Sequence record: LR588166.1
Length of the DNA: 64,000 nt
Direction: 5' to 3' (one strand)
In this document: positions 1 through 64,000 of the stretch, piece by piece
Position numbering within the stretch: position 1 is the first letter of the stretch
How the letters are laid out: each line of letters begins with the position of its first letter
Made by a program: the position numbers and the translations under genes
Notes under the pieces: generated by a model
Told to the model about the DNA's origin: nothing
The model's input: the letters and a program-made list of their open reading frames with translations, nothing else
Database searches by the model: none

Positions 1-5
1 AAAAC

Positions 6-245
6 ATGAAAGTATTCCATTACAGTAACAAAGAATCGTCTTTGTATTCTATGTTTGCAAAAAATCTACATATCAATGTATTTTTAGTGTCTACCTTGTG
101 TTGTATTATATGTTTCGACTATCCTACTTTATACTTAGAAATGGAATCAAACCGTGCAGTGACATTAGGTATAAATCCATGTTTCTTAAATATAGATGTA
201 CAAGGTTCTCGGTTCCATAATTGGGATCCGATGTGTTTTGTATAA
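6..245 (+). CDS. hypothetical small AT-rich protein
   Basis: 79 aa ORF co-oriented with the downstream array. Confidence 0.5.
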   Translation: MKVFHYSNKESSLYSMFAKNLHINVFLVSTLCCIICFDYPTLYLEMESNRAVTLGINPCFLNIDVQGSRFHNWDPMCFV

Positions 246-295
246 ACATGTGATATAATTTGTGTTTAGTCATTTCTTTTAAATAAGGTTTTGAA

Positions 296-637
296 ATGAA
301 AGAAAACAATATACTAGAAATGCAAGCAGGATGCTCAAACGTGACTGTTATAGGTAACAGTGTTATAAGTATAGAAGGATTATATGACAAACCAACAAAA
401 ACATTAAACTTTTTTGTAAGATATAATTTAAACCATGATTCAGAGTACTTATCATACATTTACACATTTAAAAATGATATATGTGTACTGTCTTTATCTA
501 GTAAATGTTTTATGATTAAAATGGCCTCAGAGATGTATTATAAAACTAGATCTGTATGTATTATTAATAATAAAGGAAACGGATTGTTATATAGTTACAA
601 AAATCACACATGGGCTCGGACATGCATTCTAATATAG
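296..637 (+). CDS. hypothetical small AT-rich protein
   Basis: 113 aa ORF, ATG start, overlaps next ORF. Confidence 0.6.
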   Translation: MKENNILEMQAGCSNVTVIGNSVISIEGLYDKPTKTLNFFVRYNLNHDSEYLSYIYTFKNDICVLSLSSKCFMIKMASEMYYKTRSVCIINNKGNGLLYSYKNHTWARTCILI

Positions 638-969
638 AAAAAATTTATTATATTTCTAAAAATACACGAAGTATAAAGGTAATGGACCATACAATCACTA
701 TATGGTCGTTATATATTTCACCTAATATTACTATAATTTTATGGGCAACTAATTTAACTACAGGATTATGTACCTTAAAATATAAAAATGAATTCAAAAT
801 AGATTTATTTAAATTAGTCAATACAGTGTATTATATAGAAAACAAATATAGAAACAGCACATATGTATTAAATGATGTATTGCACAATACTATATGCTCT
901 GTGGGTATATTAAGACCCCGTATTGCAGATGAAGTATATTGCAGATATAGAATATCGTATGTCAGCTAG
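610..969 (+). CDS. hypothetical small AT-rich protein
   Basis: 119 aa ORF in tightly packed + strand run. Confidence 0.55.
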   Translation: MGSDMHSNIEKIYYISKNTRSIKVMDHTITIWSLYISPNITIILWATNLTTGLCTLKYKNEFKIDLFKLVNTVYYIENKYRNSTYVLNDVLHNTICSVGILRPRIADEVYCRYRISYVS

Positions 970-1144
970 CATTACATATATTGTATCAGTTACTGCTAGA
1001 TGCACATCTATATCTGAAGATGCGTATAGTGATTTCGTTACATTTTGTATAGCAGATGTATTTGGTAATTATATAATTCAATATATAACAGAACGCAACA
1101 ATAGGTTTATAGCTGTATATGAATATACATTTTCTACAATATGA
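959..1144 (+). CDS. hypothetical small protein
   Basis: ATG at 959 overlaps upstream stop. Confidence 0.45.
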   Translation: MSASITYIVSVTARCTSISEDAYSDFVTFCIADVFGNYIIQYITERNNRFIAVYEYTFSTI

Positions 1145-1406
1145 TATGTCTGATTCAAGTATATTATGCAATATAACAAGATATTCGTATACAATAAGAC
1201 TGAGTAATTATACATCGTTTCATTTTGTTATATCCGGAATGGGTAGGCCTATAACAAAAGTTGTATCCAAGATACTGTGTAATCCTATTCATATAATAGA
1301 TGTGTGTGTAATGTTTCGCATCATGCAAAAGATACGATTTTTTCGTACAATGACACTCAATTACACAGTTCTTTGCATTTGTTTACTATATCATTTTGGA
1401 AGTTAA
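1119..1406 (+). CDS. hypothetical small protein
   Basis: 95 aa ORF in packed run. Confidence 0.45.
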   Translation: MNIHFLQYDMSDSSILCNITRYSYTIRLSNYTSFHFVISGMGRPITKVVSKILCNPIHIIDVCVMFRIMQKIRFFRTMTLNYTVLCICLLYHFGS

Positions 1407-1440
1407 AAGCATATACTATGATAAACGTATCCTACATAAT

Positions 1441-1935
1441 ATGATATTTCAAAAACCATTTATAGAATTGAATAGTATCCCAGATTACACTCATCCGGGC
1501 GGATTTGCATACCAACGAAAAAATCATATACACGAAGGCGTAGACCTTTATTGTAAAAATAAAGAACCTGTGTTTACAATGTTAACGGGTAAAGTAGTTA
1601 ATATAATAAAAGATTTTACAGGTCCGGGTTGTGGAACACCTTGGTGGAATAAAACAAGTGCAATAGTAATAGAAGACGTATTTGGTGTATGGGTATACGG
1701 CGAAATATTAGTAGGAAATTGGATTAACATAGGAGATACCGTACCAGCCGGAACATGTATCGGCAGAGTAGAACAAGTGTTAAAAAAGAACAAAGGACGT
1801 CCTATGTCTATGCTTCATGTAGAACGATATACAAAAGGAACTACAAATTCTATTGGTTTATGGCAATTAAACACCAGTAGACCTGAAAATTTATTAGATC
1901 CAACACCTTTGTTACGGCGTATCATAAATGAATAA
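1441..1935 (+). CDS. M23 family zinc metallopeptidase (peptidoglycan hydrolase-like)
   Basis: HEGVD (HxxxD) motif, V..G..V.AG..IG.V segment, MLHVE in place of HLHFE; alternative TTG start at 1396. Confidence 0.85.
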   Translation: MIFQKPFIELNSIPDYTHPGGFAYQRKNHIHEGVDLYCKNKEPVFTMLTGKVVNIIKDFTGPGCGTPWWNKTSAIVIEDVFGVWVYGEILVGNWINIGDTVPAGTCIGRVEQVLKKNKGRPMSMLHVERYTKGTTNSIGLWQLNTSRPENLLDPTPLLRRIINE

Positions 1936-2269
1936 TATATTATATATTCAGAATTTTATAAGAAGTAGAAAATTAGAAGCAGAATACGGATGTATAGTTA
2001 CCATTAATGATATTACAGGAGCTAGAGAATTTACAGCATATCATCTCAATAACTGGCATAATTGTTCATTTATATCCTATAATAATTGCAGTATAGATAT
2101 TATTGCATTATGTAACTATACACACACGATAGTATGTGGATCAGATAATGCAGGTTTTATAATAAACAATAATAACAGAAATATTCTACTGTCAGTAGTT
2201 TCTAACAAGACGTCATATTCGTCTTGTTATTCATCTTCTGTAATTATAAATATTTCTGTTTTATTATAA
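1928..2269 (+). CDS. AT-rich paralog family protein
   Basis: MNNILYIQN start; overlaps M23 stop. Confidence 0.6.
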   Translation: MNNILYIQNFIRSRKLEAEYGCIVTINDITGAREFTAYHLNNWHNCSFISYNNCSIDIIALCNYTHTIVCGSDNAGFIINNNNRNILLSVVSNKTSYSSCYSSSVIINISVLL

Positions 2270-2270
2270 A

Positions 2271-2594
2271 ATGAATTTAATATTTTGTATAGCTAGCATT
2301 GATAATATGCAAATAGGTATAGGCCGGTCAATCGGAGATATAAACAATATAATATATATTCGAACTAGCCCCTCTAATGATATAATCAAATATATAACAG
2401 AAGTAAAATATGGTAAAACAGTATCACTTATGTTAAATCTCGATATATCAGTATTTAAAGAATTATTTATTTTTATTTTGTCATGTAAATGTAAACACAT
2501 CACTGAACTAAGAATATACAATAAAGTAGTATTTTATTTTTATTCTGATACCAGAAGATCTTTAACAGATTTGTTATATTACATAGGTCGGTGA
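2271..2594 (+). CDS. AT-rich paralog family protein
   Basis: 107 aa, starts 1 nt after upstream stop. Confidence 0.6.
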   Translation: MNLIFCIASIDNMQIGIGRSIGDINNIIYIRTSPSNDIIKYITEVKYGKTVSLMLNLDISVFKELFIFILSCKCKHITELRIYNKVVFYFYSDTRRSLTDLLYYIGR

Positions 2595-2706
2595 CAGTAC
2601 ATTTACAGAAAAATATAATATCTTATGTATTATTCATTATAAAAACTCTGTTGTGTTATTAAGTGTTGTATGTTAGTGTGCAAGTTAATTAAATGCGGAA
2701 CATCAA

Positions 2707-3000
2707 ATGGATATTATTCTTTTTATATCAAATAATACATACTATATAACATCAACAAGTAATAGCACATTCTTATTATACAGATTTGATCAAAAATGTA
2801 TCTATGTTGTAACAAAACATCTTAATTCACACCCGGTAGTGATAGACGACGGAAGTAATGGTTGGGGGACAATATATGAGATTCCCGCACTAGTTCAGTT
2901 TTACACAGATATTTTTAAATTTTCTGTACATCACGAGTTAATTCAAATATATGTGCTCACAAAAGTAGGTCAATTTTTCTCTAAGATTGTTACTTACTAA
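2707..3000 (+). CDS. AT-rich paralog family protein
   Basis: MDIILFISNNTYYI motif. Confidence 0.7.
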   Translation: MDIILFISNNTYYITSTSNSTFLLYRFDQKCIYVVTKHLNSHPVVIDDGSNGWGTIYEIPALVQFYTDIFKFSVHHELIQIYVLTKVGQFFSKIVTY

Positions 3001-3322
3001 TATAATTGTACAATACATAGGCAATTTGATGGACAATATATTTTATATTTCGTACGAAATAGCTAGTTGCCGGTATTCTAGTCCAACTACATTTCAATTA
3101 ATTAATAAACACAATAGAGAATTTTATGCAATACGTTTGGCTGCAGGATACCCAAGCGACATTTTCGATTTTGATTGGAAACAAAAAATCTTATTAACGT
3201 CTAAATATTGTAATAAGCTTTTATTTCTTATTAGTAGAGAAAAGATACAGGTAACTACCAAGTTAAGGATATTTTATTGCCTTAGTAACGTATCTGCCAA
3301 ATCGGATCAAGTTACACTATGA
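2987..3322 (+). CDS. AT-rich paralog family protein
   Basis: 111 aa ORF; MDNIFYIS motif suggests a slightly downstream ATG. Confidence 0.55.
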   Translation: MLLTNIIVQYIGNLMDNIFYISYEIASCRYSSPTTFQLINKHNREFYAIRLAAGYPSDIFDFDWKQKILLTSKYCNKLLFLISREKIQVTTKLRIFYCLSNVSAKSDQVTL

Positions 3323-3831
3323 ATATCATACCATTAATTTTAATTAGTGTATACTAGTTATTGTGACACTATTAAATATGTCAATTAGATAAATTATTAA
3401 TGAAAAATCTATTTCCTACTGGATGCATATTTAATATATTGGTATTATCTTATCACACAGATACAATATATACTGTATGTTACTCAGATTGTCGTGTTAT
3501 TGCACTAAACAGTTATTATACATACTATATACCTTTAAATGACTAAATTAATACTTACAATTTCTATTAATACCAAACAGATAGCATTATTAAACGATGT
3601 TGTGCATTTTCGAAATTATAATAAAATAGTATACTTTATAAATTTTTTTATTTAAAACTAAGTCATTAATTATTATGGACAAGTTAATAACAGATAGTTT
3701 TATTATCATTTATATAAGTAAAAATTGCTCCGAAATTTATGTCACCCTCAGACATGCTTTTATATGCAATTACGATGGGGTTGGGTTTTTTAGATCATGA
3801 CTAGTTGTGTTAATTAGGATAACTATACTTA

Positions 3832-4125
3832 ATGAAATATGATTTTATATTACATATAAGTAATAACACAAATTGTATTATATTCGACACAAGTATTACC
3901 TTTGTTGGCAATAAAGGTATATTCTTTTATAAAATAATACCAATACACTTGCATAGTATGTGTAATTTTCCTTATATAGATAACAGTTGGTCAAACTATA
4001 TTTCATTACCTATAATTATACAATATTATACAAATAAACTGGTATATTTACCGTCTATTATACTTTTTCGTCAAAATAAATCTAATATATCAGCAGATAC
4101 TGTATTTCGTACAAATATGTTATGA
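3832..4125 (+). CDS. AT-rich paralog family protein
   Basis: FILHISNNTNCI motif. Confidence 0.7.
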   Translation: MKYDFILHISNNTNCIIFDTSITFVGNKGIFFYKIIPIHLHSMCNFPYIDNSWSNYISLPIIIQYYTNKLVYLPSIILFRQNKSNISADTVFRTNML

Positions 4126-4403
4126 ACGATGAATTAATACTATTGTTAAGTAAAGAGACTTATATAACTTCATTTTCTCATAACTGTGTAGACTTGTTCA
4201 GCGCTGCTGGAATTATATTTTATAGCATATCTATACCATACATGGGTTCCCGTGCTGCTAGCAGAATACATCATTTATATTTGTGTGTGTTTACACTATC
4301 TCCTTTTATAATACAATCATTTTGTCGTGTAATATTCGATAATAAGTATACAATTTGCATATCATATAACGGTACACTTATATGGAAAGGTCTTTACCAA
4401 TAA
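4122..4403 (+). CDS. AT-rich paralog family protein
   Basis: ATGA overlap; LILLLSKETYI. Confidence 0.7.
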   Translation: MNDELILLLSKETYITSFSHNCVDLFSAAGIIFYSISIPYMGSRAASRIHHLYLCVFTLSPFIIQSFCRVIFDNKYTICISYNGTLIWKGLYQ

Positions 4404-4472
4404 CTTTTTCAGTTGCTATAACATGCACAATGTGCAATAATAAAAAACAATGTGCAATTGTGAATAAAATAC

Positions 4473-4778
4473 ATGAATATTATCATTAACATTCAAGCAT
4501 CAACATCCGAAATCTTCTTTGACACAGACTGTATCACGTTAATAACGAGTTTAGGCGGTCATGTTCTTTCGATAAACCGAAGAACAGGAAAAGGCGCAGT
4601 TGTACTTCATAACATAAAGTTAGATTCCATATATCGTATTATACTATTACAGCACGCAACTGTATCACTTGTTGTATGGGGTGCTATAGACATTAAAGTA
4701 TCATTTAAAGACATAGCCGATGAATACATTTTCCTTGCTATAGGAAGAAGATATTATCACGGCGAATGGTTAAAATAA
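4473..4778 (+). CDS. AT-rich paralog family protein
   Basis: MNIIINIQASTSEI; internal ILLQH. Confidence 0.7.
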   Translation: MNIIINIQASTSEIFFDTDCITLITSLGGHVLSINRRTGKGAVVLHNIKLDSIYRIILLQHATVSLVVWGAIDIKVSFKDIADEYIFLAIGRRYYHGEWLK

Positions 4779-5050
4779 TTCTGACTATGCATAAAATTTA
4801 TTATGACGAAATTTTAGAAATATCTAAAAAAGCTAGATTAATTGTAAATTACTCTGGCATCGTTTCTATATACACAAAATCTTCTAATTATTATAATATA
4901 AATTATAATTTTTATAGTAATCCATTTAATCAGTGGAATAGGGCAATATTTATAGCATCTAAACAATGTGGACACATAGCATTTTCTAGTAACCGGATGC
5001 GTATATTAACTGATAAAAATATATTGTGGTATTATAGTACTCTTCTATAA
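4766..5050 (+). CDS. AT-rich paralog family protein
   Basis: 94 aa, overlaps upstream ORF. Confidence 0.6.
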   Translation: MVKIILTMHKIYYDEILEISKKARLIVNYSGIVSIYTKSSNYYNINYNFYSNPFNQWNRAIFIASKQCGHIAFSSNRMRILTDKNILWYYSTLL

Positions 5051-5065
5051 GGTATAGATCGAAAA

Positions 5066-5368
5066 ATGGAAATACCTAATGACAAGTGTATGTTGTTAAT
5101 ATTTCTGAGTAGTGTCTCCGATACTATACACATAGAAATCAGTTTTAGAAAAAGAATTAGAAAATATTTGCACACACTAAAAATATACAAAGAAGATAAC
5201 ATTTGCATATTTATAAATGGCATATTACTATTTAAAAAAGATATATGTAACGATATAATAATTCCTATTTTGATACAATCGAACACAAGATCTATATCAC
5301 TGCATAACGACTTCTTAGAAATATTTTCTAACAGATATTATTTGATGTTATTTAGAAAAATGTCTTAA
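5066..5368 (+). CDS. AT-rich paralog family protein
   Basis: internal ILIQSNTRSI. Confidence 0.65.
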   Translation: MEIPNDKCMLLIFLSSVSDTIHIEISFRKRIRKYLHTLKIYKEDNICIFINGILLFKKDICNDIIIPILIQSNTRSISLHNDFLEIFSNRYYLMLFRKMS

Positions 5369-5382
5369 ATAGGCAAAAATGC

Positions 5383-5634
5383 ATGATTGTTATACTTCTT
5401 TCACACTTTACACGTGAACTAAATGCAGAATTTAATGAATTAAAACTTACTGTACATGGTAAAAGATTAGCGCAAATATATCCGACAGCATACATAGATA
5501 CTAACGTCTTATGCCATTATATGCGTGAACTTGATTTCTTACTATTATACATTTCTAACAATGCAAAAACGATACAATTAGACTATTCACACAGAATAAT
5601 ATTATATCACTCTCCCATACCGCACTATATTTAA
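5383..5634 (+). CDS. AT-rich paralog family protein
   Basis: MIVILLSHFT; internal LLYISNNAKTI. Confidence 0.7.
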   Translation: MIVILLSHFTRELNAEFNELKLTVHGKRLAQIYPTAYIDTNVLCHYMRELDFLLLYISNNAKTIQLDYSHRIILYHSPIPHYI

Positions 5635-5646
5635 AGAGATAAGTAT

Positions 5647-6036
5647 GTGAACTATTATTCAAACAGTTGTTGTACAGAAACTACATTATTGAACTCTTTT
5701 AATGAGCAAGTTAATGTCCATCTAAACCCTATGTGCAACCTACCATTTATTATATCAAGTAATTCCCATAAACTAATCTACGGACAGTATTTTAACAATA
5801 CAAGAGGTCCAGGCATATACATTGCTAATATAAATGGAATTGTGTTTCTATGCTCTGTTGTTACTATTTCTAATTTTCGAATGTGTTTTAGTATGCTTAA
5901 TGAAATAGATCCTTTGTATATACAATACAAATGCGATTCAATAAAAACAATAAACACACTTACATATTATAGACTAAATGTCAATTCATTACTTAATACA
6001 ATGTTATGTAAAGAATATTATGAATTTAATACTTGA
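5647..6036 (+). CDS. AT-rich paralog family protein
   Basis: 129 aa; internal FIISSNSHKL and LYIQY. Confidence 0.6.
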   Translation: MNYYSNSCCTETTLLNSFNEQVNVHLNPMCNLPFIISSNSHKLIYGQYFNNTRGPGIYIANINGIVFLCSVVTISNFRMCFSMLNEIDPLYIQYKCDSIKTINTLTYYRLNVNSLLNTMLCKEYYEFNT

Positions 6037-6304
6037 ATTAGTAAGAAACACAAGTAAAATCATACCGCATGATGGTCTAAATGCTGCTAGATTTATTCTT
6101 GTTAATGCCTATTATATAAAAATAGCATCTTTTTGTTTATCATTTTCTACATGGACCAGCCAGACATTTTTAAGAATAAACCAGTTTCAAATGTCAGAAT
6201 CTACGTTAGTTATCATATCTAATAAAATAAAGAAGATCAAAAGAATGGAAAAATCATACGCTTTAATTTTTGACGAATCATATATCCGGTTGAAAATCGA
6301 ATGA
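6020..6304 (+). CDS. AT-rich paralog family protein
   Basis: MNLILELVRNTSKI at ATG 6020. Confidence 0.65.
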   Translation: MNLILELVRNTSKIIPHDGLNAARFILVNAYYIKIASFCLSFSTWTSQTFLRINQFQMSESTLVIISNKIKKIKRMEKSYALIFDESYIRLKIE

Positions 6305-6555
6305 TAATACATATCTCGCATTTAACAGATAAAATAAATGCATATTCTAAATATATAATCGTTACTAATAAAACCAATAAAATTATATTTTGCCATTGCA
6401 TGTATGGCCAAACTAAAATTTACATTAACAAAGTATTACCAAGTATCGACTTAATCTGTTATATTCAACATAACACAAAAACTATTAGTTATCCCATTGT
6501 AAATAGCCATTTTCTATTATATCCATATCTTTGCAATAATGCCTTGGTTGTATAA
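6301..6555 (+). CDS. AT-rich paralog family protein
   Basis: ATGA overlap; internal LICYIQHNTKTI. Confidence 0.7.
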   Translation: MIIHISHLTDKINAYSKYIIVTNKTNKIIFCHCMYGQTKIYINKVLPSIDLICYIQHNTKTISYPIVNSHFLLYPYLCNNALVV

Positions 6556-6557
6556 TT

Positions 6558-6839
6558 ATGGATTTTATTTTCCTACTACAACATAACACTTCTATTATAT
6601 TATATCGTAATAGTATTATAGAATTATACACAGAAGACGAAATGCCAGTAATAGACATAGATATAACAAATTCTATGTTCATATATCTAGGTATTTTTAA
6701 TGACAAAACTGCAATACTCTATCTACAACAAAATACACACAGTATAGGTATAGAATCATCAAATTCTTATTATATGATAAGAATGAGAAATATGTACCAT
6801 AGAAACGTTTATTATATTATAACACATGGACTATATTAA
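6558..6839 (+). CDS. AT-rich paralog family protein
   Basis: MDFIFLLQHNTSII; ILYLQQNTHSI. Confidence 0.75.
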   Translation: MDFIFLLQHNTSIILYRNSIIELYTEDEMPVIDIDITNSMFIYLGIFNDKTAILYLQQNTHSIGIESSNSYYMIRMRNMYHRNVYYIITHGLY

Positions 6840-7110
6840 ACTTATCTCCGCCGAAGTAAATCAAATTAAAAAATCTACCCATCCTGGTGGCACCCGCAAC
6901 GGCTTAACACTATATAACGTACATGACCAACCCATATTAGAAATAAAGATCCAAAAAATAATATCCCGTGTATATGTGCGTGCAAACTACGATAAGTTGT
7001 GTAATGAAATCTGCATTCTTCATATACAAAGTCAAACAACTTTAATATCTACCACACGGAACTCACTAGTAATCTTTACTTCCCACTATATAGTTTACTC
7101 TATCATATGA
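6826..7110 (+). CDS. AT-rich paralog family protein
   Basis: internal ILHIQSQTTLI. Confidence 0.7.
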   Translation: MDYIKLISAEVNQIKKSTHPGGTRNGLTLYNVHDQPILEIKIQKIISRVYVRANYDKLCNEICILHIQSQTTLISTTRNSLVIFTSHYIVYSII

Positions 7111-7397
7111 ACCTAATCCCCGCACTGCAAAATAAAACTAGATATATAACCCAATTTGATACTAATTTTGATACTACTTATCGTTTAATTAACTCAGATA
7201 GAAAATGCTTTTATCTTATAACACGCAAGAACAAAAAGACCATAGTAGACATAGACTATAATGTCTTCAATGATATTTTCGGTATATTACATTTACAGTC
7301 TAAAACACATATACTACAACGTTCATACTACCTAATAAAAATATATGATGTATGTACGGATTTAATATTTTTTATATACCACCATACCCATAAATGA
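7107..7397 (+). CDS. AT-rich paralog family protein
   Basis: MNLIPALQNKT; GILHLQSKTHI. Confidence 0.75.
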   Translation: MNLIPALQNKTRYITQFDTNFDTTYRLINSDRKCFYLITRKNKKTIVDIDYNVFNDIFGILHLQSKTHILQRSYYLIKIYDVCTDLIFFIYHHTHK

Positions 7398-7675
7398 AAT
7401 TTATTATAACATTACAATCATACACAACTACAATACAGTTTCTAACTAATGATTTTATATTATATTCTGATAGAAATAAATTATTAGAATTAGGTATATA
7501 CGATAACAAATTCAACTGTTACATACATATCAATAATTTTAATAATAACAATATAATCTTGTGTTATCTTCAGCATATAATTTATACAATACACATTCAT
7601 CCCTTTGTTTTATCGATGTGTAATAGTAATTGGTTATCAGTTAATACAAAATGTTATTCAAGAAGACTTTACTAA
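7394..7675 (+). CDS. AT-rich paralog family protein
   Basis: MKFIITLQSYT; LCYLQHIIYTI. Confidence 0.75.
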   Translation: MKFIITLQSYTTTIQFLTNDFILYSDRNKLLELGIYDNKFNCYIHINNFNNNNIILCYLQHIIYTIHIHPFVLSMCNSNWLSVNTKCYSRRLY

Positions 7676-7714
7676 AGCAATGAAGATGAATGATAGAAAT
7701 CACTACACTATAAC

Positions 7715-8236
7715 TAATGAGTGATAATACTCTAATAGATAGAAACTATAGTGTAACAACCAATGAGTGATAATACTAATACTGATAGATATAGCTATAG
7801 TGTACAAATAATGAGTGATAATACTTATAGATACTAATACTAAAATACTAATACTGAGATAGCTATAGTGTACAAATAATAAGTGAATTATATAGTACAT
7901 TCTTCGGTGAATAGTATTAATACCAATAGATAGTGATATAGATAGCTATAGTGTACAAATAATGAGTGAATTATATAGTACATATTTCGGTGAATACTGA
8001 TATAATATCAATAGATAGCTATAGTGTAACAAATAATGAATAATGTTGATTGATAATACCAATAGATAGTGAATAATGAGTGATACTTATAGAAGTGATA
8101 CTAATACCAATACTGATAGATAGCTATAGTGTACAAATAATGAGTGATACTGAGTGATACTAATAAGATAGTGATAGTGTACAAATAATAAGTGAATTAT
8201 ATAGTACATATTTCGGTGAACCCTAACATCACCGAA
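7715..8236. repeat. noncoding irregular direct-repeat array, core GATAGCTATAGTGTACAAATAAT(G/A)AGTGA
   Basis: Copies at ~7791, 7858, 7941, 8014, 8119, 8170; submotif AGTGAATTATATAGTACAT..TTCGGTGAA three times; ends in hairpin TTCGGTGA/TCACCGAA (8212-8236). Confidence 0.85.
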
Positions 8237-8606
8237 GAAAGAAGGACCAAAATTTTGGAAATCTTGCTCTATAGGTCCCATTCATTTTCTTCCCAGTTAC
8301 ATTTATATTCTTTCCATTTCTAACCATTTTTATAGATTTTTTTTGGAAAAATCCGTTTTCTGCTATATAGGGACCTTCTTATAAAATATAAGTTCTTTTT
8401 CAATAAAAAATATTTTTTTTTGAAAATTTCCAATTCTTGCTATATAGGCCGGTTTCATTATATATCCCCGTTTGCATAACATATACGGAATATAGTATGC
8501 TATACGTATATAAACCGTGACTCTAGTCAACTCACTTACTGTACGCTTGTTAGCTATTAGATATAATTCCATTTCGTAGTATAACGTATATACAGGAAAA
8601 CTGGTT

Positions 8607-8879
8607 ATGGATCTGATACTATTTCTTCAACATAATACTGTAGAGATAGACGAGTGTACATGGTTCATTCGTTTTAACAACAAAAATGAAAATAGTATAG
8701 CTATGATTTCTGATAACGGTTTTAAAATGTATTATGAAAATGTTAATAGCTTACTTGGCATTCTTCATTTACAATATTGTAATTATGATTTTTTATTCAA
8801 GTATATGGGCAATTATATTTCTTTTACATTTGTTAAAAATAATAGGTTTGTACATAAAATATATGCTGATTTGAAATAA
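8607..8879 (+). CDS. AT-rich paralog family protein
   Basis: MDLILFLQHNT; LGILHLQY. Confidence 0.8.
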   Translation: MDLILFLQHNTVEIDECTWFIRFNNKNENSIAMISDNGFKMYYENVNSLLGILHLQYCNYDFLFKYMGNYISFTFVKNNRFVHKIYADLK

Positions 8880-8882
8880 TAT

Positions 8883-9188
8883 ATGGATTTCATACTATTA
8901 CTTCAATCTCATTGCAATGAGATTGTATATACCAATCAAATCATTGATATGCTCAATGCGCATAATAGGCAGTTCGTATATGGAATTACGTTGCCTATGG
9001 GAAGAAAACATGTGTCATATAATGCATATTGTTTGTATAATAATTTATGTGATGTGATAGGATTATTGCATATGCAATCTATTCTATCATTAATAGAAGT
9101 TAAACATTTAAAAACATTTTCTGGTAAAACAGATATTATTGTTAATATGGTGTTTGTTAACGGTTATCTTCAACATGCTATATACTAA
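8883..9188 (+). CDS. AT-rich paralog family protein
   Basis: MDFILLLQSH; IGLLHMQS. Confidence 0.8.
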   Translation: MDFILLLQSHCNEIVYTNQIIDMLNAHNRQFVYGITLPMGRKHVSYNAYCLYNNLCDVIGLLHMQSILSLIEVKHLKTFSGKTDIIVNMVFVNGYLQHAIY

Positions 9189-9204
9189 TAGTTGTGTCTA
9201 ATAT

Positions 9205-9489
9205 ATGGACTTAATATTATTATTTCAGTCTCGTTGTTTTAAGATTTGGTATTCAGATTATATTATAGATATGATCGACTATAGTGATTATACTATAGTA
9301 TCATTACTACGCCCGCCGAATGGGCGTATGTATGCCTATTGTTCGTGTAATAGTATAAACAACGAAACTAGTATAATGCATTTGCAGAATAACATACATT
9401 CATTACAAATAAGTTATAGTACCCGTTCTATAATGTGTCGTATGACTAATTTGTATGAAGATCTAATTCAATATATTTGTATACTTTAG
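9205..9489 (+). CDS. AT-rich paralog family protein
   Basis: MDLILLFQSR; IMHLQNNIHSL. Confidence 0.8.
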   Translation: MDLILLFQSRCFKIWYSDYIIDMIDYSDYTIVSLLRPPNGRMYAYCSCNSINNETSIMHLQNNIHSLQISYSTRSIMCRMTNLYEDLIQYICIL

Positions 9490-9491
9490 TA

Positions 9492-9767
9492 ATGTATTTT
9501 ATCTTGTTTATACAGAAATTGTGTTGTTCAATTAGAAGGGCTTCGCACGGATTTGATATTTTTGATACAAATGAAGTAGCATATTCATTAATAGATCATC
9601 ATGGTTTCAGTATGAAACATTTCGTTTCATACTCTGTTATAAATGATGTAATAGGAATTATACATTTACAAGTGCATACAAATAAGTTATATTTTCTTCA
9701 TGAAAAACATCAAATGGATATGATTTGTTTTCTAGATAGTAAAGGCGGTCATTTTTTTAGTTTGTAG
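9492..9767 (+). CDS. AT-rich paralog family protein
   Basis: MYFILFIQK; IGIIHLQV. Confidence 0.8.
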   Translation: MYFILFIQKLCCSIRRASHGFDIFDTNEVAYSLIDHHGFSMKHFVSYSVINDVIGIIHLQVHTNKLYFLHEKHQMDMICFLDSKGGHFFSL

Positions 9768-9779
9768 AGGGCGGAATTT

Positions 9780-10043
9780 GTGCTATTAATATTAATGCTT
9801 CAGCGTAATGTCGAATGGATTCTTGATGTTGATTGCGAAATTCGACTTGTTCTGCCCGATTATAATACGTTATATCGTTTTCTAATTCAGATACAGAAAA
9901 TTAATGGGTATCTAAATTGCCATGCTAGTAATGACATTGTAGGTATGTTTTATTTACAGTACAATTGTGATACTATATCATTTGATAGATTTTATGAATT
10001 TATGATACTAAACCACAATGGCGTAACAATTTATGGCTGGTGA
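9780..10043 (+). CDS. AT-rich paralog family protein
   Basis: LILMLQRN; VGMFYLQY; GTG start. Confidence 0.75.
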   Translation: MLLILMLQRNVEWILDVDCEIRLVLPDYNTLYRFLIQIQKINGYLNCHASNDIVGMFYLQYNCDTISFDRFYEFMILNHNGVTIYGW

Positions 10044-10048
10044 CTAGT

Positions 10049-10339
10049 ATGGATATTATATTAATCCTTAGCAGTGAAGTTATAAGAATACAAGGTTGTT
10101 TTTATGATATAGAAACTTTACAAATAAGGTTCTTCAATAAATACGACTCAATATATTTTTGTAATAAAATGGGAGGATTTGTTAACTATAAAACATTTCC
10201 CAATGAACTACTAAGTATAATTCATTTGCAGCAGAATACACACAGGTTAATAACACACAGTAAATGTATATTTTTTGATAGTGTGGATTTTATTTCTATT
10301 CACTGGGAGACTTTGTTTGACACAAACGAATATGTATAA
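10049..10339 (+). CDS. AT-rich paralog family protein
   Basis: MDIILILSS; SIIHLQQNTHRL. Confidence 0.8.
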   Translation: MDIILILSSEVIRIQGCFYDIETLQIRFFNKYDSIYFCNKMGGFVNYKTFPNELLSIIHLQQNTHRLITHSKCIFFDSVDFISIHWETLFDTNEYV

Positions 10340-10343
10340 TGAT

Positions 10344-10570
10344 ATGAATTATATATTACTAATTAGTAACCAGTCTAAATATATTTCGTTGAAGGCACTT
10401 GGATTAACTGTAAACACACGTGATACAAGGTTATCTCATTATATTATATTTTAAATATGAACGAAGAATATGATATATTATATTTGTCTAACAATACTAT
10501 GCAAATAACATTTCGTTTTTCAGTATATTGTTTTTATGATAAAACTCGTAGTATTATATATTGTCAATAA
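10344..10570 (+). pseudogene. two-unit paralog split by a 1-nt frameshift, or two one-unit ORFs
   Basis: MNYILLISNQ (36 aa, stop at 10454) then MNEEYDILYLSNNT (ATG 10457); one extra T in the TTTT run would fuse them. Confidence 0.45.
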
Positions 10571-10583
10571 GACAGAAATATAA

Positions 10584-10898
10584 ATGGATTTAATATTAAC
10601 ACTTCAGCATAAAACTGTGCTAATATCACAGTTTAGTGCATTATTTGTATTTCAAAATATAAACAGTGATACTATATTTTGTTTGGATATAAGTAGACAT
10701 GTATATTATTTCGAAATAATATTCAGGTTATATAATAATAAGAATGGCATGGTGTATTTGCAACATGCCATTAATTCTATTAAGTTTACCTTTAGTTTAC
10801 AATATCATACAATTCGTGGATATTCTAGTATACCATCTATATATATGTATGATAAAAAATATGATATTGTACACGTACCATATGTTAGGAATACTTAA
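10584..10898 (+). CDS. AT-rich paralog family protein
   Basis: MDLILTLQHKT; GMVYLQH. Confidence 0.8.
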   Translation: MDLILTLQHKTVLISQFSALFVFQNINSDTIFCLDISRHVYYFEIIFRLYNNKNGMVYLQHAINSIKFTFSLQYHTIRGYSSIPSIYMYDKKYDIVHVPYVRNT

Positions 10899-11197
10899 TG
10901 GATCTTATATTATACATTCAGTACAGTGCTCATAAAATAGAAACTGTTTATAAATCATATCTATTTTATAGTAATAACTATTCACTTTATTACAGACTGT
11001 CTGTATATAAGAGATTATTGGTACCATCGGGTAGTGAATCATATGCAAGGGCTTCGGCTGAATATTCTGCTATTACAGACAAAATAGGAATTATACACTT
11101 ACAATCGAAAACACACGCAATATTATTTGTTATAGACAGTATGTGCATTCACGACAAATCGTATCAAACACTCCATTATATTATACTAAGGTCATAA
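10898..11197 (+). CDS. AT-rich paralog family protein
   Basis: MDLILYIQY; IGIIHLQSKTHAI. Confidence 0.8.
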   Translation: MDLILYIQYSAHKIETVYKSYLFYSNNYSLYYRLSVYKRLLVPSGSESYARASAEYSAITDKIGIIHLQSKTHAILFVIDSMCIHDKSYQTLHYIILRS

Positions 11198-14100
11198 TGT
11201 TTATAAGTTTTATTCCGCCTGTTGCAATGTTGATACGACTACAATCAAATCTACACATTATCTGTTTTGATTCTGTTTATAATAGTATAGTGTTTTGCGA
11301 TAAGGATTACGACGAAATACATTGCTGCTTATGGTAGCGTGTTTGCATTTAACGCAAAAACATGTTATACAGTATTGTTTGTTGAGTATTTTGACATTGT
11401 TGTTTCTAAAAATCTTTTATATAAAGGATTAATATGCATAATATATTTAAATTATCATATTGTACAAATATGTTTAAATTTAAAATATTATGGGATCAAA
11501 AAGTATACCTATGCTCGTTTATGTCATTGCGGTATACTACCCTATATATTTCTGCAGGTCGTATCAGATAAATGGTAACAAATATATTAGAATTAATGTA
11601 TGTATGTCACCATACATATAATATAACAACTAACGGCTACTATAACATTATCTTCTTAAATAAAGATAATAATATTATCTTTGTTTTGTATTAAAACAAA
11701 TGGGAATATTTCTCTTATCACGCAATACTTGCTACATTTGTGTTATACATGTCAGACGTATTGTATACAAGATTAAAATGTATGACAGACATGGCAATTA
11801 TGTGCGTACAATTAATGTTATCTAAGAACATATCAAATTATATAGAATTTTGTTGTATGTAATACTGTTTAATAATGGCATTAGATATTGATAAAATAAC
11901 ATACATTTCATTTAACTCATGCTATATATCAGTTAATTGTTTTAGTGTTATTATATATTATGAGTACGGTAGATTAATTTTATATGATGATACCCCCGGG
12001 CTTATATAAGAACGTATTCTACATACAGTATAATGTGCGTCATATCAGCATATATTATTTTGATGCATGCGAATGTAATATATTACAGGTAGAATGCAAT
12101 AATTTTCTTACTCTAACATATAAATTAAATGAAAAAACCAATAAGTAATATAGTTGAATTATCGCTTAATACGCACCAGTTTAATACCAATTATATAACT
12201 AGTGCTCATTGTTTAGTATTTTATAATGCGTCGTCATATCCTATACATTATGTTCGTTTACACACAAACAAGCGTTAACACTTATGTCGCCGGTATCAAT
12301 TCATAATATAGTTTGTATTCAACACTATCTTAATAGATGGTATACTAGAATATCCCCAACAGGGATTAATGTGTATTCAGATTCATATGTTAGAATTAGA
12401 ATAAATGTTCATAAATAAAAATATTATAAATCACGATATACATTATGATATGTTGCAGGTATCTTCGTGCGCACATAGAATAGATTCATCGCTATGTAGC
12501 ACATATCTATTGGCATGCATTTATAATAGTAATGAAAAAATTATTATAATTAGTGTTGCATATCTAAGATGAATGGCATGAAAGATATAATAGAATTTTC
12601 ATCGAATACATACGAAATATGTGCCAATACAGCAAGACTTAGAGATATAGTATACTACTCGATACTCATAAAGTCAAAAGACGGTCTTGCATTTTATATG
12701 GTAGACTCGTTTGCATATATAACATGACCAGTATCCTTGAATGTTCTTACAATACTTCTAATATTATGTTTCGTTTTTGTAAAAACAGTGACATTTTAGT
12801 TGTGAACTTTCTAAACAAAAATGCTAACATACATTTCATTGTAATAATTAGATACAAATAAACATATCGTTAATTACTAATACATAGGAGAGTAATAAAT
12901 GAATAGAGAAGCAAAGAAAAATGTTTCTGTATTTGTTATTCAGAATCATACTTTTAGAGTTCATGTTGTACGATATGATCCTGCGAGAATTTCAATATAT
13001 CTCTCACTTGTACATAATTGTGTTGCATCTTAAGAACTATATCTGTATAATGTAGGTTACATTTGCATGTATAGGATTATCTTTCATATAATATATGCTT
13101 ATTAACTATACGACATGTATTGAATTACTTTATAGTATTGTATGATTCGTAAAAATATAGTTCTAATATCACATAACACGTCAAAAATAATATTAGAAAG
13201 AAAAACAAGTAAAGTATTACGTGTTTCTATGTTTAAATCAATTGGAAAATACTACTACCATTATTATACGGCGTGTGGAAATATATAATGCAAGATCATC
13301 ATTTCACTACACTGTTGTATATGTCTAATCGTGCAGATAGAATAAAGATTTTTCGACAGCCTTCCTGTCTTATTGTATATATTAAGTCAGGTATGTTATA
13401 TATTAATAAACAATTTTTAAAATGTTAGAATATATAGATACTCTCAAATATAATTACATTTTAACTGTATGCAGCGGTGTAGAGTCTATATCATTTGAAT
13501 CATTTACTAGATCAGTAATATCAGTTTCCATAATATACAATAATATTACTATCTTTCCGTGTCAAACCACACGAACTATACTGTATGGTGTATAATCTTA
13601 TTTTTATTTCTTGTAATGTTTCTTTAATTAGTTTTTCTATTTTTAATAAAACATTTGAAGTTTATATTTATGGAAAAATGTTATTGGTAATTTATTATAC
13701 AGGACTGCGTATATGTTAGATGTATTGCTACGGTTCCAACGCAGAGTGGATACAATTAAGGTGGAGTTAATATGGCGTCACTTGCATTTTTATGAAAAAG
13801 CCGGCGAGGAGTTAGAGTTATTTCATATTATATTTCTGCCGCCCGATCACCGAAATATTAATTAACAAAAACAAGTTGTATTTTTCGGCATAAGAATTTA
13901 TGATTAAAGATACAAACAAAGAATCACCTATTATTAAAGAATTATATTTTATATTAAGATTGTAAGTAAAATAAAATACTTTTAGAATCTAAAACTAAAA
14001 TGATCGATTGGGTATTTAAATTGTCTGCTAGTTGCTACGAAATAGACGGACAACACAGTGAGTCAATAAGAATATATAATTCATATTGTCTTTTAGGAAC

Positions 14101-14472
14101 TATACAATGTTATTGTGCTCAGTTAAAAATAAATTTATATAAATTTTAATATTGTGGGAAGAATTCTTTTAAATAGGCATACTATATGAATGATCTATTA
14201 CAATACCAACTCACATTATGTTCCATATCTTTGCAGAAAGCTCGTTTTAAGTCAGGCAATGTGTATTACATTCTAATTGAACGTAACGACAGCGGTAGGT
14301 ATTCCCGAGATGTAAAAATACTTAAATGATATGCGTATATTTGTAATATCACAAAATTGCATGACTATCAGACTTTTTATCATACATATTTCATTAAAGA
14401 TGTAAATTATGATTCAATTTGTGTATTATATAAAACGAATAGCAGAATTGTAATACATCCGAGTTTTACAGT
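11197..14472 (+). other. run of roughly 20 coupled mini-ORFs (40-56 aa), mostly below the ORF-track cutoff
   Basis: Hand-translated examples: 11197 MFISFIPPVAMLIRLQSN, 12129-12278 MKKPISNIVELSLNT, 12284-12418 MSPVSIHNIVCIQH, MTSILECSYNTSNI, MIRKNIVLISHNTSKI, MLDVLLRFQRRVDTI. Confidence 0.6.
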
Positions 14473-14474
14473 AG

Positions 14475-14672
14475 ATGAATATATTCGATCTGTCTTATAA
14501 TTCTTCATTTATTTTGATGAAATCGAATAGAATATACATTAGTAATGATACCTATTATAATTATTCTGTAGGCGCTACATATGTATTACCTGCAATAACA
14601 AAATATATACATCAAACATTCTATGTAAACGCTGCAATATATAGATTTTTAGATACAGGTATACTAGTATGA
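14475..14672 (+). CDS. one-unit paralog family protein
   Basis: MNIFDLSYNSSFI. Confidence 0.65.
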   Translation: MNIFDLSYNSSFILMKSNRIYISNDTYYNYSVGATYVLPAITKYIHQTFYVNAAIYRFLDTGILV

Positions 14673-14857
14673 AATTCAATATATTTAAATTGCAAAGAGG
14701 ATGTCACTTTATAGATTGTCATTTTTATGACATTCTTAGATTTTCAAAACCTACATATTTTCGAGATGCTGATAGAATAACTATATTTTCATTAATAGGT
14801 ACTAATAGTATCGGAATTTACGCGGATATGTATAAAGGATATGCACAAACCATATGA
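14669..14857 (+). CDS. one-unit paralog family protein
   Basis: MKFNIFKLQRGCHFI; overlaps upstream stop. Confidence 0.65.
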   Translation: MKFNIFKLQRGCHFIDCHFYDILRFSKPTYFRDADRITIFSLIGTNSIGIYADMYKGYAQTI

Positions 14858-15138
14858 TTGAAATATTAATATTTTCGAGTGTTAGTGATTATATTAATAT
14901 AAGCCATGATATGGCACGGCTATATAATCTTAATGGTGTTAGTGAATTAATATTTGCATCAAAACCATACAAGTATATTGTATTAACTAATTTAAAAAAT
15001 CGTATAGGTATATTTTGTATTTCAAATATAATAAGTGAAAGGGTGATGGGAGATATTACTAGTAATGAATGTTGGGCTTATCCTTGGCCTCCAGATACTG
15101 GCATAGATGTATATATTGATTTCCTGTATAAAAATTGA
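14854..15138 (+). CDS. AT-rich paralog family protein
   Basis: MIEILIFSS; GIFCISN. Confidence 0.65.
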   Translation: MIEILIFSSVSDYINISHDMARLYNLNGVSELIFASKPYKYIVLTNLKNRIGIFCISNIISERVMGDITSNECWAYPWPPDTGIDVYIDFLYKN

Positions 15139-15169
15139 TGAGCTTTCTACTAAATACACAATATAACCA

Positions 15170-15197
15170 TAGACAAATAAGTGCATTATGCTAATAT
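15170..15197 (+). promoter_or_regulatory. sigma70-like promoter
   Basis: TAGACA-16-TGcTAATAT (extended -10). Confidence 0.5.
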
Positions 15198-15203
15198 ATA
15201 CAT

Positions 15204-15605
15204 GCTTACTAAACAGTTACTTGTTAAGTAAGTTAAAAAGTCTGTAACAGTGATGTTACAGGATACACAGGCAAATACGGTTGGAAGATGCTGTGTAAAG
15301 AACAAATATCCAGCTCATTCCTAGGCATAATAGCCTACACAATATATTTGAATGGGCATAAAAACTTCCAAAGAACCTTCGAAATTTTCTTATAGGATAG
15401 TGTATTAGAAGGAATGCACTATCAGGAAGCTGTAGGTGATGGTTGCTATCCCAGACAGTCCTTTCTAAAATACTTTAATATGATATAAAGTTCTATGCAA
15501 CCGTATACATGCTGTAAGATATTAAATTACACCATGTATTAAACGTAAAAGCAAAACCTTCAGTTAGTAATCTCGCAGTGAAGGGGGTAGGTGAGTGCTA
15601 CCCAA
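15204..15605 (+). ncRNA. candidate structured ncRNA or long 5' leader (~400 nt)
   Basis: ORF-free; about 9 hand-identified helices incl. CTGTAACA-GTGA-TGTTACAG; long-range TACGGTTG/CAACCGTA. Confidence 0.55.
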
Positions 15606-15646
15606 ACTCAACAAACAACTAATGGTCTAGAAAAGGTATAGTATAC

Positions 15647-16054
15647 ATGCAACATACTCACATTCGTTTCTACAACGAAGAAACTCAACAGATCGATAAC
15701 CGCCGTGGCGCTACTGTTGCCTGGGAAACCGCCGGCAACAAGATCCGTATTTCCGTAGCAGCATGTTCGGAAATGGATAACTTCAACCGCAAGACCGGAC
15801 GTGAACATGCTGCTAGCCGTCTCGAAAGCGGCGACTACATCGAGTTTAACGGCACCGAACTTCTTAATGCACAGATGTCTTCTGTAAGTCATGTGCAGTC
15901 TGAAGGTCTCGTTCGTGCTATGTGCTTCTTGCTAGCACAAGGCAAAGGCGATCTATATTACCCGGCAAGCGAAGGTCAGCTTCGCAGCGAAGCCGAGTGC
16001 AATAGCTACAACGCCCTCGAGTACCTGAAACACCAAATGGGTATTCATCAGTAA
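15647..16054 (+). CDS. conserved phage hypothetical protein (CS..DNFNRKTGR motif)
   Basis: 135 aa, host-like codons; motif common in phage hypotheticals. Confidence 0.8.
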   Translation: MQHTHIRFYNEETQQIDNRRGATVAWETAGNKIRISVAACSEMDNFNRKTGREHAASRLESGDYIEFNGTELLNAQMSSVSHVQSEGLVRAMCFLLAQGKGDLYYPASEGQLRSEAECNSYNALEYLKHQMGIHQ

Positions 16055-16067
16055 GTATTCGGTTATT

Positions 16068-16110
16068 CGGAATTGCGATTTAGGTTTTGGAATTCTAAAT
16101 CGCAATTCCG
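16068..16110. repeat. perfect 16-bp inverted repeat (terminator or processing hairpin)
   Basis: CGGAATTGCGATTTAG / CTAAATCGCAATTCCG with 11-nt loop, right after the 16054 stop. Confidence 0.8.
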
Positions 16111-16330
16111 GTTTCCAAATTCGATTTTAGGCACAAACTCAGATCCGCATTTGCATTTTGCATTTACATTTTGTGTTCTGAGTGTATATGCAAAATGCAA
16201 TCGCGCATGTTGTCGATGCATTGGCTAATCTTTTATTTTTGATAGTTTAGAAAAGATTAAGAACAGAAACTATCTGTAAATTAATAAAAATAACATTTAC
16301 ATTACATACACATATGCATATACTATATAC

Positions 16331-16610
16331 AAGTTATGCGCTGTTGCATACGTAAATACCTCCTATGTTGTTTAGATATGTCGATTCTGGTATAACCAGA
16401 TAGACCTAAGGATGATGCTAGTGATTCCTTAGTATTGTATATTCTAGCTGAGTATAAAGAGTAAGGGGCTTTATACAAATAACAATTCCCTAGGCAAGAT
16501 ATACCGCTCCGTTGTGCTGACGAGCATAATTTGCCCAGATACAGAGCACGTGACTGGTCTGAGGAGCATTTATATCAGAAAGGCAGACTTATGTTTGCCT
16601 TTCTTTTTGA
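16331..16610 (+). ncRNA. candidate structured sRNA (~280 nt) with its own promoter and terminator
   Basis: TTTACA-17-TATACT at 16296-16324; serial hairpins; terminator AGAAAGGCAGA/TTTGCCTTTCT-TTTT at 16577-16608. Confidence 0.5.
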
Positions 16611-16627
16611 GCAGATATTCTCTTATT

Positions 16628-16753
16628 CACTTCCTTATTCATTTCCTTATTCATCTCTATTTCATTTGTCACTTCCTTATTCATTTCCTTATTCATCTCT
16701 ATTTCATTTGTCACTTCCTTATTCATTTCCTTATTCATCTCTATTTCATTTGT
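16628..16753. repeat. 3 x 42-bp pyrimidine-rich tandem repeat
   Basis: Unit CACTTCCTTATTCATTTCCTTATTCATCTCTATTTCATTTGT at 16628, 16670, 16712. Confidence 0.9.
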
Positions 16754-16757
16754 TATT

Positions 16758-16883
16758 GCAAATAAGACTAATTCTTATTTGTGTTTGTAATTTCATTTGT
16801 TATTGCAAATAAGAATTAGTCTTATTTGCATTTGCAACGAAAAAGAATATGCAAATAATAACTATTCTTATTTGCATTTGCAC
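16758..16883. promoter_or_regulatory. cluster of three Fur-box-like palindromes
   Basis: TGCAAATAAGAATTAGTCTTATTTGCA at 16804-16830 plus two variants. Confidence 0.6.
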
Positions 16884-17047
16884 TGCCTAGTATATGGATT
16901 GGTAGCATACTTGGAAATGGATAGTAAATAAGTAGTTGATTTGTTTATAAATTATAATTCTACACCATACTGATTGACCTTGCTATATATAGCTCGCGCG
17001 CGTATGCAAGATGGTAAAAAATAATTTAAAAATATTTTAAAAAATGC

Positions 17048-17171
17048 TTGACTTTCCATTACTACGACCTTAAAGTGCGAACTGTAGACGCAGTGTGTAG
17101 AGCGCTACATAGTAAGCAACGCAGAAAGTAAACAAAAAATGCTTGACGCAATGCAAACTAGGCTCTACACT
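17048..17171 (+). promoter_or_regulatory. tandem sigma70 promoters with A-tract UP elements
   Basis: TTGACT-17-TAAAGT and TTGACG-17-TACACT, each preceded by AAAAAATGC. Confidence 0.75.
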
Positions 17172-17254
17172 GTATACAAGCTTAAGGGGTAAGTGCCCCG
17201 AAAGTGTAGTAAGTAAACAACATAATCCTTCCATCAGCTACAGAGGTATACAAC

Positions 17255-17959
17255 ATGTCCGTACATATCACTCGTCAACGTACCGACAAGCAGCACGTCC
17301 TGGCACTGGCAATCAACGGCGTGGTCATCGGCCAGACGATGGCTACTTACACCACCCCGAGCAAGCGCACCTGGTCGGCGACCGCCGAAGTCGAGCTGGC
17401 AGACGGCACTGTCGTTCAGTTCGAGCAGAAAGAAGTGTTCAGCGCGATCCGCATCACCCGCGAAATCGAGCAGGCGCTCGACGGCAAGGAACTGGCGGCC
17501 AAGTACACCCCGGAACCGAAAGTTCCCGGGCAGAAGGGTCCGAAACCGCTCACCGACGAAAGCCGGCTCAGCAACGCGATCGCGATCGTCAAGGCGGCCA
17601 TCACCCACACCGGCTTCGACGAAGCTACCCTGGTGTTCGACGGGGTCGACAAGGCCAACTTCGAGCAGAACAGCACTTCCGTCGGCAACAAGCTGCGTCG
17701 CCTGGGCTTCGTCTTCGAACTCGGCGCCGGCAAGGCGAACAGCGGCAAGGGCTTCCTGATCAACCGCAAAGCGCAGGCCGAGGCAGAAGCCGACGAACGT
17801 AAGGCCAAGCGCGAAGCCGAGAAGAAGGAACGCGAAGAAAAAGCGGCGGCTGCCAAGCGCGAAGCCGACGAACGTAAGGCCAAGCGCGAAGCCGAGCGCG
17901 CCGAAAAGGTCGCTGAAAAGAACGCAGCGATCACCGGGGCAGCACAGGAAAGCAAGTAA
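17255..17959 (+). CDS. VFSAIRI-family protein 1 with a second domain and Ala/Lys/Glu coiled-coil tail
   Basis: 234 aa, GAGG RBS, GC-rich host-like codons; homologous to 36150 and 42554. Confidence 0.85.
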   Translation: MSVHITRQRTDKQHVLALAINGVVIGQTMATYTTPSKRTWSATAEVELADGTVVQFEQKEVFSAIRITREIEQALDGKELAAKYTPEPKVPGQKGPKPLTDESRLSNAIAIVKAAITHTGFDEATLVFDGVDKANFEQNSTSVGNKLRRLGFVFELGAGKANSGKGFLINRKAQAEAEADERKAKREAEKKEREEKAAAAKREADERKAKREAERAEKVAEKNAAITGAAQESK

Positions 17960-17974
17960 TTGCCCAACTGCGCC

Positions 17975-18002
17975 GAAAGGGGGAGCTATTGCTCCCCCTT
18001 TC
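17975..18002 (+). terminator. intrinsic terminator
   Basis: GAAAGGGGGAGC-TATT-GCTCCCCCTTTC. Confidence 0.8.
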
Positions 18003-18030
18003 TTCATGACCACACAATCTGTATACTACT

Positions 18031-18240
18031 ATGTCTTTAACTATATTTTCTATATCAGCTAATTTGTATACAATAATTTGGTATTCTGCGCAAGTGACAC
18101 AATGCTGTTATATAGACATAATAACACGCGACACTAATATTTTTATAACCTATCCATTTTATAATAACATATTTGTATCTAAAATTAGTTCTAATACAAC
18201 ACTTCAAGGAAAATATGAACACTATATTAGAGATAAGTAG
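18031..18240 (+). CDS. AT-rich paralog-like protein
   Basis: MSLTIFSISANLYTI. Confidence 0.5.
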   Translation: MSLTIFSISANLYTIIWYSAQVTQCCYIDIITRDTNIFITYPFYNNIFVSKISSNTTLQGKYEHYIRDK

Positions 18241-18388
18241 TGGAATAAGAAATAATTATATAACAATCTATCATTTTAAATATGACTACTATCTAGAAGT
18301 AAACACACCTTTGTTTTCTTTAATGATATCTATTCCGATAGTTCCTATATCAGACAATACTTGTATTACTTTAATAAAAAAGTATTAA
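18215..18388 (+). CDS. AT-rich paralog-like protein
   Basis: MNTILEISS start at ATG 18215. Confidence 0.45.
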   Translation: MNTILEISSGIRNNYITIYHFKYDYYLEVNTPLFSLMISIPIVPISDNTCITLIKKY

Positions 18389-18915
18389 TATGAATATACT
18401 CTTTATATCAAACAGTTTATCTAATATACTATATCATAAAGCTTATGATATACATATGATAGATATTAAGATTAATAATTCTACTTCTATTTGGCTTACA
18501 TATTCTTTCAATATTACTAAGGTATCATTTAAATATATTATCTGATTCGTTTTCTTATTGTATGAATTGCAATTGCAAATTACTCTTATTTGTAATTGCA
18601 TATAAACAATCAGTTGCTATTAAAAGTATTTGCTGTTAATATATTATATAACAGTGCAATTGATATTTTAAAATACAGTGTGCAATACATCTTACATGTA
18701 TTAAAATTTGTGTGTTACTTGTTTTGCATTAATGATTAATATACCTCTCTTACAGTACAAAACTAATACTATAAACAATTTGTTCGGGCGATCGTTCTCG
18801 AAAAGTATACAAGTGAGAGATGACAATCTAATTATACTTGTTAGTTTCTATATAGAAGGTTCTAAATATAGAAAATTTGTATATAACAAAGAATACCTCG
18901 AAGGGATTTCAGCAT

Positions 18916-19182
18916 ATGCAAACAACAATCGTTAATGCCCTAAAATCTATTAATGTAAAGTATTCGGATATATTTTACACAAATGGTAATTTGTGTAATA
19001 CCGTTACAATACGAAATATTCGCAAAAATGGTAAATTAGATTCGGCAGAACAAATTAATGTAGAATCAGTTGTGAGCAATTATTTGATTCAAAAAGATTT
19101 AAATTTGCCCTTTTCTATTCAGTGGGCAAATAATGATTGTTGCGAAGAGTATACTACACTTATTCTCTTCTTCAGAAAATAG
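18916..19182 (+). CDS. hypothetical protein
   Basis: ATG at 18916 downstream of AAGGG. Confidence 0.6.
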   Translation: MQTTIVNALKSINVKYSDIFYTNGNLCNTVTIRNIRKNGKLDSAEQINVESVVSNYLIQKDLNLPFSIQWANNDCCEEYTTLILFFRK

Positions 19183-19440
19183 TGTATGATTGTATTAAAA
19201 AGATATATTCGTTTGCATAGCATATACAGATTGTCCTACTATGCGCACAACATACATTTTAGCAAAACAAAGAAGATAATGCTTTACGTAGGAAACGCAG
19301 GTCCCGTACCCGTAACATGACAGTATATAGCGTTAAAATGTGCATTTTTTGCACGATTTTGCGGGGTATGCGTTACAAGCAATACACACATACTGCTTTT
19401 AAAATGCATGCTTGCATGCGCTTTGTAGGGGGTTTAAAAC

Positions 19441-19653
19441 ATGCTTAAATTAGTTACCACTGTGCTATACAACGTCTGTGTAGCTTCGTTAATAATGATT
19501 GTGTTTGTATGTGGTATAAATTTAGTAATGTATATAGATAACAATACTGACAATAATCCAGTTGTTATCTTTATTTCCCTTCTATCGGTTATTTGGGGCG
19601 TTGCGCGGATAAGCTATATGTTTGTTACTATCCAATTTCAGTCCAAGAAATAA
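19441..19653 (+). CDS. small two-TM membrane protein
   Basis: Two hydrophobic stretches; GGGG RBS. Confidence 0.65.
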   Translation: MLKLVTTVLYNVCVASLIMIVFVCGINLVMYIDNNTDNNPVVIFISLLSVIWGVARISYMFVTIQFQSKK

Positions 19654-19668
19654 AAGTATTGGTAACAT

Positions 19669-20010
19669 ATGATAGATAAAAACGGAAATACAGAAGACTT
19701 TGATTTTGATAAGGCATGCACTATAACTGATCTGTCTATTCCTCTTCAGCAAAAAATACAATCATATAAATTAAATAAAATATTGGTTATGGTTGCAATC
19801 CTTAAATATTCGAATATAAAACAAGAAATAGGATGTTTCGCTATTATATGGGATCATATAATAAAAATAACGGTTGAAGTAAAATGCAATCCGTATGCAG
19901 AAACACACATACTCATGCATGCGCATGTATTTTCTAATTCCGATTCATGTACTCATAGTGTATTGCTGAATTACAGAAACAAATATTTACCCACTAATTA
20001 TTATAATTAA
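19669..20010 (+). CDS. hypothetical protein
   Basis: 113 aa ORF. Confidence 0.65.
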   Translation: MIDKNGNTEDFDFDKACTITDLSIPLQQKIQSYKLNKILVMVAILKYSNIKQEIGCFAIIWDHIIKITVEVKCNPYAETHILMHAHVFSNSDSCTHSVLLNYRNKYLPTNYYN

Positions 20011-20011
20011 T

Positions 20012-20416
20012 ATGGAAGATATTCTTAAAATTGCCAAACTAATCGGGTACGTAAACATACATGCAAATAAACATTTTCAGTATGGTTTTAACAAAGATAT
20101 GGAACATGTATGTGTTAGTGCTAAGAGTAGGACAAGTATAAAGGGAATAAAATACCTTTATGTAGTAATGAATATATATTATATATATTGCCAGCAAGAA
20201 AGTGTTGCCGTTATATTAAACGAAGTAAACACTGATGAAATGCCTGTATTAGACAATCTTTATGCTAAGCTCAATGATTTAGTTACACATAAATCTGTTA
20301 TAAAATTTAAATATACAGAAATAACACAAGAACAAATAGATTTGTTGAATAATAGTGAAAGATATATAGTATATTTTGACTCTAATTTAGAATACGGAAT
20401 AGCTTCGTTTTATTAA
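20012..20416 (+). CDS. hypothetical protein
   Basis: 134 aa ORF coupled to upstream. Confidence 0.7.
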   Translation: MEDILKIAKLIGYVNIHANKHFQYGFNKDMEHVCVSAKSRTSIKGIKYLYVVMNIYYIYCQQESVAVILNEVNTDEMPVLDNLYAKLNDLVTHKSVIKFKYTEITQEQIDLLNNSERYIVYFDSNLEYGIASFY

Positions 20417-20428
20417 TTTGAGGAATAT

Positions 20429-20626
20429 ATGAAAAAACAAACAGGATTTACAGATTGGCCATTAATTAGTTTGGGTACAATTATTATCTTGTGTGTATGG
20501 GTACTAATTCTACAATACACAGAAATAAATGTACTAGAAGAAAAATGTAACAAAGTAGGTGGTATTTTTAATAACACCGTTTGCATACGGTCAGATGCAG
20601 TTATTAATTTAGATAAGGTAAAATAA
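20429..20626 (+). CDS. small membrane protein with type IV prepilin-like N-terminus
   Basis: GAGG RBS; MKKQTG-FT, hydrophobic helix, QY at mature positions 23-24, C-terminal Cys pair. Confidence 0.7.
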   Translation: MKKQTGFTDWPLISLGTIIILCVWVLILQYTEINVLEEKCNKVGGIFNNTVCIRSDAVINLDKVK

Positions 20627-20627
20627 A

Positions 20628-20885
20628 ATGCCAAAACTTTACGTTAACAAAAAACATGATACCATTTATCTTCAATTAGATCATTTCTCATCTAATACTG
20701 TATCTCCAATTAATTATAACGAAGATGTAGAATATGTAATTGATAGGATCCGTAGTCTGCACAAATCCGGCTTCGGATTTAGTCATATGAATACTCTACA
20801 AGAATATCTTACGGCAAGAACAGAACAGGATAAGAAGTTTAAGCTTAAAGTAGAAGACTTCGAAGTAGTATCATTTAAGATTTAA
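20628..20885 (+). CDS. hypothetical protein
   Basis: 85 aa ORF. Confidence 0.7.
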   Translation: MPKLYVNKKHDTIYLQLDHFSSNTVSPINYNEDVEYVIDRIRSLHKSGFGFSHMNTLQEYLTARTEQDKKFKLKVEDFEVVSFKI

Positions 20886-20906
20886 AATTATACACAATCA
20901 AAGTAT

Positions 20907-20935
20907 TTGACATTTGATGTGTATACTAGTATAAT
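20907..20935 (+). promoter_or_regulatory. consensus sigma70 promoter
   Basis: TTGACA-17-TATAAT, exact. Confidence 0.85.
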
Positions 20936-20941
20936 TTACTC

Positions 20942-21690
20942 ATGCTGTCGTAACAGCTACTTTGTTCCATTCACAAGCAGCTCTGTTCCATTAGTGGATA
21001 TTGGTAGTAGAAACTATCCCCATCGTGCCCACAGTATTGTTCTGTTAGAGACAGATTAAAGCATACAAAAGTGGGTTATTTAAATTATGATTTTGGGTGC
21101 TGAAGTATAGTCGTTAGACAAGGATATGTCTAATGTTGCAAAGGACTATGCGAAACGTATTATATATCTTATCCGATATTAGATATGTAATAAAAGGATG
21201 AAGCTCTGGTAGAAACAGAGTGTAATTCTTGCTTGTATATCACACGGATATACAAAAGAATATACACACCAACTTCAGCATTGATGTAAATTTTCTAGCA
21301 TAGGTATATAACATCGATGTTCCGGGATTCATTGGAAACAATGAGAGAATGATGTAATCTGAGGAAAAAGGTCCCCGCCTCGTCCATATTACGAAATGGT
21401 TTTGAGTACTTATGCCCTCGTCCTATATTGGCATATGGGTTTTATATTTCTCCCGTAATTACGGGAGAATATAATTTCCTGAACCTACTTGGAAATGGAC
21501 GCTTCTGCTGTGCAAAGCACAGCATCTAAGGGCCTTCACCCTTACCGCTAAGAGCAAGAGCAAAAGCAATATAATTACAAATAAGAATTAATTATTGTTT
21601 AGTTTTATCGTAATGAATATGAAGATAAAAACTAAACAATAATTCACATGTAGCGTTAGCTACTGTGAATATCTACTATAGTATTAACCA
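20942..21690 (+). ncRNA. candidate large multi-domain structured ncRNA (~620-750 nt)
   Basis: ORF-free; more than 12 helices, nested long-range pairings, GAAA loop, perfect promoter. Confidence 0.7.
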
Positions 21691-21801
21691 TATATGTATA
21701 CAAGGGCATAATATGGCTGTTACTTGTTGACAATATGATATGTGTGTTACACTTCGTATATTAAATATACATTACAATGTTTTGATTATTAGGAACATAC
21801 T

Positions 21802-22389
21802 ATGTCATTTTCTTTGACTGCTGCTATTAATCGATACACTAGTCTAATAGAAGAAAATTTCAAAATAAATTATCTGAAGCATTTTGAGTCAGGATATATC
21901 TCATATAAATTACTAAGAAATAAAACATTCCTACATACTGAAATATCACATAGACTTGATTATATAAAGGTATTTACTTCTTATACATATGTAGAAAATA
22001 ATGTCAAATTAGATAAAAAATCACCTGTTGTACATTCGTATATTTCTACTACTGAATGCTCTAAATTTAGAGTAGGAGATATAAGAAGAATGTTTTACGA
22101 TTCAATACCTCGTGGAAATGTTTTTAATATTAAAGAGAATACTCAAGTTAGCTGGGCAACAGCTAATATTGGAATTCACGAGAATTCGTTTAATCTTAAT
22201 TATATTTCGAACAATAAGTATATTCGATTAGAAACAGGAGATATATTTGTTTGTATTAATGATAGTATGGTAAATGAACTACAAGAACATATGCATGTTC
22301 ATTCTATATGTACTAACAAAACAAAGAAGTTTTATGTAAGAGAAATTGATTTAAACATGCTACATTACAAAAAACACATTATGGAATAA
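21802..22389 (+). CDS. hypothetical protein
   Basis: 195 aa, AGGA RBS. Confidence 0.8.
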   Translation: MSFSLTAAINRYTSLIEENFKINYLKHFESGYISYKLLRNKTFLHTEISHRLDYIKVFTSYTYVENNVKLDKKSPVVHSYISTTECSKFRVGDIRRMFYDSIPRGNVFNIKENTQVSWATANIGIHENSFNLNYISNNKYIRLETGDIFVCINDSMVNELQEHMHVHSICTNKTKKFYVREIDLNMLHYKKHIME

Positions 22390-22392
22390 AGA

Positions 22393-22941
22393 ATGAACTA
22401 CAAAGCATTAGAAGTATTTTATTTCTTTCTAAAACATTACAAGGTAAATCCGGTAGCCGATTTGGAATTTAAATTCGAACCCTCAGGTAGTGATGACCAA
22501 TCTAAGCGCAAGTCATCACTGTCGTTTGTTAAACGTATTAGTGTTCTTACTCCTTCATTTAACGAATTATACGAAGTTCAAAATCGATTCATGACAGATC
22601 TTCGAGAAATGAATGTAGTATATAAGATAGGATTTAATTATAATGCATTCAACGTATTAGCACCGTTGTATGCAAGATATGAAAAGAATGTAAAAGAATT
22701 TCGTCGACTTTTAAAGAAATACTCAAGTTTCAACGAAGTAACAGAATATTACAAAAAAGCTGACAACATGTTACCTGACAATGTATACGAAACAATGAAG
22801 GAAGATTTTTTATTGTTTAATGACGTTACTACAAAAAGGTTATCTGAAATAAAACTTTGTTATCCTAATTGGCAAGTATGGGATTCTGAACATCCCAACT
22901 GGGAAACAATAAATCAACTTTATAAGAATGCAAAGAAATAA
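22393..22941 (+). CDS. hypothetical protein
   Basis: 182 aa, followed by terminator. Confidence 0.8.
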   Translation: MNYKALEVFYFFLKHYKVNPVADLEFKFEPSGSDDQSKRKSSLSFVKRISVLTPSFNELYEVQNRFMTDLREMNVVYKIGFNYNAFNVLAPLYARYEKNVKEFRRLLKKYSSFNEVTEYYKKADNMLPDNVYETMKEDFLLFNDVTTKRLSEIKLCYPNWQVWDSEHPNWETINQLYKNAKK

Positions 22942-22950
22942 TGCATATTT

Positions 22951-22980
22951 AGAAAGGGAATTATAATTCCCTTTCTTTTT
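22951..22980 (+). terminator. intrinsic terminator
   Basis: AGAAAGGGAATT-AT-AATTCCCTTTCT-TTTT. Confidence 0.8.
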
Positions 22981-23099
22981 GGATCTATATTAGCAAATGC
23001 TAATTAATCTTATTTGCACAAATTTAATCCTATTGTGTTTTCTATTTTGAAGTGCTACATTACGTGTAGTTGCATAAAACTATACACAGGAGAAATGAT

Positions 23100-23648
23100 A
23101 TGTGGGATATCAAAGAAGGGGATGATATCGAAGTCGAAGCAGTTATGGATGAACGAAGCTATGAGTGGACCGGCAAGTTACGTATCATCCAGTATCGGAC
23201 CCTTCAATCAGCTCAGTGGCGTGTTATTATCAATATAGTAGAATTTTGGAGTCATTCTACTGAAAGTATACTGAACGAACTTGGTATAGAAGCTAAACAC
23301 ATCACTAAAGGATATGCCACACTTAGTATGGTTCGTTTCCCGGATGTTGATTACCTATTTAGTGTAACACCCGATAATGCAGATTATGTAACTGTTAACC
23401 ACAGTGCAGTAGATATTTCTGACAGTTGGTTTGTTGCAAAAAACATAAAAGCAGTTATGTATCATTTGGGATCAGAAATCCAGATCACTCCGTGGTTTGT
23501 GCGTAAAGATAGTAGCGAGTCAAATTTCAATTGTATTGATAGATTAGTAGCTCTAGTAAAAGAGAATACTGATGTTGACACGTATCAGTACATCAAAGTA
23601 GGTTGTCCCGAGGACAAGTCATTTTACTTTGCGTGGATAGACAAATAA
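23100..23648 (+). CDS. hypothetical protein
   Basis: AGGAG RBS before ATG 23100. Confidence 0.8.
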   Translation: MWDIKEGDDIEVEAVMDERSYEWTGKLRIIQYRTLQSAQWRVIINIVEFWSHSTESILNELGIEAKHITKGYATLSMVRFPDVDYLFSVTPDNADYVTVNHSAVDISDSWFVAKNIKAVMYHLGSEIQITPWFVRKDSSESNFNCIDRLVALVKENTDVDTYQYIKVGCPEDKSFYFAWIDK

Positions 23649-23774
23649 TTCGTTTGCTATGCGTACTAATACGTTGTATACTGTTAGTACGTATAGCAAA
23701 AGTAACATATAACGTTTTGATTTAAGGGAACCATAACATAAAAAAGAATTTGAATTGAGGTGCCCTACGAGTAG

Positions 23775-24269
23775 GTGTTCGAGATGGAGCAAATAGTGAA
23801 TATGCGAGAAGTGACATTTCTTTCCGCAGTGGATGCCAGCAAGATCGAGACGCCGAGCAACGTCATCAGCATCGGCAGCAAGGGTGATTGGTATGCCTTT
23901 GCCTGCGATCACAAGCGCGTTCTGCGGCTGGAGTTTGATGACGTAGACGGATACGTGGGAAGCGATGGCTTTCGAGTGTTCAGCCACATTGACGCCAAGC
24001 AGATCCACGACTTCGTGAACGAGTGTGGTGATGAACCGATCATTGTTCACTGCCAAGCAGGCATGAGCCGATCCGCTGCGGTTGCCAAGTTCCTGGCTGA
24101 CAAGCGCGGCTACACGTTGAACCTGTCGAAGCCTTGCCTTGGAACCACGCAATTCTACAACCGCCACGTCTACGGAACGTTGAACCTCAACGACGCCGAA
24201 AGCATGAGCGCCTATTACGCAGAGATGGAGCTAGCCGACCGGCTGCGCGGCCATCCAAAGGAGTCCTAA
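23775..24269 (+). CDS. protein-tyrosine/dual-specificity phosphatase-like protein
   Basis: IIVHCQAGMSRS = HCX5R(S/T) P-loop; GC-rich. Confidence 0.85.
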   Translation: MFEMEQIVNMREVTFLSAVDASKIETPSNVISIGSKGDWYAFACDHKRVLRLEFDDVDGYVGSDGFRVFSHIDAKQIHDFVNECGDEPIIVHCQAGMSRSAAVAKFLADKRGYTLNLSKPCLGTTQFYNRHVYGTLNLNDAESMSAYYAEMELADRLRGHPKES

Positions 24270-24271
24270 TC

Positions 24272-24571
24272 ATGCCTGACATGAGAGAAGAGTTTGAAGC
24301 CGCAATCTTTGCGGAAGTGAATGAACAGCGGGCTGCTGAAGGTGAATTTGTCCTTCAGCATCCAGAAGGGCTATTTGCCCGCGATGACGATGGCTCCTAC
24401 TTGATCCGTTGGGTCAAGAGCGCATGGTGGGCCTGGCAAGCCAGCCGCGCAGCTCTGAGAGTGGAGTTGCCGAAACCTCACCCTGCATTTGAGTACGCAC
24501 CTAGAGCCAAGGTTTTCAATATAACTGACGTTGAGGTAGCCCTCCAGCAAGCCGGAATCGAGGTGAAGTGA
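24272..24571 (+). CDS. Pseudomonas prophage-type hypothetical protein
   Basis: AAGGAG RBS; MREEFEA...AWWAWQASRAALRVELP pattern. Confidence 0.8.
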   Translation: MPDMREEFEAAIFAEVNEQRAAEGEFVLQHPEGLFARDDDGSYLIRWVKSAWWAWQASRAALRVELPKPHPAFEYAPRAKVFNITDVEVALQQAGIEVK

Positions 24572-24718
24572 ATGAGAACGCCCATCTTCATCGGCGGATC
24601 AATTGGCATAGGAATCGCCTATCTGATGAATCCTGAATATCCCGCTATCGCGCTTGCAATGGTGTTTAGCGCGGGTACCTCATTGTTCATTCACTATCTA
24701 TCTGAGGTATGGCCATGA
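24572..24718 (+). CDS. small membrane protein (48 aa)
   Basis: Hand translation MRTPIFIGGSIGIGIAYL...; coupled at both ends. Confidence 0.6.
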   Translation: MRTPIFIGGSIGIGIAYLMNPEYPAIALAMVFSAGTSLFIHYLSEVWP

Positions 24719-24789
24719 CCGACCACGCAGAGCTGCGGAGGCTGGCTAAAGAAGTGATCCGAATTGAACGAAATGAGGATGCAGCATGA
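24715..24789 (+). pseudogene. truncated Ead/Ea22-like N-terminus (24 aa)
   Basis: MTDHAELRRLAKEV... then stop overlapping the next ATG. Confidence 0.4.
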
Positions 24790-25322
24790 GCATTGACTGG
24801 ACCAAGGCACCAGAGGGTGCGACGCACTACCAACCGGAATCACGCGGCTTCCATGCGGCATGGTTCCGACTTCAAGGGGGGAAGGCTCGCGAAATGTGGG
24901 TCGTGAGACCCAGCCGCGCGCTTGAGCACATCATCGATCCGACTGTCTTCGACGAGAGCATGCAGAACCTGATCGCCCGCCCCGTAGAAGCTGCCACCTG
25001 GAACGGCCAGGGTCTACCGCCGGTTGGCCTGATGGTGGAGTGGAAGGCAGGCCTTGATCACGACTGGCAGCGCGTAACTGTGCTTGCCTACGCCAATGGC
25101 GACGCGTGGTTTCAGCCCGAGGATGGCCCGTCTTTCATCGTCGGCAACCCGGCAAACTTCAGGCGTATCCGCACCCCCGAGCAGTTGGCCGCCGAGGAGC
25201 GGGAAAAGGCGATTAATCAGATGATTTCTGATGCTGGATACGTAGATCCGAAGATTGGCACATTTGTGGCTATGCGCAATCTCTACGACGCCGGCTACCG
25301 GCGCCGGGAGGAAGGGAAATGA
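24786..25322 (+). CDS. Pseudomonas phage hypothetical protein (MSIDWTKAPEGATHY family)
   Basis: Characteristic N-terminus and GLPPVG / RTPEQLAAEERE segments. Confidence 0.85.
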   Translation: MSIDWTKAPEGATHYQPESRGFHAAWFRLQGGKAREMWVVRPSRALEHIIDPTVFDESMQNLIARPVEAATWNGQGLPPVGLMVEWKAGLDHDWQRVTVLAYANGDAWFQPEDGPSFIVGNPANFRRIRTPEQLAAEEREKAINQMISDAGYVDPKIGTFVAMRNLYDAGYRRREEGK

Positions 25323-25585
25323 GCAGACTGACCGCTGAGCAAGCCCGTGACATAGCGCGAGCGAAAGACGATGTCGATACTATCCTCAACGACATCGCCA
25401 AAGCAGCCGCAGAAGGAAAGTACGTGTACACTACCCGCGCCTATGGGTTCGGCACAGGCGGCGGGCGGCGCAGCGACGCGATCCTCAAAGTGTTGCGTAG
25501 CCTCGGCTACGACTGTGCGGTGCATGCTGAGGGACGCCAGTCTGTTGACCTGTGGCTTGAAGTGAAATGGGGAGACAAGCCATGA
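25319..25585 (+). CDS. hypothetical protein
   Basis: ATGA overlap, GC-rich codons. Confidence 0.8.
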   Translation: MSRLTAEQARDIARAKDDVDTILNDIAKAAAEGKYVYTTRAYGFGTGGGRRSDAILKVLRSLGYDCAVHAEGRQSVDLWLEVKWGDKP

Positions 25586-25944
25586 CTGACACCAACGAAA
25601 TAAAAAAGCTAGCAAAACTGGCTACGCCGGGTCCGTGGTATGCGTCCTGGGAGGAAGGCGATGATATTGCATGGTCGAATCTGTTTCCTGTAATCCGAGC
25701 AGGCAATGGCGAAGTCGTGATCGGTAACGAAGGCTTTTACAGCGATCTGGACCAGGATAAGGCTAACGCCACTTTCTGTGCTGCTGCCAATCCCCGAGCC
25801 GTCCTAGACTTGCTGGACGAGAACGACAGACTAAAAAAGGAGAACGATGAACTTCGTCACCTTTGCTCCTGCGCTAAGCAATATAACCTCAGCATGACAC
25901 TGCGCAGAATGATTGACGCAGTCCTTAAAAGAGACAAGCCATGA
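25582..25944 (+). CDS. Ead/Ea22-like family protein
   Basis: LAKLATPGPW ... AAANPRAVLDLLDE. Confidence 0.8.
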   Translation: MTDTNEIKKLAKLATPGPWYASWEEGDDIAWSNLFPVIRAGNGEVVIGNEGFYSDLDQDKANATFCAAANPRAVLDLLDENDRLKKENDELRHLCSCAKQYNLSMTLRRMIDAVLKRDKP

Positions 25945-26129
25945 CCGACATTAAAAAGCTGAAGGAGTTAGCGGAACGGGCTACTCCTGGTCCCTGGTCT
26001 GCGTCTTGGAAGGAAGGCGATGACCATTTGGGGCGAATTGCTTACTTCGTGTCAACTGGTCAATACAACATCACAAAAGAAACAGTCTTCGACATAGTGA
26101 ATGTGGTTCCCGAAAATGTGTGCTCCTGA
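25941..26129 (+). pseudogene. second Ead/Ea22-like copy, short or frameshifted
   Basis: LKELAERATPGPW N-terminus, early stop, lacks ANP..VL.LLDE C-terminus. Confidence 0.45.
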
Positions 26130-26271
26130 CGCATCTACAGCATGGGAGGCTGCCTTTGTGTTTTTCACACTCGCAGGAGGACCATTGCTTTGCTGTATTG
26201 CAATTCTTCTAGCGCCGGAGCCATGCCGACAGACCAAACACACCCAGCGATAAGCGGGAAGAGAGGAATCC

Positions 26272-26376
26272 ATGCTAACCCTTTTTGATTTTGTTGCAAT
26301 GTGGGGGATTCTGCTTCTGACGATGTTTTTGCCTATCCGTCAGAAGCGTCGCCTTATTCAACTGCAAGACGCCTAA
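26272..26376 (+). CDS. 34 aa membrane peptide
   Basis: GAGG RBS; MLTLFDFVAMWGILLLTMFLPIRQKRR. Confidence 0.55.
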   Translation: MLTLFDFVAMWGILLLTMFLPIRQKRRLIQLQDA

Positions 26377-26392
26377 CAGGTAGGAGAACAGA

Positions 26393-26680
26393 ATGAGCAT
26401 CGTTAAAGTTGCCACTTTCCGAAACGCTGTCGCCCACCTTTTCCGCGTGGTCAATGTCGACTATCACGCTTGCGTGCGCCCGGCTGAGCTGCGCAACTGG
26501 CAAAGCATCGCTATCCGCGTTCTAGCCGAAGTCAATGCTCTAGAATGCAAGCGAGCCAACCAGGATGACCGTGATTACCAGCGCTGCACTGTTGATGCTG
26601 CCCGCGAACGTATAAGCCAAGCCGACTTGCGGCTCGCCCAGCTCGAAGCTGCCGGTGACCTCAAAGAAGACAAGAAATAA
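26393..26680 (+). CDS. hypothetical protein
   Basis: AGGAG RBS; host-like codons. Confidence 0.8.
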   Translation: MSIVKVATFRNAVAHLFRVVNVDYHACVRPAELRNWQSIAIRVLAEVNALECKRANQDDRDYQRCTVDAARERISQADLRLAQLEAAGDLKEDKK

Positions 26681-26733
26681 TTGAAGTAAAGTGAAAGAAA
26701 TATCATTATGATCTACCGGAAGGAGCAGCATAC

Positions 26734-26964
26734 ATGAGCCTTAAATATAACGGATATGTCTTTAACATCGGTATCCATGGCCAAAACGAAGCTATTAGTG
26801 AATACGCCTATCCCACTGATGATCCCGAAAGTGATAAAAAGAAAGCTTTTTTGGCTGCAATGGCAAAATTCGTCGAATCAGACGATTTCGAGAAATTTAC
26901 TAATCAAATGTATAACAATTTCTCGATTAATGTCCAAGCACTAGTTTCTACGTCTACAGAGTAA
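26734..26964 (+). CDS. hypothetical protein
   Basis: AGGAG RBS. Confidence 0.75.
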   Translation: MSLKYNGYVFNIGIHGQNEAISEYAYPTDDPESDKKKAFLAAMAKFVESDDFEKFTNQMYNNFSINVQALVSTSTE

Positions 26965-26969
26965 ATTTT

Positions 26970-27023
26970 CAGTATTGATGCTGATATAGACTATTTCAGT
27001 TTCTTGTATCAGCATCAATACTG
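26970..27023. repeat. perfect 17-bp inverted repeat
   Basis: CAGTATTGATGCTGATA / TATCAGCATCAATACTG. Confidence 0.8.
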
Positions 27024-27165
27024 CAGAAAATAAAGAATAGTTAATTCCAGTTCTTTGTTCCTGCATTAAATGATAATAAAGAAGGTATGACTACTTTGTC
27101 TTTGATGCTAAGTAGCCATTATCTTATGATAACTACAAGAATATCAACGAGCTATTAAAAAATAA

Positions 27166-27342
27166 ATGAATATCTTAAAACATATATATTGGGCTGTGCG
27201 TTATGGTGATTGGAATATAGGATGGGATCCGACTTGGGGTAGCAAACCTGATGAACCTTTTATTTGGTGTAAGCCGATATATTATGACGGACATCATTGC
27301 TACCTGCGAGTAGGCTACTTTTGGATAGGAGTAACATACTAA
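27166..27342 (+). CDS. Trp-rich 58 aa phage protein
   Basis: Hand translation ...IYYDGHHCYLRVGYFWIG. Confidence 0.6.
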   Translation: MNILKHIYWAVRYGDWNIGWDPTWGSKPDEPFIWCKPIYYDGHHCYLRVGYFWIGVTY

Positions 27343-27583
27343 CATTTACAATATATCTATAAAAGAATATATTAGTAATACAGTTGTTAAATTGCAAACA
27401 CTAATTAATCTTATTTGCATTTGCTATCTTGTATAGTAGAAACGATTTCTAAACATGGATACGAGATAGAAAACTTAGATAGGATCTCTGTTACAAATTT
27501 TTGAGTTACAATACATAGTAGTTTTGCTATTATGTGTTTATAGAAGTTTAATAACAGAATTAAAACATAAAGGATTGTCCGTC

Positions 27584-27925
27584 ATGAAAAGTTACGCAAA
27601 GTTTTATGTAGGAACAAACATTTATGATGCCGAAGTGCCGGATTTAGACATAAACATGCCAGATGCAGAACTTTTCGAAGTAGCATTGCATCAAATGGCA
27701 GTACAGTGGTCTAGCACTGCCGGGCATCCGCATCACAAGGATGCAATGCGTAAAGACGGCAAGGTAGCCCGGAGTAAAGAACGGGTGTATATTCGCGGCA
27801 ACGGCTGGTCCATTTCGTTACATAGTCCTGAATTTGTAGAAAAACATTCGGCATACCTTGCCGCAGCGGAGTGGAAACTACTAACAGATTTGCTTGTATT
27901 TGACACTTGCTGGAACGCTAATTAG
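27584..27925 (+). CDS. hypothetical protein
   Basis: AAGGA RBS before ATG 27584. Confidence 0.75.
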   Translation: MKSYAKFYVGTNIYDAEVPDLDINMPDAELFEVALHQMAVQWSSTAGHPHHKDAMRKDGKVARSKERVYIRGNGWSISLHSPEFVEKHSAYLAAAEWKLLTDLLVFDTCWNAN

Positions 27926-27952
27926 TAATTCTCTTTACACAGGAGAACGGTA

Positions 27953-28285
27953 ATGAATACCATCAGTGTAAGAAATATGCGTTATATTGTACGTGGTTTT
28001 GTTACTCATGCAATTGCCCGGGGCTATTCAGTTTCCGTTTATGAAGGGGGTGATTGGGCGATCAAGAAGAGTACTTCTGTAAAAGATATTATGAATTCTA
28101 TCATGTCTACCGACAGTGATACATTCTGTATTTATAATGCAGAGAAGGTGAAGGTAGGTCATGTGTATTGCATTTATTGCAATAGTGATTACGAAGTTAT
28201 TGCAGATTACACCGATTCCCCTCTTATGCAATCGATTCTCGTCGAAGCTCTACGTAGAGCAAATCGAATAGAAGAACTGAGCTGA
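27953..28285 (+). CDS. conserved phage early hypothetical protein
   Basis: AGGAG RBS; terminator at 28287-28317. Confidence 0.8.
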   Translation: MNTISVRNMRYIVRGFVTHAIARGYSVSVYEGGDWAIKKSTSVKDIMNSIMSTDSDTFCIYNAEKVKVGHVYCIYCNSDYEVIADYTDSPLMQSILVEALRRANRIEELS

Positions 28286-28390
28286 GAAAAAGAAGCAGGA
28301 ATTATTCCTGCTTCTTTTGTATGTTACAAGTTAAACAAGATTAATTTGCATTTGCTATGTAATAATATTTTCTATTGAATTAAATATTAT

Positions 28391-28627
28391 ATGTGTTACT
28401 ATATGCACAATGCTGTTAAACAAAGCGATAAATTAATAGCTATGGCAAATAAATTACATATCATCTGTGCAAAATGTGGTAGCACTCTTATAAACATAAA
28501 AATACCAAAAGTATGTGCAGATGATCCATTAAATGTAGTATATTTTTCGTGCGAAAACTGTAAGGAACTTACAGGCATATACGAATGGGCAGAAACAAAT
28601 AATCGCAAAGTAGTTGACGATAGGTAA
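28391..28627 (+). CDS. small zinc-finger-like protein
   Basis: CAKC ... CENC pairs. Confidence 0.65.
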   Translation: MCYYMHNAVKQSDKLIAMANKLHIICAKCGSTLINIKIPKVCADDPLNVVYFSCENCKELTGIYEWAETNNRKVVDDR

Positions 28628-28634
28628 GAAGTAA

Positions 28635-28940
28635 ATGGAAGCATATACAGATTGCCCTATCCTAATGATCGGTGATGTTCCGAACGAAGAAGCACCTATA
28701 AGAAAAATAATTATAAAAGGTTATGATTTTAAATATATCTGGGCAGTATACCATTATATGGATTTAATTCCTATAAGGGTTCAGATAAAACGCTGTTATG
28801 TGTACGAAACTCCGGGTAGAGTAGGTTATGTAAAATCTATTAGAGAAGAAGTATTAAGAAAACGCAAAAAGAAACAACGTGACATATATGAATACGATAC
28901 ATATCAAGATGAAGACGATTTTTGGAAAGGAATGTATTAA
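28635..28940 (+). CDS. conserved phage hypothetical protein
   Basis: AYTD.P...GD....APIR...GYD pattern. Confidence 0.75.
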   Translation: MEAYTDCPILMIGDVPNEEAPIRKIIIKGYDFKYIWAVYHYMDLIPIRVQIKRCYVYETPGRVGYVKSIREEVLRKRKKKQRDIYEYDTYQDEDDFWKGMY

Positions 28941-28941
28941 A

Positions 28942-29235
28942 ATGCATAATACCCGTATTGTTGTTCGACTCAATGTTATCACTCCTATTTCAACTGCTAA
29001 TGGCGTTGTAGTTGATTCGGTAGTCCGCGGACATCGAGCAGGCATTAAGCAAGGCAAACAAATGTATCATGTTTATTCTATTCAAACAGGCGAGTATCTC
29101 GGTTTGAAATCAGAAGACGACGTAAGCGAAATTAAACCGTCTTCGTATGAAGAATTTCTTACTCCGAGAACACTTACTTCGACCGAAGTAGAACAAATTA
29201 AATCTTCTTTCGAATGGTACGAAGCTAACGTTTGA
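28942..29235 (+). CDS. hypothetical protein
   Basis: ATG at 28942; terminator at 29240-29262. Confidence 0.75.
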   Translation: MHNTRIVVRLNVITPISTANGVVVDSVVRGHRAGIKQGKQMYHVYSIQTGEYLGLKSEDDVSEIKPSSYEEFLTPRTLTSTEVEQIKSSFEWYEANV

Positions 29236-29471
29236 TAATAAAGGGGGAATTATCCCCCTTTTATTTTTCTTTTATAAACATAAATAATTCGCATTTGCAC
29301 CGAAGATGCTTTATAACGCATAAATTTACATAGCTAATACATACATATTGCTAACGTTAAAAAGCGCGTTATATAGCTTATAATTGCATATTGTGCAATG
29401 CATTTGTTGGTGTTATATTAAACATGCGCAACAATCAACTATACAAAAACATTTATTATGGAGATACAACA

Positions 29472-29762
29472 ATGAAAAATACACTGTGTCTCGTTGCATT
29501 TTTGGGTCTTACAGTAATAGCTCACACTTATGCAGCAGATTCTGCAAATAAAGACGTGAGTACCCTCACTATGGAACAGGATCTAGAAACATATCTAAAC
29601 GAAGAGTTTGGATTAACAGGGAAAGTTAATTGCAATAATGCCGTTAACGGAATGTTCGAATGTGTCATGCACGACGGACAAAAGAAATACATGTTTGCAT
29701 GCAATGCAGAAGACAGTGTATGCATAGTAGTATCTGTCCCAATTAAAGGAATTCGGTTATGA
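29472..29762 (+). CDS. secreted/periplasmic Cys-containing protein
   Basis: GGAG RBS; signal peptide MKNTLCLVAFLGLTVIAHTYA; 4 Cys in mature part. Confidence 0.75.
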   Translation: MKNTLCLVAFLGLTVIAHTYAADSANKDVSTLTMEQDLETYLNEEFGLTGKVNCNNAVNGMFECVMHDGQKKYMFACNAEDSVCIVVSVPIKGIRL

Positions 29763-29947
29763 AAAAAGCTCTTTCAAGTGTAATAGGTATTATTGTTCTG
29801 TTACTAGGCGTATTTATGGTAGATAATCCTACAATAGGATTAATGCTAGGAGGGTTAGTAGGTAGTTATATTTTCAGCATAGGCGGAGTAATTCTATGTG
29901 TTATATCGTTTATGATATTTGCACTTGCCTTTGTTGAGATGAAATGA
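29759..29947 (+). CDS. small membrane protein
   Basis: Hydrophobic, ATGA overlap. Confidence 0.65.
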   Translation: MKKALSSVIGIIVLLLGVFMVDNPTIGLMLGGLVGSYIFSIGGVILCVISFMIFALAFVEMK

Positions 29948-30121
29948 ATAAATGCATAAACAGGTACTGTATAAAAATAAAGAAAGATTAGATTTTGTCT
30001 GTAATAGTTATATATTTTTCAATGTAATATTCTTCATTTTCATTGCATGCGTTACAAAATAGATCACAAAAAGTTTTAAAATTCAGTTTACAGCATGCAT
30101 AGTTTTACGTATTATAAACAC

Positions 30122-30620
30122 ACAAAGCAATACAGCATAACGCATTGTAAGCAACACTAAACGGGAGACACCGTCCCGCAAGCAGCCCGCCCGCGATGTT
30201 CGCGGGCTGCGGCAAACAGGTGTACAAGGTCTAGTAACGTGGAAGGCGCAGCATACCTTTCCTTAAATCGGAAATCGGTCAATGACGTACCTGCCCCTGG
30301 ACACTGCTAGACCTTGCTGCTACAAGCGGGACAGCTACAAAGGTACACTGTATGTATCTATGCTTTACCCCGCTTTGTAGCAGGTCTTAAAACGGTCTAC
30401 TGGCATATGCCTTAGTGCTAGTAGGAATCATTAACCTAAAACTATTATATGCTTCCTGGAGGTGAAGAGTATGCCGCCGCAGCATTAAATATACATTATG
30501 ATGATGATAATTATGAATGCCGAAACACCGCTTCGATTCGTTTAAAAGACAGATGTCTGAATCGAATGTTTTTGGGCAAAAAGGTCCCTTAGATGGGATT
30601 TTTTTGCGGCTGCTAACTAG
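30122..30620 (+). ncRNA. candidate structured ncRNA (260-500 nt)
   Basis: TTTACA-17-TATTAT at 30087-30115; GC-rich nested helices; no credible ORF. Confidence 0.65.
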
Positions 30621-30721
30621 CAAACGCGAATTAATCTTATTTGCAATTTAAGAAAAATACCAGTTGACTGTAGCTTGTTAACATAGTACATTTAACTCAT
30701 AAATCCGCAGGAGTAGCAGTT

Positions 30722-30889
30722 ATGTCGCTGAAAAAGAAACTTTTAAATTCTGTGCAGATTAAATATTTCGGCAACATTTATACTTACATTTATGATGCCG
30801 TTCATGACGTTATTTATTTCGATAACCAGCAAATGTCTTATGCCGAATTTGAAGAGGCAGTAGACTGTAAGCTAGGAGAAGTTCTGTGA
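30722..30889 (+). CDS. 55 aa hypothetical protein
   Basis: TTGACT-17-TACATT promoter, AGGAG RBS; hand translation. Confidence 0.7.
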   Translation: MSLKKKLLNSVQIKYFGNIYTYIYDAVHDVIYFDNQQMSYAEFEEAVDCKLGEVL

Positions 30890-31161
30890 ATGAATATGTT
30901 GATACACACAGAGCTAAAAGAATACTAATAATTTCTTCTATATGTTTTTTTGTAACTGGCATTCTGATAGGATACAGCCTAGCGTCGAATTCTGAGTCTG
31001 CTTCGTTATATATGCAGTATAAAGAACTTGTAAAGTCTTGCGAAGCAGAATTGCCAAGAAATGAAAATTGCCAAGTAATCGTATATGCTATACCAACACC
31101 TGAAGTAGAAGAAGAGAAACTAGAAATACAAACAATTCTCAGAGGGGTCGAAATAAAATGA
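30886..31161 (+). CDS. membrane-anchored phage protein (CE..LPR...C motif)
   Basis: N-terminal TM; SCEAELPRNENC. Confidence 0.75.
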   Translation: MNEYVDTHRAKRILIISSICFFVTGILIGYSLASNSESASLYMQYKELVKSCEAELPRNENCQVIVYAIPTPEVEEEKLEIQTILRGVEIK

Positions 31162-31394
31162 GCGTATACTGTAATTGCATAGCATGCGGCGGAGATGATC
31201 CGTATGCTGTATGTGAAAATGTGTTAATGGATATCCAAAAGCACAAATATAATACTGGTCCCAGCTGGGGGCTGGTAGTTGCGGCAGTATTGTGTTTGGT
31301 AGGAATGGGATTAGCAGGTAACGCAGCACTATCCGATAAAAAAGAAACACCGTGCGAAACTACACAACAAAAACAAGAGGTGTATAATGAGTGA
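31158..31394 (+). CDS. small membrane protein
   Basis: Cys-rich N-terminus plus TM. Confidence 0.7.
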   Translation: MSVYCNCIACGGDDPYAVCENVLMDIQKHKYNTGPSWGLVVAAVLCLVGMGLAGNAALSDKKETPCETTQQKQEVYNE

Positions 31395-31593
31395 CAAAAC
31401 AACAGACATGCTGGTAGATGAATTTCTGTGCGAGCGTGCATCTTTTTCTCCGTTTAGCGAAGGTGTTCATGCAGCTAAACTAGGGCAGAAATATACAGAC
31501 TGCCCGTATACCAAAAATGAGCCGTATGAACGCAACGAATGGATTCGAGGACATCAAATGTGGCATGATTATTCTGTTAAACAATACAAATAA
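31387..31593 (+). CDS. Rmf/CrpP-fold protein
   Basis: EG..AAKLGQ...DCPY......NEWIRGH matches the RMF pattern G..AG..G....CPY....W..GW. Confidence 0.6.
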   Translation: MSDKTTDMLVDEFLCERASFSPFSEGVHAAKLGQKYTDCPYTKNEPYERNEWIRGHQMWHDYSVKQYK

Positions 31594-31608
31594 TATTCAG
31601 AGGATATT

Positions 31609-31812
31609 ATGAAGAAACTATCTATGTGCGATTTTGCCAAATGGAAGGCAAACTATTATAGCACTAATAAATCCGGTCAGCCACTCCGGCTAGGACAAGC
31701 ATTTATTAACGAATTTTCCGAACAGGGTGATATGCCTCAGCCAAATCTATATTATGAAGAAGATAATGCAACTGCTGAGCTTATCATTCTAGAAAAATAC
31801 ATTATATACTAA
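31609..31812 (+). CDS. conserved phage hypothetical protein (LRLGQ.F.N motif)
   Basis: GAGG RBS; motif. Confidence 0.75.
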   Translation: MKKLSMCDFAKWKANYYSTNKSGQPLRLGQAFINEFSEQGDMPQPNLYYEEDNATAELIILEKYIIY

Positions 31813-31822
31813 GGAAGTAGTA

Positions 31823-32017
31823 ATGTATCTTGCACACCTATTTGCTTTGGTCCCGTCTATGTTTGCAGTATTAATTAATGCTATCTTTATCAAATACGGC
31901 TTGGGACCTGCTGCCATAATAGTATTTATGGCATTAGTTGTAACTGTAACAGGAATTGGGTCTGTAATAGATATGATGCGTGCATTGTCTGAAGTAGACA
32001 ATATTATTGATAGATAG
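31823..32017 (+). CDS. small two-TM protein
   Basis: AAGGA RBS; hydrophobic. Confidence 0.65.
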   Translation: MYLAHLFALVPSMFAVLINAIFIKYGLGPAAIIVFMALVVTVTGIGSVIDMMRALSEVDNIIDR

Positions 32018-32342
32018 TATTTATGTATGCATAAGAGAACTTATGAAACTCAATGAAGTTACTACAATTGCCGATCTAGACAATATTCCTGTCACTGACA
32101 AATTTATAGTTGTCGGCGAAGATATGGTAGGTCTTGCTTTTATCGATAACAATGGAAAGTTAAATGATGGATTCTTTTTTGAGTGTACTTATACTCAGAA
32201 TAAGGAACAAATATTTAAAGCCGTTCAACAATTGAAAAAACAAGTAGATGAATTAAATAATTGTAATAAAGAGAAAGTTATAGCACATATCATGCGAGCT
32301 CCTGAGTTTGCATATGTTTGGGTATACTTTGAACAAAAATAA
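32007..32342 (+). CDS. hypothetical protein
   Basis: ORF; true start possibly a downstream ATG (MKLNEV). Confidence 0.65.
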   Translation: MIDSIYVCIRELMKLNEVTTIADLDNIPVTDKFIVVGEDMVGLAFIDNNGKLNDGFFFECTYTQNKEQIFKAVQQLKKQVDELNNCNKEKVIAHIMRAPEFAYVWVYFEQK

Positions 32343-32712
32343 TAGTTCTATATTTTTTGATATATGCAAACGCAAATAATTAGAATTTGCAGAATCTGTT
32401 ACAAACTTTCTGTTTGTATCAAATACAATCATGCTATAATAGTTTATAATAAAAATGTAGGCATACTATCACGGTGTGTTTGACAGAACTGCTGTTCCTA
32501 TTAGTAAAGGGTTTGAGTTCGACGACGGACAAAATAAGAAGTAATTCTTAACAGCTAGCACCAAAAGAACAAAGATGAAGTTTATTCTTTGTCTAAAGAT
32601 TAAGTTTGCTGAGAAATTTGATAAGAAACTTCAACTGCTTGATTATATCAATAGTGCATTTATCATGCATTGAACAGAAAAGAAGTACTCTTTTATCTAC
32701 GAGGAAAAGCAA

Positions 32713-32928
32713 ATGAAATACAAAATCATTCTTCAAAACCGTAGCAATGGTGTTGTCGCTGAATTTTCGGTAGATAACGAAATTAATCCCGAGATCATGG
32801 ATACTTCTATTATTGTTCATGAAGGGACATCGTATATGTATACCGGTTCGGGCGGTTCTTACTACGATACCATTTATTTCAGTGAAATATATAAGACCAC
32901 TAACACGACAGACTTGTCGTTGCTATAA
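32713..32928 (+). CDS. hypothetical protein
   Basis: GAGG RBS. Confidence 0.7.
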   Translation: MKYKIILQNRSNGVVAEFSVDNEINPEIMDTSIIVHEGTSYMYTGSGGSYYDTIYFSEIYKTTNTTDLSLL

Positions 32929-33001
32929 CAGAAAACGCTTTACAATAGCTCTAAATGTGCTATTATGTAGTTGTACATAAAATAACGCAGGAGATTATAT
33001 C

Positions 33002-33199
33002 ATGCGTAGCACAATCGGAGTAGAACATGCATCGAGAGAAATTCTTTCTGCATGGGTCGATGTAATGCAGCAACTCAACTGTGAGCATTTCTATAGCGAA
33101 CTGAAAAACAATGCAGTTCGCTTAGATTTACAGGAATATATGTATACTGAACGTCTTGTTCAGTATTATACAGATCTTCCAGTCACCAATGCTGTTTGA
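33002..33199 (+). CDS. hypothetical protein
   Basis: sigma70 promoter, AGGAG RBS, terminator at 33230-33258. Confidence 0.75.
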   Translation: MRSTIGVEHASREILSAWVDVMQQLNCEHFYSELKNNAVRLDLQEYMYTERLVQYYTDLPVTNAV

Positions 33200-33377
33200 T
33201 GCCTTCGCCGGGCGTGAACTACATTTATTAGGAAAGGGGCTTAAACCCCTTTCCTTTTGAATGTTAAGTGTAAGTGCAAATTAATCTTATTTACTTGTTA
33301 CAATTTAGTTCTTGAATTCACACATAACAGTATGTATAGTTTTAATATATAAGATACCAACATGCGAGGTTGTAAAA

Positions 33378-33830
33378 ATGAAACTTCATAAAATGAATGG
33401 TAATGTTTTTATTCGGTTTGAAGTAGATACTTCATCGGATAATTTTGTAGAAAAAGTTTACGAAGAAATTATGCAGCTTCCTGCAAAATTGTATTTCGAA
33501 AAGATAGAACATAGAACTTGGGTCTGTAACTTTTACACAGGCTACGACGAATTGGTAGAATTCGTCAATGAAATAAAAGACAGAGTTAGTTCAGAAGGTG
33601 TTTTCTTTGACAGGCCATTACAGCTAACTCTTATCAATTCAGGCGGGGTAGAAGTAAATATTTCCGATATAGAACCAGATCTTCATTATCTCTTTGATAA
33701 CGATATTACAACTACAAAACTTATCTCTATGGAAGGATCTTGCAATATGGTAGATTTGCTCATGTGCGAATGGGTACCTATTGGCATTCGAACTTCTATT
33801 GCTAAGGCATTTACTGACAAATTTTTGTAA
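33378..33830 (+). CDS. hypothetical protein
   Basis: GAGGT RBS before ATG 33378. Confidence 0.75.
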   Translation: MKLHKMNGNVFIRFEVDTSSDNFVEKVYEEIMQLPAKLYFEKIEHRTWVCNFYTGYDELVEFVNEIKDRVSSEGVFFDRPLQLTLINSGGVEVNISDIEPDLHYLFDNDITTTKLISMEGSCNMVDLLMCEWVPIGIRTSIAKAFTDKFL

Positions 33831-33922
33831 TAAAATACCTGTTGACGCATATAGCAATATGCGCAATAATATGCACGAAAGCAAGAACAGATCCAAATAA
33901 CCTTTTTATAAGAGATTATATT

Positions 33923-34570
33923 ATGTCTAAGTATCTTTCTTTTAGCGTAAACGTAGACATGGACAATACCGGTCTGCTGAAATGGTTGCGTCCTACCACC
34001 GGTCGACTGGATGGATTCGAAGAGAGTGTTAAAAACTTCGTTTCTTCTTTCCGCTCAATCGAGTCGAGCCCTACGGTGTTTCAAGTTTACGATGACGATA
34101 ACCAGCCGTTGCAAGTAAGCAACATGAGCTGCTTCTTCCGATACTTTCCGGTGTATGGTATGTGCCTTGCACCGGGTTCGATGGTCAGGGAACAATATCG
34201 TCGGGAGATCCTCGACTATACTACTGACGAGTTCTGTTCATTCAGTAACTACTTCAGTGACGGCAAGGCCATCCGCGGCGGGGCAGTCTTGTGGTGGGAT
34301 GTAGAGAAAGACTTGGTATGGTCTGTTAGTCCCGAATTGATTCGCCTTGTATATGCCCGCTTGCAAAGTGATATGGACATCGGGTGGTATCATCTCGGGC
34401 AAGAAGTTATGGCTGTAGTTCCCCTTCGTTCGTATCCCAACGATGTTGCCCGATGGAAATATGTACAAGGTAATATCTGCGGCATCGATGATCAAGTGAG
34501 CATTCGCAGCAATGTCGACGGTCGAGTCACCCGGCTTAATTGGGAATACATCGTGAACCAAGGGGGATAA
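33923..34570 (+). CDS. hypothetical protein (215 aa)
   Basis: TTGACG promoter upstream; ATG at 33923. Confidence 0.8.
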   Translation: MSKYLSFSVNVDMDNTGLLKWLRPTTGRLDGFEESVKNFVSSFRSIESSPTVFQVYDDDNQPLQVSNMSCFFRYFPVYGMCLAPGSMVREQYRREILDYTTDEFCSFSNYFSDGKAIRGGAVLWWDVEKDLVWSVSPELIRLVYARLQSDMDIGWYHLGQEVMAVVPLRSYPNDVARWKYVQGNICGIDDQVSIRSNVDGRVTRLNWEYIVNQGG

Positions 34571-34571
34571 T

Positions 34572-34799
34572 ATGGGCGGTCTTGCTAATATAGTTGCATG
34601 CATAGCTTCTATTGTTGCAATTGTTACTGGAAATATCTGGTATTTTATCGCACTGTTGCTATGCACAGCATTTATGTCGCCCGAACGAAAAGGATCATTA
34701 ATTGATGTATTTTCGGTCATTGTCGGGATTGGTGCTATATTTAACGGAGACATTGCATGGGGCATAGTGTTCATAGCATTAGTGATAATAGTTAAATAG
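34572..34799 (+). CDS. small hydrophobic membrane protein
   Basis: GGGGG RBS; terminator at 34799-34829. Confidence 0.7.
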   Translation: MGGLANIVACIASIVAIVTGNIWYFIALLLCTAFMSPERKGSLIDVFSVIVGIGAIFNGDIAWGIVFIALVIIVK

Positions 34800-35234
34800 A
34801 AAGGAAGGGGGTTTAACCCCTTCCTTTTATTGTAGGTGTTAAATGTCATCAATTTTTTATCTTAGCAAATGGACAGAATACATAGTAATTTTAAACAATA
34901 AGAGAATAAGGTTAAGTACAGCGAAATATTCTATAGGATATGTATCACTAGAAACACCTCGTCGCACATTTTACTGGACACTTTTTAAATGAAATACAAT
35001 AATCATATCTAAGTAGATACCTACCTTTATATCAAAAACTATTTTATGAAATATATTTCCTAAATCATATTACAAAAGTTATATTTGAATTTCGGATTCA
35101 TATCTCAACCTTGCATTGCAATATAAAATGCGAATATGAGTGTGCTATATGTATTTGCATATGCATGTACATACGCATAAACGTATTAAGAAATACAATT
35201 TATTTTATCCTATACAATTATCTTTAATACCTAT

Positions 35235-35579
35235 ATGTTGTTTGATAATAAAAGTATAATAAGTAAAAGATATTATCCATTGTATAATGGTTTTAATATA
35301 TTTCGCTGTAGTGTTGGATTTATATATTTTTCATATGATAAAATGTCATTTATTCACGACATATTCATGCAAACCATTTCGTTGTTCCTTATGACGTTAT
35401 TATTGTTTTTACTTATAACTCCGTTATATTATATAGGATTGAAAAATCCAGTCAATATAACTACATTTGTTTCGTGTTTAATAATAACCATTCTTATAAC
35501 AAGTTATTATTTTATGTCAGTTTTGACTTATATATTCTGTATTACTGTTCAGTCAAAAATTTATAAAAGAAAGAAATAA
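35235..35579 (+). CDS. AT-rich membrane protein
   Basis: Two TM stretches. Confidence 0.5.
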   Translation: MLFDNKSIISKRYYPLYNGFNIFRCSVGFIYFSYDKMSFIHDIFMQTISLFLMTLLLFLLITPLYYIGLKNPVNITTFVSCLIITILITSYYFMSVLTYIFCITVQSKIYKRKK

Positions 35580-35584
35580 TTTAG

Positions 35585-35678
35585 TTTCTTTTTCTTTTTC
35601 ATTATCTTTTTCTTTTTCATTATCTTTTTCTTTATCTTTTTCTTTATCTTTTTCTTTATCTTTTTCTTTATCTTTTAT
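35585..35678. repeat. 12-bp pyrimidine-rich tandem repeat (TTATCTTTTTCT)
   Basis: About 6 copies immediately before the 35682-35765 box cluster. Confidence 0.85.
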
Positions 35679-36149
35679 CATTGCAAATACAAATAATAAT
35701 TATTCTTATTTGCATTTAGTGATGTAAATAATTCTTATTTGTAATTGCGATTAATTCTTATTTGCTACAATAGATAGAATAAGAATAATTCACATTTGCA
35801 ATGCCGCTAAAAGCGCTGTAAGCGCTGTATGCTGTGTAGTAATGCTAAGCAATGCATTAGTACAGCTACGCGCACAAACGCTGTTATACGCGCTTGTAGC
35901 GCGTTTTAGGGCCCATGCGCATGCGTACACCTGTAGCTTTACATAGCAAAATGCAGAAAAGACGTCGTCTATTAACGTGCCTGTCTTAATAGAAATATAC
36001 AATTGTACAATACCAGCGAAATCCTACACACTACAGACATGCAAACAAGCAACGTGCTTGCAAGCATAAAAGTTTTTAAAAAGTAGTAGACATTGTGTAG
36101 CATCCCTAGTAAGCTACACACACATAAACAACACAACGGAGTACAAGCT

Positions 36150-36617
36150 ATGTCTAATGTAAGCATCCCTGCAGTAACGGTAGAGAATATCGGCACCCTG
36201 CGCATTGTGCGCACCGCTAACAAGGAGGTCGGAAGTGTGCTCGACCTAAAAGTTAACGGGGTAGTAGTAGGGCAAGCTTTCCCGCTCTACAGCACAAAAA
36301 CCCAGCGTAGCTGGAACGCGAGCATGCACGCTACCGTTAACGGCGTAGAGGTGCAGTTTGCACAGGAAGGCGTGTTCAGTGCAATCCGCATTGCACGGGC
36401 GTTCGAGGATGCAGTAAAGTATGCCGTTAGCAACGGCGAGCAAGGGCAACCCCTCCCCGCGCCGGCGGCGCAGTCCGATGCCCCGGCAACGGCAGAAGCG
36501 CAAGCAGAAGCCCCGGCGGCGCAGACCGAGGATGCGCCGGAGACCCCGGCAGCCGAAGCTAAGCCCGCCCGCAAAGGCGGCAGCAAAGGCGGCAGCAAGG
36601 GCGGCAGCAAAAAGTAA
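36150..36617 (+). CDS. VFSAIRI-family protein 2 with Ala/Pro/Lys/Gly tail
   Basis: TAGACA-17-TAAGCT promoter, GGAG RBS, ATG 36150; tail KGGSKGGSKGGSKK. Confidence 0.85.
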   Translation: MSNVSIPAVTVENIGTLRIVRTANKEVGSVLDLKVNGVVVGQAFPLYSTKTQRSWNASMHATVNGVEVQFAQEGVFSAIRIARAFEDAVKYAVSNGEQGQPLPAPAAQSDAPATAEAQAEAPAAQTEDAPETPAAEAKPARKGGSKGGSKGGSKK

Positions 36618-36630
36618 GCGCTGCTAACAC

Positions 36631-36745
36631 AGGAAAGGGGCAACTGCCCCTTTCCTTTTATGCCCTAGTTGTAAATGCAAATTAATCTTATTTGCATTTG
36701 CACAAGTCAATCTCCTGTTGCATTACTGCGGTAAGATGTTAGTAT
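36631..36745 (+). promoter_or_regulatory. terminator + Fur-like box + sigma70 promoter cassette
   Basis: AGGAAAGGGG-CAACTG-CCCCTTTCCTTTT, then TGCAAATTAATCTTATTTGCATTTGCA, then TTGCAT...TGtTAGTAT. Confidence 0.75.
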
Positions 36746-36785
36746 GTGCTTAGCAGTAACACATAACTAGCAGGAGCAATAGACA

Positions 36786-37034
36786 ATGGCTAAAGTATTG
36801 CATGTTAACAGCATCGGCAACATCGCCGAAGTGTTTACATCTGTAGACCTCGATAGTGCCTTGTTGCACGCAATCAAACGCTGTGCAACGATGGGCAAGG
36901 TTGAGGTTGTTGGTCCCAACGCTCCCGTGTTTGCTAGACACTACGACGCACTGACGGCGTACGACGTGCAGTGGCGCCTCGTTCCTCCGGGCTGCGGCGT
37001 TACCGTGTACGTCATTGCCGAAGACAGCAATTAA
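36786..37034 (+). CDS. hypothetical protein
   Basis: AGGAG RBS. Confidence 0.75.
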   Translation: MAKVLHVNSIGNIAEVFTSVDLDSALLHAIKRCATMGKVEVVGPNAPVFARHYDALTAYDVQWRLVPPGCGVTVYVIAEDSN

Positions 37035-37045
37035 GGAGAGACACC

Positions 37046-37348
37046 ATGAATCTCGTTCATTTGTGGATCAACGGGCGTGCTGTAACTGCCCGCAAGGTTG
37101 TCGGTAAGCACATTGTCCGCAATCCGAATAGTCCGATCGATATCGAGACTATCGACGTTGTTCGACTGCGTCTGCCCCGTGGTGTTCGTGCTAGCAGTTG
37201 GGCACTCCGTAAGGCAGTGTACCAGCTCATGGAGCAAAGCTGTAGCTGCTCGAGAGACTGTTGTGGACACTGGTTCGGCGGCGCACGCAAGATCTACATT
37301 AAAGGCAGAGACGTCAGTGTAGTTGCCGGGTACCAGCGCAATTACTAA
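37046..37348 (+). CDS. phage protein with C.C..DCCG.W motif
   Basis: AAGGAG RBS, ATG 37046; SCSCSRDCCGHWF. Confidence 0.8.
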   Translation: MNLVHLWINGRAVTARKVVGKHIVRNPNSPIDIETIDVVRLRLPRGVRASSWALRKAVYQLMEQSCSCSRDCCGHWFGGARKIYIKGRDVSVVAGYQRNY

Positions 37349-37416
37349 AGGAAAGGGGGCAACTGCCCCTTTCCTTTTATGTCCTAAGTGTAAATGCAAA
37401 TTATTCTTATTTGCAC
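37349..37416 (+). terminator. terminator + Fur-like box cassette (near copy of 36631)
   Basis: AGGAAAGGGGGCAACTGCCCCTTTCCTTTTATGTCCTAAGTGTAAATGCAAATTATTCTTATTTGCAC. Confidence 0.8.
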
Positions 37417-37566
37417 AGGGCAGTGAGATGCGAATGCAAACAAGAGGCATTCTTGATACGGCTGGGTGATAAGAATTGTTCACAAAAAGAAAAAGCTTGC
37501 GTTATGCTACACAGGTGCTAGTATGTGTATTGCAGTACCTATAAACATTAATAGCAGGATAAGAAA

Positions 37567-37887
37567 ATGGTTGACTTCAAAGGTTTTAACTGGGACGCAC
37601 TAGACCCAGAGGACAACGTTTCCACAGTTTCCATTAAAAATCACTACGAGGAACTCCTACAAAGTTTTGTTGACAACGGCATAGACTATGTGTTAGTCCG
37701 GCTGTCCCAGGAACTGCCGCACTACGAGGATTCAGATTATCCCTGCTACAAATTGGTTGACAAGTATGCAGGATGGATAGTAGGCTGGGACTACTACGGA
37801 TTTGTTGTGGAACGCATGGACACACGCCTTTTCTTTGACAACGGTACTGCAAAGGGTGTAATGGACTTTCTGGAAGCTAACAGCTAG
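37567..37887 (+). CDS. hypothetical protein
   Basis: TTGCGT...TAGTAT promoter; AGGA RBS; terminator at ~37893-37922. Confidence 0.8.
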   Translation: MVDFKGFNWDALDPEDNVSTVSIKNHYEELLQSFVDNGIDYVLVRLSQELPHYEDSDYPCYKLVDKYAGWIVGWDYYGFVVERMDTRLFFDNGTAKGVMDFLEANS

Positions 37888-38329
37888 CACAAAAAAGGAA
37901 GGGGCGCAAGCCCTTTTCTTTTGTCTGCAATTTCTGTGCAAATAAGAACTATTACAGTTGTGGTAAAAGCACAATGCAAATAAGACGCATTCTTGATTAG
38001 GCCTGATAATAAGTTCTTATTAACAGAAAAGAAACCGAATAAGAATAATTCTGAAAAAATAACCCTGCAGCGTAACACAAAGAGCTTGCAATTTGTAAGC
38101 CCTTTTTAATATGCATTTGTTAAGATTAGTTCTTATTTGCAATGATAATATCCCCGCCACGCAAATAAGAACTAATCTTAGAACAAATATTCACTTGATT
38201 TTTCTCCCAATATAGTGTATGTCTATATTAGATAAGATTAAGTCTTGTTTGCTTGTTACATTTTATATGTTGCAATGCTAAGGCAATGACAATATTATAT
38301 GTACAGCAACACAAAACAGGAGATATAAC

Positions 38330-38635
38330 ATGTCAGCAGAATTGAAGCGGTTGTTAGAGATTTTTCCAACCTTTAAATCATTCATTTATGCTAAAGGGGC
38401 ATATGGCATTGATGTTTGGAAGGCTACAGGTAGTGTTACTTTGGAACAGGTAACCAATGCTGTTAATGCAGGTAATGCAGAATGGCAATGTAAAGGTGAT
38501 CCAACATGCAGCCTGGAACAAAACAGCATGTATATTTTCATTACTATTCAGGAACCAGACTACACAGGAATGGTTGATATTGATATTTGTGTAAAGATTA
38601 CTAACGGTAATGAAGTAAGTTATCAAATAGCATAA
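38330..38635 (+). CDS. hypothetical protein
   Basis: TTGCAA-17-TATTAT promoter; AGGAG RBS. Confidence 0.8.
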   Translation: MSAELKRLLEIFPTFKSFIYAKGAYGIDVWKATGSVTLEQVTNAVNAGNAEWQCKGDPTCSLEQNSMYIFITIQEPDYTGMVDIDICVKITNGNEVSYQIA

Positions 38636-38637
38636 TA

Positions 38638-38698
38638 AAGGAAAGGGGCAACTGCCCCTTTCCTTATGACCATTGATGCAAACTATTCTTATTTGCAC
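38638..38698 (+). terminator. terminator + Fur-like box cassette
   Basis: AAGGAAAGGGGCAACTGCCCCTTTCCTTATGACCATTGATGCAAACTATTCTTATTTGCAC. Confidence 0.8.
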
Positions 38699-38771
38699 AT
38701 CAAAAAAATATCTATTGAATTCTATTATTATGATGCTATTATATATAGTGTAATTAACTCGGAGTAAAGTT

Positions 38772-39059
38772 ATGCAACCTCTAAAGCAATTGCCACAAAA
38801 CTACGCAATAATCACTCCAACTAGTGTTACTAATTTTAGCTGCACCTTTTCTGAAGCCTATTGCAAAATAAAAGCAGAATGCAAAAACGTTTTCTGTTGG
38901 GTTCGTTGGGGTGACCACGGCGTTGCAATGAAGCGCCGAATTGATCCACCGTATGTAGTGTATCGAAACAACGGACGACAACGAAAAGCAGTTCTTGTAA
39001 ACGTAGACAAAGCCCCTGTTAATTGGCAAGACGAACTTAAACAACTATACAAATGGTAA
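38772..39059 (+). CDS. hypothetical protein
   Basis: GGAG RBS; followed by terminator + box at 39061-39123. Confidence 0.8.
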   Translation: MQPLKQLPQNYAIITPTSVTNFSCTFSEAYCKIKAECKNVFCWVRWGDHGVAMKRRIDPPYVVYRNNGRQRKAVLVNVDKAPVNWQDELKQLYKW

Positions 39060-39240
39060 TTAAGAAAAGGGCTATTATAGCCCTTTTCTTATGACCGTTA
39101 ATGCAAACTATTCTTATTTGCACGATCCCGCGCTTATAACACAAGTATGTTACAAAAGCAAGAATAAAATTAACTTGACACCTATATGTAGAATATAGCA
39201 CAATGTGTTTATAAATTATATTACTACAGGAGTGTTAACC

Positions 39241-39612
39241 ATGTTCAAATGCAAATTGTTTGTAGTAGATCCTGTTTATAACAACCTTTGCTACACTCAA
39301 CAAATATGGCTCGATAGTGACATAAATGTGTGTAGCCAAATAAAGCGTATTATTTCTGACGTAGAATTGGCATGCGCAAACAGGATAGTAAATAATCCTC
39401 ATAGTCCACTATGCGTTAAATCGGCAGCATTAAAAATGGTTATGGACGGGCGCATTGACATCGAACTCAAAGATGTCGATAGTTACGTTGATCAATATAA
39501 AGACATTCTTCCTAGCACAAATATTTTGGGTGTTTTTAAACCGACGTTTTTATCTAACTGGAAAGAAGAGTGTGAACTTTATTTCCTCACTTGTGTTGAA
39601 AAAGACAATTAA
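39241..39612 (+). CDS. hypothetical protein
   Basis: AGGAG RBS before ATG 39241. Confidence 0.8.
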   Translation: MFKCKLFVVDPVYNNLCYTQQIWLDSDINVCSQIKRIISDVELACANRIVNNPHSPLCVKSAALKMVMDGRIDIELKDVDSYVDQYKDILPSTNILGVFKPTFLSNWKEECELYFLTCVEKDN

Positions 39613-39623
39613 TATAATATAAT

Positions 39624-39911
39624 ATGGAATATGATTTAAAAAATATTGTTTCGAAGACTATCTTATCTAATAAAATTAAGATAGTCTCTTTACGTACTGT
39701 AGTAAAAACTCAGTATAAAAGAGTAGACTTCCATTATAAGATAGAATGTGAAAATAGTTCTGCAAAACGTAATTTGGTGCTTGCCCGTATATGCAAACCA
39801 TTAGAACACACATTAGGTTCAAAACTTGTTTATGTAGATATTGTGCCTATCAAGTTTAAGAAAGATGAAATGCCATCTACTATTCTATCAGTAAGTGTAA
39901 TGACCGATTGA
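39624..39911 (+). CDS. hypothetical protein
   Basis: 95 aa ORF. Confidence 0.65.
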   Translation: MEYDLKNIVSKTILSNKIKIVSLRTVVKTQYKRVDFHYKIECENSSAKRNLVLARICKPLEHTLGSKLVYVDIVPIKFKKDEMPSTILSVSVMTD

Positions 39912-40062
39912 TATTTGGATTTGATATCTGGAAATATAATAGTAATTCTTATTTGCAATTATAATAAATTCTTGTTTACTTTTAAAATAAAAGCAAATTC
40001 TAGTTGCATAGCTAGCGGCACTGTGCTAGTATATTAAAAAATAAAGACAGGAGTGTTATTAC

Positions 40063-40245
40063 ATGCAAACCAAAGCAACCGAGTTGGCAGTAGGCGATGT
40101 TGTTTTCTACAACGGCATGAAAATGACTATCCAGAAAATTTCTAAAGGTCGGTGTGCAATAGATATTACACTAGTAAATACTTTGGCTAAACTCACATCT
40201 TATGTGACAGTCGACTACGACGAAGAATTTGAAGAAGTATTATAA
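40063..40245 (+). CDS. small beta-barrel-like hypothetical protein
   Basis: TTGCAT-17-TAGTAT promoter; AGGAG RBS; LAVGDVVFYNG. Confidence 0.75.
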   Translation: MQTKATELAVGDVVFYNGMKMTIQKISKGRCAIDITLVNTLAKLTSYVTVDYDEEFEEVL

Positions 40246-40262
40246 TGCAGAAATTATAGTCA

Positions 40263-40291
40263 TAAGAAAAGGGGCAATGCCCCTTTTCTTA
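40263..40291. terminator. bidirectional terminator between convergent genes
   Basis: TAAGAAAAGGGGC-AAT-GCCCCTTTTCTTA. Confidence 0.75.
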
Positions 40292-40528
40292 TAGTCCCAA
40301 CAAATGTTTGCCACTTTTGACTTGCATCATACGCACTTTCTTTTTGCGCATTTGCGTTCTTACGTTCAGGCTGTTGGGACCTTTGAAGCTATACAGTATT
40401 TCAGTAGTCCCGTCTTCATAGTTGCGTACCACATTTGCAACAATTTGACTGCCTTCCTGGAACGCTTCGATAAACACGCAGTAATTGAAATTTTCCTTGT
40501 TAGCGTTATGTGCGCGTAGTTGCATCAT
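40289..40528 (-). CDS. hypothetical protein (only minus-strand gene in the early region)
   Basis: Minus-strand CAGGAG RBS and TTGCAT...TATACT promoter at ~40568-40595. Confidence 0.7.
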   Translation of the reverse strand: MMQLRAHNANKENFNYCVFIEAFQEGSQIVANVVRNYEDGTTEILYSFKGPNSLNVRTQMRKKKVRMMQVKSGKHLLGL

Positions 40529-40882
40529 TTTCTGTTACTCCTGCGTTGTTTTGCTTTGTTATGTGTAGTATACGCTATGTGTGTACTAATGCAAGAATTT
40601 TCTTCCATTTTCTTTCAAATAAAATGTTATTAGCATCTATTCTGTTATAACATTTTCTACGACTTCATGTTTTGCAAATAAGAATTAATCGCATTTGCAT
40701 TCCTACCTATCTGCCTAAAATTTAGGCAGCCTGGGTGATTGTCTCCCCCCGCCCTATTACTGGTCTCTGTATAAAGATAATAGCACATTTGTATCTGCAT
40801 GCAAGCATTTTTTGTAGAATTTTTCTCTTGACATTCCTTGCTGTAGGCTACATTATGCACACACAGAGCAGGAGATACCATT

Positions 40883-41263
40883 ATGGCACTCATAGCATTA
40901 GTAGCAACCGCATATGACAAAGAAGGCGATAAGTTCGACTATGTTCGATATCTTAAAGCTCATATCAATTTTGTTTCTGCTCAAGATCAACTGAAAGAAT
41001 GGATCAAAAACAAAATTGATGCAAGTATAGCAGAAGTTAAAATCGGATTACGTGCAGAAATCGAAGTATTGGCCTATTTGGGAAACTATATAAGCCATAG
41101 TCAACGGATTATTAGTCCCGCTGGGATCATCATGTACATTGTTCTTGATGAGAAGTATGTTAATGAACTTCACGGTCAAATTTCTAATGCAATTGATTGT
41201 GAAGAAAAGAAACATGTAATAAAGAAAGAAGAAAACGTCACTTATATTGATTTTAAAAAATAA
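40883..41263 (+). CDS. hypothetical protein
   Basis: TTGACA-17-CATTAT promoter; AGGAG RBS. Confidence 0.8.
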   Translation: MALIALVATAYDKEGDKFDYVRYLKAHINFVSAQDQLKEWIKNKIDASIAEVKIGLRAEIEVLAYLGNYISHSQRIISPAGIIMYIVLDEKYVNELHGQISNAIDCEEKKHVIKKEENVTYIDFKK

Positions 41264-41299
41264 CTTGCATTAGCTGTAATGTATATGTATTATGTACTC

Positions 41300-41456
41300 A
41301 AGTTTGCAGCAAGACGTATTAATTTGTTTTGCTGTTAGTTGTAACTCCTGCTACCAAGTATGTGTTGAGCTAATGCTCCTGACTTGGTTCTTGGTACACT
41401 GGTTTGGGTGTACCGTTCTTGAGCTGCAAAGGGCTTGCCCGGCGCAGCTTTTTTTT
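41300..41456 (+). ncRNA. candidate sRNA (~155 nt)
   Basis: TTGCAT-17-TATTAT at 41265-41293; four hairpins; terminator with T8. Confidence 0.55.
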
Positions 41457-41536
41457 GACTAATATTATTCATTTGACAAAAAATAATAATTAAAAATATA
41501 ATAGCTTAGTGTATAACTTCCCATATTAGGCTAATT

Positions 41537-41908
41537 ATGAAATTTGTTATTGCTGCTATTGCATTGTCTTTGTCCACACTAGTTTCTGCAGAATCTATTT
41601 CTGAAGTTAAGATAACTAAAGAAACATGCCTTACACTTCTGGAATTATCTAAGATTCATGTTGATATGGTAGTAAATGAACATATGAATGCAATACAAAT
41701 TGCATCTCATATGGATATTGTATCTAATTTGTATAAGAATAATAATAGTAAATGGCTTGCATTCTTGCAGGCTCAAGCAAATATTTCAAAATTAATTGAT
41801 GACGTATATGAGTTTTCATCTACTGAAGAAAGAAAGATTATTCCTCTAGCCATATTTAACGGTTGTATGGAAAGAGTTGGTAATACTTTTGAAATATATA
41901 AGAAATAA
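41537..41908 (+). CDS. secreted/periplasmic protein
   Basis: Signal peptide MKFVIAAIALSLSTLVSA; Cys pair. Confidence 0.75.
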   Translation: MKFVIAAIALSLSTLVSAESISEVKITKETCLTLLELSKIHVDMVVNEHMNAIQIASHMDIVSNLYKNNNSKWLAFLQAQANISKLIDDVYEFSSTEERKIIPLAIFNGCMERVGNTFEIYKK

Positions 41909-41909
41909 T

Positions 41910-42221
41910 ATGTATGTATATGTAGTCCACGGAATAGTCAATACAGGCGTTGAGACTAATATTTGTGATATAGAACGTTACGTTACAGTTAACGACTTCC
42001 ATGCTGTAGCAAAGTTTCTTAATTTTAAAGAACATATAGCAGCAAACCCAAACTTATATATACGATTAATTACTACTGGATTGAATACTAAAAAGAACAT
42101 ATTAGAATTAAACTTATCGAAAAAAGAATATGTAGTATCGGGTTTTAGAGTTACATCAACTAATATAAATGAATGCATTGAATATTACCTGTGTAGAAGG
42201 ATATTTAAGTTACATGATTGA
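41910..42221 (+). CDS. hypothetical protein
   Basis: ATG 1 nt after upstream stop. Confidence 0.65.
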   Translation: MYVYVVHGIVNTGVETNICDIERYVTVNDFHAVAKFLNFKEHIAANPNLYIRLITTGLNTKKNILELNLSKKEYVVSGFRVTSTNINECIEYYLCRRIFKLHD

Positions 42222-42553
42222 ATTTATATTAAAATCCCTTTTATTAACTTCAGTTGTCAGTGTTGGCATACTACTGATATTCATTATTATTTCACTGTTA
42301 ATGTTTGGCTTAGCACCGATAGTTCCATTCCTTATTTAATTTTAATTATTTGCAAGCAAATGCAAATGCGAACAATTCTTATTATCCAGCAGGCCACTGT
42401 ACCTAATCTTCGTTAGATAAAATCTATTAGAATCTACACAGTCCATTAAAACGTTCAATTGTACATGGTGGCCAGATCTGCATATACTACACACATGAAG
42501 CAAGCAAACAGCGCTTCATAAACAAACCCAAATACAGCTAGGAGTTCCAAATC

Positions 42554-42991
42554 ATGACCAAAGCAACCGTTACCGTCGAGCAATCCGCAATCAAACTGGT
42601 CCGCCGCAACCTGGAAGGGCACCGGCAAGCCCTGCTGCTGAACGGCGTCGAAGTAGGCAGCAGCGAAGCGTTCTACAAGACCAAAACCCAGCGCACCTGG
42701 TCGGCGAAGATCGACGCCAACATCAACGGCAAGGACATCGTCCTCGAACAGAAAGGTGTGTTCAGTGCGATCCGGATCGCCCGGGCGATGGAACAAGCAA
42801 TCCTGTTCATCCTGACCGACGGCAAAGAAGGCTCCGAGATGCCGGCTAGCACGCTGAGCAAGGAAGAACAAGCCCACAACCTGGTCAAGGCAGTAGTCCA
42901 GGTCGCCGCCCACGCTGTCCAGTCCGGCGCCGCTGCCCCGGCGAAGAAAGGCAGCTCGAAGAAGCGCAAAGAAGCCCAGCCGGAAGCATAA
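42554..42991 (+). CDS. VFSAIRI-family protein 3 with Ala/Lys tail
   Basis: AGGAG RBS; KTQRTWSA ... EQKGVFSAIRIAR. Confidence 0.85.
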   Translation: MTKATVTVEQSAIKLVRRNLEGHRQALLLNGVEVGSSEAFYKTKTQRTWSAKIDANINGKDIVLEQKGVFSAIRIARAMEQAILFILTDGKEGSEMPASTLSKEEQAHNLVKAVVQVAAHAVQSGAAAPAKKGSSKKRKEAQPEA

Positions 42992-43004
42992 TCCGGACTA
43001 CACC

Positions 43005-43030
43005 GAGAAAGCACCGAAAGGTGCTTTCTC
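43005..43030 (+). terminator. intrinsic terminator with GAAA loop
   Basis: GAGAAAGCACC-GAAA-GGTGCTTTCTC. Confidence 0.8.
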
Positions 43031-43147
43031 TATGACTGTTAATAGCAAATATTCTTATTTACATCTAATCTGAAATAATAATAACTCTTATTTACAAATC
43101 ATACTGAATAGTGTATTTTACACACTAAACATTGTAGGTAATACAAA

Positions 43148-43636
43148 TTGAATATATTTGTGACTGACACAAATCCTTATGTATGTGCCAAACATCATTG
43201 TGATGTTCATCTAAGAAAGATGATAGTAGAAACAGCACAATTGTTAAGCACTACTCATTATATAATAAACGGATATACTCCTGCATATAAACCTACTCAT
43301 AAAAATCACCCATGTGCCGTTTGGATTAGAGAAAGTTCAAATAACTATAAATGGACTTATGAACTTCTTACAAGTCTTATAAATGAATTTGAATATAGAT
43401 TTGACAAACAACATGCAACTAAAATTCACCTTTCGTCATTAAAAACTATACCAAAACTCCCTAATATAGAAAGAACAGAGTTTGTCTTAGTTATGCCAGA
43501 CGAATTTAAAACAGATAATGTAACACATTCATATCAGATATATTTGAATAACAAATTTAAAGAATGGGCATCGAGATCTAACAGACCCATTTATGCTACA
43601 TATACAAAGACACCTAAACCATATTTTATTAGTTGA
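43148..43636 (+). CDS. denV: pyrimidine-dimer DNA glycosylase / endonuclease V-like protein
   Basis: MNIF...HCDVHLRKMIVETAQLLS ... YKPTHKNHPCAVW; TTG start. Confidence 0.8.
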   Translation: MNIFVTDTNPYVCAKHHCDVHLRKMIVETAQLLSTTHYIINGYTPAYKPTHKNHPCAVWIRESSNNYKWTYELLTSLINEFEYRFDKQHATKIHLSSLKTIPKLPNIERTEFVLVMPDEFKTDNVTHSYQIYLNNKFKEWASRSNRPIYATYTKTPKPYFIS

Positions 43637-43708
43637 AATATAATAAAAATGATTGACATGTACATAAGATCATATTATGCTGTATAAAACAGCAAGGAGT
43701 AGATATAC

Positions 43709-43942
43709 ATGTACCGCAAACTGAATACAAATCCGCGCCCAATGCCAAAAACAAAGGCAATTCCAACTAAATTTGTCATTCAGTACACTGCACGGAATAA
43801 AGCAACAGAAAGTTTGTTCAAAAAAAGAACTATTACATTACATGCGTTTGGGCGTCTCGATGCACAAACACTCCTATCGAAACATATCCGAAAAAATAAT
43901 TTGGAATTAGGTGTAATTATTGATTTCGGTGAAACAGTTTAG
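43709..43942 (+). CDS. basic hypothetical protein
   Basis: TTGACA-17-TATGCT promoter; AAGGAG RBS. Confidence 0.75.
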   Translation: MYRKLNTNPRPMPKTKAIPTKFVIQYTARNKATESLFKKRTITLHAFGRLDAQTLLSKHIRKNNLELGVIIDFGETV

Positions 43943-43950
43943 TTAGTAAC

Positions 43951-44021
43951 AAAGGAAAGGGGAATTAATCCCCTTTCCTTTTATTAAGTCAAATGCAAAT
44001 ACAAATTATTCTTATTTGCAC
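43951..44021 (+). terminator. terminator + Fur-like box cassette
   Basis: AAAGGAAAGGGGA-ATTAA-TCCCCTTTCCTTTT then TGCAAATACAAATTATTCTTATTTGCAC. Confidence 0.8.
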
Positions 44022-44102
44022 AGATCAGACCCTGTTGTATTCTCCATTACGTGGTGCTACACTGTAAACAGTTGCACAAAACCATAAGCAGGAGTGTTAA
44101 AA

Positions 44103-44399
44103 ATGAACCAAGTGAATAACACCGAAGAGATGGCGTACATCCGCAATCTGCTTCAGTCTGAAGATGCAGTAAAATACTTTGCTCGCAAAGTCAACGACCT
44201 CATCGGCAAAGAGGCATTCGAGCGGCTCCTTAACGGCTTGTCCTACGAGGAGAATGTGGCACTGAACCTGATGATCGAAAACAATCTCGTTAGCTTGCAC
44301 AGCGATGGCTTTGTCGGTATCAAGTTCGATCTCAAACTGGAAGACGTGCGGTCAGACGTCGACTTCACCGACGAAGGCTTCGAGCTAGAGGAAGAGTGA
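44103..44399 (+). CDS. acidic hypothetical protein
   Basis: TTGTAT-17-TACACT promoter; AGGAG RBS; host-like codons. Confidence 0.8.
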   Translation: MNQVNNTEEMAYIRNLLQSEDAVKYFARKVNDLIGKEAFERLLNGLSYEENVALNLMIENNLVSLHSDGFVGIKFDLKLEDVRSDVDFTDEGFELEEE

Positions 44400-44536
44400 T
44401 GGCTTACTACAATGAATTCTGAATACTGAAAAGTGCCTAAGAAGTAATTCCAGTTGTATCTAAAACACTATATGTTATTATACATATAGTGTTTTTATTT
44501 CTTATAATTATATTCAATAATAATGGTAAAATATAT

Positions 44537-44860
44537 ATGATTGAAGTAATTAAATGCATTATATGTAATGAATCACCCCGACCCGGTGCATTTGCAGCAT
44601 TTATTACTCAAATGCGTCAAGTAGTAAAACCTCATGCAACTATAACTAGTTGGAATATTCTGCCCGGCATTAATGATGATCCAACTAGTTATATTCATGC
44701 ATTCAGTATAAAATCAAAAACAGCATACGATATTAATCAAGCGATTACCTTATTACTAATGTCATTATATAATGCTAGTGAATATAAGACTAACTACATA
44801 CCTACTTCGTTTAAAGACTATGAATCTACAATAAAGCATTTATCTAAGATCAAACAATAG
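44537..44860 (+). CDS. hypothetical protein
   Basis: ATG at 44537. Confidence 0.6.
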   Translation: MIEVIKCIICNESPRPGAFAAFITQMRQVVKPHATITSWNILPGINDDPTSYIHAFSIKSKTAYDINQAITLLLMSLYNASEYKTNYIPTSFKDYESTIKHLSKIKQ

Positions 44861-44924
44861 CCAGTTGCATATTTACAAATATACATGTATGCTAATATGT
44901 ATACACAATCATGAGTACAATATC

Positions 44925-45080
44925 ATGACAAAAGAAATTGCTTTTACTGAAGGATTAAAAGCAGGCGCTCAAATAAAAGAAGGCAAAGCTATCCTAACTG
45001 ACTTCTTTCGATATTTCAATTCCTTACCAACTAATATGAGAACTTCTTTTATTATCGGTATCAAAACCGGTAGGAACTAA
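44925..45080 (+). CDS. small hypothetical protein
   Basis: MTKEIAFTEGLKAG. Confidence 0.55.
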   Translation: MTKEIAFTEGLKAGAQIKEGKAILTDFFRYFNSLPTNMRTSFIIGIKTGRN

Positions 45081-45167
45081 TAAGCATATTAATTTTCATA
45101 TTTTGGTAGACAAAGGTACTCACTGGATGCATACTGTATACATACAGAACATACGGAGTACAAAGGG

Positions 45168-45437
45168 ATGGACGCGCACTGCCTGCTTAGCCTTATCGAA
45201 GACCTCCCTATAGCTGTCTTCGGTAGCACAATGGATATTGTTCATCGAGTCAATTTTGAAGCTCTGGACAATGCCGCGCACACCGACGGAGTAAAAGTCC
45301 ACGAAGATGGAACCAACCGTTATACGGACGCTTTTGTTGATTGTTGGCTCCGCAGCGTCGAAACAGTTTTGGCCTGTTGCGATTTTGTGACTGAGGATGC
45401 CGCTAAGTGGTATACCGAGCACGGTGTCAAGTTTTGA
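45168..45437 (+). CDS. hypothetical protein
   Basis: GGAG RBS; GC-rich. Confidence 0.7.
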   Translation: MDAHCLLSLIEDLPIAVFGSTMDIVHRVNFEALDNAAHTDGVKVHEDGTNRYTDAFVDCWLRSVETVLACCDFVTEDAAKWYTEHGVKF

Positions 45438-45462
45438 CATCCTCTACCTGCGCCTGCAGATA

Positions 45463-45531
45463 AAAAGGTTGACGTAGACTAGCAATGGACACATAATAAT
45501 TACAACACAACCAGCCCAGGAGGGCAAAACT
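45463..45531 (+). promoter_or_regulatory. sigma70 promoter cassette, duplicated at ~46860-46932
   Basis: GTTGACGT-15-CATAATAATTACAAC.CAAC...AGC...GAGGGC. Confidence 0.75.
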
Positions 45532-45681
45532 ATGTGTAACATTCAATGCATGAACAGCAAAGCCGGCGAGTCCTACGCATGGATTTGGAGCGATAGTGAT
45601 AGCGATATCTGCTACGAAGTCATCTTCCGGCATGGCCAAGTCCTCACCCAGGTTTGGCTCGGCTATGATATCGTAGCCTAA
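45532..45681 (+). CDS. 49 aa hypothetical protein
   Basis: AGGAGG RBS; terminator AAGCCCCG/CGGGGCTT at ~45692-45714. Confidence 0.65.
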   Translation: MCNIQCMNSKAGESYAWIWSDSDSDICYEVIFRHGQVLTQVWLGYDIVA

Positions 45682-45730
45682 CACCAACTAAAGCCCCGTC
45701 CCAGGCGGGGCTTCACTGAAGGAAAGGATC

Positions 45731-45940
45731 ATGATCGAACAACTGAAAGACATGCTCGTAGCGCAACGCATGCGCATGAACCAACTCGAAAAACTGCGCT
45801 ACACCGGACGGGTCGCTAGCGAGTTGCATGCCCACGCCAGAGAATTGTGTGAAGCCTTGGAACTGGCAATTGCAAATGCCCAGTGCCTGGAAATGCGCAA
45901 GTTCGAAGAAGCCGCCCTGCACGCCCTGTTCGCACAATAA
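45731..45940 (+). CDS. hypothetical protein
   Basis: AAGGA RBS; GC-rich. Confidence 0.75.
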   Translation: MIEQLKDMLVAQRMRMNQLEKLRYTGRVASELHAHARELCEALELAIANAQCLEMRKFEEAALHALFAQ

Positions 45941-45973
45941 CCCACCACGCACAACCCGACAAGGAAACCAACC

Positions 45974-46465
45974 ATGAGCACTACCATCCCCGATTCGATT
46001 CATCCGAGTGACCTTCCCGAAATCAGCCAGGGGCTGGCTGATGGAACCTTCTTTGTCCGCCATTGGCTCAATGGCAAGGAATACGCCTACGTCGATCTCG
46101 GCAAAAGCGCCGAGTTCACTGGAGAATGGGGCGAGTATGGGCTGGACGTGGACAGCGCCGTTAGCTATCGAGACGGAGCTTCGAACACGATCGCTATGGC
46201 TGAAGCTGGCAGCCCGATTGCCAAGCAAGCTATGGAGATCGGAGAAGGCGTATTCATTCCTTCTGTTCTGGAACTGGCTCTTCTGTTCTCAGCAAATCAA
46301 GCAGGCGAGCTGTCTGGTTTCGCAGATCGCTGGTACTGGTCGAGTTCGCAGTACTCCGCCTGCGGCGCCTTCCGCATGCATTTCGGTGATGGCGAGGCTA
46401 GTGTCGCCATCAAGAGCAGCGCCTGGTTGGTCCGCCCCGTCCGCAAGATTCTCATTCTTCAGTAA
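45974..46465 (+). CDS. DUF1566 / Lcl C-terminal (C-type lectin fold) protein
   Basis: IPSVLEL ... WYWSSSQYSA..AF.MHF.DG......K.....VRPVR. Confidence 0.8.
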   Translation: MSTTIPDSIHPSDLPEISQGLADGTFFVRHWLNGKEYAYVDLGKSAEFTGEWGEYGLDVDSAVSYRDGASNTIAMAEAGSPIAKQAMEIGEGVFIPSVLELALLFSANQAGELSGFADRWYWSSSQYSACGAFRMHFGDGEASVAIKSSAWLVRPVRKILILQ

Positions 46466-46542
46466 TCTAGCCCCGGAGATAACACGATGAACCTGCACCT
46501 CTCCAAGCATTGTTTGCGCCAGTGCGCTACTAAGGAACAGTC

Positions 46543-46791
46543 ATGAGTATTGCAAGCTACCTCTTGTTGTCCACTATTGTCTTCAACAACAACACCTACG
46601 CTCGTTCGACGACAGTGGACACCATTGTGGTTCGTGACCTCAGCAAGGAAGACTGCGAGGCGCTCAAGCGTGAGCGCGAAGCAGTTGTGAAGAACATCCG
46701 GGCAAGGAACTTCGGTAGCTCTGGTGATACGAGCGGTATCGCCGTGGGCTTTTCCAAACACAGTTGCACAAAGATGGAGGGTACGAAATGA
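46543..46791 (+). CDS. small exported protein with Cys pair
   Basis: AAGGA RBS; hydrophobic N-terminus. Confidence 0.65.
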   Translation: MSIASYLLLSTIVFNNNTYARSTTVDTIVVRDLSKEDCEALKREREAVVKNIRARNFGSSGDTSGIAVGFSKHSCTKMEGTK

Positions 46792-46932
46792 CTCAACTGG
46801 CACCGGCGAGCAAACATTACTCGGAAGGTGCTAGCTGAACGACTGGCGGAACAATAAATAAAAGTTGACGTGTCCGGGCGAAGGGCGCATAATAATTACA
46901 ACGCAACACAGCAAGCCCCGGAGGGCGCAACC

Positions 46933-47133
46933 ATGAGCCAGATCGTAGATGTCAAGCAAATTGCAATTGATGCAAACCGTCGCCCTGCCTACAATGCGGT
47001 CATGGTGCGCTGGTTGATGCAGGAAGCTGAAATGCACCGTAGCTGTGGGCGCACCGCTACCCTGTTCTGCATCGTTCGCAACCGCCCCGACGGCACACAG
47101 CGCCAGCTCGTGCAGCTTGTGGCTAGCGAGTAA
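46933..47133 (+). CDS. hypothetical protein
   Basis: TTGACG-17-CATAAT promoter; GGAGG RBS; ATG 46933. Confidence 0.75.
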   Translation: MSQIVDVKQIAIDANRRPAYNAVMVRWLMQEAEMHRSCGRTATLFCIVRNRPDGTQRQLVQLVASE

Positions 47134-47163
47134 CCTCAATCACCCTATGCCCGGGAGGCCGTC

Positions 47164-47328
47164 ATGAATGCTGCACTGGCCAGACTTCAGAACGAACGTT
47201 GCATGTTACTTCGCCGGATGCTTTGCAGCAAATGGCACGGATTCTGTTTTGCAGGTCACCCCTGGGCAGAACAAACCCGCAATCTGCACAACGAATCCAA
47301 GTGCATCCGAGAACATTACAGTAAGTAA
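47164..47328 (+). CDS. 54 aa hypothetical protein
   Basis: GGAGG RBS; hand translation MNAALARLQNERCM... Confidence 0.6.
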   Translation: MNAALARLQNERCMLLRRMLCSKWHGFCFAGHPWAEQTRNLHNESKCIREHYSK

Positions 47329-47468
47329 TCCAAACCCACTGGATCTTACTGAGGATAAGATAATGACCTACGCAGAACTAATAAAGAAACTACATAACAT
47401 AGAAGCTGGTCATTATCTTTCCAATAATGAAGTTAAGTTTCAAAACACAGGCAAGCAGGAGAACTAAA

Positions 47469-47765
47469 ATGAATTGCGAACATTTTTTCCTCAGTGCAGT
47501 AAAAGAACTTCTGTCCCTGTACCACATTAAGAGTACTATTCAACCGTCTTCTGATAACCTCGAAGAATTGGTAGTAGTTATTACCGATACTGCTTTTGGT
47601 ACTATCAGATATGTTGGCAATAACACTGGATCAGTTATGTGTTATACTATGGGCGGTAATTACCCGTTCTATGACACTGAGTGTTATTCCAACCGAACTA
47701 TGATAGATTGTGTTATGTTGATATCAGTTTGGTATTCAATGTTCCCGACATTCGATAATAAGTAA
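47469..47765 (+). CDS. hypothetical protein
   Basis: AGGAG RBS before ATG 47469. Confidence 0.7.
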   Translation: MNCEHFFLSAVKELLSLYHIKSTIQPSSDNLEELVVVITDTAFGTIRYVGNNTGSVMCYTMGGNYPFYDTECYSNRTMIDCVMLISVWYSMFPTFDNK

Positions 47766-48021
47766 TATAATGGTTGCCCTATATAGTGTATGATGTTAGT
47801 TGTATACTATATAGAATAATTCTATTAACTGGGAGGGATTAATAAAAATATTTTCTTGACAATAGCAGGTATAGGATAATTCTATTATACTGAAAATTGT
47901 TATAGAAAAATATAGTTGACAAATTTTGAAAGTGATGAATTCCAACGCCGGGTGGCTGTAAGCTGAGACGGTTGACATTCGGTGAGTGGTGGATTGTTAC
48001 GCGGGTAGATTTTGAAATTCA

Positions 48022-48222
48022 CCGTCTATAGGTTCACTTACAAGTCACTTTCATTTATAAGTCATTTCCGTCTATAGGTTCACTTACAAGTCACTTTCAT
48101 TTATAAGTCATTTCCGTCTATAGGTTCACTTACAAGTCACTTTCATTTATAAGTCATTTCCGTCTATAGGTTCACTTACAAGTCACTTTCATTTATAAGT
48201 CATTTCCGTCTATAGGTTCACT
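48022..48222. repeat. perfect 46-bp tandem repeat, ~4.4 copies
   Basis: CCGTCTATAGGTTCACTTACAAGTCACTTTCATTTATAAGTCATTT at 48022, 48068, 48114, 48160, partial at 48206. Confidence 0.95.
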
Positions 48223-49984
48223 CATAACACATATAAGTTACTTCTACTCGCTTATAAGTATCTTTTGCTTATATGTTCATTTATAGGTTATGATAAATCA
48301 CCTTCAGTACTGTTACTACACACATTCAAACCTATAAGTCATTTCACTGTACTGTACTGTACTGTACTGTACCGTATCATATATACTTCATACAATTCTC
48401 TTCTTTATCATGCTGCTAGTAAACAATCTATGTTATTATGCGTAGAAATGTTGTATAGTGTATTATAGTAAGTATAGTATGATTGCTATACAATATTCCT
48501 AATCTCATATTGTTGTTTAACTTTCCAAATCTGTCTCGGCTGTTCTACTTTATGTCTCATAGTTACGTATTTTCTTTATCTAGGCGTATACGTAATAAAC
48601 AAAGTAACTTTATAAAAAATTACTATAACTCATTAAAATGGGTATACAGCGAAAGAGACATTAATAGATATATTACACGATACTCATTATGTAGAGCACT
48701 ATATAGAGGCCATTAAATAAAAATGTGTAGTATAATAAAAACATCTGTGTATTATAATAATATTAATATATCTTCATATGTTACAATCATTAAACTAGCT
48801 ACAACATATAGGTTAAAAGAATTTTCATACATTGGAAATTTAAATATATCTTTAATACGCAATAAAACCTATGTTACACTGAGTGTAAGTAAATATGGTA
48901 TAAAAATTAATGTTAATATTAGAAATATCTAGGAGAGTAAGGGTTATACGATATGATACATTCCTTAATGCTAAATATACACTTTTTAATAGTATACCGA
49001 ATTTAAGCATGTATAAAATAGGCATTGATGCTGATGATAACGTTATATCTATAATAGTTTACCAAACATATGAATAAAATATTTTTAATTTCTAATAATA
49101 TTACTTTAACGAAGTATAACATACTTTACTATTATTATTCTGCTATTGCAGTTAATACACATAAATTTTGGAAGGATAGAAGCTACGATATTGAAATAAC
49201 ATTTACAAGGGGCAATGCAATTATTCTGGAGTTGTTATTTCTAAATTGTAGAATAAAGGTTAGGAAACAATATGACTACGAATAAGATTATACACTACTC
49301 GCGTATTGTAGGGATGAACAGAATACGAAAATACATTGTTGTATTTTATAGATGTGAGTTTAAAAGTTTATATATACAGCTTAATAACGAGCTTGGCTAT
49401 TATGGAAGTTTAAGTTTAATGTATAGAGACTTTGATTCAGATATACTTTTTCGTATAATTCGATAATTATGAATATATTTAAAATTAGTGTTTTATCATA
49501 TGAAACAATGCAATTAGATACATTGCTTCGATATATTACAATACCCCAACATGTACCTATAAAGACTGTTTCTATAGTATATTTAAATGATTCAAAATTT
49601 GAAGTATACATTATCTTTGATAATATGAATTATATAATACTCACACATGAATAGTATTTTATTAAGATCTAGAATTCTATCATACGAAAATATAAATTCT
49701 TTTTTTAATATACTCTCGGCTATCAGTAGTAAGCGTAATCATACCTGGTCTGCTGTACGCAGCGTATCGTGCGAGTGTTTCAGAGACAATAATTACACAC
49801 GGGTAAATTTCTCTGTTGAAACCTTTGCAGATAATACATTTATTTTAGCCAAATATAGAAGTAACAAAGCATAACTCTATCTAAACATATATTAATATGC
49901 ACTAGGGTGAAGGGTGAATAGTATAAGATCGAAACTTGTATATAAGAAAGTGGATCATACATGATAACACGAATAAAACATGTA

Positions 49985-50130
49985 GGAATGAGTTATATGA
50001 GTGAAGTGGATGTGTGATTGTGTTGTGGCGAAATGAAGTGGATGAAGTGATGGGGTGAAGTGAAGTGAAGTGATTGTATGGAGTGGGTAAAGTGAAGTGA
50101 AGTGATTGTATGGAGTGGGTAAAGTGGATT
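49985..50130. repeat. purine/T-rich repeat tract with 2 x 32-bp perfect repeat and GTGAA pentamers
   Basis: AGTGAAGTGAAGTGATTGTATGGAGTGGGTAA at 50059 and 50091. Confidence 0.85.
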
Positions 50131-50263
50131 ATCTACTAGCACAATTGATTTAAAAAAATGCGTGCTAGCTCCACCATTCTAAAAAAATAAAATCTTGCTA
50201 TGCGAATGTATGCAGTTTTGCTATAATATTATTATATTTAATCTAATATAACGGAATTTTAAA

Positions 50264-50638
50264 ATGATATTTGTTTTTGGTAGTAATGAAGCGGGTCGAC
50301 ATGGCGCCGGCGCAGCAAAATTTGCACTACAGCGTAAAGGTGCAATCTACGGTATCGGTGTAGGTCATCATGGACAAAGTTATGCAATTCCTACTAAAGA
50401 TCATAACATAATTACACTACCGTATGCTGATATAGAAAAATATGTTAAACAGTTTTTAGAATATGCGAAAAATAATCCACAATTGCAATTTCAGGTAACC
50501 CGAATTGGTTGTGGTCTAGCAGGTTTCACTGATAACGAAATAGCTCCTCTGTTTGTTACTGCATCGGATAATTGCTATTTCGATAGTGCCTGGTCGCCTT
50601 ATCTTCCTGACAATTTTAAATTTTGGGGAAGTATATGA
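50264..50638 (+). CDS. macrodomain-like protein (A1S_2505-type phage protein)
   Basis: IFVFGSN..G.HG.GAA..A ... SYAIPTK ... FQVTRIGCGLAG. Confidence 0.75.
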   Translation: MIFVFGSNEAGRHGAGAAKFALQRKGAIYGIGVGHHGQSYAIPTKDHNIITLPYADIEKYVKQFLEYAKNNPQLQFQVTRIGCGLAGFTDNEIAPLFVTASDNCYFDSAWSPYLPDNFKFWGSI

Positions 50639-52551
50639 ATATAATAGAGAAAATACAAGACTATAATAGTGTTTTTGATAGAATAACAGTCTCACATTTA
50701 TTGCAATTAATAACAGGAAGTGAAAATGATTTTATCAATATAAAGATAGTAACATATAAAACTAGTGTAACTAGTAAACCTAGTGCAACATTAGAATATA
50801 GAACATGCAGTTTTCCTATAAAAATAGGATTAGTATAGTGAATAAACAAGCAGAATATATTCACGCATACATTAAGGTATTAAGCGTCTGTTCTATTAAT
50901 AAAATTATTAATAAGCGTGTGAAACATTTTAGTATATACATAACAGAAGTTATTCATGATTTTGATGGAAAATATTTAATTGTGAGAGCTAAATTTTATA
51001 TTGTAGGTATTTACGGTTGTTATAGCAAGCCGGTTATATACAGATGCATATAGATATATTAGATTATTCAGCACGTTTCGGCAGAAGGTCTAATGCCGTA
51101 TCTATGTTAATTTACCTTGCGTTTTTAACGGTTAATAGTAAACATATAAAAATAAAAATAGATAAATCGTCTAGGGTTTTCTTTTCTATAATAGAAAACA
51201 ACAATTTAAGATATAGTATAGGTATAGTATGTCAGTAAAGGATATACTAATTTTATCTAATTTCTTTAATAAAGAAAAGTCGATTGCATCTATTTGTCCC
51301 ATGCTAACAGTAAATTCAAATCTTGCTCCTTTAGAAATGCCGTTCGAAAACATAAAACTTCTAACTGTAAATATACATTTTTCCAAAGCTACATCAAACC
51401 ACATAAAATATGAGTTTACTTTTGTAACAGACAACACCGTACTTAACTACTTAAATGGATATGCAGTGTATATAAGACATGATTAAATTTTTCGACAGTG
51501 TTACCAATATCCTATTTTTATCCCATTATATTATTGTAAATGATAAACTTATATCTGCATTTGTAAAATTTTACAATACGGATAAAAATAAAGATGTTAA
51601 ACCGCATTTTATTATAGTTACAGACTATTATAATAGAATATCGAAAAATATATTTTTCGTAGTAGACGATGCGTATTATGTAACTAGGTATAACGAATGA
51701 ATTATCATACCAAACTTTTTACATCAGTTAATACATTTTCTATATCACATGCCATGCACTGCAATATATGTAATGCACATTTAGCTAACATAACGTTTTT
51801 ATTTTATATTAAAGATGCATATTGTGTAGATTTGCATCACGTTAAGTTAACAACAAAAAAATTGTTTAATAAAGATGAAATTTATATGTTTACTAATATA
51901 AATTCTTTAAAAATATGTGAAATACGTTGTGTATAACTTTTTATATTATAATAAAAAGATTATAGTTTTATAGCATGATTGAGAATCATCTAAATTTATG
52001 TTTATTGTATATACGAATGCCTAATAATCTTACTTATTAACGTACTATTCGACATTATAGGATTTTATAATTGATATGTATATAATAGACCTGCAATATT
52101 TTTATTCCTACAAATCTATAATAAAATCTATAATATATATTAACGCACATTCCATTAATGTACGTTTTTCATTAATAAAATACCACTACGCATGGCTAGT
52201 ATATACTAGTCACGGTCATACATTATTCAACAAATTAATAACAGATAATATTGCTAAGTAATCGTTTCATATTTGCTTATAAACACAATGTTTACATAAT
52301 TGTATTACATAGTGTATTATTAAGTATTGTTGCAAGGATCGCAACAACGGAGATAACAAGGAATGTTAACAATTTCATCAGTAGAATTGGCATATGTAAA
52401 TACTACATGCCTTTTTAGGGCATCTATGTTGCTAAGGGAAATGCCAGGTAGTAATATAAGAGTTTATCTAGGTAAAAAAGTACAAACGATGGTAATGTTG
52501 TCACGTACATTACCTGTTAAAATTGGATATATTCCGTAGAAGGGTTAAGAA

Positions 52552-53529
52552 ATGACTATAGTATATGCACATGAAATAAAAAATGATGTTTTTGTAGTTA
52601 GAACTAGTGCATATCTGTTTAACAATAATACAGTAATCCCTAGGCAAAATAACGGAAAACCTATTATTTCTGTCGATTTTGCTATACATGACGGAATAAA
52701 AGAATATGCAGTAAAAAGTAATGGTTTGATAGAATTTTATGCATCTAAAGACGACATAGAAACTAAACAGTACACAATAATAACATATATTCATTATGTT
52801 TCTCATTATATTCATTCTGTAGATAATACCATATTGTCTGTTCAAGATTATGACACATTTAAACTATGTAATGAAATAGATAAAGGATATTTAAATCTTT
52901 ATTCCGAGTGCTATGCTAAGACAAAATACAAAGAAGATACAATCCAAATTGTCATACAAAATAAGCTCGAAAGTATTGAAGATGAAATGCTAAGAAAGCA
53001 TGCAATGCCTGTATTTTTGCCAGATCCGCACAACGTAAGTTCTGGAAAATCAGTGTATTCTATAAATTTAGAAAATGTAATTATAGATTACATTGAAACT
53101 AATGTTAATTCTGTAGTTAAAAATAAACTTGAACAAAAAATAAAAAATCCTTCTGAACCGTATTTTTATAAATCGAAAATTCTTAGAAATCAATATTATA
53201 TAGAAAAAACAAACAATTCTATTGCACTAAGTATAGGGCAATCACTACACAATACACTCTATACTAGAGATACATTTGTTGGGTCTATAGAAAGTATTAA
53301 CATATCGTTAAAACATGCTATGAAACAACTAAAACTGATGTGCGATCTTTATATATCGTTAAATGATACATCAAATACCGATATGACCTTTTTAGTTAGC
53401 CATCTTGACTCACTAGCTAGAATAGTACGACAGATAGATTTTAAAATAAAAGATAAAGACAAAAGAACCTTATTAACTGATTCGATTGATAAAATAAAAG
53501 AAAGTATAATAAAAAGAAAAGAAGATTAA
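52552..53529 (+). CDS. hypothetical protein (325 aa)
   Basis: Long ORF, AAGGG RBS. Confidence 0.8.
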   Translation: MTIVYAHEIKNDVFVVRTSAYLFNNNTVIPRQNNGKPIISVDFAIHDGIKEYAVKSNGLIEFYASKDDIETKQYTIITYIHYVSHYIHSVDNTILSVQDYDTFKLCNEIDKGYLNLYSECYAKTKYKEDTIQIVIQNKLESIEDEMLRKHAMPVFLPDPHNVSSGKSVYSINLENVIIDYIETNVNSVVKNKLEQKIKNPSEPYFYKSKILRNQYYIEKTNNSIALSIGQSLHNTLYTRDTFVGSIESINISLKHAMKQLKLMCDLYISLNDTSNTDMTFLVSHLDSLARIVRQIDFKIKDKDKRTLLTDSIDKIKESIIKRKED

Positions 53530-53544
53530 ATCTTCTTTTCTTTT
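53512..53544. terminator. bidirectional terminator overlapping the convergent gene ends
   Basis: AAAAGAAAAGAAGAT-TAA-ATCTTCTTTTCTTTT. Confidence 0.75.
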
Positions 53545-54763
53545 ATATTATTAAAATTGTTTTTGTATAAGTATACGTATTATTGTCGTATGTAGTTACT
53601 CGCCATGTTATGTCTTGCGTCTGTCCCACTGTTCCGGAATTTGACGAAAAAGTCCATGTTCTGTTAACTACAACAGGATCGTTAGGTCTTACATAATTAA
53701 CAGAGCCCTTTGAATTTGTTCTAGTTGTATTAGACCCTACAGGCAGAGGGTATGCAACTCCGTCAAATACTATTTCTTCAGATACGATTGCTTGATAGCC
53801 GAATGTAAATATTGCAGATCCGGTTATACTAGCACCCTGTTGTACTTGGTTAGGACCAGAAATGTTCATAGTAGGAACTATTGCTGCACTATTTGTTAAA
53901 TTATATAACAGTGCATAAGTAGGCGATATAACAGGATATATTGCACTAGAAATATGTTCTATTACTGTAAATTGCAAATTTCCTTGAACTATAGTTTGTG
54001 TGTCAAATTCCGTAAATATTACATAAAATGATATAACAGATGGACTGTTTAACTTTGCTTGAACAGACATCTGGACATTGTCTATTTTAAGTATAAAAAC
54101 TGTTTGATATGTATTATTTAATTCATAGAACGTTTTAGTACATGGTTTGCTGTTAGTTGGTACGCTTGGTGCAGATATTCCGAAAAATACAACAGAATTT
54201 ATATTTTCTAAAAGCTCCTTCATCTTTGTAGAAATAGTAGTGCTCGGCGAGGTCAACTGAGGCGTTATTCTTATTGCGCCACCTGTATTGAAAAATTGTC
54301 TTGCATGATTATTATCATTAAATGTGACAGTAAACTCTGAATATACAGATTGATCCCACGGAGCACTCGTTGGTCTACTAGATGTTAGTTTAGTAGTATA
54401 AGTCGGATTTGCTAATTTACCTCTATTAGTTTCTAATAAAGATAATGCATCGCCTAATGGTAATAATGTACCGGGCGGTTGCATTACATCATAGTTATAT
54501 GCAGCAATTGTGTTATTTGAAGATACAATTGCTGGCCAGGCAGCGCCTAGTAACGATGTGCCTTGATGTAATGCAATAGTTTGCATAGTAGAAAACAGTG
54601 TATTCCAGTTAGATGCACTGATTATATTTCCTATAGCAACTTGTTGTACAGGAACAGTCTGACCGTATCCGTAACTACCCGTTCCTGTACCTAAAATATT
54701 TTGTATTTTAGAAGAAAATAGATTATAATCAGCAGCCTGTATTACCTGATTTCTTGCGTACAT
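53543..54763 (-). CDS. virion structural protein (tail/baseplate-associated, Ig-like C-terminus)
   Basis: 406 aa; GTG..GYGQ N-terminus, F.D...AR.FFN.GG.I motif; in structural operon. Confidence 0.7.
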   Translation of the reverse strand: MYARNQVIQAADYNLFSSKIQNILGTGTGSYGYGQTVPVQQVAIGNIISASNWNTLFSTMQTIALHQGTSLLGAAWPAIVSSNNTIAAYNYDVMQPPGTLLPLGDALSLLETNRGKLANPTYTTKLTSSRPTSAPWDQSVYSEFTVTFNDNNHARQFFNTGGAIRITPQLTSPSTTISTKMKELLENINSVVFFGISAPSVPTNSKPCTKTFYELNNTYQTVFILKIDNVQMSVQAKLNSPSVISFYVIFTEFDTQTIVQGNLQFTVIEHISSAIYPVISPTYALLYNLTNSAAIVPTMNISGPNQVQQGASITGSAIFTFGYQAIVSEEIVFDGVAYPLPVGSNTTRTNSKGSVNYVRPNDPVVVNRTWTFSSNSGTVGQTQDITWRVTTYDNNTYTYTKTILII

Positions 54764-56199
54764 TATTTAGAGCCTATTGCACATAAAACCAATTCTACAT
54801 CCGATGTTGATTTAGAACTAATAGCACGTCCTATAATACTATATACACCCATAGGACCTAACTGTTGCAATTCTGACATTGTTATTCTGCGAGCAACGCC
54901 AGGAACATCACTAGCAACTAATCTATCGCCCTTAGATATGGGTCCTATTACTTTCACGGGTACTCTTCCTGCTAATGCGACAAACGGATGCGTGTCATCT
55001 GTCCCTGCGTCGGCATTCATCATTATGCCTGCACTTGTACTTATTACACCGAATACTTCTGTATCTGCATCGAGTGTTGTCATTGTTATTTCTTTAGAAC
55101 CACCCAATTTAACTACAGTTCCTGTATCTAATTCTCCATCAGCTTCATATCTTTCTGCAAGATCTGCATATTTACTTGATGTAGACGTGCCTATTAAATT
55201 AGTTCCATAAATATTTTGGAAAGGACTGGTTTGACTTCCTATAGAAGAAGTAGTTGTTCTAGCATTTATTTTAGATGTTGTTATTTCGTTTATGTATGAT
55301 AGGCCAAATGCATTATTAACATCACCGATTGTGGTAGTATCAGGTACACCAGGAATTATCTTATCTCTTGCATATAATTCCATACCGTATATTTTAGAAT
55401 ATCTATTTGTATCTGAACCTAAAGTAAACGCATTAGTTGTGCTAGGTATTAAGTTAGTAATAACACCATAACCTGGCTGCCCAGATCCGACCGATAAACT
55501 ATTAGCATACATCCCGCTTGCATATATACCTGCAATTCTACTCGAAGCACTACCTAGAGTATCAGTTGTGTTTTTCATCCCAACTGCTGTATCACTAAGA
55601 GGTATAAAACCTAAAGTAATATTACCGTTTGATCTAGAAAATACAATTTCTTGTGTTGCAAGAAATCTTCTTGCATATATATCTGCAAATGTTAAACTTG
55701 CCGAACCTATAGAATACTGAGAATTTGTACTGGGTAGTACATTACCGCCTATAGTAGTAGAACCTAATTGAGTTGTTCCTGCAACTAAATTAGTTGTATT
55801 AACTGTACTGAAATAACCGACTCTGAATCTATTTGCGGCTGCGCCTAAATCTACTGTATTTGTTGCAGGAATTATTGTAGAATCTACTGTACTTATTAAT
55901 GATTTCCACGATGCATGATTTGGGTTTGCACTAGTGTTGTCTGTAGAATTGACAGGATCGTTTCCTATCCACACTTTCATTACATTAGTTCTAGTATCAA
56001 ACCAAAGTTGCCCTTTTATTGCACCCCGAGGAGATGTATTATTTGCAAAGTTTTCTAATGTTCTTATTGTAGACTGTGCTAAAGATTGTCCATATGCAGG
56101 TGTTATTCTACCAACTAAGCTAGTAGAATATACGTTAGATATAGTACCGTCAGGTATTGCTATTATATTTCCGTTTGACTTTGTAATTGTATATGACAT
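54763..56199 (-). CDS. tail fibre-like protein with C-terminal intramolecular chaperone/autocleavage domain
   Basis: DLG...RF..Y repeats; SSKYADLAERY...GTVV.LGG ... VALAGRVPVKV. Confidence 0.75.
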   Translation of the reverse strand: MSYTITKSNGNIIAIPDGTISNVYSTSLVGRITPAYGQSLAQSTIRTLENFANNTSPRGAIKGQLWFDTRTNVMKVWIGNDPVNSTDNTSANPNHASWKSLISTVDSTIIPATNTVDLGAAANRFRVGYFSTVNTTNLVAGTTQLGSTTIGGNVLPSTNSQYSIGSASLTFADIYARRFLATQEIVFSRSNGNITLGFIPLSDTAVGMKNTTDTLGSASSRIAGIYASGMYANSLSVGSGQPGYGVITNLIPSTTNAFTLGSDTNRYSKIYGMELYARDKIIPGVPDTTTIGDVNNAFGLSYINEITTSKINARTTTSSIGSQTSPFQNIYGTNLIGTSTSSKYADLAERYEADGELDTGTVVKLGGSKEITMTTLDADTEVFGVISTSAGIMMNADAGTDDTHPFVALAGRVPVKVIGPISKGDRLVASDVPGVARRITMSELQQLGPMGVYSIIGRAISSKSTSDVELVLCAIGSK

Positions 56200-56201
56200 T
56201 A

Positions 56202-57947
56202 TTAACCTACCCTAATCCATACGTATGCACATTGCCACGGAGATTGGTTATTATGTTTTCCGTCGCCGCCGACAGAAGAAGTTAGAGGAGCTGTGGTAAC
56301 GCTCTGGAATCCGTAACCGTCTTCGACCCTAGCAGATTGACCGCCGACTGAACCGAATCTACCCGATTGCGAAACGTTATTTCCGAAACCTTGTATATGC
56401 TGATGCGCTGGCATCTCTGCTACAGTAAGTTTATGGAAATAAGTTCCTCCTGTTGATCCGGCAGCATATCCACCCGAATCTCCATTTGCATCAGTAGTAG
56501 ATCCGTTCCCGACTATAGATCTGCCCTGTGCATACGGATTCCAGACCCCGAATCCTAAATAAGTTGCTGGGTTTGCCGAATTAGTTGCGTTAATGTATAC
56601 AGAACCTATAGGATATACTAATTCTCTAGTAGCTGCAATAGCAGTTAAAATTTTCTGATCTACTTGGTCTTGGGTATAAACGGTAGGAAGATTGCCAGTA
56701 TGCCATATTCTTTGACCGTTTATATATAGTGCGCCGTCGTTTACGCCATCTGTATGCAGTCGAACATCGTAATCAGTAGAAGAGTTCGTGGCATGGTGAA
56801 AATCTAAATACCTAGCTATTTCTGTAACACCAGATGTACTAACAACAGGAATCTTGTTAGCCATATTTCCAGGAACACCGGGTGCTATAACATCGTGTGA
56901 CGCTGCTGTGCCTAATCCAACTACAGTTGTGTTCATTGTAACGTTTGCAGTACCGTCTAATACTACTGAACCTAAAACATTTCCAGTTAGTGTTAATGTT
57001 CTACCAAACGTCCATTTATCTGCAGAAGCTGCTCTGGTTGCATTAGTCGCACTTGATGCATTACCTACGAAATTTACAGAATACATGTTTCTATAGCGCC
57101 GAGCAGTAGAACCCAAGTCATACGTATTATCTATTACAGGCATCAAATGAGAATTTAAACCTTGATTTGTGCCAGTTCCTAATGTTAATAACGTCGTATT
57201 TACATCTTGGCCGAAGAATCTTGTTACTCTATATGAAGTACCACCTATAATCCATGTACCCCTACAGAATAAATCGTTATTAGGTCCGTTTTCTAATGCT
57301 ATAACAGAAGAACCATTAGTAAAAGTTATACCACCAGAATTAATCCATGCTTTCTTTGTATATAAATTATCCCATTGTTTTGCAGACGAACCCAAACTAG
57401 ATGATGTTATAAACTGACAAGGATTCGGCATAGTCGATTGGGTTTCGGGTAATATGTCGCCTTGAACTGAAGTATTTCCTACAACTGTAAGAGCAGTTCT
57501 GTTAGAACTAGATGTACATTTTCTTAAAGTTGCTTCTGTTCCGAAAAAGCCTACTGCATAGATATTTTTAAATCTAAGGGTAGGAGACCCTATATTAATT
57601 GTATTATCAACCTTTGGCAATAGATCTTGTATTAATGCTCCGCCAATAGGAGTCCACATTTCGTTAGATCTATCTGCACTAGTGTTATCGTTGGGAGATA
57701 GAGGGTCTGCTCCTTTCCATACTTTAAGTATTTCCTGCTGAGTATCATACCACAGTTGGCCCTTAATAGCCCCCCGAGGCGGAATTGTATTGGCAAAATT
57801 TTCTAAATGCCTAATTGTACTCTGTGCTATTTCTCCGCCATATGGTGATATGTCTTTACCTAGCAATGGCAAAGTATAATTCTCTAATATCGTTTGGTCT
57901 GCAACAGTAATAGGGGTGCCGTTACTTTTAGAAATATTATATGACAT
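56202..57947 (-). CDS. tail fibre / baseplate-attached protein with T4 gp10/gp12-like C-terminus
   Basis: N-terminus paralogous to the 478 aa protein; YPIGSVY...NPA.YLGFG.W...GR..VG; EMPAHQH. Confidence 0.75.
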   Translation of the reverse strand: MSYNISKSNGTPITVADQTILENYTLPLLGKDISPYGGEIAQSTIRHLENFANTIPPRGAIKGQLWYDTQQEILKVWKGADPLSPNDNTSADRSNEMWTPIGGALIQDLLPKVDNTINIGSPTLRFKNIYAVGFFGTEATLRKCTSSSNRTALTVVGNTSVQGDILPETQSTMPNPCQFITSSSLGSSAKQWDNLYTKKAWINSGGITFTNGSSVIALENGPNNDLFCRGTWIIGGTSYRVTRFFGQDVNTTLLTLGTGTNQGLNSHLMPVIDNTYDLGSTARRYRNMYSVNFVGNASSATNATRAASADKWTFGRTLTLTGNVLGSVVLDGTANVTMNTTVVGLGTAASHDVIAPGVPGNMANKIPVVSTSGVTEIARYLDFHHATNSSTDYDVRLHTDGVNDGALYINGQRIWHTGNLPTVYTQDQVDQKILTAIAATRELVYPIGSVYINATNSANPATYLGFGVWNPYAQGRSIVGNGSTTDANGDSGGYAAGSTGGTYFHKLTVAEMPAHQHIQGFGNNVSQSGRFGSVGGQSARVEDGYGFQSVTTAPLTSSVGGDGKHNNQSPWQCAYVWIRVG

Positions 57948-57950
57948 AAA

Positions 57951-58556
57951 TTACCCCATTTGCACTCTAACAGTATATTGTATTTGTAATGCTCTATTAG
58001 ATGATTTTTGTATAGGATGGAATATTACATGAGTAATCATTATTGCTTCACTTTGATCTAAATTTCCAGCTATACTAGGCGGACCTACATATAACGCAAT
58101 TTCATCAAATACAGAACTATCTTTATTATCTTCTGCAAAACTGGGAGCTCTGTCTATAATTTGTTGTTGTAGTCCTGCTTCATCGTATGCAAGAGTAGTG
58201 GTTACTTTTAAATCTGAAAAGTTTGTACTTCCTAAAATAACTTCTATTTTATTTTGAAGTGTATTATCTATTTCTTTTTTAAATGTTTCGTTATATAACG
58301 AATCGTCGGGATTGCGTATAATAGAAACATTGGGTTCCCTATAAATTATTTCACCCTCAGCAGTCACTCGAGTGCCACCGTTGCCGAAAGCCATATATCT
58401 TACGTGCCCGTTATCTTGTCCAGCCAATGCAGATACTATAGCAGCAGCCAAATTACCGAAATGAATTGCATTCTTTTTGCTAAGAAGTATTTCACCCGTG
58501 TCTTTATCTACAATAGTAAGATGCCCAATAGCACGGATAGTTCCACTATCTTGCAT
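57951..58556 (-). CDS. virion structural protein (baseplate-associated)
   Basis: KKNAIH.GN ... FDEIALY ... THVIFHPIQKS.NR..QIQYTVR. Confidence 0.7.
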   Translation of the reverse strand: MQDSGTIRAIGHLTIVDKDTGEILLSKKNAIHFGNLAAAIVSALAGQDNGHVRYMAFGNGGTRVTAEGEIIYREPNVSIIRNPDDSLYNETFKKEIDNTLQNKIEVILGSTNFSDLKVTTTLAYDEAGLQQQIIDRAPSFAEDNKDSSVFDEIALYVGPPSIAGNLDQSEAIMITHVIFHPIQKSSNRALQIQYTVRVQMG

Positions 58557-58707
58557 ATTAACCCCTTTTATTTAATAATTCTTTATTTGTTTTCAGATCT
58601 ACAATTTTAACGTGATCGAGGGCGTGACCGAGCACGTCCTCGTCTGGTTTTTTATTGTTACTGTTATCTTTCTTATCATCCATATCGATATTTATCTGTG
58701 TTTTAAA

Positions 58708-61700
58708 CTACGGAGTTAATCCACTTCCAGGTCTGTTTTGTAAGAATATAGCCCAGGGAGTTGTACTTAGAGCAAGTCCACCGTTATTATTTTCCCATAT
58801 GTACTTACCTGTATCTTCTTGTTCTTGTTTATACGAACCGTCAAATACCCTAGTATATAGCGGCACAGTTGTATCTCCGTTTGTTCCGGTATATACAGAT
58901 GTCCCTAATGATCCCCTAGTCAATCCATGTAATTTATTACCGCGTTTATATAAGAATTCTATACGTTCTGTTCCTATCCAAACTACACCGGGTTTACTAC
59001 TAGACGGATCTACTATTGCAGATGCATCTACTAACTCTATAGATTTATCTGTAAGTTTTAATGGTTTAGCTAATCTAGTGCTATAATAATCAGAAATCCT
59101 AACATAGTGTGTTTCGCCCATTTCATCTAGGTGTACCCTAAAACTTAGTGGTTTGGCAGGATATTTGATTACAACATTATCACCTTGCATTGTAACTGGA
59201 TTTATGAAATTGTGTTGTTCATTGAATACAGCTACCCACGAATTATTAACAATATCGGTTACTTTTTGAATGTTTGTTTCAGTCCAATCGATTCGTATAA
59301 TATCGCCTGCGTTGAGAGTACCCTTATATACTACTAATAACTTAGCATTATCACCTGTTATATTTGTGAATTCTATAGTGTAGTCTTTGTCTTTAGTTTT
59401 ACTAATTCCATTTATATAAACTGTCTCTCCTACAAAATTACGTATACTAGTATCTACAGTGAAAAGTTTTGTATTTGTATACAACATTTCTTTACTCTTA
59501 CGAGTATATAAATTATTAGACACACTGATCATTCTTTTGTTAGCAGCAACAAACATGTCTATTGTCTGCAACTTATATTCAGATGTAGTAACAGAAGTTA
59601 TGTTATATTTGTTCATTACATACGAAACATAATCATCTAACTTCATTATAGAATAAGATTGATATTTAACTGTAATTACAGTTCCTGCACTCGGTGCAAT
59701 TTCAAAATTAATAACAAGTTCAGGAGTAATTCCACTATTATCTACAACTACTGTATAGCCATACATTGCAACTCCACTCGAATAAACACCCTGGACTCTG
59801 TTGGGGAGAATATTCATACCTGTATGTATCATAGTATCTACACCATTTGCAGTAATATCTACGAACTTGTATGTAAGTTGTCCCGATGCCTGTGCAACTA
59901 CTTCGTCAGGATTAGCAATAGTTGGCATATCTATAGGTAGTAGATACACACTATCTGCATTTTCTGGAGAATCTATGCTTGGATCCCAAGCAAATGTATC
60001 CCATGTGTTTATATCTTTATTTTGTTTTGTATTTCTTAAATCTACAGTTATGTATCCTTGAGTATTATCCCTTACTACTGAATTAGTATCAAACCTATAA
60101 TCGTTAGCTACAGTAGTTTGTGAAGTATAATTATCTTTATAGACTACTGATATAATATCACCTGTACTGAAACTAGTAGGATATGCAATGACTACGGTAT
60201 TAATGCCGTTGTTATCTATATTAAACTTCAATTTGTCTTCAGTATTAGGATCTCCGTTTATAACTAACCCTATTATGTCCTGTAACACTATTTTTTCAGT
60301 TAATACTATTTTAACAAACGGATTCGAAGTATCTGTATTAGTAACAACATACTGAACTTCTGTAGTTTTCGCATTAGAATCTACAATAATAACCATATTC
60401 TCTGTAGGAGATACTAATGCTTGTTCTTCCGGGATTCCTTCTCTTACGTTAGTATCTTCAAAATATGCACCATCTATTATAGGCTTACTAGTGTCACTGT
60501 TAAATGTATTAGTAACAGGATTAAAAGTAAACACTATTTCGTCACCTTCTACTGCGCCAGGAACTTCTATAGATGTAAAATTAGAACCTTTTGTAGCAGT
60601 GTATTGTGTAGAAGATCCATTTAGTGTTACGCCAGTTATATCTACTACATATCGTATGACAAATGTTGTTTTTCCTTCCGATATAACTGTTGCACTTGTT
60701 TCAGTATAATTAGGAGTAATAACATACGTAGCAGTAGAGGCATCCCATGCATATTCGTCCCATTTTGTACTATCCCACGGTCTGCTAAATATGTACTCAA
60801 AATCTTTAGCATCTATTACCTTACCTTCATAGTCACACCCATATTCGTCACCGAAACGTTCGTTGAATTGGAATAAAACATCTCTCTCGCCAGCTGAACT
60901 TTCGTATAGACGTTCAGTAAACGAACTGTATGGATATGAACCGTTTATGGGTGCGGCACTTAAAATATCCCGTTGCAGGTCAGTTTGATATAAGATATAT
61001 CTTCCAGCGGCGCCAGAATATTGTAAGTATTCAGTCCATAATTGACGATTACCTTCTTGTATTGTGCCCGGTATACCCCAACGTAATTGACCCCACTTAG
61101 GAATACCCCAACCGCCTGCGATTTTACCAGCTGGATCTATTGCTAAATCAAATATAGGTTTAAGCACTTTACCGGGTTGTCTAGCATTATATTCTAACCT
61201 CATTTCCTCTAACGGAGTTTGGGTGAATTCTGTACCAGAATATAATTTTATTTTAGATCCTATTTTAATAAGAGTATTCGATTTAAATGTTACTTGTAGA
61301 TAGCCATTCTCGTTTATTTCTACATCATATTGCTCTTTAGTAATAGTTTTTCCATCTACCTTAATTTTCCAAACAGATTTTATATCAGTGTAGTTTACTA
61401 TTATTACATCACCTGCATCAGGAGTAGAAGGAAGTATTATAAATGTTGCATTTAATATTGTAGTGAATGTGTAACCTTCTATTTCTTGCCCATTTATTGT
61501 TACAGATGTTATTCTAGAAATATCTTTATTAGCACCTAATTGATATTGAGAAATTCCATCTAATGCTATAAATTCATCATTAGGAGTATTTGCTATAAGA
61601 ACTACTTGACCACCGGTACCGATAAATGTTTGGTCGCCTAAGTCTATATAATTCGGTTTAGTTATGTAACCACATTGTACTCGATCGTATAACGAATTTA

Positions 61701-64000
61701 TATCAAATAATCTAGGTACTTCTATCGGACGGAATGGTGCTTGTTCTCCCTCGTGGTCGTCTGGCCAATCGTATAATGAATCATAGTCATATGCTGTTCC
61801 GTTTGCGATATCCATAGGAACATTATATTTTACCCCTAAGTCTCTTATTTTTGTAGTATACGGTTTAATTTCTTTTATATAAGAAATAAAACTCTGTATA
61901 GGATCAGTTGTAACCGATTCTTGCTGAGTTAAACTTTCTCCTTCTTGATTAACTTTTATATAAGTAGTCTTGAATACCCAATCTAAGTTTTGTTGCTCAG
62001 ATAAAATATAATTTATTAACGCAAAGAACACTAAGTTCCTCATTACTAAGTTTGCGTCTTTAAACACATTGTTATAAAGAGCAAATATTAGTTCTCGCAG
62101 TGCATTATCATTTGTATACGATCTAGATACTGTATAGATTGCAGGCAACAACTGAATAGCACTGTTCTGACGTCCAATTAGCGTAAAATTTTGATTACTG
62201 TATTGATAAAGTGTAAATTCTTCAGGTCTTACTAATTTAACTATATCGCCGTCTTTTAGTTTTCCTACAAGTCCTGTTAATTCACCTACAGTAGACACTT
62301 GTTTTACAGGTGTTGTATTAAATTGATTAAATCCGTCAGCATACCAGTTTACATATCTCCAAAGAACAGAAGACGCTAATCCGTCAGCCCATGCAGGATT
62401 AAAATCTTTTATAGATATAGTAGACAGAAGACTGTTTGCATTTTGAACAAATACTTTTCTTGCTGCCATTCTATTATCTATCATAGATTGTCTAGGTCTT
62501 ACTTTTATACCTAATTTACTAAATTCAGACAACGTAGGATCAGGAACTATATCTCCGTTTATGTTATATCCAACTAAACTATCTACTAATCTATTCCATA
62601 GATATGTAGGGATAACCGAAACTTCGTCGCCTTCCCTTAGTAGTTTCCATTCTGTATGTTTCTCGTTTATATTTTTAGTGTATCTATAATTAACCTGGAA
62701 TACTGGTGTTTTTCCATTAATAGTTTTTGATACATTAGAAAATACAAACGAATTATTTCCTATAAACGAGAACCATTTATAACCCTGCGATTTAGGATTA
62801 GTTATAAGATTTTCTACACTAGTAGAAGTCATATTTCTACTTTTTATATTATTAGGTATTTCTTGTTTACCTTTTACCCAATAATAATATATAGGTGTTG
62901 CTTGGCCAGCAGAATTAGTGTCATACCTGACAACATAATCTGTTAACGATTTCGGTGTGCCAGTGCCGTTGTATAAATCAGGCGTAAACGGACTTGAAAC
63001 CCATTCGTAGACATTTATTACTGAACCTGGGAATAGTTTACCCCAATTATCTCTTCTATATTCTAGAATTTGTTCTTTGGTTTCAGATCCATCTAATTTT
63101 CCAGGTTGTTCATATTGTAAATACCTGCAAGTAGATGTATCCCACCATAATCTTCCCACTTCAGAATCTGTAAATGCTAATTCGTCGTCTATATTTGCAG
63201 AATTAGCCGAAACAGAATATGTAGTAGGATCTATTTCTGATTTATAGTGAATGTTTCTATCAGCAGTTCCCGGTATTAATCCTTTGACTGGATCGTAAAC
63301 TGGTAGAAAATCTATAGTTTGTTTAGTGTCTTTATCATAGAAGTATGCATTTTCAAATAATTTACTATCTACTAAATTTTGTCTAGAACGAATATTTGTT
63401 ATAGTAGATCCGGAAACAACAGCAACAGCCCAGTCATTATCTGAATTTATACTATCAATCCATACTTTACCCGATGTTACGTTAACAGATGCATTATTTT
63501 TAAATCTCACATTTTTAAAGAATAAAGGATTCTGTATAGGTACATTAGTTACTTGTTTACCTTCTTTATCAAATATTGCATCTATAACACCGTCCGAATC
63601 TACAGTATACGAATATACCATATTGTTTATAACACAATACGGATATAGCGCATTAGTAGCAGGTGTTAGACCAGAGTATATAACAAATACACCCCAGTCG
63701 ATACCTACTGACGAGGCATTACCTACCCAAATGTAACTAGTTAGACTCGGTTTAGAAACATCTTTTCTTTCCCACAATGTAAATATATTTTTAGGATATA
63801 GTATTTGATGAGTAACATCTTTAGTGTTTACATACCCAGCTGTAGGTATATTTCCGTCTAGCTGTTTTGTAGTAGGAACTAATCTATCATTATACTTAAT
63901 CTCATTACCTACGATTACTGGCATTCTGCCATTAGGTTTAGATAGCCAACGCTCGTTGTCATCGCTATCTATAGTAATAATCATGTCATATGGACTATCT
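58708..64000 (-). CDS. giant baseplate wedge-like structural protein (5'-partial, >1758 aa)
   Basis: Frame remains open to the window edge (DSPYD before the first Met); IKEIKPYTTKIR and RGSLGT motifs typical of jumbo-phage baseplate proteins. Confidence 0.7.
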   Translation of the reverse strand, partial: DSPYDMIITIDSDDNERWLSKPNGRMPVIVGNEIKYNDRLVPTTKQLDGNIPTAGYVNTKDVTHQILYPKNIFTLWERKDVSKPSLTSYIWVGNASSVGIDWGVFVIYSGLTPATNALYPYCVINNMVYSYTVDSDGVIDAIFDKEGKQVTNVPIQNPLFFKNVRFKNNASVNVTSGKVWIDSINSDNDWAVAVVSGSTITNIRSRQNLVDSKLFENAYFYDKDTKQTIDFLPVYDPVKGLIPGTADRNIHYKSEIDPTTYSVSANSANIDDELAFTDSEVGRLWWDTSTCRYLQYEQPGKLDGSETKEQILEYRRDNWGKLFPGSVINVYEWVSSPFTPDLYNGTGTPKSLTDYVVRYDTNSAGQATPIYYYWVKGKQEIPNNIKSRNMTSTSVENLITNPKSQGYKWFSFIGNNSFVFSNVSKTINGKTPVFQVNYRYTKNINEKHTEWKLLREGDEVSVIPTYLWNRLVDSLVGYNINGDIVPDPTLSEFSKLGIKVRPRQSMIDNRMAARKVFVQNANSLLSTISIKDFNPAWADGLASSVLWRYVNWYADGFNQFNTTPVKQVSTVGELTGLVGKLKDGDIVKLVRPEEFTLYQYSNQNFTLIGRQNSAIQLLPAIYTVSRSYTNDNALRELIFALYNNVFKDANLVMRNLVFFALINYILSEQQNLDWVFKTTYIKVNQEGESLTQQESVTTDPIQSFISYIKEIKPYTTKIRDLGVKYNVPMDIANGTAYDYDSLYDWPDDHEGEQAPFRPIEVPRLFDINSLYDRVQCGYITKPNYIDLGDQTFIGTGGQVVLIANTPNDEFIALDGISQYQLGANKDISRITSVTINGQEIEGYTFTTILNATFIILPSTPDAGDVIIVNYTDIKSVWKIKVDGKTITKEQYDVEINENGYLQVTFKSNTLIKIGSKIKLYSGTEFTQTPLEEMRLEYNARQPGKVLKPIFDLAIDPAGKIAGGWGIPKWGQLRWGIPGTIQEGNRQLWTEYLQYSGAAGRYILYQTDLQRDILSAAPINGSYPYSSFTERLYESSAGERDVLFQFNERFGDEYGCDYEGKVIDAKDFEYIFSRPWDSTKWDEYAWDASTATYVITPNYTETSATVISEGKTTFVIRYVVDITGVTLNGSSTQYTATKGSNFTSIEVPGAVEGDEIVFTFNPVTNTFNSDTSKPIIDGAYFEDTNVREGIPEEQALVSPTENMVIIVDSNAKTTEVQYVVTNTDTSNPFVKIVLTEKIVLQDIIGLVINGDPNTEDKLKFNIDNNGINTVVIAYPTSFSTGDIISVVYKDNYTSQTTVANDYRFDTNSVVRDNTQGYITVDLRNTKQNKDINTWDTFAWDPSIDSPENADSVYLLPIDMPTIANPDEVVAQASGQLTYKFVDITANGVDTMIHTGMNILPNRVQGVYSSGVAMYGYTVVVDNSGITPELVINFEIAPSAGTVITVKYQSYSIMKLDDYVSYVMNKYNITSVTTSEYKLQTIDMFVAANKRMISVSNNLYTRKSKEMLYTNTKLFTVDTSIRNFVGETVYINGISKTKDKDYTIEFTNITGDNAKLLVVYKGTLNAGDIIRIDWTETNIQKVTDIVNNSWVAVFNEQHNFINPVTMQGDNVVIKYPAKPLSFRVHLDEMGETHYVRISDYYSTRLAKPLKLTDKSIELVDASAIVDPSSSKPGVVWIGTERIEFLYKRGNKLHGLTRGSLGTSVYTGTNGDTTVPLYTRVFDGSYKQEQEDTGKYIWENNNGGLALSTTPWAIFLQNRPGSGLTP

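Follow-up and report, generated by a model that had tools for sequence, protein, structure and literature searches.

A divergent tandem family of small proteins at the terminal-repeat boundary of PA5oct-like jumbo phages

Background

In the host-takeover module of phage SPO1 and among the pre-early genes of phage T5, many small genes on one strand lie in or near a long, early-expressed terminal repeat, and both modules are mixtures of unrelated genes that carry strong promoters and ribosome-binding sites. The 'genomic accordion' idea refers to large eukaryotic DNA viruses, in which tandem arrays of fast-evolving paralogs form terminal multigene families near the genome ends and are believed to serve in host interaction. 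Among jumbo phages, Bacillus phage G contains a zinc-ribbon expansion of about 35 copies, for which a DNA-binding role has been suggested (Iyer et al. 2021, PMC7824862). The same comparative survey names PA5oct only for its DNA-modification enzymes (PMC7824862).

Phages of the PA5oct type serve as jumbo-phage models and are therapy candidates against Pseudomonas aeruginosa. Here we describe a tandem array of small genes in one of them, which resembles each of the above systems in part. The word 'paralog' is absent from both genome papers, and papers on Avs5, Paride and phage determinants contain nothing about the array.

Results and discussion

Organization of the array and its position relative to the terminal repeat

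The window (i.e., the whole 64-kb stretch of DNA that was analysed, in which all coordinates are given) is 100% identical to Pseudomonas phage vB_PaeM_MIJ3, a PA5oct-like jumbo phage of Wroclawvirus, the sole genus of the family Arenbergviridae. The array at 1928-15138 consists of 49 ORFs on the + strand that cover 85% of the span (Table 1). Spacing is tight, with 21 of 48 ORF starts overlapping the preceding ORF and 12 more lying no further than 20 nt from it. We discarded stop-codon recoding and a polyprotein as readings of the locus: most ORFs differ in frame from the one before, with the stop codon overlapping the next start, all three stops are used (30 TAA, 15 TGA, and 4 TAG), and there is no suppressor among the 12 tRNAs.

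When compared with the PA5oct annotation by homology, the array appears to span the terminal repeat's left boundary: 8607-15138 would lie inside the repeat, and the left half outside it, where the unique region ends on the right. The family core is broken by the non-coding gap, whose last repeat copy ends just where the PA5oct record and its 39,080-bp direct terminal repeat start (window position 8230), and the two-unit genes to the right of the gap are the first genes within that repeat. DNA repeats are present at both terminal-repeat boundaries. Those in the gap (7.7-8.2 kb) are annotated as a CRISPR array in the Paride and Deifobo records, a reading that we rejected because the copies are degenerate (61-89% identical), overlapping, and irregularly spaced (48-178 nt), unlike the short, regular repeats of a CRISPR array with their unique spacers of even length.

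Table 1 Features of the array and its surroundings (window coordinates)
Feature	Position	Strand	Description
Left half of array	1928..7675	+	19 ORFs, 41-129 aa
Family core	6301..11197	+	14 two-unit genes, 84-104 aa, each an N-type then a C-type unit
Non-coding gap splitting the array	7676..8606	.	Degenerate direct repeats, ~64 nt, five copies at 7789-8229
Right part of core	8607..11197	+	8 two-unit genes; orthologs of PA5oct gp2-gp10
Representative two-unit member, 94 aa	9205..9489	+	Used for structure model
Short-ORF series	11143..15138	+	23 ORFs, mostly 40-65 aa, last 94 aa
Putative solitary unit in terminal repeat	34843..34989	+	Unit profile, 21.5 bits

The repeated unit and its copy number

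A preliminary description, made from the letters alone, had proposed a massive tandem expansion of one small module and a profile-based count of it across the genome. With the threshold set at no more than 5% minus-strand decoy matches, a unit profile scanned over the 288-kb genome gave 48 units on the + strand and 3 decoys on the minus strand; 39 of the + strand units (one of them an off-frame false match) fall at window 2.7-14.0 kb, spread over 25 ORFs, and all 35 matches of at least 10 bits in the window are on the + strand. The tandem array is real, with 38-39 units detected by the profile. The decoy-calibrated threshold was needed to get to 48 units; a profile of the full two-unit length recovered no more than 16 genes, and a strict unit profile no more than 30 units. 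The motif given in the preliminary description, hhhx(L/I)(Q/S)xxxxxI, proved exact in the 48 aligned units at positions 5 (L or I, 95%), 6 (Q, 68%; S, 32%), and 12 (I, 83%), and position 2 is I in 85% of them.

The two-unit architecture noted earlier was confirmed in the family core, which also contains one truncated single-unit copy within 10424-10567. Toward both ends of the array the profile score fades. Firm units are present in 12 left-half ORFs (2707, 3675, 3832, 4122, 4473, 5066, 5383, 6301, 6558, 6826, 7107, and 7394), and ORFs 1928, 2271, 4766, and 5978 do not match the unit profile. In the short-ORF series, where many stop and start codons overlap, most ORFs open with a weak unit motif and firm units occur in 11143, 11700, 12129, and 14000; between 11.5 and 15.1 kb, 13 of 21 short ORFs exceed the 95th percentile of shuffles, versus 4 of 21 for reversed sequences. 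The short ORFs are probably single-unit derivatives of the array family. Because those at 11.5-15.1 kb are mostly sub-threshold, the initial count of more than 50 copies is best taken as an upper estimate, of which the profile supports the array units given above. Further copies had been placed at 18.0-18.4 kb and 48.5-52.3 kb, and these found no support, with only 1 of 6 and 2 of 16 ORFs, respectively, marginally above shuffles.

Core paralogs are 16-38% identical in pairwise comparison (median 28%) and include no close pairs, so the expansion is ancient. Indeed, the paralogs are too divergent for pairwise phmmer, which connects only 8 members at E < 1e-4. DNA identity among the copies is low, as first noted: only two paralog pairs share stretches of 52-78 nt, at 73-75%, and no DNA-level repeats were detected inside the coding part of the array.

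Selection on the ORFs and comparison with relatives

We compared the array ORFs with three relatives and counted 0, 1, and 1 in-frame stops where 16.7, 18.2, and 7.5 are expected under neutrality, although these comparisons are not independent because the relatives share ancestry. Stops were likewise rare in 1928-6304 (0 and 1 observed vs 7.4 and 8.5 expected), and the signal was weaker in the short-ORF series (0, 0, and 1 vs 2.5-3.7). Motif information is concentrated at codon positions 1 and 2 (0.65-1.34 bits) versus position 3 (0.02-0.37 bits). The ratio dN/dS across related phages, suggested earlier as a check, is about 0.5 rather than near 1: it is 0.47-0.58 in frame vs 0.63-0.94 out of frame, 0.44-0.47 in the short-ORF series, and 0.26-0.35 in the motif against 0.57-0.61 in the remainder of each protein. 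Judged from these sequence comparisons, the array ORFs are kept open by selection and constrained as proteins. The overall ratio is only modestly below the out-of-frame controls, and much of each protein may therefore be near neutral.

At the DNA level, array orthologs share about 95% identity, and gene order and number are nearly fixed across Paride, Callisto, Deifobo, and PA5oct, with order identical in Deifobo. Full-length intact counterparts were found for 41 of 49 ORFs in Paride, 37 of 49 in Callisto, and 28 of 30 in PA5oct, and 2-3 counterparts per relative are interrupted. Paride, Callisto, and Deifobo have one gene-length unit more than MIJ3 and PA5oct. Since the array holds no recent duplicates, it is old and stable and is not actively expanding or contracting.

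Composition and translation signals

The array is the lowest-GC block of the genome (26-28%, about 27%), but, with the whole phage at 33% GC, its excess of AT over the flanking DNA is slight. The extremely AT-rich codon use that had been remarked upon is indeed heavy, but it is genome-wide rather than specific to the array (array vs genome: ATA 57% vs 56%, TTA 45% vs 50%, AGA 49% vs 48%). GC at codon position 3 is 0.22 in the array vs 0.23 in other genes, versus 0.32/0.29 and 0.44/0.37, respectively, at positions 1/2, and the array proteins are rich in I (13.9%), Y (8.4%), F, C, and H. The extra AT of the array stems from amino-acid composition, not from synonymous sites.

These values bear on a suggestion of the preliminary description that the DNA of the locus may matter more than its proteins. 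Coding would then be incidental, and an AT-rich block at the genome end would act as a sink for host MvaT/MvaU-type silencers, as expendable DNA that buffers the end against degradation, or in the packaging and terminal-repeat machinery. The low GC content, the location on both sides of the terminal-repeat boundary, and the DNA repeats at both repeat boundaries would all fit such a role. However, we consider it highly improbable because constraint is visible at the protein level, where stop codons are avoided and conservation falls on codon positions 1 and 2 rather than 3. The third-position GC shared with other genes, the already low GC of the whole phage, and the lack of DNA-level repeats in the coding part also speak against it, and the repeats that possibly serve packaging sit in the non-coding gap, outside the genes.

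Shine-Dalgarno sequences are as scarce as first reported, with a 4-mer core before only 6 of 49 array starts vs 33-55% for the phage's other genes. No exact TTGAC-N16-19-TATAAT promoter site was found in the array, and a scan for the promoter consensus (188 sites vs 153 expected) is uninformative because the DNA is so AT-rich. In the PA5oct paper, the early, highly transcribed genes are gp34-105 of the terminal repeat, and the array orthologs gp1-33 are not listed there (PMC7318152). A statement that 'gp450 is early' could not be assigned to family member EST35_0450, as the number is the same in both versions of the paper despite changed gene numbering. None of the array proteins was reported in virions in the PA5oct stretch examined.

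The array might alternatively be a relic, amplified once and now mostly under relaxed selection, with its frames left open because a long AT-rich polycistronic message needs to be translated without breaks (e.g., so that transcription does not terminate early, or the mRNA decay, ahead of downstream genes), and with the short ORFs on the right as decayed halves of two-unit genes. Several observations are consistent with this: the overall dN/dS is far above that of the adjacent M23 peptidase gene (0.02-0.04), the amino-acid composition has drifted toward AT-rich codons, similarity weakens toward both array ends, one copy is truncated and a few counterparts are interrupted in each relative, and the rarity of Shine-Dalgarno sites suggests low output. 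We nevertheless regard a relic as unlikely, since frame-keeping alone would not preserve particular residues, whereas the motif is under clear purifying selection and has been kept in at least 38 units through divergence to about 28% identity. The nearly fixed gene order and number among relatives also argue against it.

Distribution and database searches

Searches with the array proteins point to a narrow distribution. Among 1.84 billion representative proteins there were 18 matches; of the five sequences examined, four were small proteins of phage-like character and the fifth was a spurious repeat protein. Among 5.8 billion clusters there were 11 matches, of which all with a source name were Wroclawvirus phages and the rest were assemblies; IMG/VR, queried with one family member, gave no match. 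The spurious repeat protein, the one long match (P0010, 801 aa, 10 matched stretches), was set aside as an unrelated tandem-repeat protein with mere motif resemblance. There was no match at curated cut-offs in Pfam-A and PHROGs (ten members) or in PADLOC (17 members), and none in these collections to known anti-defence, defence, or host-takeover families; PDB sequences gave no match at E up to 10, and Rfam gave none. As judged by these matches, the family is confined to PA5oct-like jumbo phages (genus Wroclawvirus). Overall, we are highly confident that the array is a real paralog family that is translated and restricted to this genus.

Predicted structure

An AlphaFold model of the representative member (mean pLDDT 71.4, pTM 0.59) has a helix at residues 2-10, strands at 13-17, 20-24, 30-35, and 43-47, a second helix at 54-63, and strands at 66-72 and 87-93; pLDDT is 83-95 in the first unit and below 50 at residues 73-88. 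A second model, from a 36-row alignment, was poor (pLDDT 47.9), and both models show the same order of secondary-structure elements. Each unit is predicted to form a helix plus beta strands, with confidence low throughout the second model and, in the first, for the second unit. The fold comparison that had been proposed, run with Foldseek against PDB and BFVD, returned nothing at E <= 0.001.

The best PDB fold match was the DNA-binding domain of T4 MotA (1kaf/5jlt; probability 0.80-0.89, TM 0.43-0.44, 97-98 aligned columns of about 104), which raises the possibility that the array encodes a large set of transcription regulators or DNA-coating proteins of the MotA C-terminal 'double-wing' type. 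Both are small two-repeat alpha/beta proteins, and a DNA-binding role would parallel that suggested for the phage G expansion (PMC7824862). We think such a role very unlikely, though: the match falls short of significance (E 0.09-0.15, rmsd > 5 A, identity 8-11%) and comes with no sequence match to any PDB chain, the second half of the model is of low confidence, and the net charge of the paralogs varies (-4 to +5), with acidic or neutral proteins making up half of the core.

A possible repertoire of small binding proteins

We propose that the array is a lineage-specific tandem expansion of small binder-like accessory proteins, a statement that, taken whole and with the binder role included, we consider about evenly balanced between right and wrong. 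The building block would be a unit of about 40-45 residues, in which a short amphipathic helix carrying the conserved motif is followed by three or four beta strands according to the model. The ancestral gene would already have had two units, so that one chain would form a pseudo-dimer, and long ago it would have multiplied into more than 25 copies lying head to tail on a single strand. These copies would then have diverged to their present identity while retaining length, open frame, and the 12-residue motif, which we take as the structural core, and the remainder of each protein, presumably surface, would be drifting or diversifying; a pI range of 4.7 to 9.3 and net charges of -4 to +5 accord with diversified surfaces. 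Single-unit genes toward the right end could pair as homo- or heterodimers and so rebuild the two-unit fold. Because Shine-Dalgarno sites are few and many starts overlap the preceding stop, we infer that the genes are translated mostly by coupling in long polycistronic messages, probably at a low level.

The array may function as a repertoire of small binders that engage the host, in takeover, counter-defence, or exclusion of competitors. It appears to adjoin the early region of the terminal repeat, home of the proven counter-defence gene PA5oct gp52 (anti-END1), whose product, encoded elsewhere in the same repeat, is an inhibitor of END nucleases (PMC12191111). The diversified protein repertoire of the preliminary description fits the avoidance of stops, the motif conservation at codon positions 1 and 2, the dN/dS values, and the spread of charge; an anti-defence or decoy role in particular drew no sequence or fold match. 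A bolder version, which we think quite unlikely, would see a combinatorial binder library in which two-unit proteins and mutually pairing single-unit proteins present many surfaces on one helix-plus-sheet scaffold. Such a repertoire at the genome end would meet variable host factors, with diversified recognition achieved through gene multiplication rather than targeted mutagenesis.

Significance and comparison with known systems

About 5% of PA5oct-like genomes is taken up by this one unannotated family, and recognizing it as such reduces some 50 'hypothetical proteins' to one question. The array is an example of an old, stable small-protein expansion in a phage, kept open by selection where mutation easily makes stops, and if the proteins bind host factors, it would offer a large set of naturally diversified proteins built on a single scaffold. 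It shows the features of a lineage-specific tandem multigene family of a large phage, namely adjacent homologs on the same strand, a narrow lineage, and copies maintained as genes rather than pseudogenes, for which the evidence is weaker in the short ORFs.

Of the described systems, the expansion in phage G is similar in that tens of copies of one small module occur in a jumbo phage and are lineage-restricted, and the best unit-level matches in BFVD were phage G Gp475, Gp476, Gp484, and Gp100, although these were not significant. The array unit differs in lacking a zinc ribbon and conserved Cys/His columns, with a predicted helix plus beta strands instead, and in forming a contiguous series of same-strand genes, from two-unit to single-unit, across a terminal-repeat boundary. 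The MotA C-terminal domain shares a similar size and a two-repeat alpha/beta layout, but it has no sequence similarity to the array proteins, whose charge is variable rather than basic. Like the SPO1 and T5 modules, the array consists of small one-strand genes apparently in or adjoining a long terminal repeat; unlike them, it comprises a single paralogous family with few Shine-Dalgarno sites, seems to lie half outside the repeat, and is not listed as highly transcribed early in the PA5oct paper, so that it departs from the strong early transcription and strong translation signals of those modules. The 'genomic accordion' offers a conceptual parallel, with tandem paralogs near a genome end and one gene-length copy-number difference among isolates, but the proteins are unrelated, and all pairs in the phage array are at most 38% identical.

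A tandemly expanded family of small proteins

The best-supported reading of the small-ORF array at 1928-15138 is that a small two-repeat alpha/beta protein has undergone lineage-specific expansion in the Pseudomonas phage vB_PaeM_MIJ3 (MIJ3). Its 49 + strand ORFs (40-129 aa) fill 85% of the block, and the start overlaps the preceding ORF in 21/48 cases and lies within 20 nt in 12 more; from base composition, chance ORFs at 27% GC would be some 12 codons long on average. GTG and TTG start codons were translated as M. Ten obvious members were aligned, and the resulting profiles, one of the full protein and one of its unit (a module of ~40-45 residues opening with a 12-residue motif), were searched against stop-to-stop translations of all six frames, with the minus strand as decoy. 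All 35 unit matches of at least 10 bits in the window were on the + strand. Across the whole 288-kb MIJ3 genome, at a threshold allowing at most 5% minus-strand matches, the unit profile converged on 48 + strand units: 39 at window 2.7-14.0 kb (one an off-frame false match), six upstream among tRNA genes (MIJ3 172.8-186 kb), and three elsewhere.

Column shares matched the motif pattern of the preliminary description, with I at position 2 (85%), L or I at 5 (95%), Q (68%) or S (32%) at 6, N at 8 (52%), T at 9 (52%), and I at 12 (83%). The two-unit proteins noted there were likewise recovered as 14 core genes at 6301-11197, each an N-type followed by a C-type unit, and this order in all 14 indicates that the intragenic duplication is older than the gene amplification. 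Similarity weakens leftward (1928-6304), where 8 of 11 non-core ORFs scored above the shuffled 95th percentile, and the right-hand ORFs (11.5-15.1 kb) each consist of one unit (40-65 aa), with 13/21 exceeding that percentile versus 4/21 for reversed sequences. The further copies proposed at 18.0-18.4 and 48.5-52.3 kb did not hold up: ORFs at 18.0-19.2 and 48.2-52.5 kb had no match, and only 1/6 and 2/16, respectively, were marginal. Pairwise searches found no other small-ORF family.

The 17 best members share 16-38% pairwise identity (median 28%) with no close pairs, orthologs across isolates are ~95% identical in DNA, and gene order is the same in the related phages Paride, Callisto, Deifobo, and PA5oct. 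The one difference observed is an extra gene-length unit in Paride, Callisto, and Deifobo relative to MIJ3 and PA5oct (~6518-6866). Since paralogs are divergent, orthologs close, order kept, and copy number different only once, the expansion is old and stable, and unequal exchange has been no more than occasional.

Selection on the array proteins

Array ORFs were compared one by one with their counterparts in Paride, Callisto, and PA5oct, for which in-frame dN/dS (Nei-Gojobori) was 0.54, 0.58, and 0.47, respectively, these three comparisons not being independent replicates because the phages share ancestry. In the two other frames dN/dS was 0.63-0.94 (Nei-Gojobori), and in the adjacent M23 peptidase gene it was 0.02-0.04; in profile-supported genes it was 0.26-0.35 over the 12 motif codons versus 0.57-0.61 over the remainder. 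When substitutions matching the observed ones in number and spectrum were placed at random (2000 simulations), 16.7, 18.2, and 7.5 new in-frame stops were predicted for the three relatives versus 0, 1, and 1 observed, a count reached in 0/2000 simulations for the first two and 0.6% for the third. Stop avoidance was also seen in the left part alone and in the core alone, and was weaker in the short ORFs on the right (0, 0, and 1 observed versus 2.5-3.7 expected). Intact full-length counterparts exist for 41/49 ORFs in Paride, 37/49 in Callisto, and 28/30 in PA5oct, while 3, 3, and 2 are interrupted and the others have diverged ends. Six interruptions involve indels of a length not divisible by three (ORF 14357 in 3/3 relatives, 5647 in two, and 11339 in one) and two occur without any gap.

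Across 38 aligned units, codon positions 1 and 2 hold 0.65-1.34 bits at conserved residues, and position 3 is almost without information (0.02-0.37 bits). The preliminary description had left open either a protein repertoire or a locus whose DNA matters more than its products; a DNA-level role remains as a rival, but it is at odds with this codon-position pattern and with stop avoidance, and it is the protein side that fits the evidence. A mostly relaxed relic, with frames held open for continuous translation, also remains as an explanation. Combined, the dN/dS values, stop avoidance, intact counterparts, and codon-position pattern show that selection acts on the array proteins.

Composition and translation

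Richness in ATA, TTA, and AGA codons, reported earlier as a feature of the array, was confirmed yet is not special to it, as the array equals 83 long phage genes in ATA share of Ile codons (57% vs 56%), TTA share of Leu codons (45% vs 50%), AGA share of Arg codons (49% vs 48%), and GC3 (0.22 vs 0.23). The array has less GC than the long genes at codon positions 1 and 2; Ile (13.9% vs 7.5%), Tyr (8.4% vs 4.6%), Cys (3.0% vs 0.8%), and His (3.6% vs 1.5%) are enriched, and Ala, Gly, Glu, and Pro are few. The phage encodes tRNA-Leu(TAA) twice, tRNA-Arg(TCT), three CAT-anticodon tRNAs, and TilS, a set that suits TTA, AGA, and ATA, which are favoured phage-wide and avoided by the 66% GC host. A cluster of 12 tRNA genes lies upstream of the window (MIJ3 174830-185243), adjoined by the phage tilS, and the six outlying family units are found before, among, and after tRNA genes.

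Shine-Dalgarno sequences are indeed scarce, as first noticed: the 4-mer core precedes only 6/49 array starts, as against 33-36% in long genes, 55% in the other repeat ORFs, and 2.7% at random positions. From these few cores and the overlapping starts, we infer that array translation is coupled and probably weak. The phage also encodes rpsU (ribosomal protein S21; MIJ3 78219-78425), near clpX and two 6-carboxytetrahydropterin synthase genes, in a 75-88 kb region that also contains folE, with clpS, ftsH, and clpP at 80-88 kb; phage S21 could have a bearing on translation of Shine-Dalgarno-poor messages.

Relatives and predicted fold

Array members had no match in Pfam, PHROGs, PADLOC, or PDB sequences, and nothing in the window matched Rfam. 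Searched exhaustively with the profile, 1.84 billion representative proteins yielded 18 at E <=0.001, 17 of them 82-105 aa long; the other, P0010 (801 aa), was rejected as an unrelated tandem-repeat protein. A word-indexed search gave 11 clusters, of which the source-named ones came from Wroclawvirus phages and the rest from unnamed assemblies.

An AlphaFold2 model from a 17-row alignment (mean pLDDT 71.4; 83-95 in the first unit, <50 at residues 73-88) predicted the order helix, four strands, helix, two strands, with the conserved motif as helix; a second member (36 rows) modelled poorly (pLDDT 47.9) with element order unchanged. Foldseek found no match at E <=0.001 in PDB or BFVD. The top PDB match, which was not significant, was the T4 MotA DNA-binding domain (E 0.09, TM 0.43), and MotA-like DNA binding remains as an alternative for these proteins, whose net charge across the core is -4 to +5. 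The top BFVD matches were unit-length and came from Bacillus phage G proteins (E 0.05-0.24). Under the two-repeat alpha/beta expansion, the conserved core motif would hold the fold with the remainder of the protein varying, and the right-hand single-unit products may work as dimers.

The array and the terminal repeat

The window is identical (100%) to positions 186001-250000 of the MIJ3 record LR588166.1, and ten more PA5oct-like jumbo phage records (nine other phages, PA5oct twice) match it at 94-97%; all matched phages belong to the family Arenbergviridae, with Wroclawvirus as sole genus. PA5oct, studied earlier by RNA-seq and virion proteomics, has a direct terminal repeat of 39,080 bp, within which gp34-gp105 are highly transcribed 5 min post infection (PMC7318152). 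Since the first PA5oct position corresponds to window 8230 in the alignment, the left repeat boundary would fall within the array, a placement by homology to PA5oct; the right end aligns to ~47.97-48.02 kb.

Features in and around the terminal repeat (window coordinates)
Feature	Position	Strand	Remarks
Array, last part of unique region	1928-7675	+	placed by homology to PA5oct
Array, first part of terminal repeat	8607-15138	+	PA5oct gp2-gp33; placed by homology to PA5oct
Non-coding block	7689-8240		five degenerate direct-repeat copies, ~64 nt each
Tandem repeat	16627-16753		42 bp x 3, perfect; inside ORF "extensin-like" in PA5oct annotation
Paralogous GC-rich ORFs	17255-17959, 36150-36617, 42554-42991		in terminal repeat
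GC-rich islands	24000-26000, 36000-38000, 46000-48000		49-55% GC; in terminal repeat of 33% GC phage
Tandem repeat	48022-48222		46 bp x 4.4, perfect
Small ORFs	48265-52418	+	~16 ORFs, 55-85 aa, 28-29% GC
ORF among these	50264-50638		"N4 gp14-like" in PA5oct annotation

The last ~64-nt copy stops at 8229, exactly at the start of the PA5oct record and terminal repeat, and a short inverted repeat crosses the 8229/8230 point; the block may act as a signal for packaging or for defining the end, and its "CRISPR" label in the Paride and Deifobo records looks like a mis-call. Because the right end maps directly before the 46-bp repeat, tandem-repeat blocks abut both boundaries, with AT-rich small-ORF regions on the outer sides. 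The small ORFs just outside the right boundary show no detectable kinship with the array or with one another. The GC-rich islands resemble modules taken up from host-adapted phages; with 15.2-40 kb as query, matches were found in 165 other Pseudomonas phage records, among them temperate phages (e.g. JBD88b). The 42-bp repeat lies a short way downstream of the counterpart of PA5oct ncRNA001, reportedly highly transcribed throughout infection. The first paralogous GC-rich ORF, orthologous to a PA5oct protein that mass spectrometry identified in virions, has a 27-bp tandem repeat close to the C-terminus.

Possible role and comparison with known expansions

From context alone, the array products may be small binding proteins for host interaction (takeover, counter-defence, or exclusion of competitors): their genes lie beside the early part of the repeat, where gp52 is a proven inhibitor of END nucleases (PMC12191111). 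Both PA5oct publications list gp450 as early, but this was set aside because the number did not change between the preprint of 2018 (bioRxiv 10.1101/406421) and the article of 2020 (PMC7318152), although the early cluster was renumbered from gp97-186 to gp34-105. For the family member at 4473-4778, the PA5oct ortholog would be EST35_0450.

The word "paralog" is absent from the PA5oct and MIJ3 genome papers, and a survey that covers PA5oct names it solely for DNA-modification enzymes (PMC7824862). No relatives of the array protein family are known. Among lineage-specific multigene families of jumbo phages, the closest described case is Bacillus phage G, in which a zinc-ribbon protein has expanded to ~35 copies (PMC7824862).

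Follow-up and report, generated by a model that had tools for sequence, protein, structure and literature searches.

Positions 15170-15646 of the window, the whole 64,000-nt stretch of DNA that was analysed, contain a real, new structured leader domain. The stretch is the leader, about 440 nt long, of an early transcript that ranks among the most abundant in a PA5oct-like phage, and it can be assigned to a known kind of element, the conserved structured 5'-leader RNA. Within it, 15242-15423 (~185 nt) is predicted, from comparison with related phages, to fold into a compact domain of five helices, P1-P5, locked by two pseudoknots, PK1 and PK2.

The window derives from the Pseudomonas jumbo phage vB_PaeM_MIJ3 (window coordinates are record coordinates minus 186000), which is ~98% identical to PA5oct; nine other Wroclawvirus genomes (ten further records, PA5oct included) match here at 97-99% identity, and the equivalent region of PA5oct sits within its 39-kb terminal repeat. 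In MIJ3 the stretch occupies the gap between gp033, which ends at 15138, and gp035, and in the PA5oct annotation it overlaps a 35-aa CDS, gp34, with a 'putative lncRNA', ncRNA001, following at window ~16351-16586. The PA5oct paper annotated four abundant transcripts lacking an ORF as ncRNA and gave the strongly transcribed early genes as gp34 to gp105 (Lood et al. 2020, PMC7318152). Transcription of 15170-15646 has already been published, while the conserved structured leader domain is new and lies outside described families; a literature search for a structured leader at this position found no description. Like ncRNA001 and ncRNA002 of PA5oct, the leader lies in the terminal repeat region, is equally abundant at a very high level and had no database similarity reported at that time, but it differs from them in that its stretch was annotated as the gp34 CDS and not as RNA, and BLAST of the leader against the remainder of the window detected neither a paralog nor any sequence shared with ncRNA001. 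Against phage records, the BLAST matches were confined to the 11 near-identical Wroclawvirus records; scanning viral contigs with protein guidance yielded no further locus, and a metagenome scan added one identical copy (L016).

Table 1 Features of the leader and of the transcription unit that it heads, in window coordinates.
Feature	Position	Strand	Description or basis
Sigma-70-type promoter	15170-15197	+	-35 TAGACA 15170-15175, 16-nt spacer, TG 15189-15190, -10 TAATAT 15192-15197
P0 hairpin, predicted 5' end	15204-15233	+	GCTTACT/AGTAAGT enclosing AACAG/TTGTT
P1	15242-15261	+	8-bp stem, GNRA tetraloop GUGA
P2	15264-15297	+	7-bp stem, 20-nt loop presenting ACGGUUGGAAG; 15281-15287 form PK1
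P3, two-part hairpin	15313-15357	+	outer 8 bp, 1-nt 5' bulge, inner 5 bp, 6-nt loop, 12-nt A/U-rich 3' internal loop
PK1 3' strand, CUUCCAA	15365-15371	+	pairs with P2 loop 15281-15287, 77 nt upstream
P4	15372-15390	+	4-bp stem, 11-nt loop; loop 15376-15380 (CCUUC) forms PK2
P5	15396-15423	+	9-bp stem, 10-nt loop; loop 15408-15412 (GAAGG) kisses P4 loop, giving PK2
35-aa ORF, CDS EST35_0034 (gp34) in PA5oct	15288-15395	+	judged not coding
Hairpins of the 3' half: P6 15424-15466, P7 15472-15491, P8 15496-15553, P9 15557-15584, P10 15585-15603	15424-15603	+	MFE prediction only
Unstructured C/A-rich tract and Shine-Dalgarno GAAAAGG (15630-15636)	15604-15646	+	Shine-Dalgarno 10 nt before ATG
gp035 homolog, 135 aa	15647-16054	+	codon pattern, homologs
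15-bp hairpin after stop codon, probable transcript 3' end	16069-16109	+	sequence; depth at floor by 16091-16161
Stem arms of the first-pass annotation	15204/15227; 15242/15254 (GTGA loop); 15264/15291; 15313/15350 enclosing 15322/15333	+	direct check
Stem arms of the first-pass annotation, 3' part	15396/15415; 15506/15533; 15557/15579; 15585/15598	+	direct check

Transcription of the leader and the gene it precedes

The extended -10 promoter proposed in a first-pass annotation of the sequence was recovered in full by a consensus scan (9 of 12 matches plus the TG extension; Table 1), and both hexamers are unchanged in ten genomes. We placed the RNA-seq contigs of four runs on 14600-16700; these contigs are unstranded, their depth is a poor measure of expression, and three of the four runs belong to one study, with PA5oct-private variants present, for example at 15156 and 16143. 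Upstream, at 14600-14954, the summed contig depth is ~500-900 in X1 and X3 and ~2,000-3,200 in X2. In the three PA5oct runs it amounts to ~0.5-9 thousand in the bin directly before the promoter (15097-15167), to 75,000-138,000 in the bin 15168-15238 and to ~750,000-850,000 in the next bin, the first full one, which starts at 15239. The contigs from PA5oct infection thus step up ~300-fold at the promoter, within 15168-15238 and more narrowly at ~15205-15240. The depth then holds at ~650,000-850,000 as far as ~16020 in X1 and X2, is back to ~1,000-6,100 in the bin 16091-16161 (three PA5oct runs) and rises again in a second block, ~16240-16590, which is ncRNA001; the silent flanks serve as a control for DNA. 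The rise at the promoter, the continuity through the ORF and the drop at the hairpin behind the stop codon together show that the region is a transcribed 5' leader. Since contigs do not map ends, we infer from the promoter and the rise in depth that the transcript starts at about G15204, 7 nt past the -10 element, which is also where the P0 hairpin begins.

In the adapter junctions shown, + strand sequence is without exception preceded by the read-2 adapter and followed by the read-1 adapter complement, an order which, with the adapter identities and the dUTP-type directional library logic that we take to apply, means + strand RNA. The PA5oct paper describes its RNA-seq data as strand-specific (PMC7318152). 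What was found is thus abundant + strand RNA continuous with the 15647 ORF. The first-pass annotation had named, as speaking against its proposal, a proximal start for the 15647 gene together with a lack of RNA mapping here, and the latter does not hold. The ratio of leader to ORF depth is ~1.05-1.1 in X1 and X2, as against about fourfold in X3 (~740,000 in the leader, ~170,000-190,000 in the distal ORF). In the run from an independent study, only 15275-15731 and 16389-16587 (ncRNA001) were assembled, the X8 contig reaching 85 nt into the ORF, and in runs where only 19-27% of the words sampled from the 2.1-kb stretch occur, 50-76% of the leader words are present. This 5'-biased recovery, in X3 and in the low-coverage runs, suggests that the 5' part of the RNA persists no less well than the coding part.

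The + strand ORF at 15647-16054 is real, as indicated by the position of 13 of its 15 variable sites at codon position 3 (ten genomes) and by a protein that is 99-100% identical among them. Several deposited annotations place minus-strand ORFs over the same interval. Sequence searches of Pfam, PHROG and PDB gave no match to gp035; an exhaustive profile-free search found the full-length homologs P0002 and P0003 (42-43% identity) as well as P0004 and P0005, with ~65 further proteins matching over the N-terminal ~80 residues only, and word-index protein searches returned the same few homologs and nothing more. The AlphaFold (AF2) model built from the homolog alignment has a pLDDT of 91.9, and it showed no structural neighbour in PDB or the AlphaFold clusters and no recognisable RNA-binding fold. 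Homologs of gp035 occur in three other, uncultured lineages at 42-45% identity: one phage is represented by the contigs L011, L012 and L013, and two more lineages by L014 and the 660-nt L015. The start region of the gene (-20 to +10) is predicted to be open in MIJ3, with a mean unpaired probability of 0.54 compared to 0.44 for the leader, and the same prediction of an open ribosome-binding site (RBS) was obtained in L011, L014 and L015. At the far end of the unit, the segment 15961-16200 folds with z = -7.5, and the base of the hairpin stem after the stop codon, GGRATTGC, is kept in all three of these relatives.

Architecture of the leader across phage lineages

All stem arms listed in the first-pass annotation were found where it had placed them (Table 1), three of the stems having one G-U wobble in place of a Watson-Crick pair. 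Compared to shuffled sequences, the 477-nt span has an MFE z of -4.1, the opposite strand folds likewise (z = -3.8), and nine hairpins of at least 6 bp are present where shuffles give 2.7 +/- 1.7, with three of 1000 shuffles reaching nine. Against the background of the genome, 16% of equal-sized windows equal this hairpin count, and for 240-nt windows across the 64 kb the mean z is -1.0 (sd 1.6), 11% falling below -3, with values of -1.7, -3.5, -1.7 and -0.2 in the leader. Since these hairpin counts and z-scores are ordinary for the genome, the case for structure rests on comparison between lineages and not on thermodynamics.

For this comparison, the ORF-free region before the gp035 homolog comprises 935 nt in L011 and 875 nt in L014, and the truncated L015 provides only 267 nt. 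P0002 and P0003 are 43% identical, so the lineages are about equally distant from one another and from MIJ3; synteny with the next downstream structural gene is retained in L011, at 42% identity. BLAST and Smith-Waterman comparison of the MIJ3 leader with the leaders of the relatives detected no similarity above that of shuffles, and a MAFFT alignment of the cores was structurally wrong and was excluded. The shared architecture was first recognised by eye, with the leaders side by side, and then verified base by base: P1-P5, PK1 and PK2 were all confirmed in MIJ3, L011 and L014, with near-identical spacings, and P4, P5 and PK2 in the truncated L015. On this comparison, the leaders of the MIJ3 group, L011, L014 and L015 appear to constitute a new family located upstream of gp035 homologs.

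At the predicted 5' end, the substitution C15214T in phage Paride leaves a pair of P0 intact as U-G. Hairpins lie directly 5' of P1 in L011 and L014 as well, a likeness in position that does not imply homology to P0. P1 carries a GUAA loop in L011 (1570-1589) and a GAAA loop in L014 (1606-1617), with double changes in seven of its eight pairs. P2 follows after 0-4 nt, covaries in 7/7 pairs with L011 and L014 and presents UUGSAAG in its loop, the longer ACGG(G)UUGSAAG being common to MIJ3 and L014. The layout of P3 recurs at L011 1644-1678 and L014 1672-1716 with a 3' internal loop of 7-12 nt that is A/U-rich, and all four polymorphisms within or directly before this hairpin fall at unpaired positions. 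The 3' strand of PK1 has the consensus AACUUSCAA, and its pairing with the P2 loop is complete in each lineage (7/7 bp in MIJ3; 7/7 in L014, UUGCAAG/CUUGCAA; 6/6 in L011), the central pair being G-C in MIJ3 and C-G in L011 and L014; the strands are separated by 77, 84 and 89 nt, and the pairing is invariant in ten genomes.

Adjoining the PK1 strand, P4 is a stem of 4-6 bp with a 9-12-nt loop across the lineages, and its sequence covaries (AGAA/UUCU in MIJ3, CGGUAU/AUACCG in L011, GGGA/UCCC in L014 and AGGU/ACCU in L015); P5 begins 5-10 nt later. The kissing pair between their loops, PK2, is formed by CCUUC/GAAGG in MIJ3, CUGCU/AGCAG in L011 and L015 and CAACC/GGUUG in L014, with the strands 25-28 nt apart; with loop composition kept, the probability of such complementarity by chance is 0.10, 0.003 and 0.05 per independent lineage, or ~1.6e-5 jointly. 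PK2, like PK1, is invariant within the species, and the core contains eight variable sites there, one of them at a paired base (T15243G in P1, phage Callisto; binomial P = 0.011). Within-species variation in the 3' half clusters in the loops of P7 and P8; two stem changes there retain G-U pairs, A15562G among them.

Two long-range complements had been noted in the first-pass annotation as possible alternative folds, and both exist: TACGGTTG at 15276 with CAACCGTA at 15498, which extends to 9 nt, and TTGGAAG at 15281 with CTTCCAA at 15365. The second, which is PK1, is conserved in the relatives with a compensatory flip from C-G to G-C, but its competitor TACGGTTG/CAACCGTA found no support, as G15503A in phage PAC2 breaks that pairing and the partner has no positional counterpart in the relatives. 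In each lineage the segment adjoining the PK1 strand does have a second complement, at 15498-15506 in MIJ3 (9 nt), 1666-1672 in L014 (7 nt) and 1621-1626 in L011 (6 nt).

We then compared the leaders with covariance models, whose E-values rest on a shortened calibration. Model R1, built from the ten MIJ3-group sequences alone with the nested helices, was run unfiltered on both strands of 21 kb of the relatives, and its best two matches were L014 1598-1742 (16.8 bits, E 3e-4) and L011 1566-1762 (16.4 bits, E 4e-4), both over the full model length, on the + strand and at the predicted place, with the next matches at E >= 0.07; over 186 kb, these two remained the sole non-self matches. In the alignment derived from R1, the paired fraction of cells is 97.3% and double changes occur in 30 of 41 pairs, compared to 28-44% and 2-6 pairs when the partners are slid, pair counts that lean towards structure since the alignment was fitted to the model. 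The reciprocal model R3, built from L011 and L014 only, matched the 64-kb window at 15238-15426 on the + strand with 71.3 bits (E 5e-14), the next match scoring 11.1 bits; the alignment behind R3 was itself derived from the MIJ3-based model, which inflates the score, while the uniqueness and the register of the match stay informative. As a control, model R2, made from the 3' half (15424-15608), gave no match at the expected places in the relatives, indicating that the method does not reward position alone and that only the 5' core is detectably conserved. On covariation, which the first-pass annotation had named as a check on its proposed RNA, the architecture recurs with compensatory changes, and R1 and R3 agree in both directions.

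Other searches were less discriminating. A pseudoknot-aware descriptor matched all three leaders, but also L017 once and the window at two places unrelated to the leader; shuffles gave 0.4-1.4 matches per 128 kb, and the descriptor is supportive only. Searching viral contigs for the two PK1 motifs together gave 87 matches, all by chance inside genes of abundant phages. Covariance searches with default filters are unreliable here because they also missed the true match in the window, and with only three or four independent lineages a phylogeny-aware covariation statistic is not applicable.

Proposed role and rival explanations

The reading that we prefer, and to which we give about an even chance, is that we are dealing with the 5' untranslated leader, ~443 nt long, of an early transcript of ~0.9 kb, with a 5' domain that acts in cis on the gp035 mRNA, protecting it and probably docking a protein. 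Transcription would proceed from the extended -10 sigma-70 promoter, starting at ~15204, through gp035 to the hairpin at 16069-16109. P0, at the predicted 5' end, together with the compact domain behind it, would shield the mRNA from 5'-end-dependent decay; in stabilisers of the ompA type, only a few nucleotides separate a stem-loop from the 5' end of the primary transcript. The P1-P5 domain would be a probable docking platform for a protein that tunes the fate of the mRNA, possibly gp035 itself. The domain has been passed on with gp035 even where the encoded proteins share only ~42% identity, and given this co-inheritance, feedback by gp035 is the most economical guess.

The main rival, which we regard as possible though on the unlikely side, is that the folded 5' domain is itself the product, an independent or dual-function ncRNA serving as a trans-acting RNA or an RNP scaffold, with gp035 merely co-transcribed; it would accumulate by processing or by surviving 3'-to-5' decay. 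The surplus of leader over distal ORF in X3 and the favouring of the leader in low-coverage runs fit this explanation, as do the conserved tertiary contacts, which suggest a compact three-dimensional fold, and the wealth of RNA genes at the locus, where the conserved ncRNA001 follows just downstream and, in the relatives, a tRNA or modules resembling tRNA or Y RNA lie directly upstream. The near-equal depth of leader and ORF in X1 and X2 and the X8 contig that crosses into the ORF speak against it, as does the border between leader and ORF, which has neither a terminator nor an obvious processing site, and no trans target is known. At L017, the upstream RNA region ends at a terminator of its own, a point in favour, but this RNA has no similarity to the core.

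The first-pass annotation had also proposed a riboswitch-like leader, in which P1-P5 would be an aptamer for a metabolite or ion and ligand binding would redistribute the strand in the P2 loop between PK1 and a competing partner, altering the expression of gp035. A conserved pseudoknotted domain in a 5' leader and a second complement in each lineage speak for such a switch, but the alternative partners occupy non-homologous positions and that of MIJ3 is the one broken in phage PAC2. No + strand terminator or antiterminator was found in 15170-15646, the RBS is predicted to be open, not sequestered, in four lineages, and ~220 poorly conserved nucleotides separate it from the core; with the RBS open 220 nt downstream and no terminator in between, this is not a classical riboswitch. 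The leader matches no Rfam aptamer, neither a ligand nor a known aptamer class could be assigned to it, and gp035 carries no metabolic annotation hinting at a ligand; we consider the riboswitch quite improbable. An attenuator with a leader peptide was also rejected, the 35-aa ORF having no Shine-Dalgarno spacing, no counterpart in the relatives and no terminator after it.

That the stretch might have no specific function, being an AT-rich spacer with genome-typical hairpins whose likeness to the relatives was over-fitted, seems very unlikely to us. Its hairpin counts and z-scores do lie inside the normal range of the genome, the descriptor also matched places unrelated to the leader, and the architecture was seen by eye ahead of testing; against this, in both directions the covariance matches are unique, keep to one strand and lie in register, while the control from the 3' half was empty, PK2 is complementary in three unrelated sequence versions, polymorphisms avoid paired bases and the GNRA loop is retained in three lineages.

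Most improbable of all, in our judgement, is that the stretch encodes small proteins, namely gp34 of PA5oct and an extra ORF of PAC2, with RsmA or other factors regulating through GGA motifs. CDSs are annotated in both phages, and the gp34 ORF is intact in 10/10 genomes, but it lacks a usable Shine-Dalgarno spacing, with GGAAG abutting an ATG that lies at the P2 stem, and its variable sites fall at codon positions 3, 1, 3, 1, 3, 2 and 3, which is not codon-like. gp34 has no Pfam match and only a non-significant PHROG match (E 0.23), gene calling produced no counterpart in the corresponding portion of the leaders of L011 and L014, and the ORF seen only in PAC2 depends on a 2-nt deletion. GGA is not enriched, with five occurrences compared to 5.8 expected from base composition (1.1 per 100 nt); four of these are AGGA and one is strictly A-N-GGA, which corrects the earlier statement that four of five are ANGGA. 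An RsmA target or sponge, for which that annotation had suggested a binding assay, is not borne out either: none of the GGAs overlaps the Shine-Dalgarno sequence, and that of the P2 loop is GCA in L011 and L014.

A more far-reaching reading, which we hold to be unlikely, would make the double-pseudoknot domain the RNA partner of the gp035-family protein, or the sensor of a ligand, within a conserved, RNA-rich early module that would serve PA5oct-like jumbo phages in host takeover. If this were true, the domain would not be a passive stabiliser but would represent a new class of riboregulator or ribonucleoprotein in phages, and the module would comprise tRNA-like and Y-RNA-like genes (in the relatives), the leader, gp035 and the conserved ncRNA001.

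Relation to known RNAs and to neighbouring RNA modules

Searches of Rfam 15 with the whole window, a check named in the first-pass annotation, gave no match at gathering thresholds, and permissive searches turned up no relevant family, either in 15100-16700 (E up to 10) or across the window (E up to 0.5). Neither gathering nor permissive thresholds yielded a match to the leaders of the relatives, and GOLLD, ROOL, YrlA, tRNA, CrcZ and RsmY/Z are among the Rfam families that did not match the leader.

In its general design, the element resembles orphan 5'-leader motifs and riboswitch candidates, having a conserved pseudoknotted domain before a conserved gene, compensatory changes and sequence kept only in short motifs; it differs from them in that the MIJ3 leader has no expression platform, a core 220 nt from the RBS, representatives in three to four phage lineages, no clue to a ligand and no Rfam family. 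In the mRNA leader of phage T4 gene 32, a 5' pseudoknot nucleates the autoregulatory binding of gp32. This too is a pseudoknotted phage 5' leader co-inherited with its gene and a plausible model for feedback and mRNA stability, although the MIJ3 domain is much larger and farther from the start codon, and gp035 has no known nucleic-acid-binding fold. GOLLD and ROOL are large, ornate RNAs of phages and prophages, often located beside tRNA genes, and both are in Rfam. The leader shares with them a phage origin, multiple helices and tertiary contacts, and in the relatives it adjoins tRNA or tRNA-like genes; unlike them, it has a conserved core of only ~185 nt and is part of an mRNA leader, not a free-standing gene. 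The RsmY/RsmZ-type RsmA sponges of Pseudomonas contain ~6 GGA per 100 nt. The leader is likewise abundant and contains some AGGA motifs, of which two lie in hairpin loops, but the GGAs of its loops take part in PK1 and PK2, and that of PK1 is not conserved.

A tRNA search of the MIJ3 window found none, and a tRNA-like or Y-RNA-like (YrlA) module was rejected for MIJ3: the T-arm-like motif GGTTCGAATCC, with a match to a YrlA or tRNA model, occurs upstream in L011, L014 and L017, and both are absent from the MIJ3 window. L017 is a more distant homolog locus with a strong terminator and promoter-like sequence between the upstream RNA region and the gene, an arrangement which indicates that the coupling of leader and gene is not universal.

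Among jumbo phages, PA5oct serves as a model and is a candidate for therapy, and a few RNAs dominate its early transcriptome. Here, an annotated 35-aa gene and an intergenic gap are re-read as a conserved folded leader, and the helix map with its two tertiary pairings and their natural compensatory variants offers a route to testing how extreme early-gene expression is achieved in a jumbo phage. The module of leader, gp035 and ncRNA001 is older than the species, which argues that its RNAs are functional and not transcriptional noise.

Conservation and folding of ncRNA001

The putative long noncoding RNA ncRNA001, annotated in PA5oct downstream of gp035, was described on publication as resembling no other sequence (PMC7318152). 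Sequence comparison of the window with L011 and L014, contigs of two distant lineages that carry gp035 homologs, showed that its sequence is clearly conserved in both, with the conserved part lying inside the MIJ3 transcript block. The blocks common to all three include TCGATTCTGG...CCAGATAGA, and the loop CUGACGAG is invariant and closed by covarying stems. Of the 45 predicted pairs, 26 carry compensatory changes. ncRNA001 had no match in Rfam.

The top two 240-nt segments for folding in the whole 64 kb were 16681–16920 (z = -8.5) and 15961–16200 (z = -7.5), the latter containing a terminator hairpin and a second long hairpin, both with counterparts also 3' of the homologs in L011 and L014. 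Directly 3' of ncRNA001 lies a tract in which a ~12-nt unit resembling TTCCTTATTCAT is directly repeated; this tract carries an 18-nt insertion in phage Cassandra and is strongly divergent in phage Deifobo.

Coordinates of features in the window and in related loci
Feature	Sequence	Coordinates	Strand	Remark
GC islands	window	~15650–16050, 17000–18000, 24000–26000, 36000–37000, 45000–47000		48–56% GC; first = gp035, second = gp038-like structural gene
Small-ORF array	window	11800–15140	plus	~25 tandem ORFs, 44–94 aa
P1 hairpin	window	15242–15261		terminator-like on minus strand
gp035	window	15647–16054	plus	135 aa
Annotated ORFs across gp035	window	15608–15892	minus	rejected
Terminator hairpin	window	16069–16109
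Second long hairpin	window	~16144–16207
ncRNA001 transcript block	window	~16240–16590
ncRNA001 conserved part	window	16381–16570		sequence conservation
ncRNA001 conserved part	L011	2736–2945		sequence conservation
ncRNA001 conserved part	L014	2776–2945		sequence conservation
Repeat tract	window	~16600–16700
CCUAAG	L011	1562–1567
UAUGG	L011	1627–1631
Upstream RNA modules	L011	737–838, ~1250–1330
Upstream RNA modules	L014	769–836, 1137–1240, ~1480–1530
Upstream RNA modules	L017	2397–2479

The leader core and its upstream region

In L011, the pair formed by the GNRA-capped hairpin P1 and the loop-presenting hairpin P2 of the leader core is flanked by CCUAAG and UAUGG, which together make up the classical 11-nt receptor for GNRA tetraloops, one strand each; these strands were not seen in MIJ3 or L014. 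A terminator scan flagged P1, followed by a T-run on the minus strand, as terminator-like, and no minus-strand genes lie near it.

Upstream of the leader promoter in MIJ3 stands an array of small ORFs, in which RNA depth is ~300-fold below that of the leader. The relatives L011, L014 and L017 (a more distant homolog locus) carry additional RNA genes 5' of the leader: Y-RNA-like (YrlA) matches, all sub-threshold at 36–46 bits with E down to 1e-7; tRNA-like modules with the T-arm GGTTCGAATCC, the stem of which covaries between L011 and L014; and, in L017, a true tRNA. None of these three kinds was found in MIJ3 within the 64-kb window.

Coding strand, protein family and composition of gp035

The records of phages Ettore, Paride, Cassandra and Deifobo annotate minus-strand ORFs over the gp035 gene. 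We rejected these ORFs because substitutions fall in the third-position pattern of the plus-strand 135-aa ORF, which is thus the real gene. Its N-terminal domain of ~80 residues, with the motif A-x-A-x-C-S-x-x-D-N-F-x-R-K-x-G-R, is repeated as 4–6 stretches in giant proteins of 2,759–3,841 aa (P0006, P0010 and P0019).

The gene also coincides with one of several GC islands in the window, which stand out against a genome of ~27–33% GC and may reflect the host-like codon usage of highly expressed genes.

Follow-up and report, generated by a model that had tools for sequence, protein, structure and literature searches.

Three paralogous genes and their surroundings

The DNA analysed here, a window of 64,000 nucleotides from record LR588166.1, derives from Pseudomonas phage vB_PaeM_MIJ3, a PA5oct-like jumbo phage, and contains three genuine plus-strand genes in the 39-kb terminal repeat: P1 (17255-17959, 234 aa), P2 (36150-36617, 155 aa) and P3 (42554-42991, 145 aa). 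Their products have in common an N-terminal domain of 75-96 residues, 41-46% identical between them, in which 25 columns, a VFSAIRI stretch among them, are invariant, and a six-frame profile search of the whole window returned these three as its sole copies (E 1e-39 to 1e-50; next match E 1.5). Alignment and search thus bear out the original prediction of three paralogs sharing a VFSAIRI domain. The plus frame of all three is under purifying selection: against PA5oct and Paride, substitutions at codon positions 1:2:3 stand at 8:4:34 and indels are in frame, and 10 of the 14 substitutions that separate P1 from PA5oct EST35_0038 fall at position 3.

Beyond the N-terminal domain, the proteins take different forms. 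In P1, the domain (residues 1-76, plus strand 17255-17482) precedes a Lys/Pro linker (77-100, 17483-17554), an alpha/beta middle domain (101-172, 17555-17770) and a single long helix of Glu, Lys, Arg and Ala (173-234, 17771-17956). P2 consists of the N-domain (1-96, plus strand 36150-36437), an acidic, disordered Pro/Ala/Glu linker (97-139, 36438-36566) and a basic Gly/Ser/Lys tip (140-155, 36567-36614) encoded by a 12-bp tandem repeat, and P3 of the N-domain (1-92, plus strand 42554-42829), a helix-forming middle stretch (93-126, 42830-42931), whose counterpart in the P1 alignment is the first middle-domain helix, and a basic tip (127-145, plus strand 42932-42988). These tails had been described as histone-like and of low complexity. 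Charged extensions they are, but not truly histone-like ones: the 59-residue Glu/Lys/Arg/Ala helix of P1 carries a net charge of only +1, the P2 linker is acidic (-7) and its 16-residue tip basic (+6), and the P3 tip reaches +4, so that none amounts to the long, strongly basic Lys/Ala-rich tail of the H1 type. The charge of the P1 tail and of the P2 linker is unlike that of DNA binders. Short basic tips (net +2 to +6) are a feature of P2 and P3 and also of six among the seven closest relatives (P0005-P0011). The N-domain itself carries almost no net charge in P1 (-1) and is no more than mildly basic in the other two paralogs.

Each gene forms a transcription unit shared with no other gene, and each is followed within 15-20 nt of its stop codon by a strong hairpin of the factor-independent terminator kind (dG -20 to -26 kcal/mol), so the monocistronic layout and the terminators that had been proposed both hold. 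The hairpins, all on the plus strand, lie at 17975-18002 for P1 (12-bp stem, dG -25.7, z -5.1), at 36631-36656 for P2 (11-bp stem then a U run, dG -21.9, z -5.0) and at 43005-43030 for P3 (11-bp stem, no U run, dG -20.4, z -5.1). Matches to the proposed sigma-70 promoters precede two of the genes: P1 has two tandem plus-strand matches (17048-17076 and 17143-17171, 9/12 each, an A-rich stretch before each), the P1-like gene of locus L005 being likewise preceded by a similar pair of TTGAC-type sites, and P3 has one (42460-42488, plus strand, 9/12); the scan found none directly upstream of P2.

Further upstream, the Fur-like boxes of the original prediction are not borne out. Scored against the 19-bp consensus as generally known, the best upstream matches reach 13-14 of 19, a chance level given that at least 13 is attained in 35% of all 600-bp windows. 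What was seen there is a dyad motif of this phage group, containing TTCTTATTTGCA, which occurs 24 times in the window against 1.2 expected. Five copies 5' of P1 (16757-16876) make up the largest cluster in the window and correspond to the supposed boxes; three more lie 5' of P2 (35703-35766), and single copies sit just past the P2 terminator (36685-36696) and past the P3 hairpin (43052-43063). A pyrimidine-rich tandem repeat of 42 bp x 3, 100% identical (16627-16753, plus strand), separates the P1 dyad cluster from the terminator of the equivalent of PA5oct ncRNA001 (16351-16612 with its terminator, plus strand; mapped from PA5oct 8263-8498), about 640 bp 5' of P1, and P2 has a counterpart repeat of 12 bp x 7.5 (35587-35676). 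The ncRNA equivalent, which folds with a z of -3.7 and shows 13 compensatory pairs of 42 against L005, may belong to the conserved upstream module of P1. Among the three paralogs, a reported ncRNA adjoins P1 only.

The protein family and its predicted fold

Exhaustive profile searching yielded only about 21 small-protein clusters, namely the three paralogs and 18 others, which stem without exception from PA5oct-type phages or from phage-like contigs of metagenomes; no sequence relative is of known function. Members share the domain, in which columns of Gly, Gly, Arg, Trp and Ser are conserved, and score 40-160 bits per domain, against 1-11 bits for spurious giant repeat proteins. Gly37, Gly41 and Trp55 (P2 numbering) are invariant across the family, and Ala43, Ala45, Arg53, Gly65 and Ser77 are at least 90% conserved. 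With a score above the family threshold or E < 0.001 taken as membership of a curated family, neither the three proteins nor the 21 family members matched Pfam-A, PHROGs v4 or NCBIfam 20, the best E values (0.015-0.27) falling on the low-complexity tails. Searched against PDB chains, the family profile found none at E up to 1 and the P1 middle domain reached only E 0.26, and relatives of P1, P2 and P3 were found neither in cultured phages outside the genus nor in IMG/VR. The earlier remark that no family could be recognised was well founded.

The shared domain is predicted with high confidence (pLDDT >90, also for the N-domain of the P1 model, built by AF2 with 24 sequences) to be a five-strand antiparallel sheet with one helix. 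Taking Foldseek E < 0.001 or TM > 0.5 as the mark of a shared fold with ThermoDBP-related proteins, the structural search suggested alongside the original prediction reached no characterised family and no significant fold match (best E 0.05, TM 0.2-0.4). ThermoDBP-RP2 ranked first for two independent models at probability 0.82-0.96 and a non-significant E of 0.05-0.12; with a best E of 0.05 and TM of 0.2-0.39, the domain cannot be assigned to this single-stranded DNA-binding fold. Levivirus coats (probability 0.06-0.3, likewise no assignment) and Pur-alpha followed lower down, again non-significantly. Together with a conserved Tyr/Lys/Arg/Trp loop and the short basic tips, these sub-threshold matches suggest that the family may bind nucleic acid.

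Codon usage

P1, P2 and P3 have a GC content of 0.60-0.62 and a GC3 of 0.65-0.78, in a window of GC 0.35 where typical neighbours have a GC3 of 0.16-0.35. Of the codons that had been noted as of the host's highly-expressed type, the host-like, GC-ending usage is thus real; the AT-rich surroundings are so only in part, as about ten other genes of the region (within 23802-26680, 36786-37348, 44103-44399 and 45974-46465) exceed a GC3 of 0.55. Codons cognate to the phage's own tRNAs (list from PMC7318152) make up 2 of 534 in the three genes, versus 9.2% in AT-rich neighbours. Between paralogs, the same codon is used at identical residues with a frequency of 0.39-0.63, where bias alone would give 0.51-0.53; synonymous sites are therefore saturated, and the bias has been maintained. 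Since the same GC3 excess recurs in six of eight unrelated loci with a family member (the family gene has the highest GC3 in L004, L005, L007, L008, L009 and L013), and in view of the avoided tRNA-cognate codons and the saturated sites, we read the bias as selected and not as a recent import. These codons probably serve bulk production right after infection.

A proposed role early in infection

What, then, might these proteins do? Our best explanation, which we hold tentatively and at rather less than even confidence as a whole, is that P1, P2 and P3 are old paralogs within a small family of early phage proteins that had not been described before and that occurs only in PA5oct-type jumbo phages and a handful of uncultured relatives, and that they are early, abundantly made, stoichiometric nucleic-acid binders. 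On entry of the terminal repeat into the cell, the host apparatus, still unmodified, would translate them in quantity, and they would then bind, stoichiometrically, the AT-rich phage DNA as it comes in or else abundant early RNAs; the face of the sheet that bears the conserved Tyr/Lys/Arg/Trp loop could provide the binding surface, assisted by the basic tips, and P1 could possibly enter together with the DNA. The timing is consistent with RNA-seq of PA5oct (PMC7318152), which reports strong, rifampicin-sensitive transcription of the repeat genes gp34-gp105, as a block, by host RNA polymerase at 5 min. A fuller version, which we consider unlikely, would see in the family phage 'chromatin' or RNA-partner proteins of a new fold, GC-recoded to escape both the host's AT-directed silencers and the need for phage tRNAs: as the very first products made, with P1 pre-loaded in the virion, the proteins would coat the incoming AT-rich DNA or pair with the abundant early ncRNA beside P1, and so keep the remainder of the terminal repeat open to expression.

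Other readings have to be weighed against the nucleic-acid binder. A host-takeover or anti-defence role is possible but distinctly doubtful: the shared domain would then be a protein-binding module for a host nuclease, the AT-directed silencers MvaT/MvaU or RNA polymerase, for example, with the tails as decoys or spacers. The PA5oct terminal repeat does encode gp52 (anti-END1), a proven inhibitor of a host nuclease (bioRxiv 10.1101/2025.03.31.646159), early anti-MvaT proteins are known from P. aeruginosa phages (PMC8501957), the acidic linker of P2 could mimic nucleic acid, and three diverged copies with different tails would fit the pattern of an arms race. However, the family shows no similarity to known anti-defence families, the PA5oct authors and PhageExpressionAtlas found no annotated anti-defence genes in that phage, codon tuning this strong suggests stoichiometric amounts and not an inhibitor of a rare host protein, and the strongly conserved loop is no less compatible with nucleic acid. 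We think it improbable that P1 at least, or all three, are virion components (internal or decorating, packaged with the DNA) whose early transcripts are incidental. EST35_0038, 99% identical to P1, is indeed annotated as 'structural protein, ESI-MS/MS', and P1, with its long rigid helix and its additional domain, could act as an assembly spacer; yet only P1, and neither P2 nor P3, was detected in virions, its gene lies among early genes read by host polymerase at 5 min and distant from the structural modules, and, because the PA5oct virion list also includes enzymes unrelated to virions, the match may be carry-over. The detection comes from PA5oct, as the MIJ3 annotation has P1 on the wrong strand.

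Sequence-specific regulation through the dyad motif of the terminal repeat, autoregulatory clusters included, is a slim prospect. Ten of the 24 copies are found no more than 600 bp from the three genes, on 19% of the span (binomial P ~0.009, although copies are not independent), with the two largest clusters directly 5' of P1 and P2, and L007 repeats both the motif (8 copies against 0.1 expected) and its placement to either side of the P2-like gene. On the other hand, the proteins have no helix-turn-helix or other known sequence-reading fold, 14 copies lie elsewhere, the reader of the motif could equally be a host factor or another phage protein, and L004 has a family member and no copy of the motif. 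Least credible to us is that the genes are GC-rich simply because they were acquired recently, by horizontal transfer from the host or from GC-rich Pseudomonas phages, without any selection on their codons. Other GC-rich genes nearby do look imported, one of them (24786-25322) having relatives in 143 phage records, mostly of other Pseudomonas phages, and several match PHROGs; but the paralogs lack relatives in cultured phages outside the genus and in IMG/VR, all three have kept their bias despite a DNA identity of only 54-60% and saturated synonymous sites, and the local GC3 excess extends to relatives in six other phage backgrounds.

PA5oct-type phages (PA5oct, MIJ3, Paride, Callisto) are under study as therapy candidates, Paride also for its killing of dormant cells, and the early genes of the group are still mostly blank. 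Out of about 100 genes in the terminal repeat, our analysis picks three that form one family clearly selected for host-style translation; they offer a clean case of codons being tuned in a phage of 33% GC whose host has 66%. It also defines a conserved upstream module of ncRNA, pyrimidine repeat, dyad cluster and tandem promoters, and corrects strand errors in two public records that would hide proteins from proteomic searches. Should the domain bind nucleic acid, it would represent a new fold among phage-encoded architectural proteins.

Comparison with known systems

Several known proteins resemble the family in part. LUZ24 Mip, which acts against MvaT (PMC8501957), and PA5oct gp52 are likewise small early proteins of Pseudomonas phages, gp52 in the very same terminal repeat; the profile search of the window matched the three paralogs only, and homology to gp52 was not found. 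ThermoDBP-related protein 2 of Aeropyrum pernix (PDB 4psn, 4pso), an archaeal single-stranded DNA-binding protein, is similar in having a domain of sheet plus helix, comparable in size, and a helical extension behind it, but differs by an rmsd of ~6 A, shares no sequence similarity and belongs to a different organism and context. The coats of ssRNA phages (MS2, Qbeta, GQ-907, ESE017) and Pur-alpha also present an antiparallel sheet with helices on one side, the sheet face holding RNA or single-stranded DNA; here the rmsd is 7-16 A at probabilities of 0.06-0.3, and a capsid role for the family is inconceivable. Bacterial histone-like proteins of the AlgP, Hc1 and HupB type, with their Lys/Ala-rich tails, similarly have low-complexity C-terminal regions containing Ala and Lys; the family, in contrast, lacks a long basic repeat run, the basic tips of P2 and P3 being 16-19 residues long. 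A parallel in layout, as generally known, is the SSB and T4 gp32 type, in which a globular binding domain is followed by a disordered charged linker and a short conserved tip of opposite charge; the family has no OB fold and reverses the charges (linker acidic, tip basic).

A paralogous gene family in the terminal repeat

It is firmly supported that P1 (17255-17959, + strand, 234 aa), P2 (36150-36617, +, 155 aa) and P3 (42554-42991, +, 145 aa) form a genuine and old family of three genes, each transcribed separately, that these are under selection for host-type codons, and that they lie in an early terminal repeat read by the host polymerase. All three ORFs are present where the original prediction had placed them, and its claim of paralogy with a common VFSAIRI stretch holds: across the N-terminal 85-100 residues the proteins are 41-46% identical, with 25 invariant columns that include VFSAIRI. 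A profile built from the three and run against every stop-to-stop frame of the window returned only P1, P2 and P3 (E 1e-39 to 1e-50), with no fourth copy (next best match E 1.5), whilst tblastn against eleven related records found three places in ten of them and four in the remaining one.

By megablast, positions 36000-44000 are 100% identical to 222000-230000 of vB_PaeM_MIJ3 (LR588166.1), so that window position equals record position minus 186000. Ten more records match the same segment at 95-97%, all of them PA5oct-like jumbo phages of the genus Wroclawvirus, which includes PA5oct, Paride and Callisto, amongst others. The PA5oct (MK797984) orthologs of P1, P2 and P3, namely EST35_0038 (9167-9871), EST35_0086 (27937-28407) and EST35_0098 (33964-34425), all fall within the annotated 39,080-bp terminal repeat of that phage, and the offsets would place the repeat at ~8.1-47.7 kb here. 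Beyond it begins a block of large minus-strand genes (53543-58556), and a 1758-aa ORF occupies 58708-63984 (-). The window contains no tRNA genes and no Rfam match at gathering level.

Public records name these genes 'hypothetical' or 'structural' proteins, and in some the opposite strand was called instead. Compared with PA5oct and Paride, substitutions at + frame codon positions 1, 2 and 3 number 8, 4 and 34, and length differences are multiples of three confined to the tails; together with the paralogy, this pattern identifies the + strand ORFs as the genes. The codon-position pattern and the paralogy likewise reject the antisense ORFs MIJ3_00305 over P1 (17234-18007, -) and Paride_0391 over the P3 ortholog (window 42455-42913, -), which are mis-calls of a type invited by GC-rich DNA.

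An exhaustive search with a profile, covering 1.84 billion representatives, yielded 25 matches at E of 0.001 or better. We kept 21 of these (75-244 aa) as family and set four aside as spurious, since they are giant Ig/cadherin/Cna-B repeat proteins that add up their scores from many repeats of 1-11 bits each. Across the 21 aligned sequences Gly37, Gly41 and Trp55 (P2 numbering) are invariant, and Ala43, Ala45, Arg53, Gly65 and Ser77 are kept at 90% or more. As the original prediction had recognised no family, so Pfam, PHROGs and NCBIfam gave no match for any member, and PDB sequence searches likewise returned nothing. Relatives were absent from cultured phages outside the genus and from IMG/VR; JGI metagenomes gave a single locus, which does not differ from P2 over the N-domain stretch that was matched (residues 1-100), and a word-indexed protein search gave genus-level copies only. 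The metagenomic member P0012 (244 aa; loci L005 and L006) has the complete P1 layout, and L005 also keeps the gene upstream of P1 (42% identity) and the ~1-kb spacer with tandem TTGAC-type sites; in L007 the same pair of small genes comes after P2. In every family context the genes are small, point the same way and lack Pfam matches.

Early transcription and the dyad motif

The PA5oct study (PMC7318152) reports that rifampicin abolishes phage production, that nearly all early transcripts come from the + strand, that promoters follow a TTGAC / TATAATA pattern, and that at 5 min 'most of the genes' gp34-gp105 of the repeat are highly transcribed. Sigma-70 promoters had been proposed for each of the three genes; the scan gave tandem matches for P1 at 17048 and 17143 (9/12 each), one match for P3 at 42460, and none just upstream of P2. 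The strong terminators proposed after each gene are present as perfect hairpins of 11-12 bp following all three stops (dG -20 to -26, z about -5), that of P3 without a U run. The gene directly after P3 (43148-43636, +), which sister phages annotate as 'endonuclease V' or 'DNA binding protein', scores below threshold against pyrimidine-dimer DNA glycosylase (PF03013, 20.6 bits vs cutoff 23).

The 12-mer TTCTTATTTGCA occurs 24 times in the window at one mismatch or fewer, against 1.2 expected. All copies are intergenic and fall in the range 16757-44020, often close behind a terminator; seen in context, the 12-mer forms the right-hand arm of an inverted repeat that is imperfect and about 27-30 bp long. 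Five copies of this dyad motif precede P1 and three precede P2; a further copy closely follows the P2 terminator, and another follows the P3 hairpin. Its 9-mer core appears 8 times in L007 (0.1 expected), flanking the P2-like gene on either side, and its 7-mer core 11 times in L005 (3.0 expected). The original prediction had called these elements 'Fur-like boxes', a reading that we abandon: the best upstream matches to a Fur box score 13-14/19, a background level reached by 35% of 600-bp windows; we give this comparison low weight. We take the dyad motif to be a group-specific regulatory element and not a Fur box.

Pyrimidine-rich tandem repeats lie just upstream of the dyad clusters of P1 (16627-16753, 42 bp x 3, 100%) and P2 (35587-35676, 12 bp x 7.5); the PA5oct 'extensin-like protein' EST35_0037, annotated over the former, is unlikely to be a real gene. 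On the stretches that lead from the dyad clusters to the P2 and P1 promoters (35800-35960 and 16985-17010), locally GC-rich DNA with alternating purine-pyrimidine runs can be seen by eye. Near-perfect long palindromes at 16054-16123, 16144-16207 and 16748-16839, which form hairpins, lie in the interval from the upstream gene to P1. A ribozyme was considered for the conserved hairpin upstream of P1 and set aside, as Rfam gave only microRNA-precursor-like matches (E 0.001-0.03), which reflect the palindromes.

The equivalent of PA5oct ncRNA001 lies beside P1 at 16351-16612 (+), with a counterpart at 2713-3020 of the distantly related L005. Of 200 shuffles none folds as well as this RNA (z -3.7), and several of its helices are kept in L005, with 13/42 pairs compensatory and a 7-bp hairpin carrying five two-sided changes; with two sequences to compare, this is a hint of conserved ncRNA helices. 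Upstream of its P1-like module, L005 also has two matches that resemble Y RNA (YrlA, RF02553) but fall short of the gathering score, at 737-838 and 1270-1373 (one of 45.9 bits, E 1.6e-7, the second of 22.5 bits).

Codon selection and the question of import

The contrast in composition that had been proposed is plain: P1, P2 and P3 have a GC content of 0.60-0.62 against 0.35 for the window, and GC3 values of 0.78, 0.65 and 0.76 against 0.16-0.35 in typical neighbours. The surroundings are AT-rich overall as claimed, but not uniformly, as about ten other repeat genes have GC3 above 0.55; GC-rich genes lie at 23802-26680, 36786-37348, 44103-44399 and 45974-46465. These others look imported: several have PHROG matches, and relatives of 24786-25322 turn up in 143 phage records, for the most part of other Pseudomonas phages. 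A weak dual-specificity phosphatase match falls at 23802-24269 (Pfam E 9e-6, below cutoff).

Plain import could account for GC-rich P1-P3 as well, the reading that we rank lowest; against it stands the lack of relatives in cultured phages outside the genus and in IMG/VR. Moreover, the domain DNA of the three genes is only 54-60% identical, and identical residues share the same codon at a frequency of 0.39-0.63, where 0.51-0.53 is expected from shared bias alone; synonymous sites are thus saturated, and yet the GC bias persists. In six of eight independent metagenomic loci a family gene has the top GC3 or lies far above its flanks: L004 (0.70; neighbours 0.53-0.66), L005 (0.77; 0.34-0.58), L007 (0.87; 0.52-0.74), L008 (0.71; about 0.51), L009 (0.77; flank GC 0.44) and L013 (0.85; flank GC 0.38). 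At L011 and L014, the most distant of the eight, there is no excess. These three lines together favour selection over import.

The codons preferred by P1-P3 are CTG, CGC, GGC, ACC, CCG, AGC, ATC, AAC and TTC. Those matched by phage-encoded tRNAs, TTA, ACA, AGA, CCA, GGA and TCA (PMC7318152), account for 2/534 codons in the pooled genes and for 9.2% in 46 AT-rich genes of the region. The three proteins would be translated in bulk and immediately, with no need of phage tRNAs, and could act in a stoichiometric binding role.

Predicted structure and possible roles

With three sequences AlphaFold2 reached a pLDDT of 80, and with 24 the N-domain of P1 rose above 90, modelled as five strands (5-9, 15-20, 23-32, 38-48, 53-61) and a helix (64-75). 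A Lys/Pro linker then leads to an alpha-beta-beta-alpha-beta-beta domain (101-170, pLDDT about 77), and P1 ends in one predicted 59-residue helix, rich in Glu, Lys, Arg and Ala and nearly devoid of large hydrophobics. Short tandem repeats in the DNA encode some of the tail sequence, and tail lengths differ between strains. Net charge is +1 for the P1 tail, -7 for the P2 linker, +6 for the P2 tip and +4 for the P3 tip; a basic tip (net +2 to +6 over the last 16 residues) is found in P2, P3 and six of their seven closest relatives (P0005-P0011). The distant member P0018 (L013 213-677) has a basic, Gly/Arg/Pro-rich C-terminal tip resembling a minor-groove-binding hook, which we note as a lead only.

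Comparison of two models with the PDB by Foldseek, the check proposed for the shared domain, gave no match at E of 0.001 or better, and BFVD returned only the paralogs themselves. At non-significant scores, the ssDNA-binding ThermoDBP-RP2 was the top match for both models (E 0.05-0.12), with ssRNA-phage coats and Pur-alpha next. This recurring, non-significant resemblance to proteins that hold nucleic acid on a sheet face, a conserved Tyr/Lys/Arg/Trp loop and the basic tips lead us to rank nucleic-acid binding first, albeit tentatively and at somewhat under an even chance.

In second place we put binding to a host protein. The terminal repeat that carries P1-P3 also encodes gp52, which in PA5oct is reported to inhibit END nucleases (anti-END1; bioRxiv 10.1101/2025.03.31.646159, a study that also reports a modified guanine in PA5oct DNA) and whose counterpart, going by gene numbering and locus tags, would be 23100-23648; early anti-MvaT proteins are also made by Pseudomonas phages (PMC8501957). 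Lower in our ranking, P1 might have a virion role, as its PA5oct ortholog is annotated as a virion MS hit, although that list also contains non-virion enzymes. Ranked next, P1-P3 could be dyad-specific regulators, given that 10/24 dyad copies fall no more than 600 bp from P1, P2 or P3 (binomial P about 0.009, the copies not being independent).

Literature searches on PA5oct and Wroclawvirus, which covered most of the papers in part, brought up no account of the paralogy, of the shared domain or of the codon pattern. P1-P3 belong to a known kind, the early ORFan proteins of large phages, and their domain has no detectable relatives.

Follow-up and report, generated by a model that had tools for sequence, protein, structure and literature searches.

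The window analysed here is a stretch of 64,000 nucleotides from sequence record LR588166.1, and its source is the Pseudomonas jumbo phage MIJ3, a PA5oct-like member of the genus Wroclawvirus with a 288-kb genome. Between gp49 and gp50, which are complete and mutually unrelated open reading frames (ORFs), lies a gap that measures 911 nt in PA5oct and is unannotated in both PA5oct and MIJ3. We refer to it as locus A. An initial annotation of the window had placed a large structured noncoding RNA (ncRNA) here, behind a perfect sigma70 promoter. The promoter is an exact TTGACA-N17-TATAAT on the plus strand, of which the 64-kb window contains two compared with 0.2 expected by chance. Its hexamers did not change in any genome; spacer site 20926 and sites 20938-20939 are variable. 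Transcription is predicted to start near position 20942. The ~860 nt 3' of the promoter hold no credible ORF, as had been claimed, and 20886-21801 contains none of 60 aa or more; the longest, of 50 aa, has a TTG start that lies inside the -35 box.

Locus A is under purifying selection stronger than that on the synonymous sites of its neighbours. Among nine phage genomes, 18 of the 759 sites in block 20942-21700 were variable (2.4%), whereas the flanking genes varied at 10.8% of third codon positions (Fisher p = 3.8e-11) and at 3.3% of first and second positions, and short flanking intergenic pieces at 10.7% and 14.9%. Further Wroclawvirus variants were drawn from Logan and ENA assemblies, which added a few informative sites.

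Folding of 20940-21700 gave a minimum free energy (MFE) of -221 kcal/mol, compared with -168 ± 5 kcal/mol for dinucleotide shuffles (z = -10.05). Compared, after GC correction, with genuine 300-nt windows taken from this genome, locus A was the top scorer, by a smaller margin (z = -3.5). On the plus strand the fold contains 21 G.U pairs at -220.5 kcal/mol, and on the minus strand 12 G.U pairs at -209.6 kcal/mol. No internal repeats beyond chance were found within the locus A RNA.

All helices named in the initial annotation were recovered in place. The multibranch domain is closed by TGCTGAAGT (21098-21106) with ACTTCAGCA (21272-21280); inside it are ATAGTC/GACTAT around TTAGACA/TGTCTAA (21107-21149), CTCTG/CAGAG (21203-21221) and ATTCTT..TTGTATATC/GATATACAA..AAGAAT (21225-21261). 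Further 3' are TCATTG-GAAA-CAATGA (21329-21344), TCTCCCGT/ACGGGAGA (21448-21469), TGCTGTGC/GCACAGCA (21506-21524), TAAGGG/CCCTTA (21527-21544) and a hairpin of roughly 20 bp (21590-21644). The possible pseudoknot between GTCCAT (21382) and ATGGAC (21495) fared less well: the complementarity exists, but a U.U mismatch breaks the helix in two metagenomic variants. The alignment fold also contained a long-range helix between 20997-21011 and 21672-21685. We left this helix out, since one of the two paralogs described below (locus C) has its RNA-seq 3' end upstream of the corresponding region and since the complementarity is weak in both paralogs.

Covariation within locus A amounted to two compensatory pairs, compared with 0.3 ± 0.5 in shuffles and none in slid controls. 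At 21030/21073 a C-G pair is replaced by U-A, a compensatory change, and at 21508/21522 C-G is replaced by A-U in phage Deifobo, with a C.U intermediate in other genomes. Changes at 21239, 21247, 21499 and 21669 break predicted pairs. The closing helix of the multibranch domain showed no variation within family A, nor did most locus A helices outside the module D1 described below; because most never vary, the non-D1 helices are supported by thermodynamics and by comparison of the paralogs at the helix level. Wobble-type changes fit the plus strand only, and together with the compensatory changes they point to selection on RNA pairing.

A BLAST comparison showed that one module near the 5' end of locus A, D1, has two paralogs in the same 288-kb genome, at 270.9 kb (locus B) and 153.3 kb (locus C) of MIJ3. 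Each lies in a large unannotated gap and has its own sigma70-type promoter, TTGACA-17-TATAAT at B as at A and TTGACA-17-TAAACT at C; the hexamers of B and C are invariant and their spacers variable, as at A. Folding of B and C against shuffles gave z = -3.77 and -3.07, respectively, and the proteins flanking the three loci have no homology among loci. Three paralogous RNA genes are present in every Wroclawvirus genome. The paralogy and the conserved 117-nt 5' module had not been noticed earlier.

D1 is built from two hairpins plus a helix that a large AU-rich internal loop interrupts. It is identical in A, B and C over 20995-21028 (34 nt) and 21075-21100 (26 nt), and the arm between these stretches covaries. 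Two covariance models (R1 and R2) found exactly three copies in the 288-kb genome, scoring 143-148 bits at A, 117-131 at B and 96-120 at C, with the next best match in the genome at 16 bits. In an alignment of the three paralogs (A4), which was fitted to the model structure, 100% of 440 cells were paired, compared with 92.6 ± 0.8 in shuffles (0/500). Eight pairs, or 37 cells, were changed on both sides, compared with 11.9 ± 3.3 cells in shuffles (0/500 reached 37) and at most 6 in slid controls, where cells are sequences and not independent events and represent effectively three lineages. Both within the genus and between paralogs, compensatory and wobble changes preserve pairing in the predicted helices.

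As MAFFT misaligns everything outside D1, the comparison beyond this module was made at the level of whole helices, with homology judged helix by helix and placed by conserved anchor motifs. The order of nine further elements is the same at all three loci; their stems differ, and loop and junction motifs are kept. The first part runs from an AAGGA-loop hairpin through a hairpin, AAAGGAUG, a GUAGAAA-loop hairpin and a hairpin to ACCAAC, and the second from a hairpin through UUCCGG, a C-rich-loop hairpin and a 3' AT-rich hairpin to a terminal hairpin. By reading, locus B has an equivalent closing GCUG/CAGC at the same place as the multibranch helix of A. Hairpin S2a has other stems in B and C and keeps its AAGGA loop, and at the S2b position all three loci have a hairpin, of unrelated sequence. 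S3b is partly contradicted within family A by a U.U at 21239 in most genomes and a C.A at 21247 in one. On the 3' side, B and C have an equivalent AT-rich hairpin of 15-16 bp, with a 32-nt loop common to both and differing arms, and in all three loci a second hairpin follows directly. The RNA-seq ends of paralog C served as the guide for placing the 3' limit of the locus A RNA (Table 1).

Table 1. Features of locus A and its predicted RNA, in window coordinates; A, B and C are the three paralogous loci.
Feature	Position	Strand	Description
sigma70 promoter	20907-20935	+	TTGACA-17 nt-TATAAT; hexamers invariant
Predicted mature RNA body	20942-21580	+	~630 nt
5'-terminal hairpin	20944-20957	+	GCUGUC-GUAA-CAGC; GNRA-type loop; invariant
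D1 module	20985-21101	+	117 nt, 35 base pairs; common to A, B, C
D1 hairpin H0	20986-20998	+	
D1 hairpin H1	21003-21018	+	
D1 helix P1	21019-21022 with 21094-21097	+	
D1 helix P1b	21023-21026 with 21087-21090	+	
D1 helix P2	21027-21032 with 21071-21076	+	4 compensatory pairs
D1 helix P3	21034-21040 with 21061-21066	+	2 compensatory pairs
D1 helix P4	21041-21045 with 21051-21055	+	2 compensatory pairs
Multibranch domain	21099-21279	+	closed by GCUGAAGU (21099-21106) / ACUUCAGC (21272-21279); in MFE and alignment folds
S2a nested hairpin	21107-21149	+	AUAGUC/GACUAU around UUAGACA-AGGAUA-UGUCUAA
S2b hairpin	21158-21192	+	12 bp, AU-rich; directly 5' of AAAGGAUG; loop site 21179 variable
Junction motif AAAGGAUG	21193-21200	+	kept in three paralogs
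S3a hairpin	21203-21221	+	GCUCUG-GUAGAAA-CAGAGU; loop GU(A/U)GAAA kept in A, B, C
S3b hairpin	21225-21261	+	AUUCUU..UUGUAUAUC-ACACG-GAUAUACAA..AAGAAU
ACCAAC	21268-21273	+	single-stranded, just 5' of closing helix 3' strand; kept in A, B, C
S3c hairpin	21280-21318	+	directly 5' of UUCCGG; in A, B, C, stems unrelated
Motif UUCCGGGA, then UCAUUG-GAAA-CAAUGA	21320-21344	+	motif conserved; GAAA tetraloop
GAGG...(C/G)CCCG...CCUC hairpin	21361-21381	+	C-rich loop; common to A, B, C
Hairpin UUCUCCCGU-AAUU-ACGGGAGAA	21448-21469	+	9 bp, GC-rich; terminator-like, poor U tract
Hairpin UGCUGUGC-AAA-GCACAGCA	21506-21524	+	loop hypervariable: AAA, GAA, UUC or UUU
A-R-N run AAGAGCAAGAGCAAAAGCAAU	21550-21570	+	seven consecutive triplets, Hfq distal-face-type; locus A only
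AT-rich hairpin	21590-21644	+	~20 bp, 14-nt loop; candidate RNase III-type processing or termination signal
Terminal hairpin	21642-21670	+	AUUCACA-GUAGC-GUUA-GCUAC-UGUGAAU

Locus C is ncRNA004 of PA5oct (EST35_0353), annotated as a 'putative lncRNA' based on RNA-Seq data, which define a discrete RNA of 619 nt. That annotation was made from read coverage alone, without structure or relatives (Lood et al. 2020, PMC7318152), and the transcript is a minor one, at 0.02-0.08% of phage reads (PMC7318152). The same authors added ORFs and ncRNAs from RNA-seq and left the 911-nt locus A gap unannotated; two other RNAs, ncRNA1 and ncRNA2, had no similarity to known sequences (PMC7318152). No published mention of a second or third ncRNA004 copy was found. 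In PA5oct coordinates, the three loci fall within 12,810-13,720 (A), 75,800-77,050 (B) and 246,050-246,860 (C). ncRNA004 shares with locus A the D1 module, the order of downstream elements, a TTGACA-17 promoter, an AT-rich hairpin followed by a terminal hairpin on the 3' side, and a similar length; it differs in lying at another locus (246 kb in PA5oct, 153 kb in MIJ3) and in being unrelated in sequence outside conserved islands.

In PA5oct, nearly all early transcripts arise from the Watson strand, early expression of the terminal-repeat genes gp34-gp105 is high, and rifampicin inhibits phage production. We infer that locus A is transcribed as well. As PA5oct is rifampicin-sensitive and the terminal-repeat region holding locus A is highly transcribed early and from the same strand, the host RNA polymerase with sigma70 would transcribe locus A immediately upon DNA entry.

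The initial annotation had proposed either a member of the ROOL or GOLLD classes or a new class. In gathering mode, Rfam gave no match other than tRNAs for the 64-kb window and loci B and C, and in E-value mode over 20800-21900 it gave four chance-level matches to unrelated families, none of which reached E = 0.1. As no Rfam family matches, and the ROOL and GOLLD models gave no match even at E = 10, locus A is not ROOL or GOLLD, and it is the second proposal, a separate class, that stands. ROOL and GOLLD form RNA-only multimeric cages. Locus A resembles them in its size (~600-800 nt), dense multi-domain pairing and phage origin, but they typically lie beside tRNA genes and locus A does not: no tRNA genes were found in the 64-kb window, and the 12 phage tRNA genes lie at 174.8-179.0 kb of MIJ3, ~28 kb from locus A. 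Unlike those classes, the present family belongs to one phage genus and has three paralogous copies per genome. Group I and II introns and small self-cleaving ribozymes likewise gave no Rfam match, and with gp49 and gp50 complete there is no interrupted host gene.

No locus A homologs outside Wroclawvirus were found by neighbour-protein searches and exact 18-22-mer scans. No relatives of gp49 or gp50 were found in IMG/VR, and gp50 and gp47 gave genus-level matches only in a collection of 5.8 billion proteins. Exact GGTCCCCGCCTCGTCCAT had one chance match in public collections, on a 69%-GC contig; GGGATTCATTGGAAACAATGAG had none in IMG/VR and JGI metagenomes; and GGTAGTAGAAACTATCCCC had none in IMG/VR or GTDB genomes and one chance match in metagenomes, to a coding sequence. 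Seven matches to exact AAATTATGATTTTGGGTGC were all rejected by the covariance model. Diverged relatives could escape such motif scans, since an exact 18-22-mer is needed.

The three-member family of large structured ncRNA genes is genuine and previously undescribed. The claim of such a gene behind the sigma70 promoter is supported by purifying selection, compensatory changes and the RNA-seq-based lncRNA annotation of paralog C. With a probability of about 60%, we read 20907-21700 as an autonomous gene on the plus strand for a large structured ncRNA of ~630-760 nt, one of three Wroclawvirus paralogs. The AT-rich hairpin at 21590-21644 would mark roughly where its transcript is trimmed or terminates, and the folded RNA would act in trans. 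The most likely mechanism, which we put forward tentatively, is that the D1 core forms a sequence-specific docking site through which the RNA acts as scaffold or decoy for a protein of the host or the phage. RsmA/RsmN is one candidate partner, as two ARGGA sites, the AAGGA loop and the AAAGGAUG junction, are kept in A, B and C. A role in taking over the host is suggested by the location of locus A in the terminal repeat, which is doubled and expressed early.

Alternatively, each locus could be a replication origin, at which the folded transcript would form a persistent RNA-DNA hybrid in AT-rich DNA downstream and be processed into a primer. The same logic operates in ColE1 RNA II and the phage T4 R-loop origins, whose transcripts are likewise structured, several hundred nucleotides long and directed by host sigma70 polymerase towards AT-rich DNA, with several copies per genome in T4; the likeness is circumstantial, and almost no non-coding DNA follows locus A, in contrast to those systems. 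The three dispersed copies per 288-kb genome, each with a strong sigma70-type promoter in front and, behind it, AT-rich DNA that contains a long perfect palindrome, would suit such a role, as would the non-coding stretch of ~950 nt 3' of locus C, which is AT-rich and contains direct repeats, the annotated DNA polymerase I-like genes and an RNase H-like protein reported in PA5oct (PMC7318152). Loci B and C also lie exactly at minus-to-plus switches in gene orientation, at local minima of cumulative GC skew. However, GC skew tracks gene orientation genome-wide, and it was rejected as origin evidence for this reason. A third switch near 10.5 kb has no copy, locus A lies within a co-oriented gene block 100 nt before gp50, and a primer role would leave the invariant D1 core and the conserved hairpin-loop motifs unexplained. 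We consider an origin unlikely.

The initial annotation had also allowed for an RsmA/CsrA sponge, and the RNA might titrate RsmA/RsmN or Hfq through GGA or A-R-N motifs. The AAGGA in the S2a loop is present in all three paralogs and lies in locus A within ACAAGGAU, a CsrA/RsmA-like motif that we take to be close to the CsrA SELEX consensus; the junction motif AAAGGAUG is kept in all three as well, and seven A-R-N triplets lie near the 3' end of locus A. Against this, ANGGA occurred five times compared with 2.7 ± 1.5 expected (p = 0.12), and GGA 11 times in 759 nt compared with 8.2 ± 2.1 in shuffles (p = 0.14), only two of them in hairpin loops. The sponge idea is weak because GGA is not enriched. 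Neither B nor C has the A-R-N run, which carries little weight alone: the genome is A-rich and runs of this kind are common in it, with 30 of at least six triplets on the plus strand. Known sponges such as RsmY, RsmZ and CsrB pack many sites into 100-400 nt. Locus A shares with RsmY, RsmZ, CsrB and CrcZ a GGA in a hairpin loop and junction, a strong promoter and, near its 3' end, an A-R-N tract, but it is far larger, its motif density is far lower, and D1, the most constrained part, is not a GGA array and has no conserved loop GGA. A sponge has a small chance of being correct.

A similarly small chance attaches to a new large-RNA class with an activity of its own. Such RNAs could self-assemble into RNA-only particles, form a machine around the invariant D1 core that is ribozyme-like or works without protein, or supply the structured primers of three RNA-dependent origins; the phage would then deploy such an RNA in the first minutes of infection. 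To our knowledge, very few bacterial or phage ncRNA classes exceed 500 nt with a conserved architecture, and all that we know of so far are ribozymes, ribonucleoprotein cores or unexpected RNA assemblies.

It is improbable that locus A is instead a cis-acting long leader of the gp50-gp51 mRNA controlling stability, processing or translation. No canonical intrinsic terminator was found between the locus A promoter and gp50, so that read-through is likely; the first clear one on the plus strand is at 22951-22976, 3' of gp51, and any promoter within 21701-21801 is weak at best. These observations would fit a leader, but the genes 3' of paralogs B and C are unrelated, and locus C yields a discrete RNA and lies ~950 nt from the next gene. 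Conservation at locus A stops near 21700, 14.9% of sites are variable in the 100 nt that precede gp50, and gp50 is the most variable gene nearby (15.6% of sites).

It is hardly credible that there is no RNA gene here at all and that the region instead holds several tiny protein genes or some element at the DNA level, for instance a protein-binding array or a decayed gene. Automatic annotation places three or four ORFs of 30-55 aa here in the records of PAC2, Cassandra, Ettore, Paride and Deifobo, and PA5oct has four such ORFs at locus B, but the 50-aa ORF starts within the -35 box and the others are antisense to early transcription, paralog translations match only at nucleotide-identical stretches in several frames and on both strands, the D1 gaps relative to A (1 nt in B and 5 nt in C, by reading) are not multiples of three, the compensatory and plus-strand-only wobble changes point to RNA pairing, and the region is too well conserved for a decayed gene.

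Recognition of the ncRNA family corrects the annotation of these loci, at which pipelines put tiny hypothetical proteins and of which the curated PA5oct record lists one of three copies as RNA. Outside the genus Wroclawvirus no member of the family was found, which limits its wider interest. PA5oct is tractable, with public strand-specific RNA-seq data from 5, 15 and 25 min (Lood et al. 2020) and the standard host PAO1; the consensus promoters make expression easy, and with three diverged paralogs, structural studies start out with covariation and natural variants at hand. The repeat shared by the paralogs also leaves a trace in assemblies. All Logan contigs break at window position 21000; a physical end or heterogeneity was rejected as the cause, because the exact 34-nt repeat of the three paralogs exceeds the assembler k-mer, presumably k = 31.

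The 916-nt gap between gp49 and gp50 (20886-21801), which holds the candidate RNA gene here called locus A, was 100% identical to vB_PaeM_MIJ3 (LR588166.1, 206886-207801; window coordinates are MIJ3 coordinates minus 186000) and 97.9-99.8% identical to PA5oct, PAC2, Cassandra, Ettore, Paride, Deifobo, Callisto, phi30-2 and phi30-3, with no match in phage records outside the genus Wroclawvirus. Its PA5oct counterpart (12810-13720) is located within the 39-kb terminal repeat, between gp049 and gp050. The gap carries no annotation in PA5oct or MIJ3, and several automatic annotations place three or four ORFs of 30-55 aa in it. The initial annotation reported a consensus promoter followed by a stretch without ORFs, and both claims held: the promoter is an exact TTGACA-17-TATAAT, and ORFs within 20886-21801 all fall short of 60 aa, the longest (50 aa, TTG start) beginning inside the -35 hexamer. 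GC content was 33-39% in the locus A region versus 25-30% in the flanking genes, and no canonical terminator was present between the promoter and gp50. One other perfect promoter match occurs in the window, versus 0.2 expected; it has an 18-nt spacer (41473-41502) and lies just 5' of an ORF at 41537-41908.

Selection was assessed in a 3.9-kb alignment of nine complete genomes. Only 18 of 759 sites (2.4%) were variable in the block 20942-21700, and 1.4% in its core (21074-21500). In the flanking genes other than gp50, 10.8% of third and 3.3% of first and second codon positions varied, as did 10.7% and 14.9% of sites in the short intergenic pieces either side of the block (block versus third codon positions, Fisher test, p = 3.8e-11). 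The conserved block begins at the predicted transcription start and stops near 21700; the promoter hexamers are invariant, while variation occurs in the spacer and also between the -10 box and the start. Therefore, the region is functional, and its limits match those of a transcript from this promoter. Directly 3' of the RNA, gp50 (21802-22389) is by far the most variable nearby gene (15.6% of sites), with first codon positions (20.4%) exceeding third positions (16.8%), a pattern that suggests diversifying selection or recombination.

Comparison with the whole MIJ3 genome revealed that the 5' part of locus A occurs twice more, at paralogous loci B and C; these occupy large gaps without annotation (1.5 and 1.8 kb), and each follows a promoter of its own. 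Locus B has an additional ~150 nt at its 5' end as well as large insertions, and is annotated in PA5oct with four tiny hypothetical ORFs. Locus C corresponds to PA5oct 246116-246734, a "putative lncRNA, ncRNA004, annotation based on RNA-Seq data", which accounted for 0.08, 0.03 and 0.02% of phage reads in early, middle and late infection (Lood et al. 2020, PMC7318152). No mention of the relatedness of the three loci was found in the searchable literature. In our assessment the observation is real and goes beyond the initial annotation: locus A belongs to a previously undescribed family of large structured RNA genes, present in three copies in PA5oct-like jumbo phages. As an exact 34-mer is repeated in all three paralogs, every Logan k-mer assembly (at least seven independent samples) breaks at exactly window position 21000; the break thus stems from the repeat and not from a genome end, and ENA scaffolds are continuous. 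The DNA 3' of locus C (MIJ3 154100-155040) comprises ~950 nt of very AT-rich non-coding sequence with direct repeats, e.g. CATTTTGTGATTTTAATTTAAA in two copies, and gene orientation turns from - to + there.

Features of the three related loci (window coordinates for locus A, MIJ3 coordinates for loci B and C)
Feature	Locus	Position	Description
Promoter	A	20907-20935	TTGACA-17-TATAAT, perfect
Promoter	B	270887-270915	TTGACA-17-TATAAT, perfect
Promoter	C	153297-153325	TTGACA-17-TAAACT
5' part	A	20973-21105
5' part	B	271070-271198	83% identity to locus A
5' part	C	153387-153509	78% identity to locus A
Exact 34-mer	A	20995-21028
Exact 34-mer	B	271089-271122
Exact 34-mer	C	153409-153442
Element 1	A, B, C		hairpin, AAGGA in loop
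Element 2	A, B, C		hairpin immediately 5' of conserved AAAGGAUG
Element 3	A, B, C		hairpin, loop GU(A/U)GAAA
Element 4	A, B, C		another hairpin, after element 3
Element 5	A, B, C		ACCAAC motif
Element 6	A, B, C		hairpin immediately 5' of UUCCGG(G/C)A
Element 7	A, B, C		GAGG..CCCG..CCUC hairpin
Elements 8-9	A, B, C	3' of RNA body	AT-rich hairpin of 15-20 bp, then second hairpin

The shared 5' module, D1, was modeled from locus A alone (117 nt, 20985-21101; 35 base pairs). This covariance model matched the 288-kb genome in exactly three places, scoring 148, 117 and 96 bits, and its best match elsewhere scored 16 bits; a model from all three families likewise returned three. In an alignment of 22 sequences (13 distinct), which was fitted to the model and whose cells stand for some three lineages and not for a large number of independent events, standard pairs filled 100% of 440 pair cells versus 92.6 ± 0.8% in shuffles (0/500), and both sides had changed in eight pairs and 37 cells, versus 11.9 ± 3.3 cells in shuffles (0/500) and at most six in slid controls. 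The compensatory pairs fell in helices P2 (four), P3 (two) and P4 (two); the stems of hairpins H0 and H1 and helices P1 and P1b were invariant. The covarying arm lies between stretches identical in all paralogs (20995-21028 and 21075-21100), an arrangement that argues for direct selection on those stretches and against gene conversion as the source of their identity. In each of the three paralogs, variation is greatest in the 4-nt loop of H0 (20994 in locus A, with three alleles; position 207/209 in locus B; 115/117 in locus C), the stem and its surroundings being invariant.

All helices proposed for locus A by the initial annotation were present at the coordinates it gave, and the predicted fold of 20940-21700 was more stable than dinucleotide shuffles (MFE -221 versus -168 ± 5 kcal/mol, z = -10.05). 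This score exaggerates how exceptional the locus is, since a GC-corrected comparison with real 300-nt windows of the same genome, in which the locus A region had the top-ranked window, gave only z = -3.5. Loci B and C reached z = -3.8 and -3.1 against shuffles. Among locus A homologs, two pairs were fully compensatory: 21030/21073, C-G to U-A in phi30-3 and one Logan contig, and 21508/21522, where Deifobo has A-U in place of C-G and its relatives show a C.U intermediate (two pairs versus 0.3 ± 0.5 in shuffles, 9/500; none in slid controls). At 21055 and 21061 the changes convert U-A to U.G or the reverse; about ten changes lie in loops, and four (21239, 21247, 21499 and 21669) break predicted pairs. 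As most helices are invariant, this signal is suggestive but thin. In two hairpins, some phages carry the reverse complement of the loop sequence seen in others, namely 21514-21516 in locus A (AAA versus TTT/TTC) and MIJ3 271951-271953 in locus B (TCT versus AGA, in AUACACUGC-UUCUA-GCAGUGUAU), which looks like loop inversion via template switching at a quasi-palindrome.

Plain alignment of the three paralogs fails outside D1. Conserved islands nevertheless follow in the same order, and between them a stable hairpin occupies the equivalent place in each paralog with a different stem sequence. The AT-rich hairpin has a 32-nt loop common to loci B and C on different arms. In family C, six of eight changes at predicted paired sites were wobble-compatible on the + strand, a count with some ascertainment bias because the structures were predicted from one family member. 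Long AT-rich intergenic hairpins also occur at 26970-27023, 38121-38180, 40964-41020 and 16750-16876; with arms of 17-32 nt and loops of ~17-24 nt they resemble 21590-21644 in form, and may be a signal used throughout the early region for processing or termination.

PA5oct requires host RNA polymerase, transcribes early almost only from the strand of locus A, and shows high early transcription of the terminal-repeat genes around it, gp34-gp105 (PMC7318152). Polymerase use, strand and consensus promoter together predict that locus A would be transcribed at once and strongly. By comparison with the ends that RNA-seq gives for ncRNA004, the stable RNA would probably stop a little 5' of the AT-rich hairpin, at ~630 nt, and the hairpin could direct processing or termination. 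Constraint is strongest in the invariant D1 core, which has an AU-rich internal loop and resembles a specific docking site, and we favor an RNA that would act in trans as a scaffold or decoy for a protein. The most interesting rival is an RNA-primed replication origin at each locus, as three dispersed copies with strong promoters, AT-rich palindromes downstream and the position of loci B and C at strand-switch points would suit; GC skew, however, merely tracks gene orientation, and locus A departs from the strand-switch pattern. Two ARGGA sites conserved across paralogs speak for the proposed RsmA sponge, but it failed on motif density. An Hfq-type A-R-N tract was present in locus A only. A leader of a paralogous gene family was rejected because the proteins flanking the three loci are unrelated. 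Coding was rejected as well: translated paralog matches occurred only in nucleotide-identical stretches, in several frames and on both strands, and the D1 alignments require gaps that are not multiples of three.

The proposed membership in ROOL or GOLLD was not borne out, as no Rfam family matches locus A, B or C; the same result excludes OLE, raiA, an intron, RNase P RNA, tmRNA and 6S RNA. We assign the three loci, as a new family, to the large ornate phage RNAs of unknown function. No significant internal repeats were detected in the locus A RNA. The window contains no tRNA genes; the phage tRNA cluster is 28 kb from locus A. No relatives of the neighboring proteins were found outside Wroclawvirus, and scans of IMG/VR, JGI metagenomes and GTDB genomes for four conserved motifs gave only chance matches when checked with the covariance model, although these scans require an exact 18-22-mer that diverged relatives may lack.

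Two other PA5oct RNAs map to the window. The promoter of ncRNA001 (16351-16586) reads TTTACA..TATACT, and a clean intrinsic terminator lies at ~16577-16613; next come a 42-nt unit rich in CTTCCTTATTCAT, repeated in tandem about three times (16630-16760), and then nested AT-rich palindromes (16750-16876). ncRNA002 (30134-30588, 92% identity to PA5oct) has ~47-50% GC versus 30% for the genome, a promoter-like site (30089-30117) and a terminator (~30577-30607); it is unrelated to the three-locus family, as the D1 covariance models do not match it. A 2.9-kb stretch at 11578-14475 lacks ORFs of 60 aa or more, and PA5oct lists ~20 successive ORFs of 40-55 aa there (gp012-gp031). Sharp GC-rich islands (54-63% versus 30% for the genome) at 17601-17900, 23800-26000 and 36401-36900 may represent acquired genes or additional structured elements; the first and last also rank near the top of all 300-nt windows for folding.
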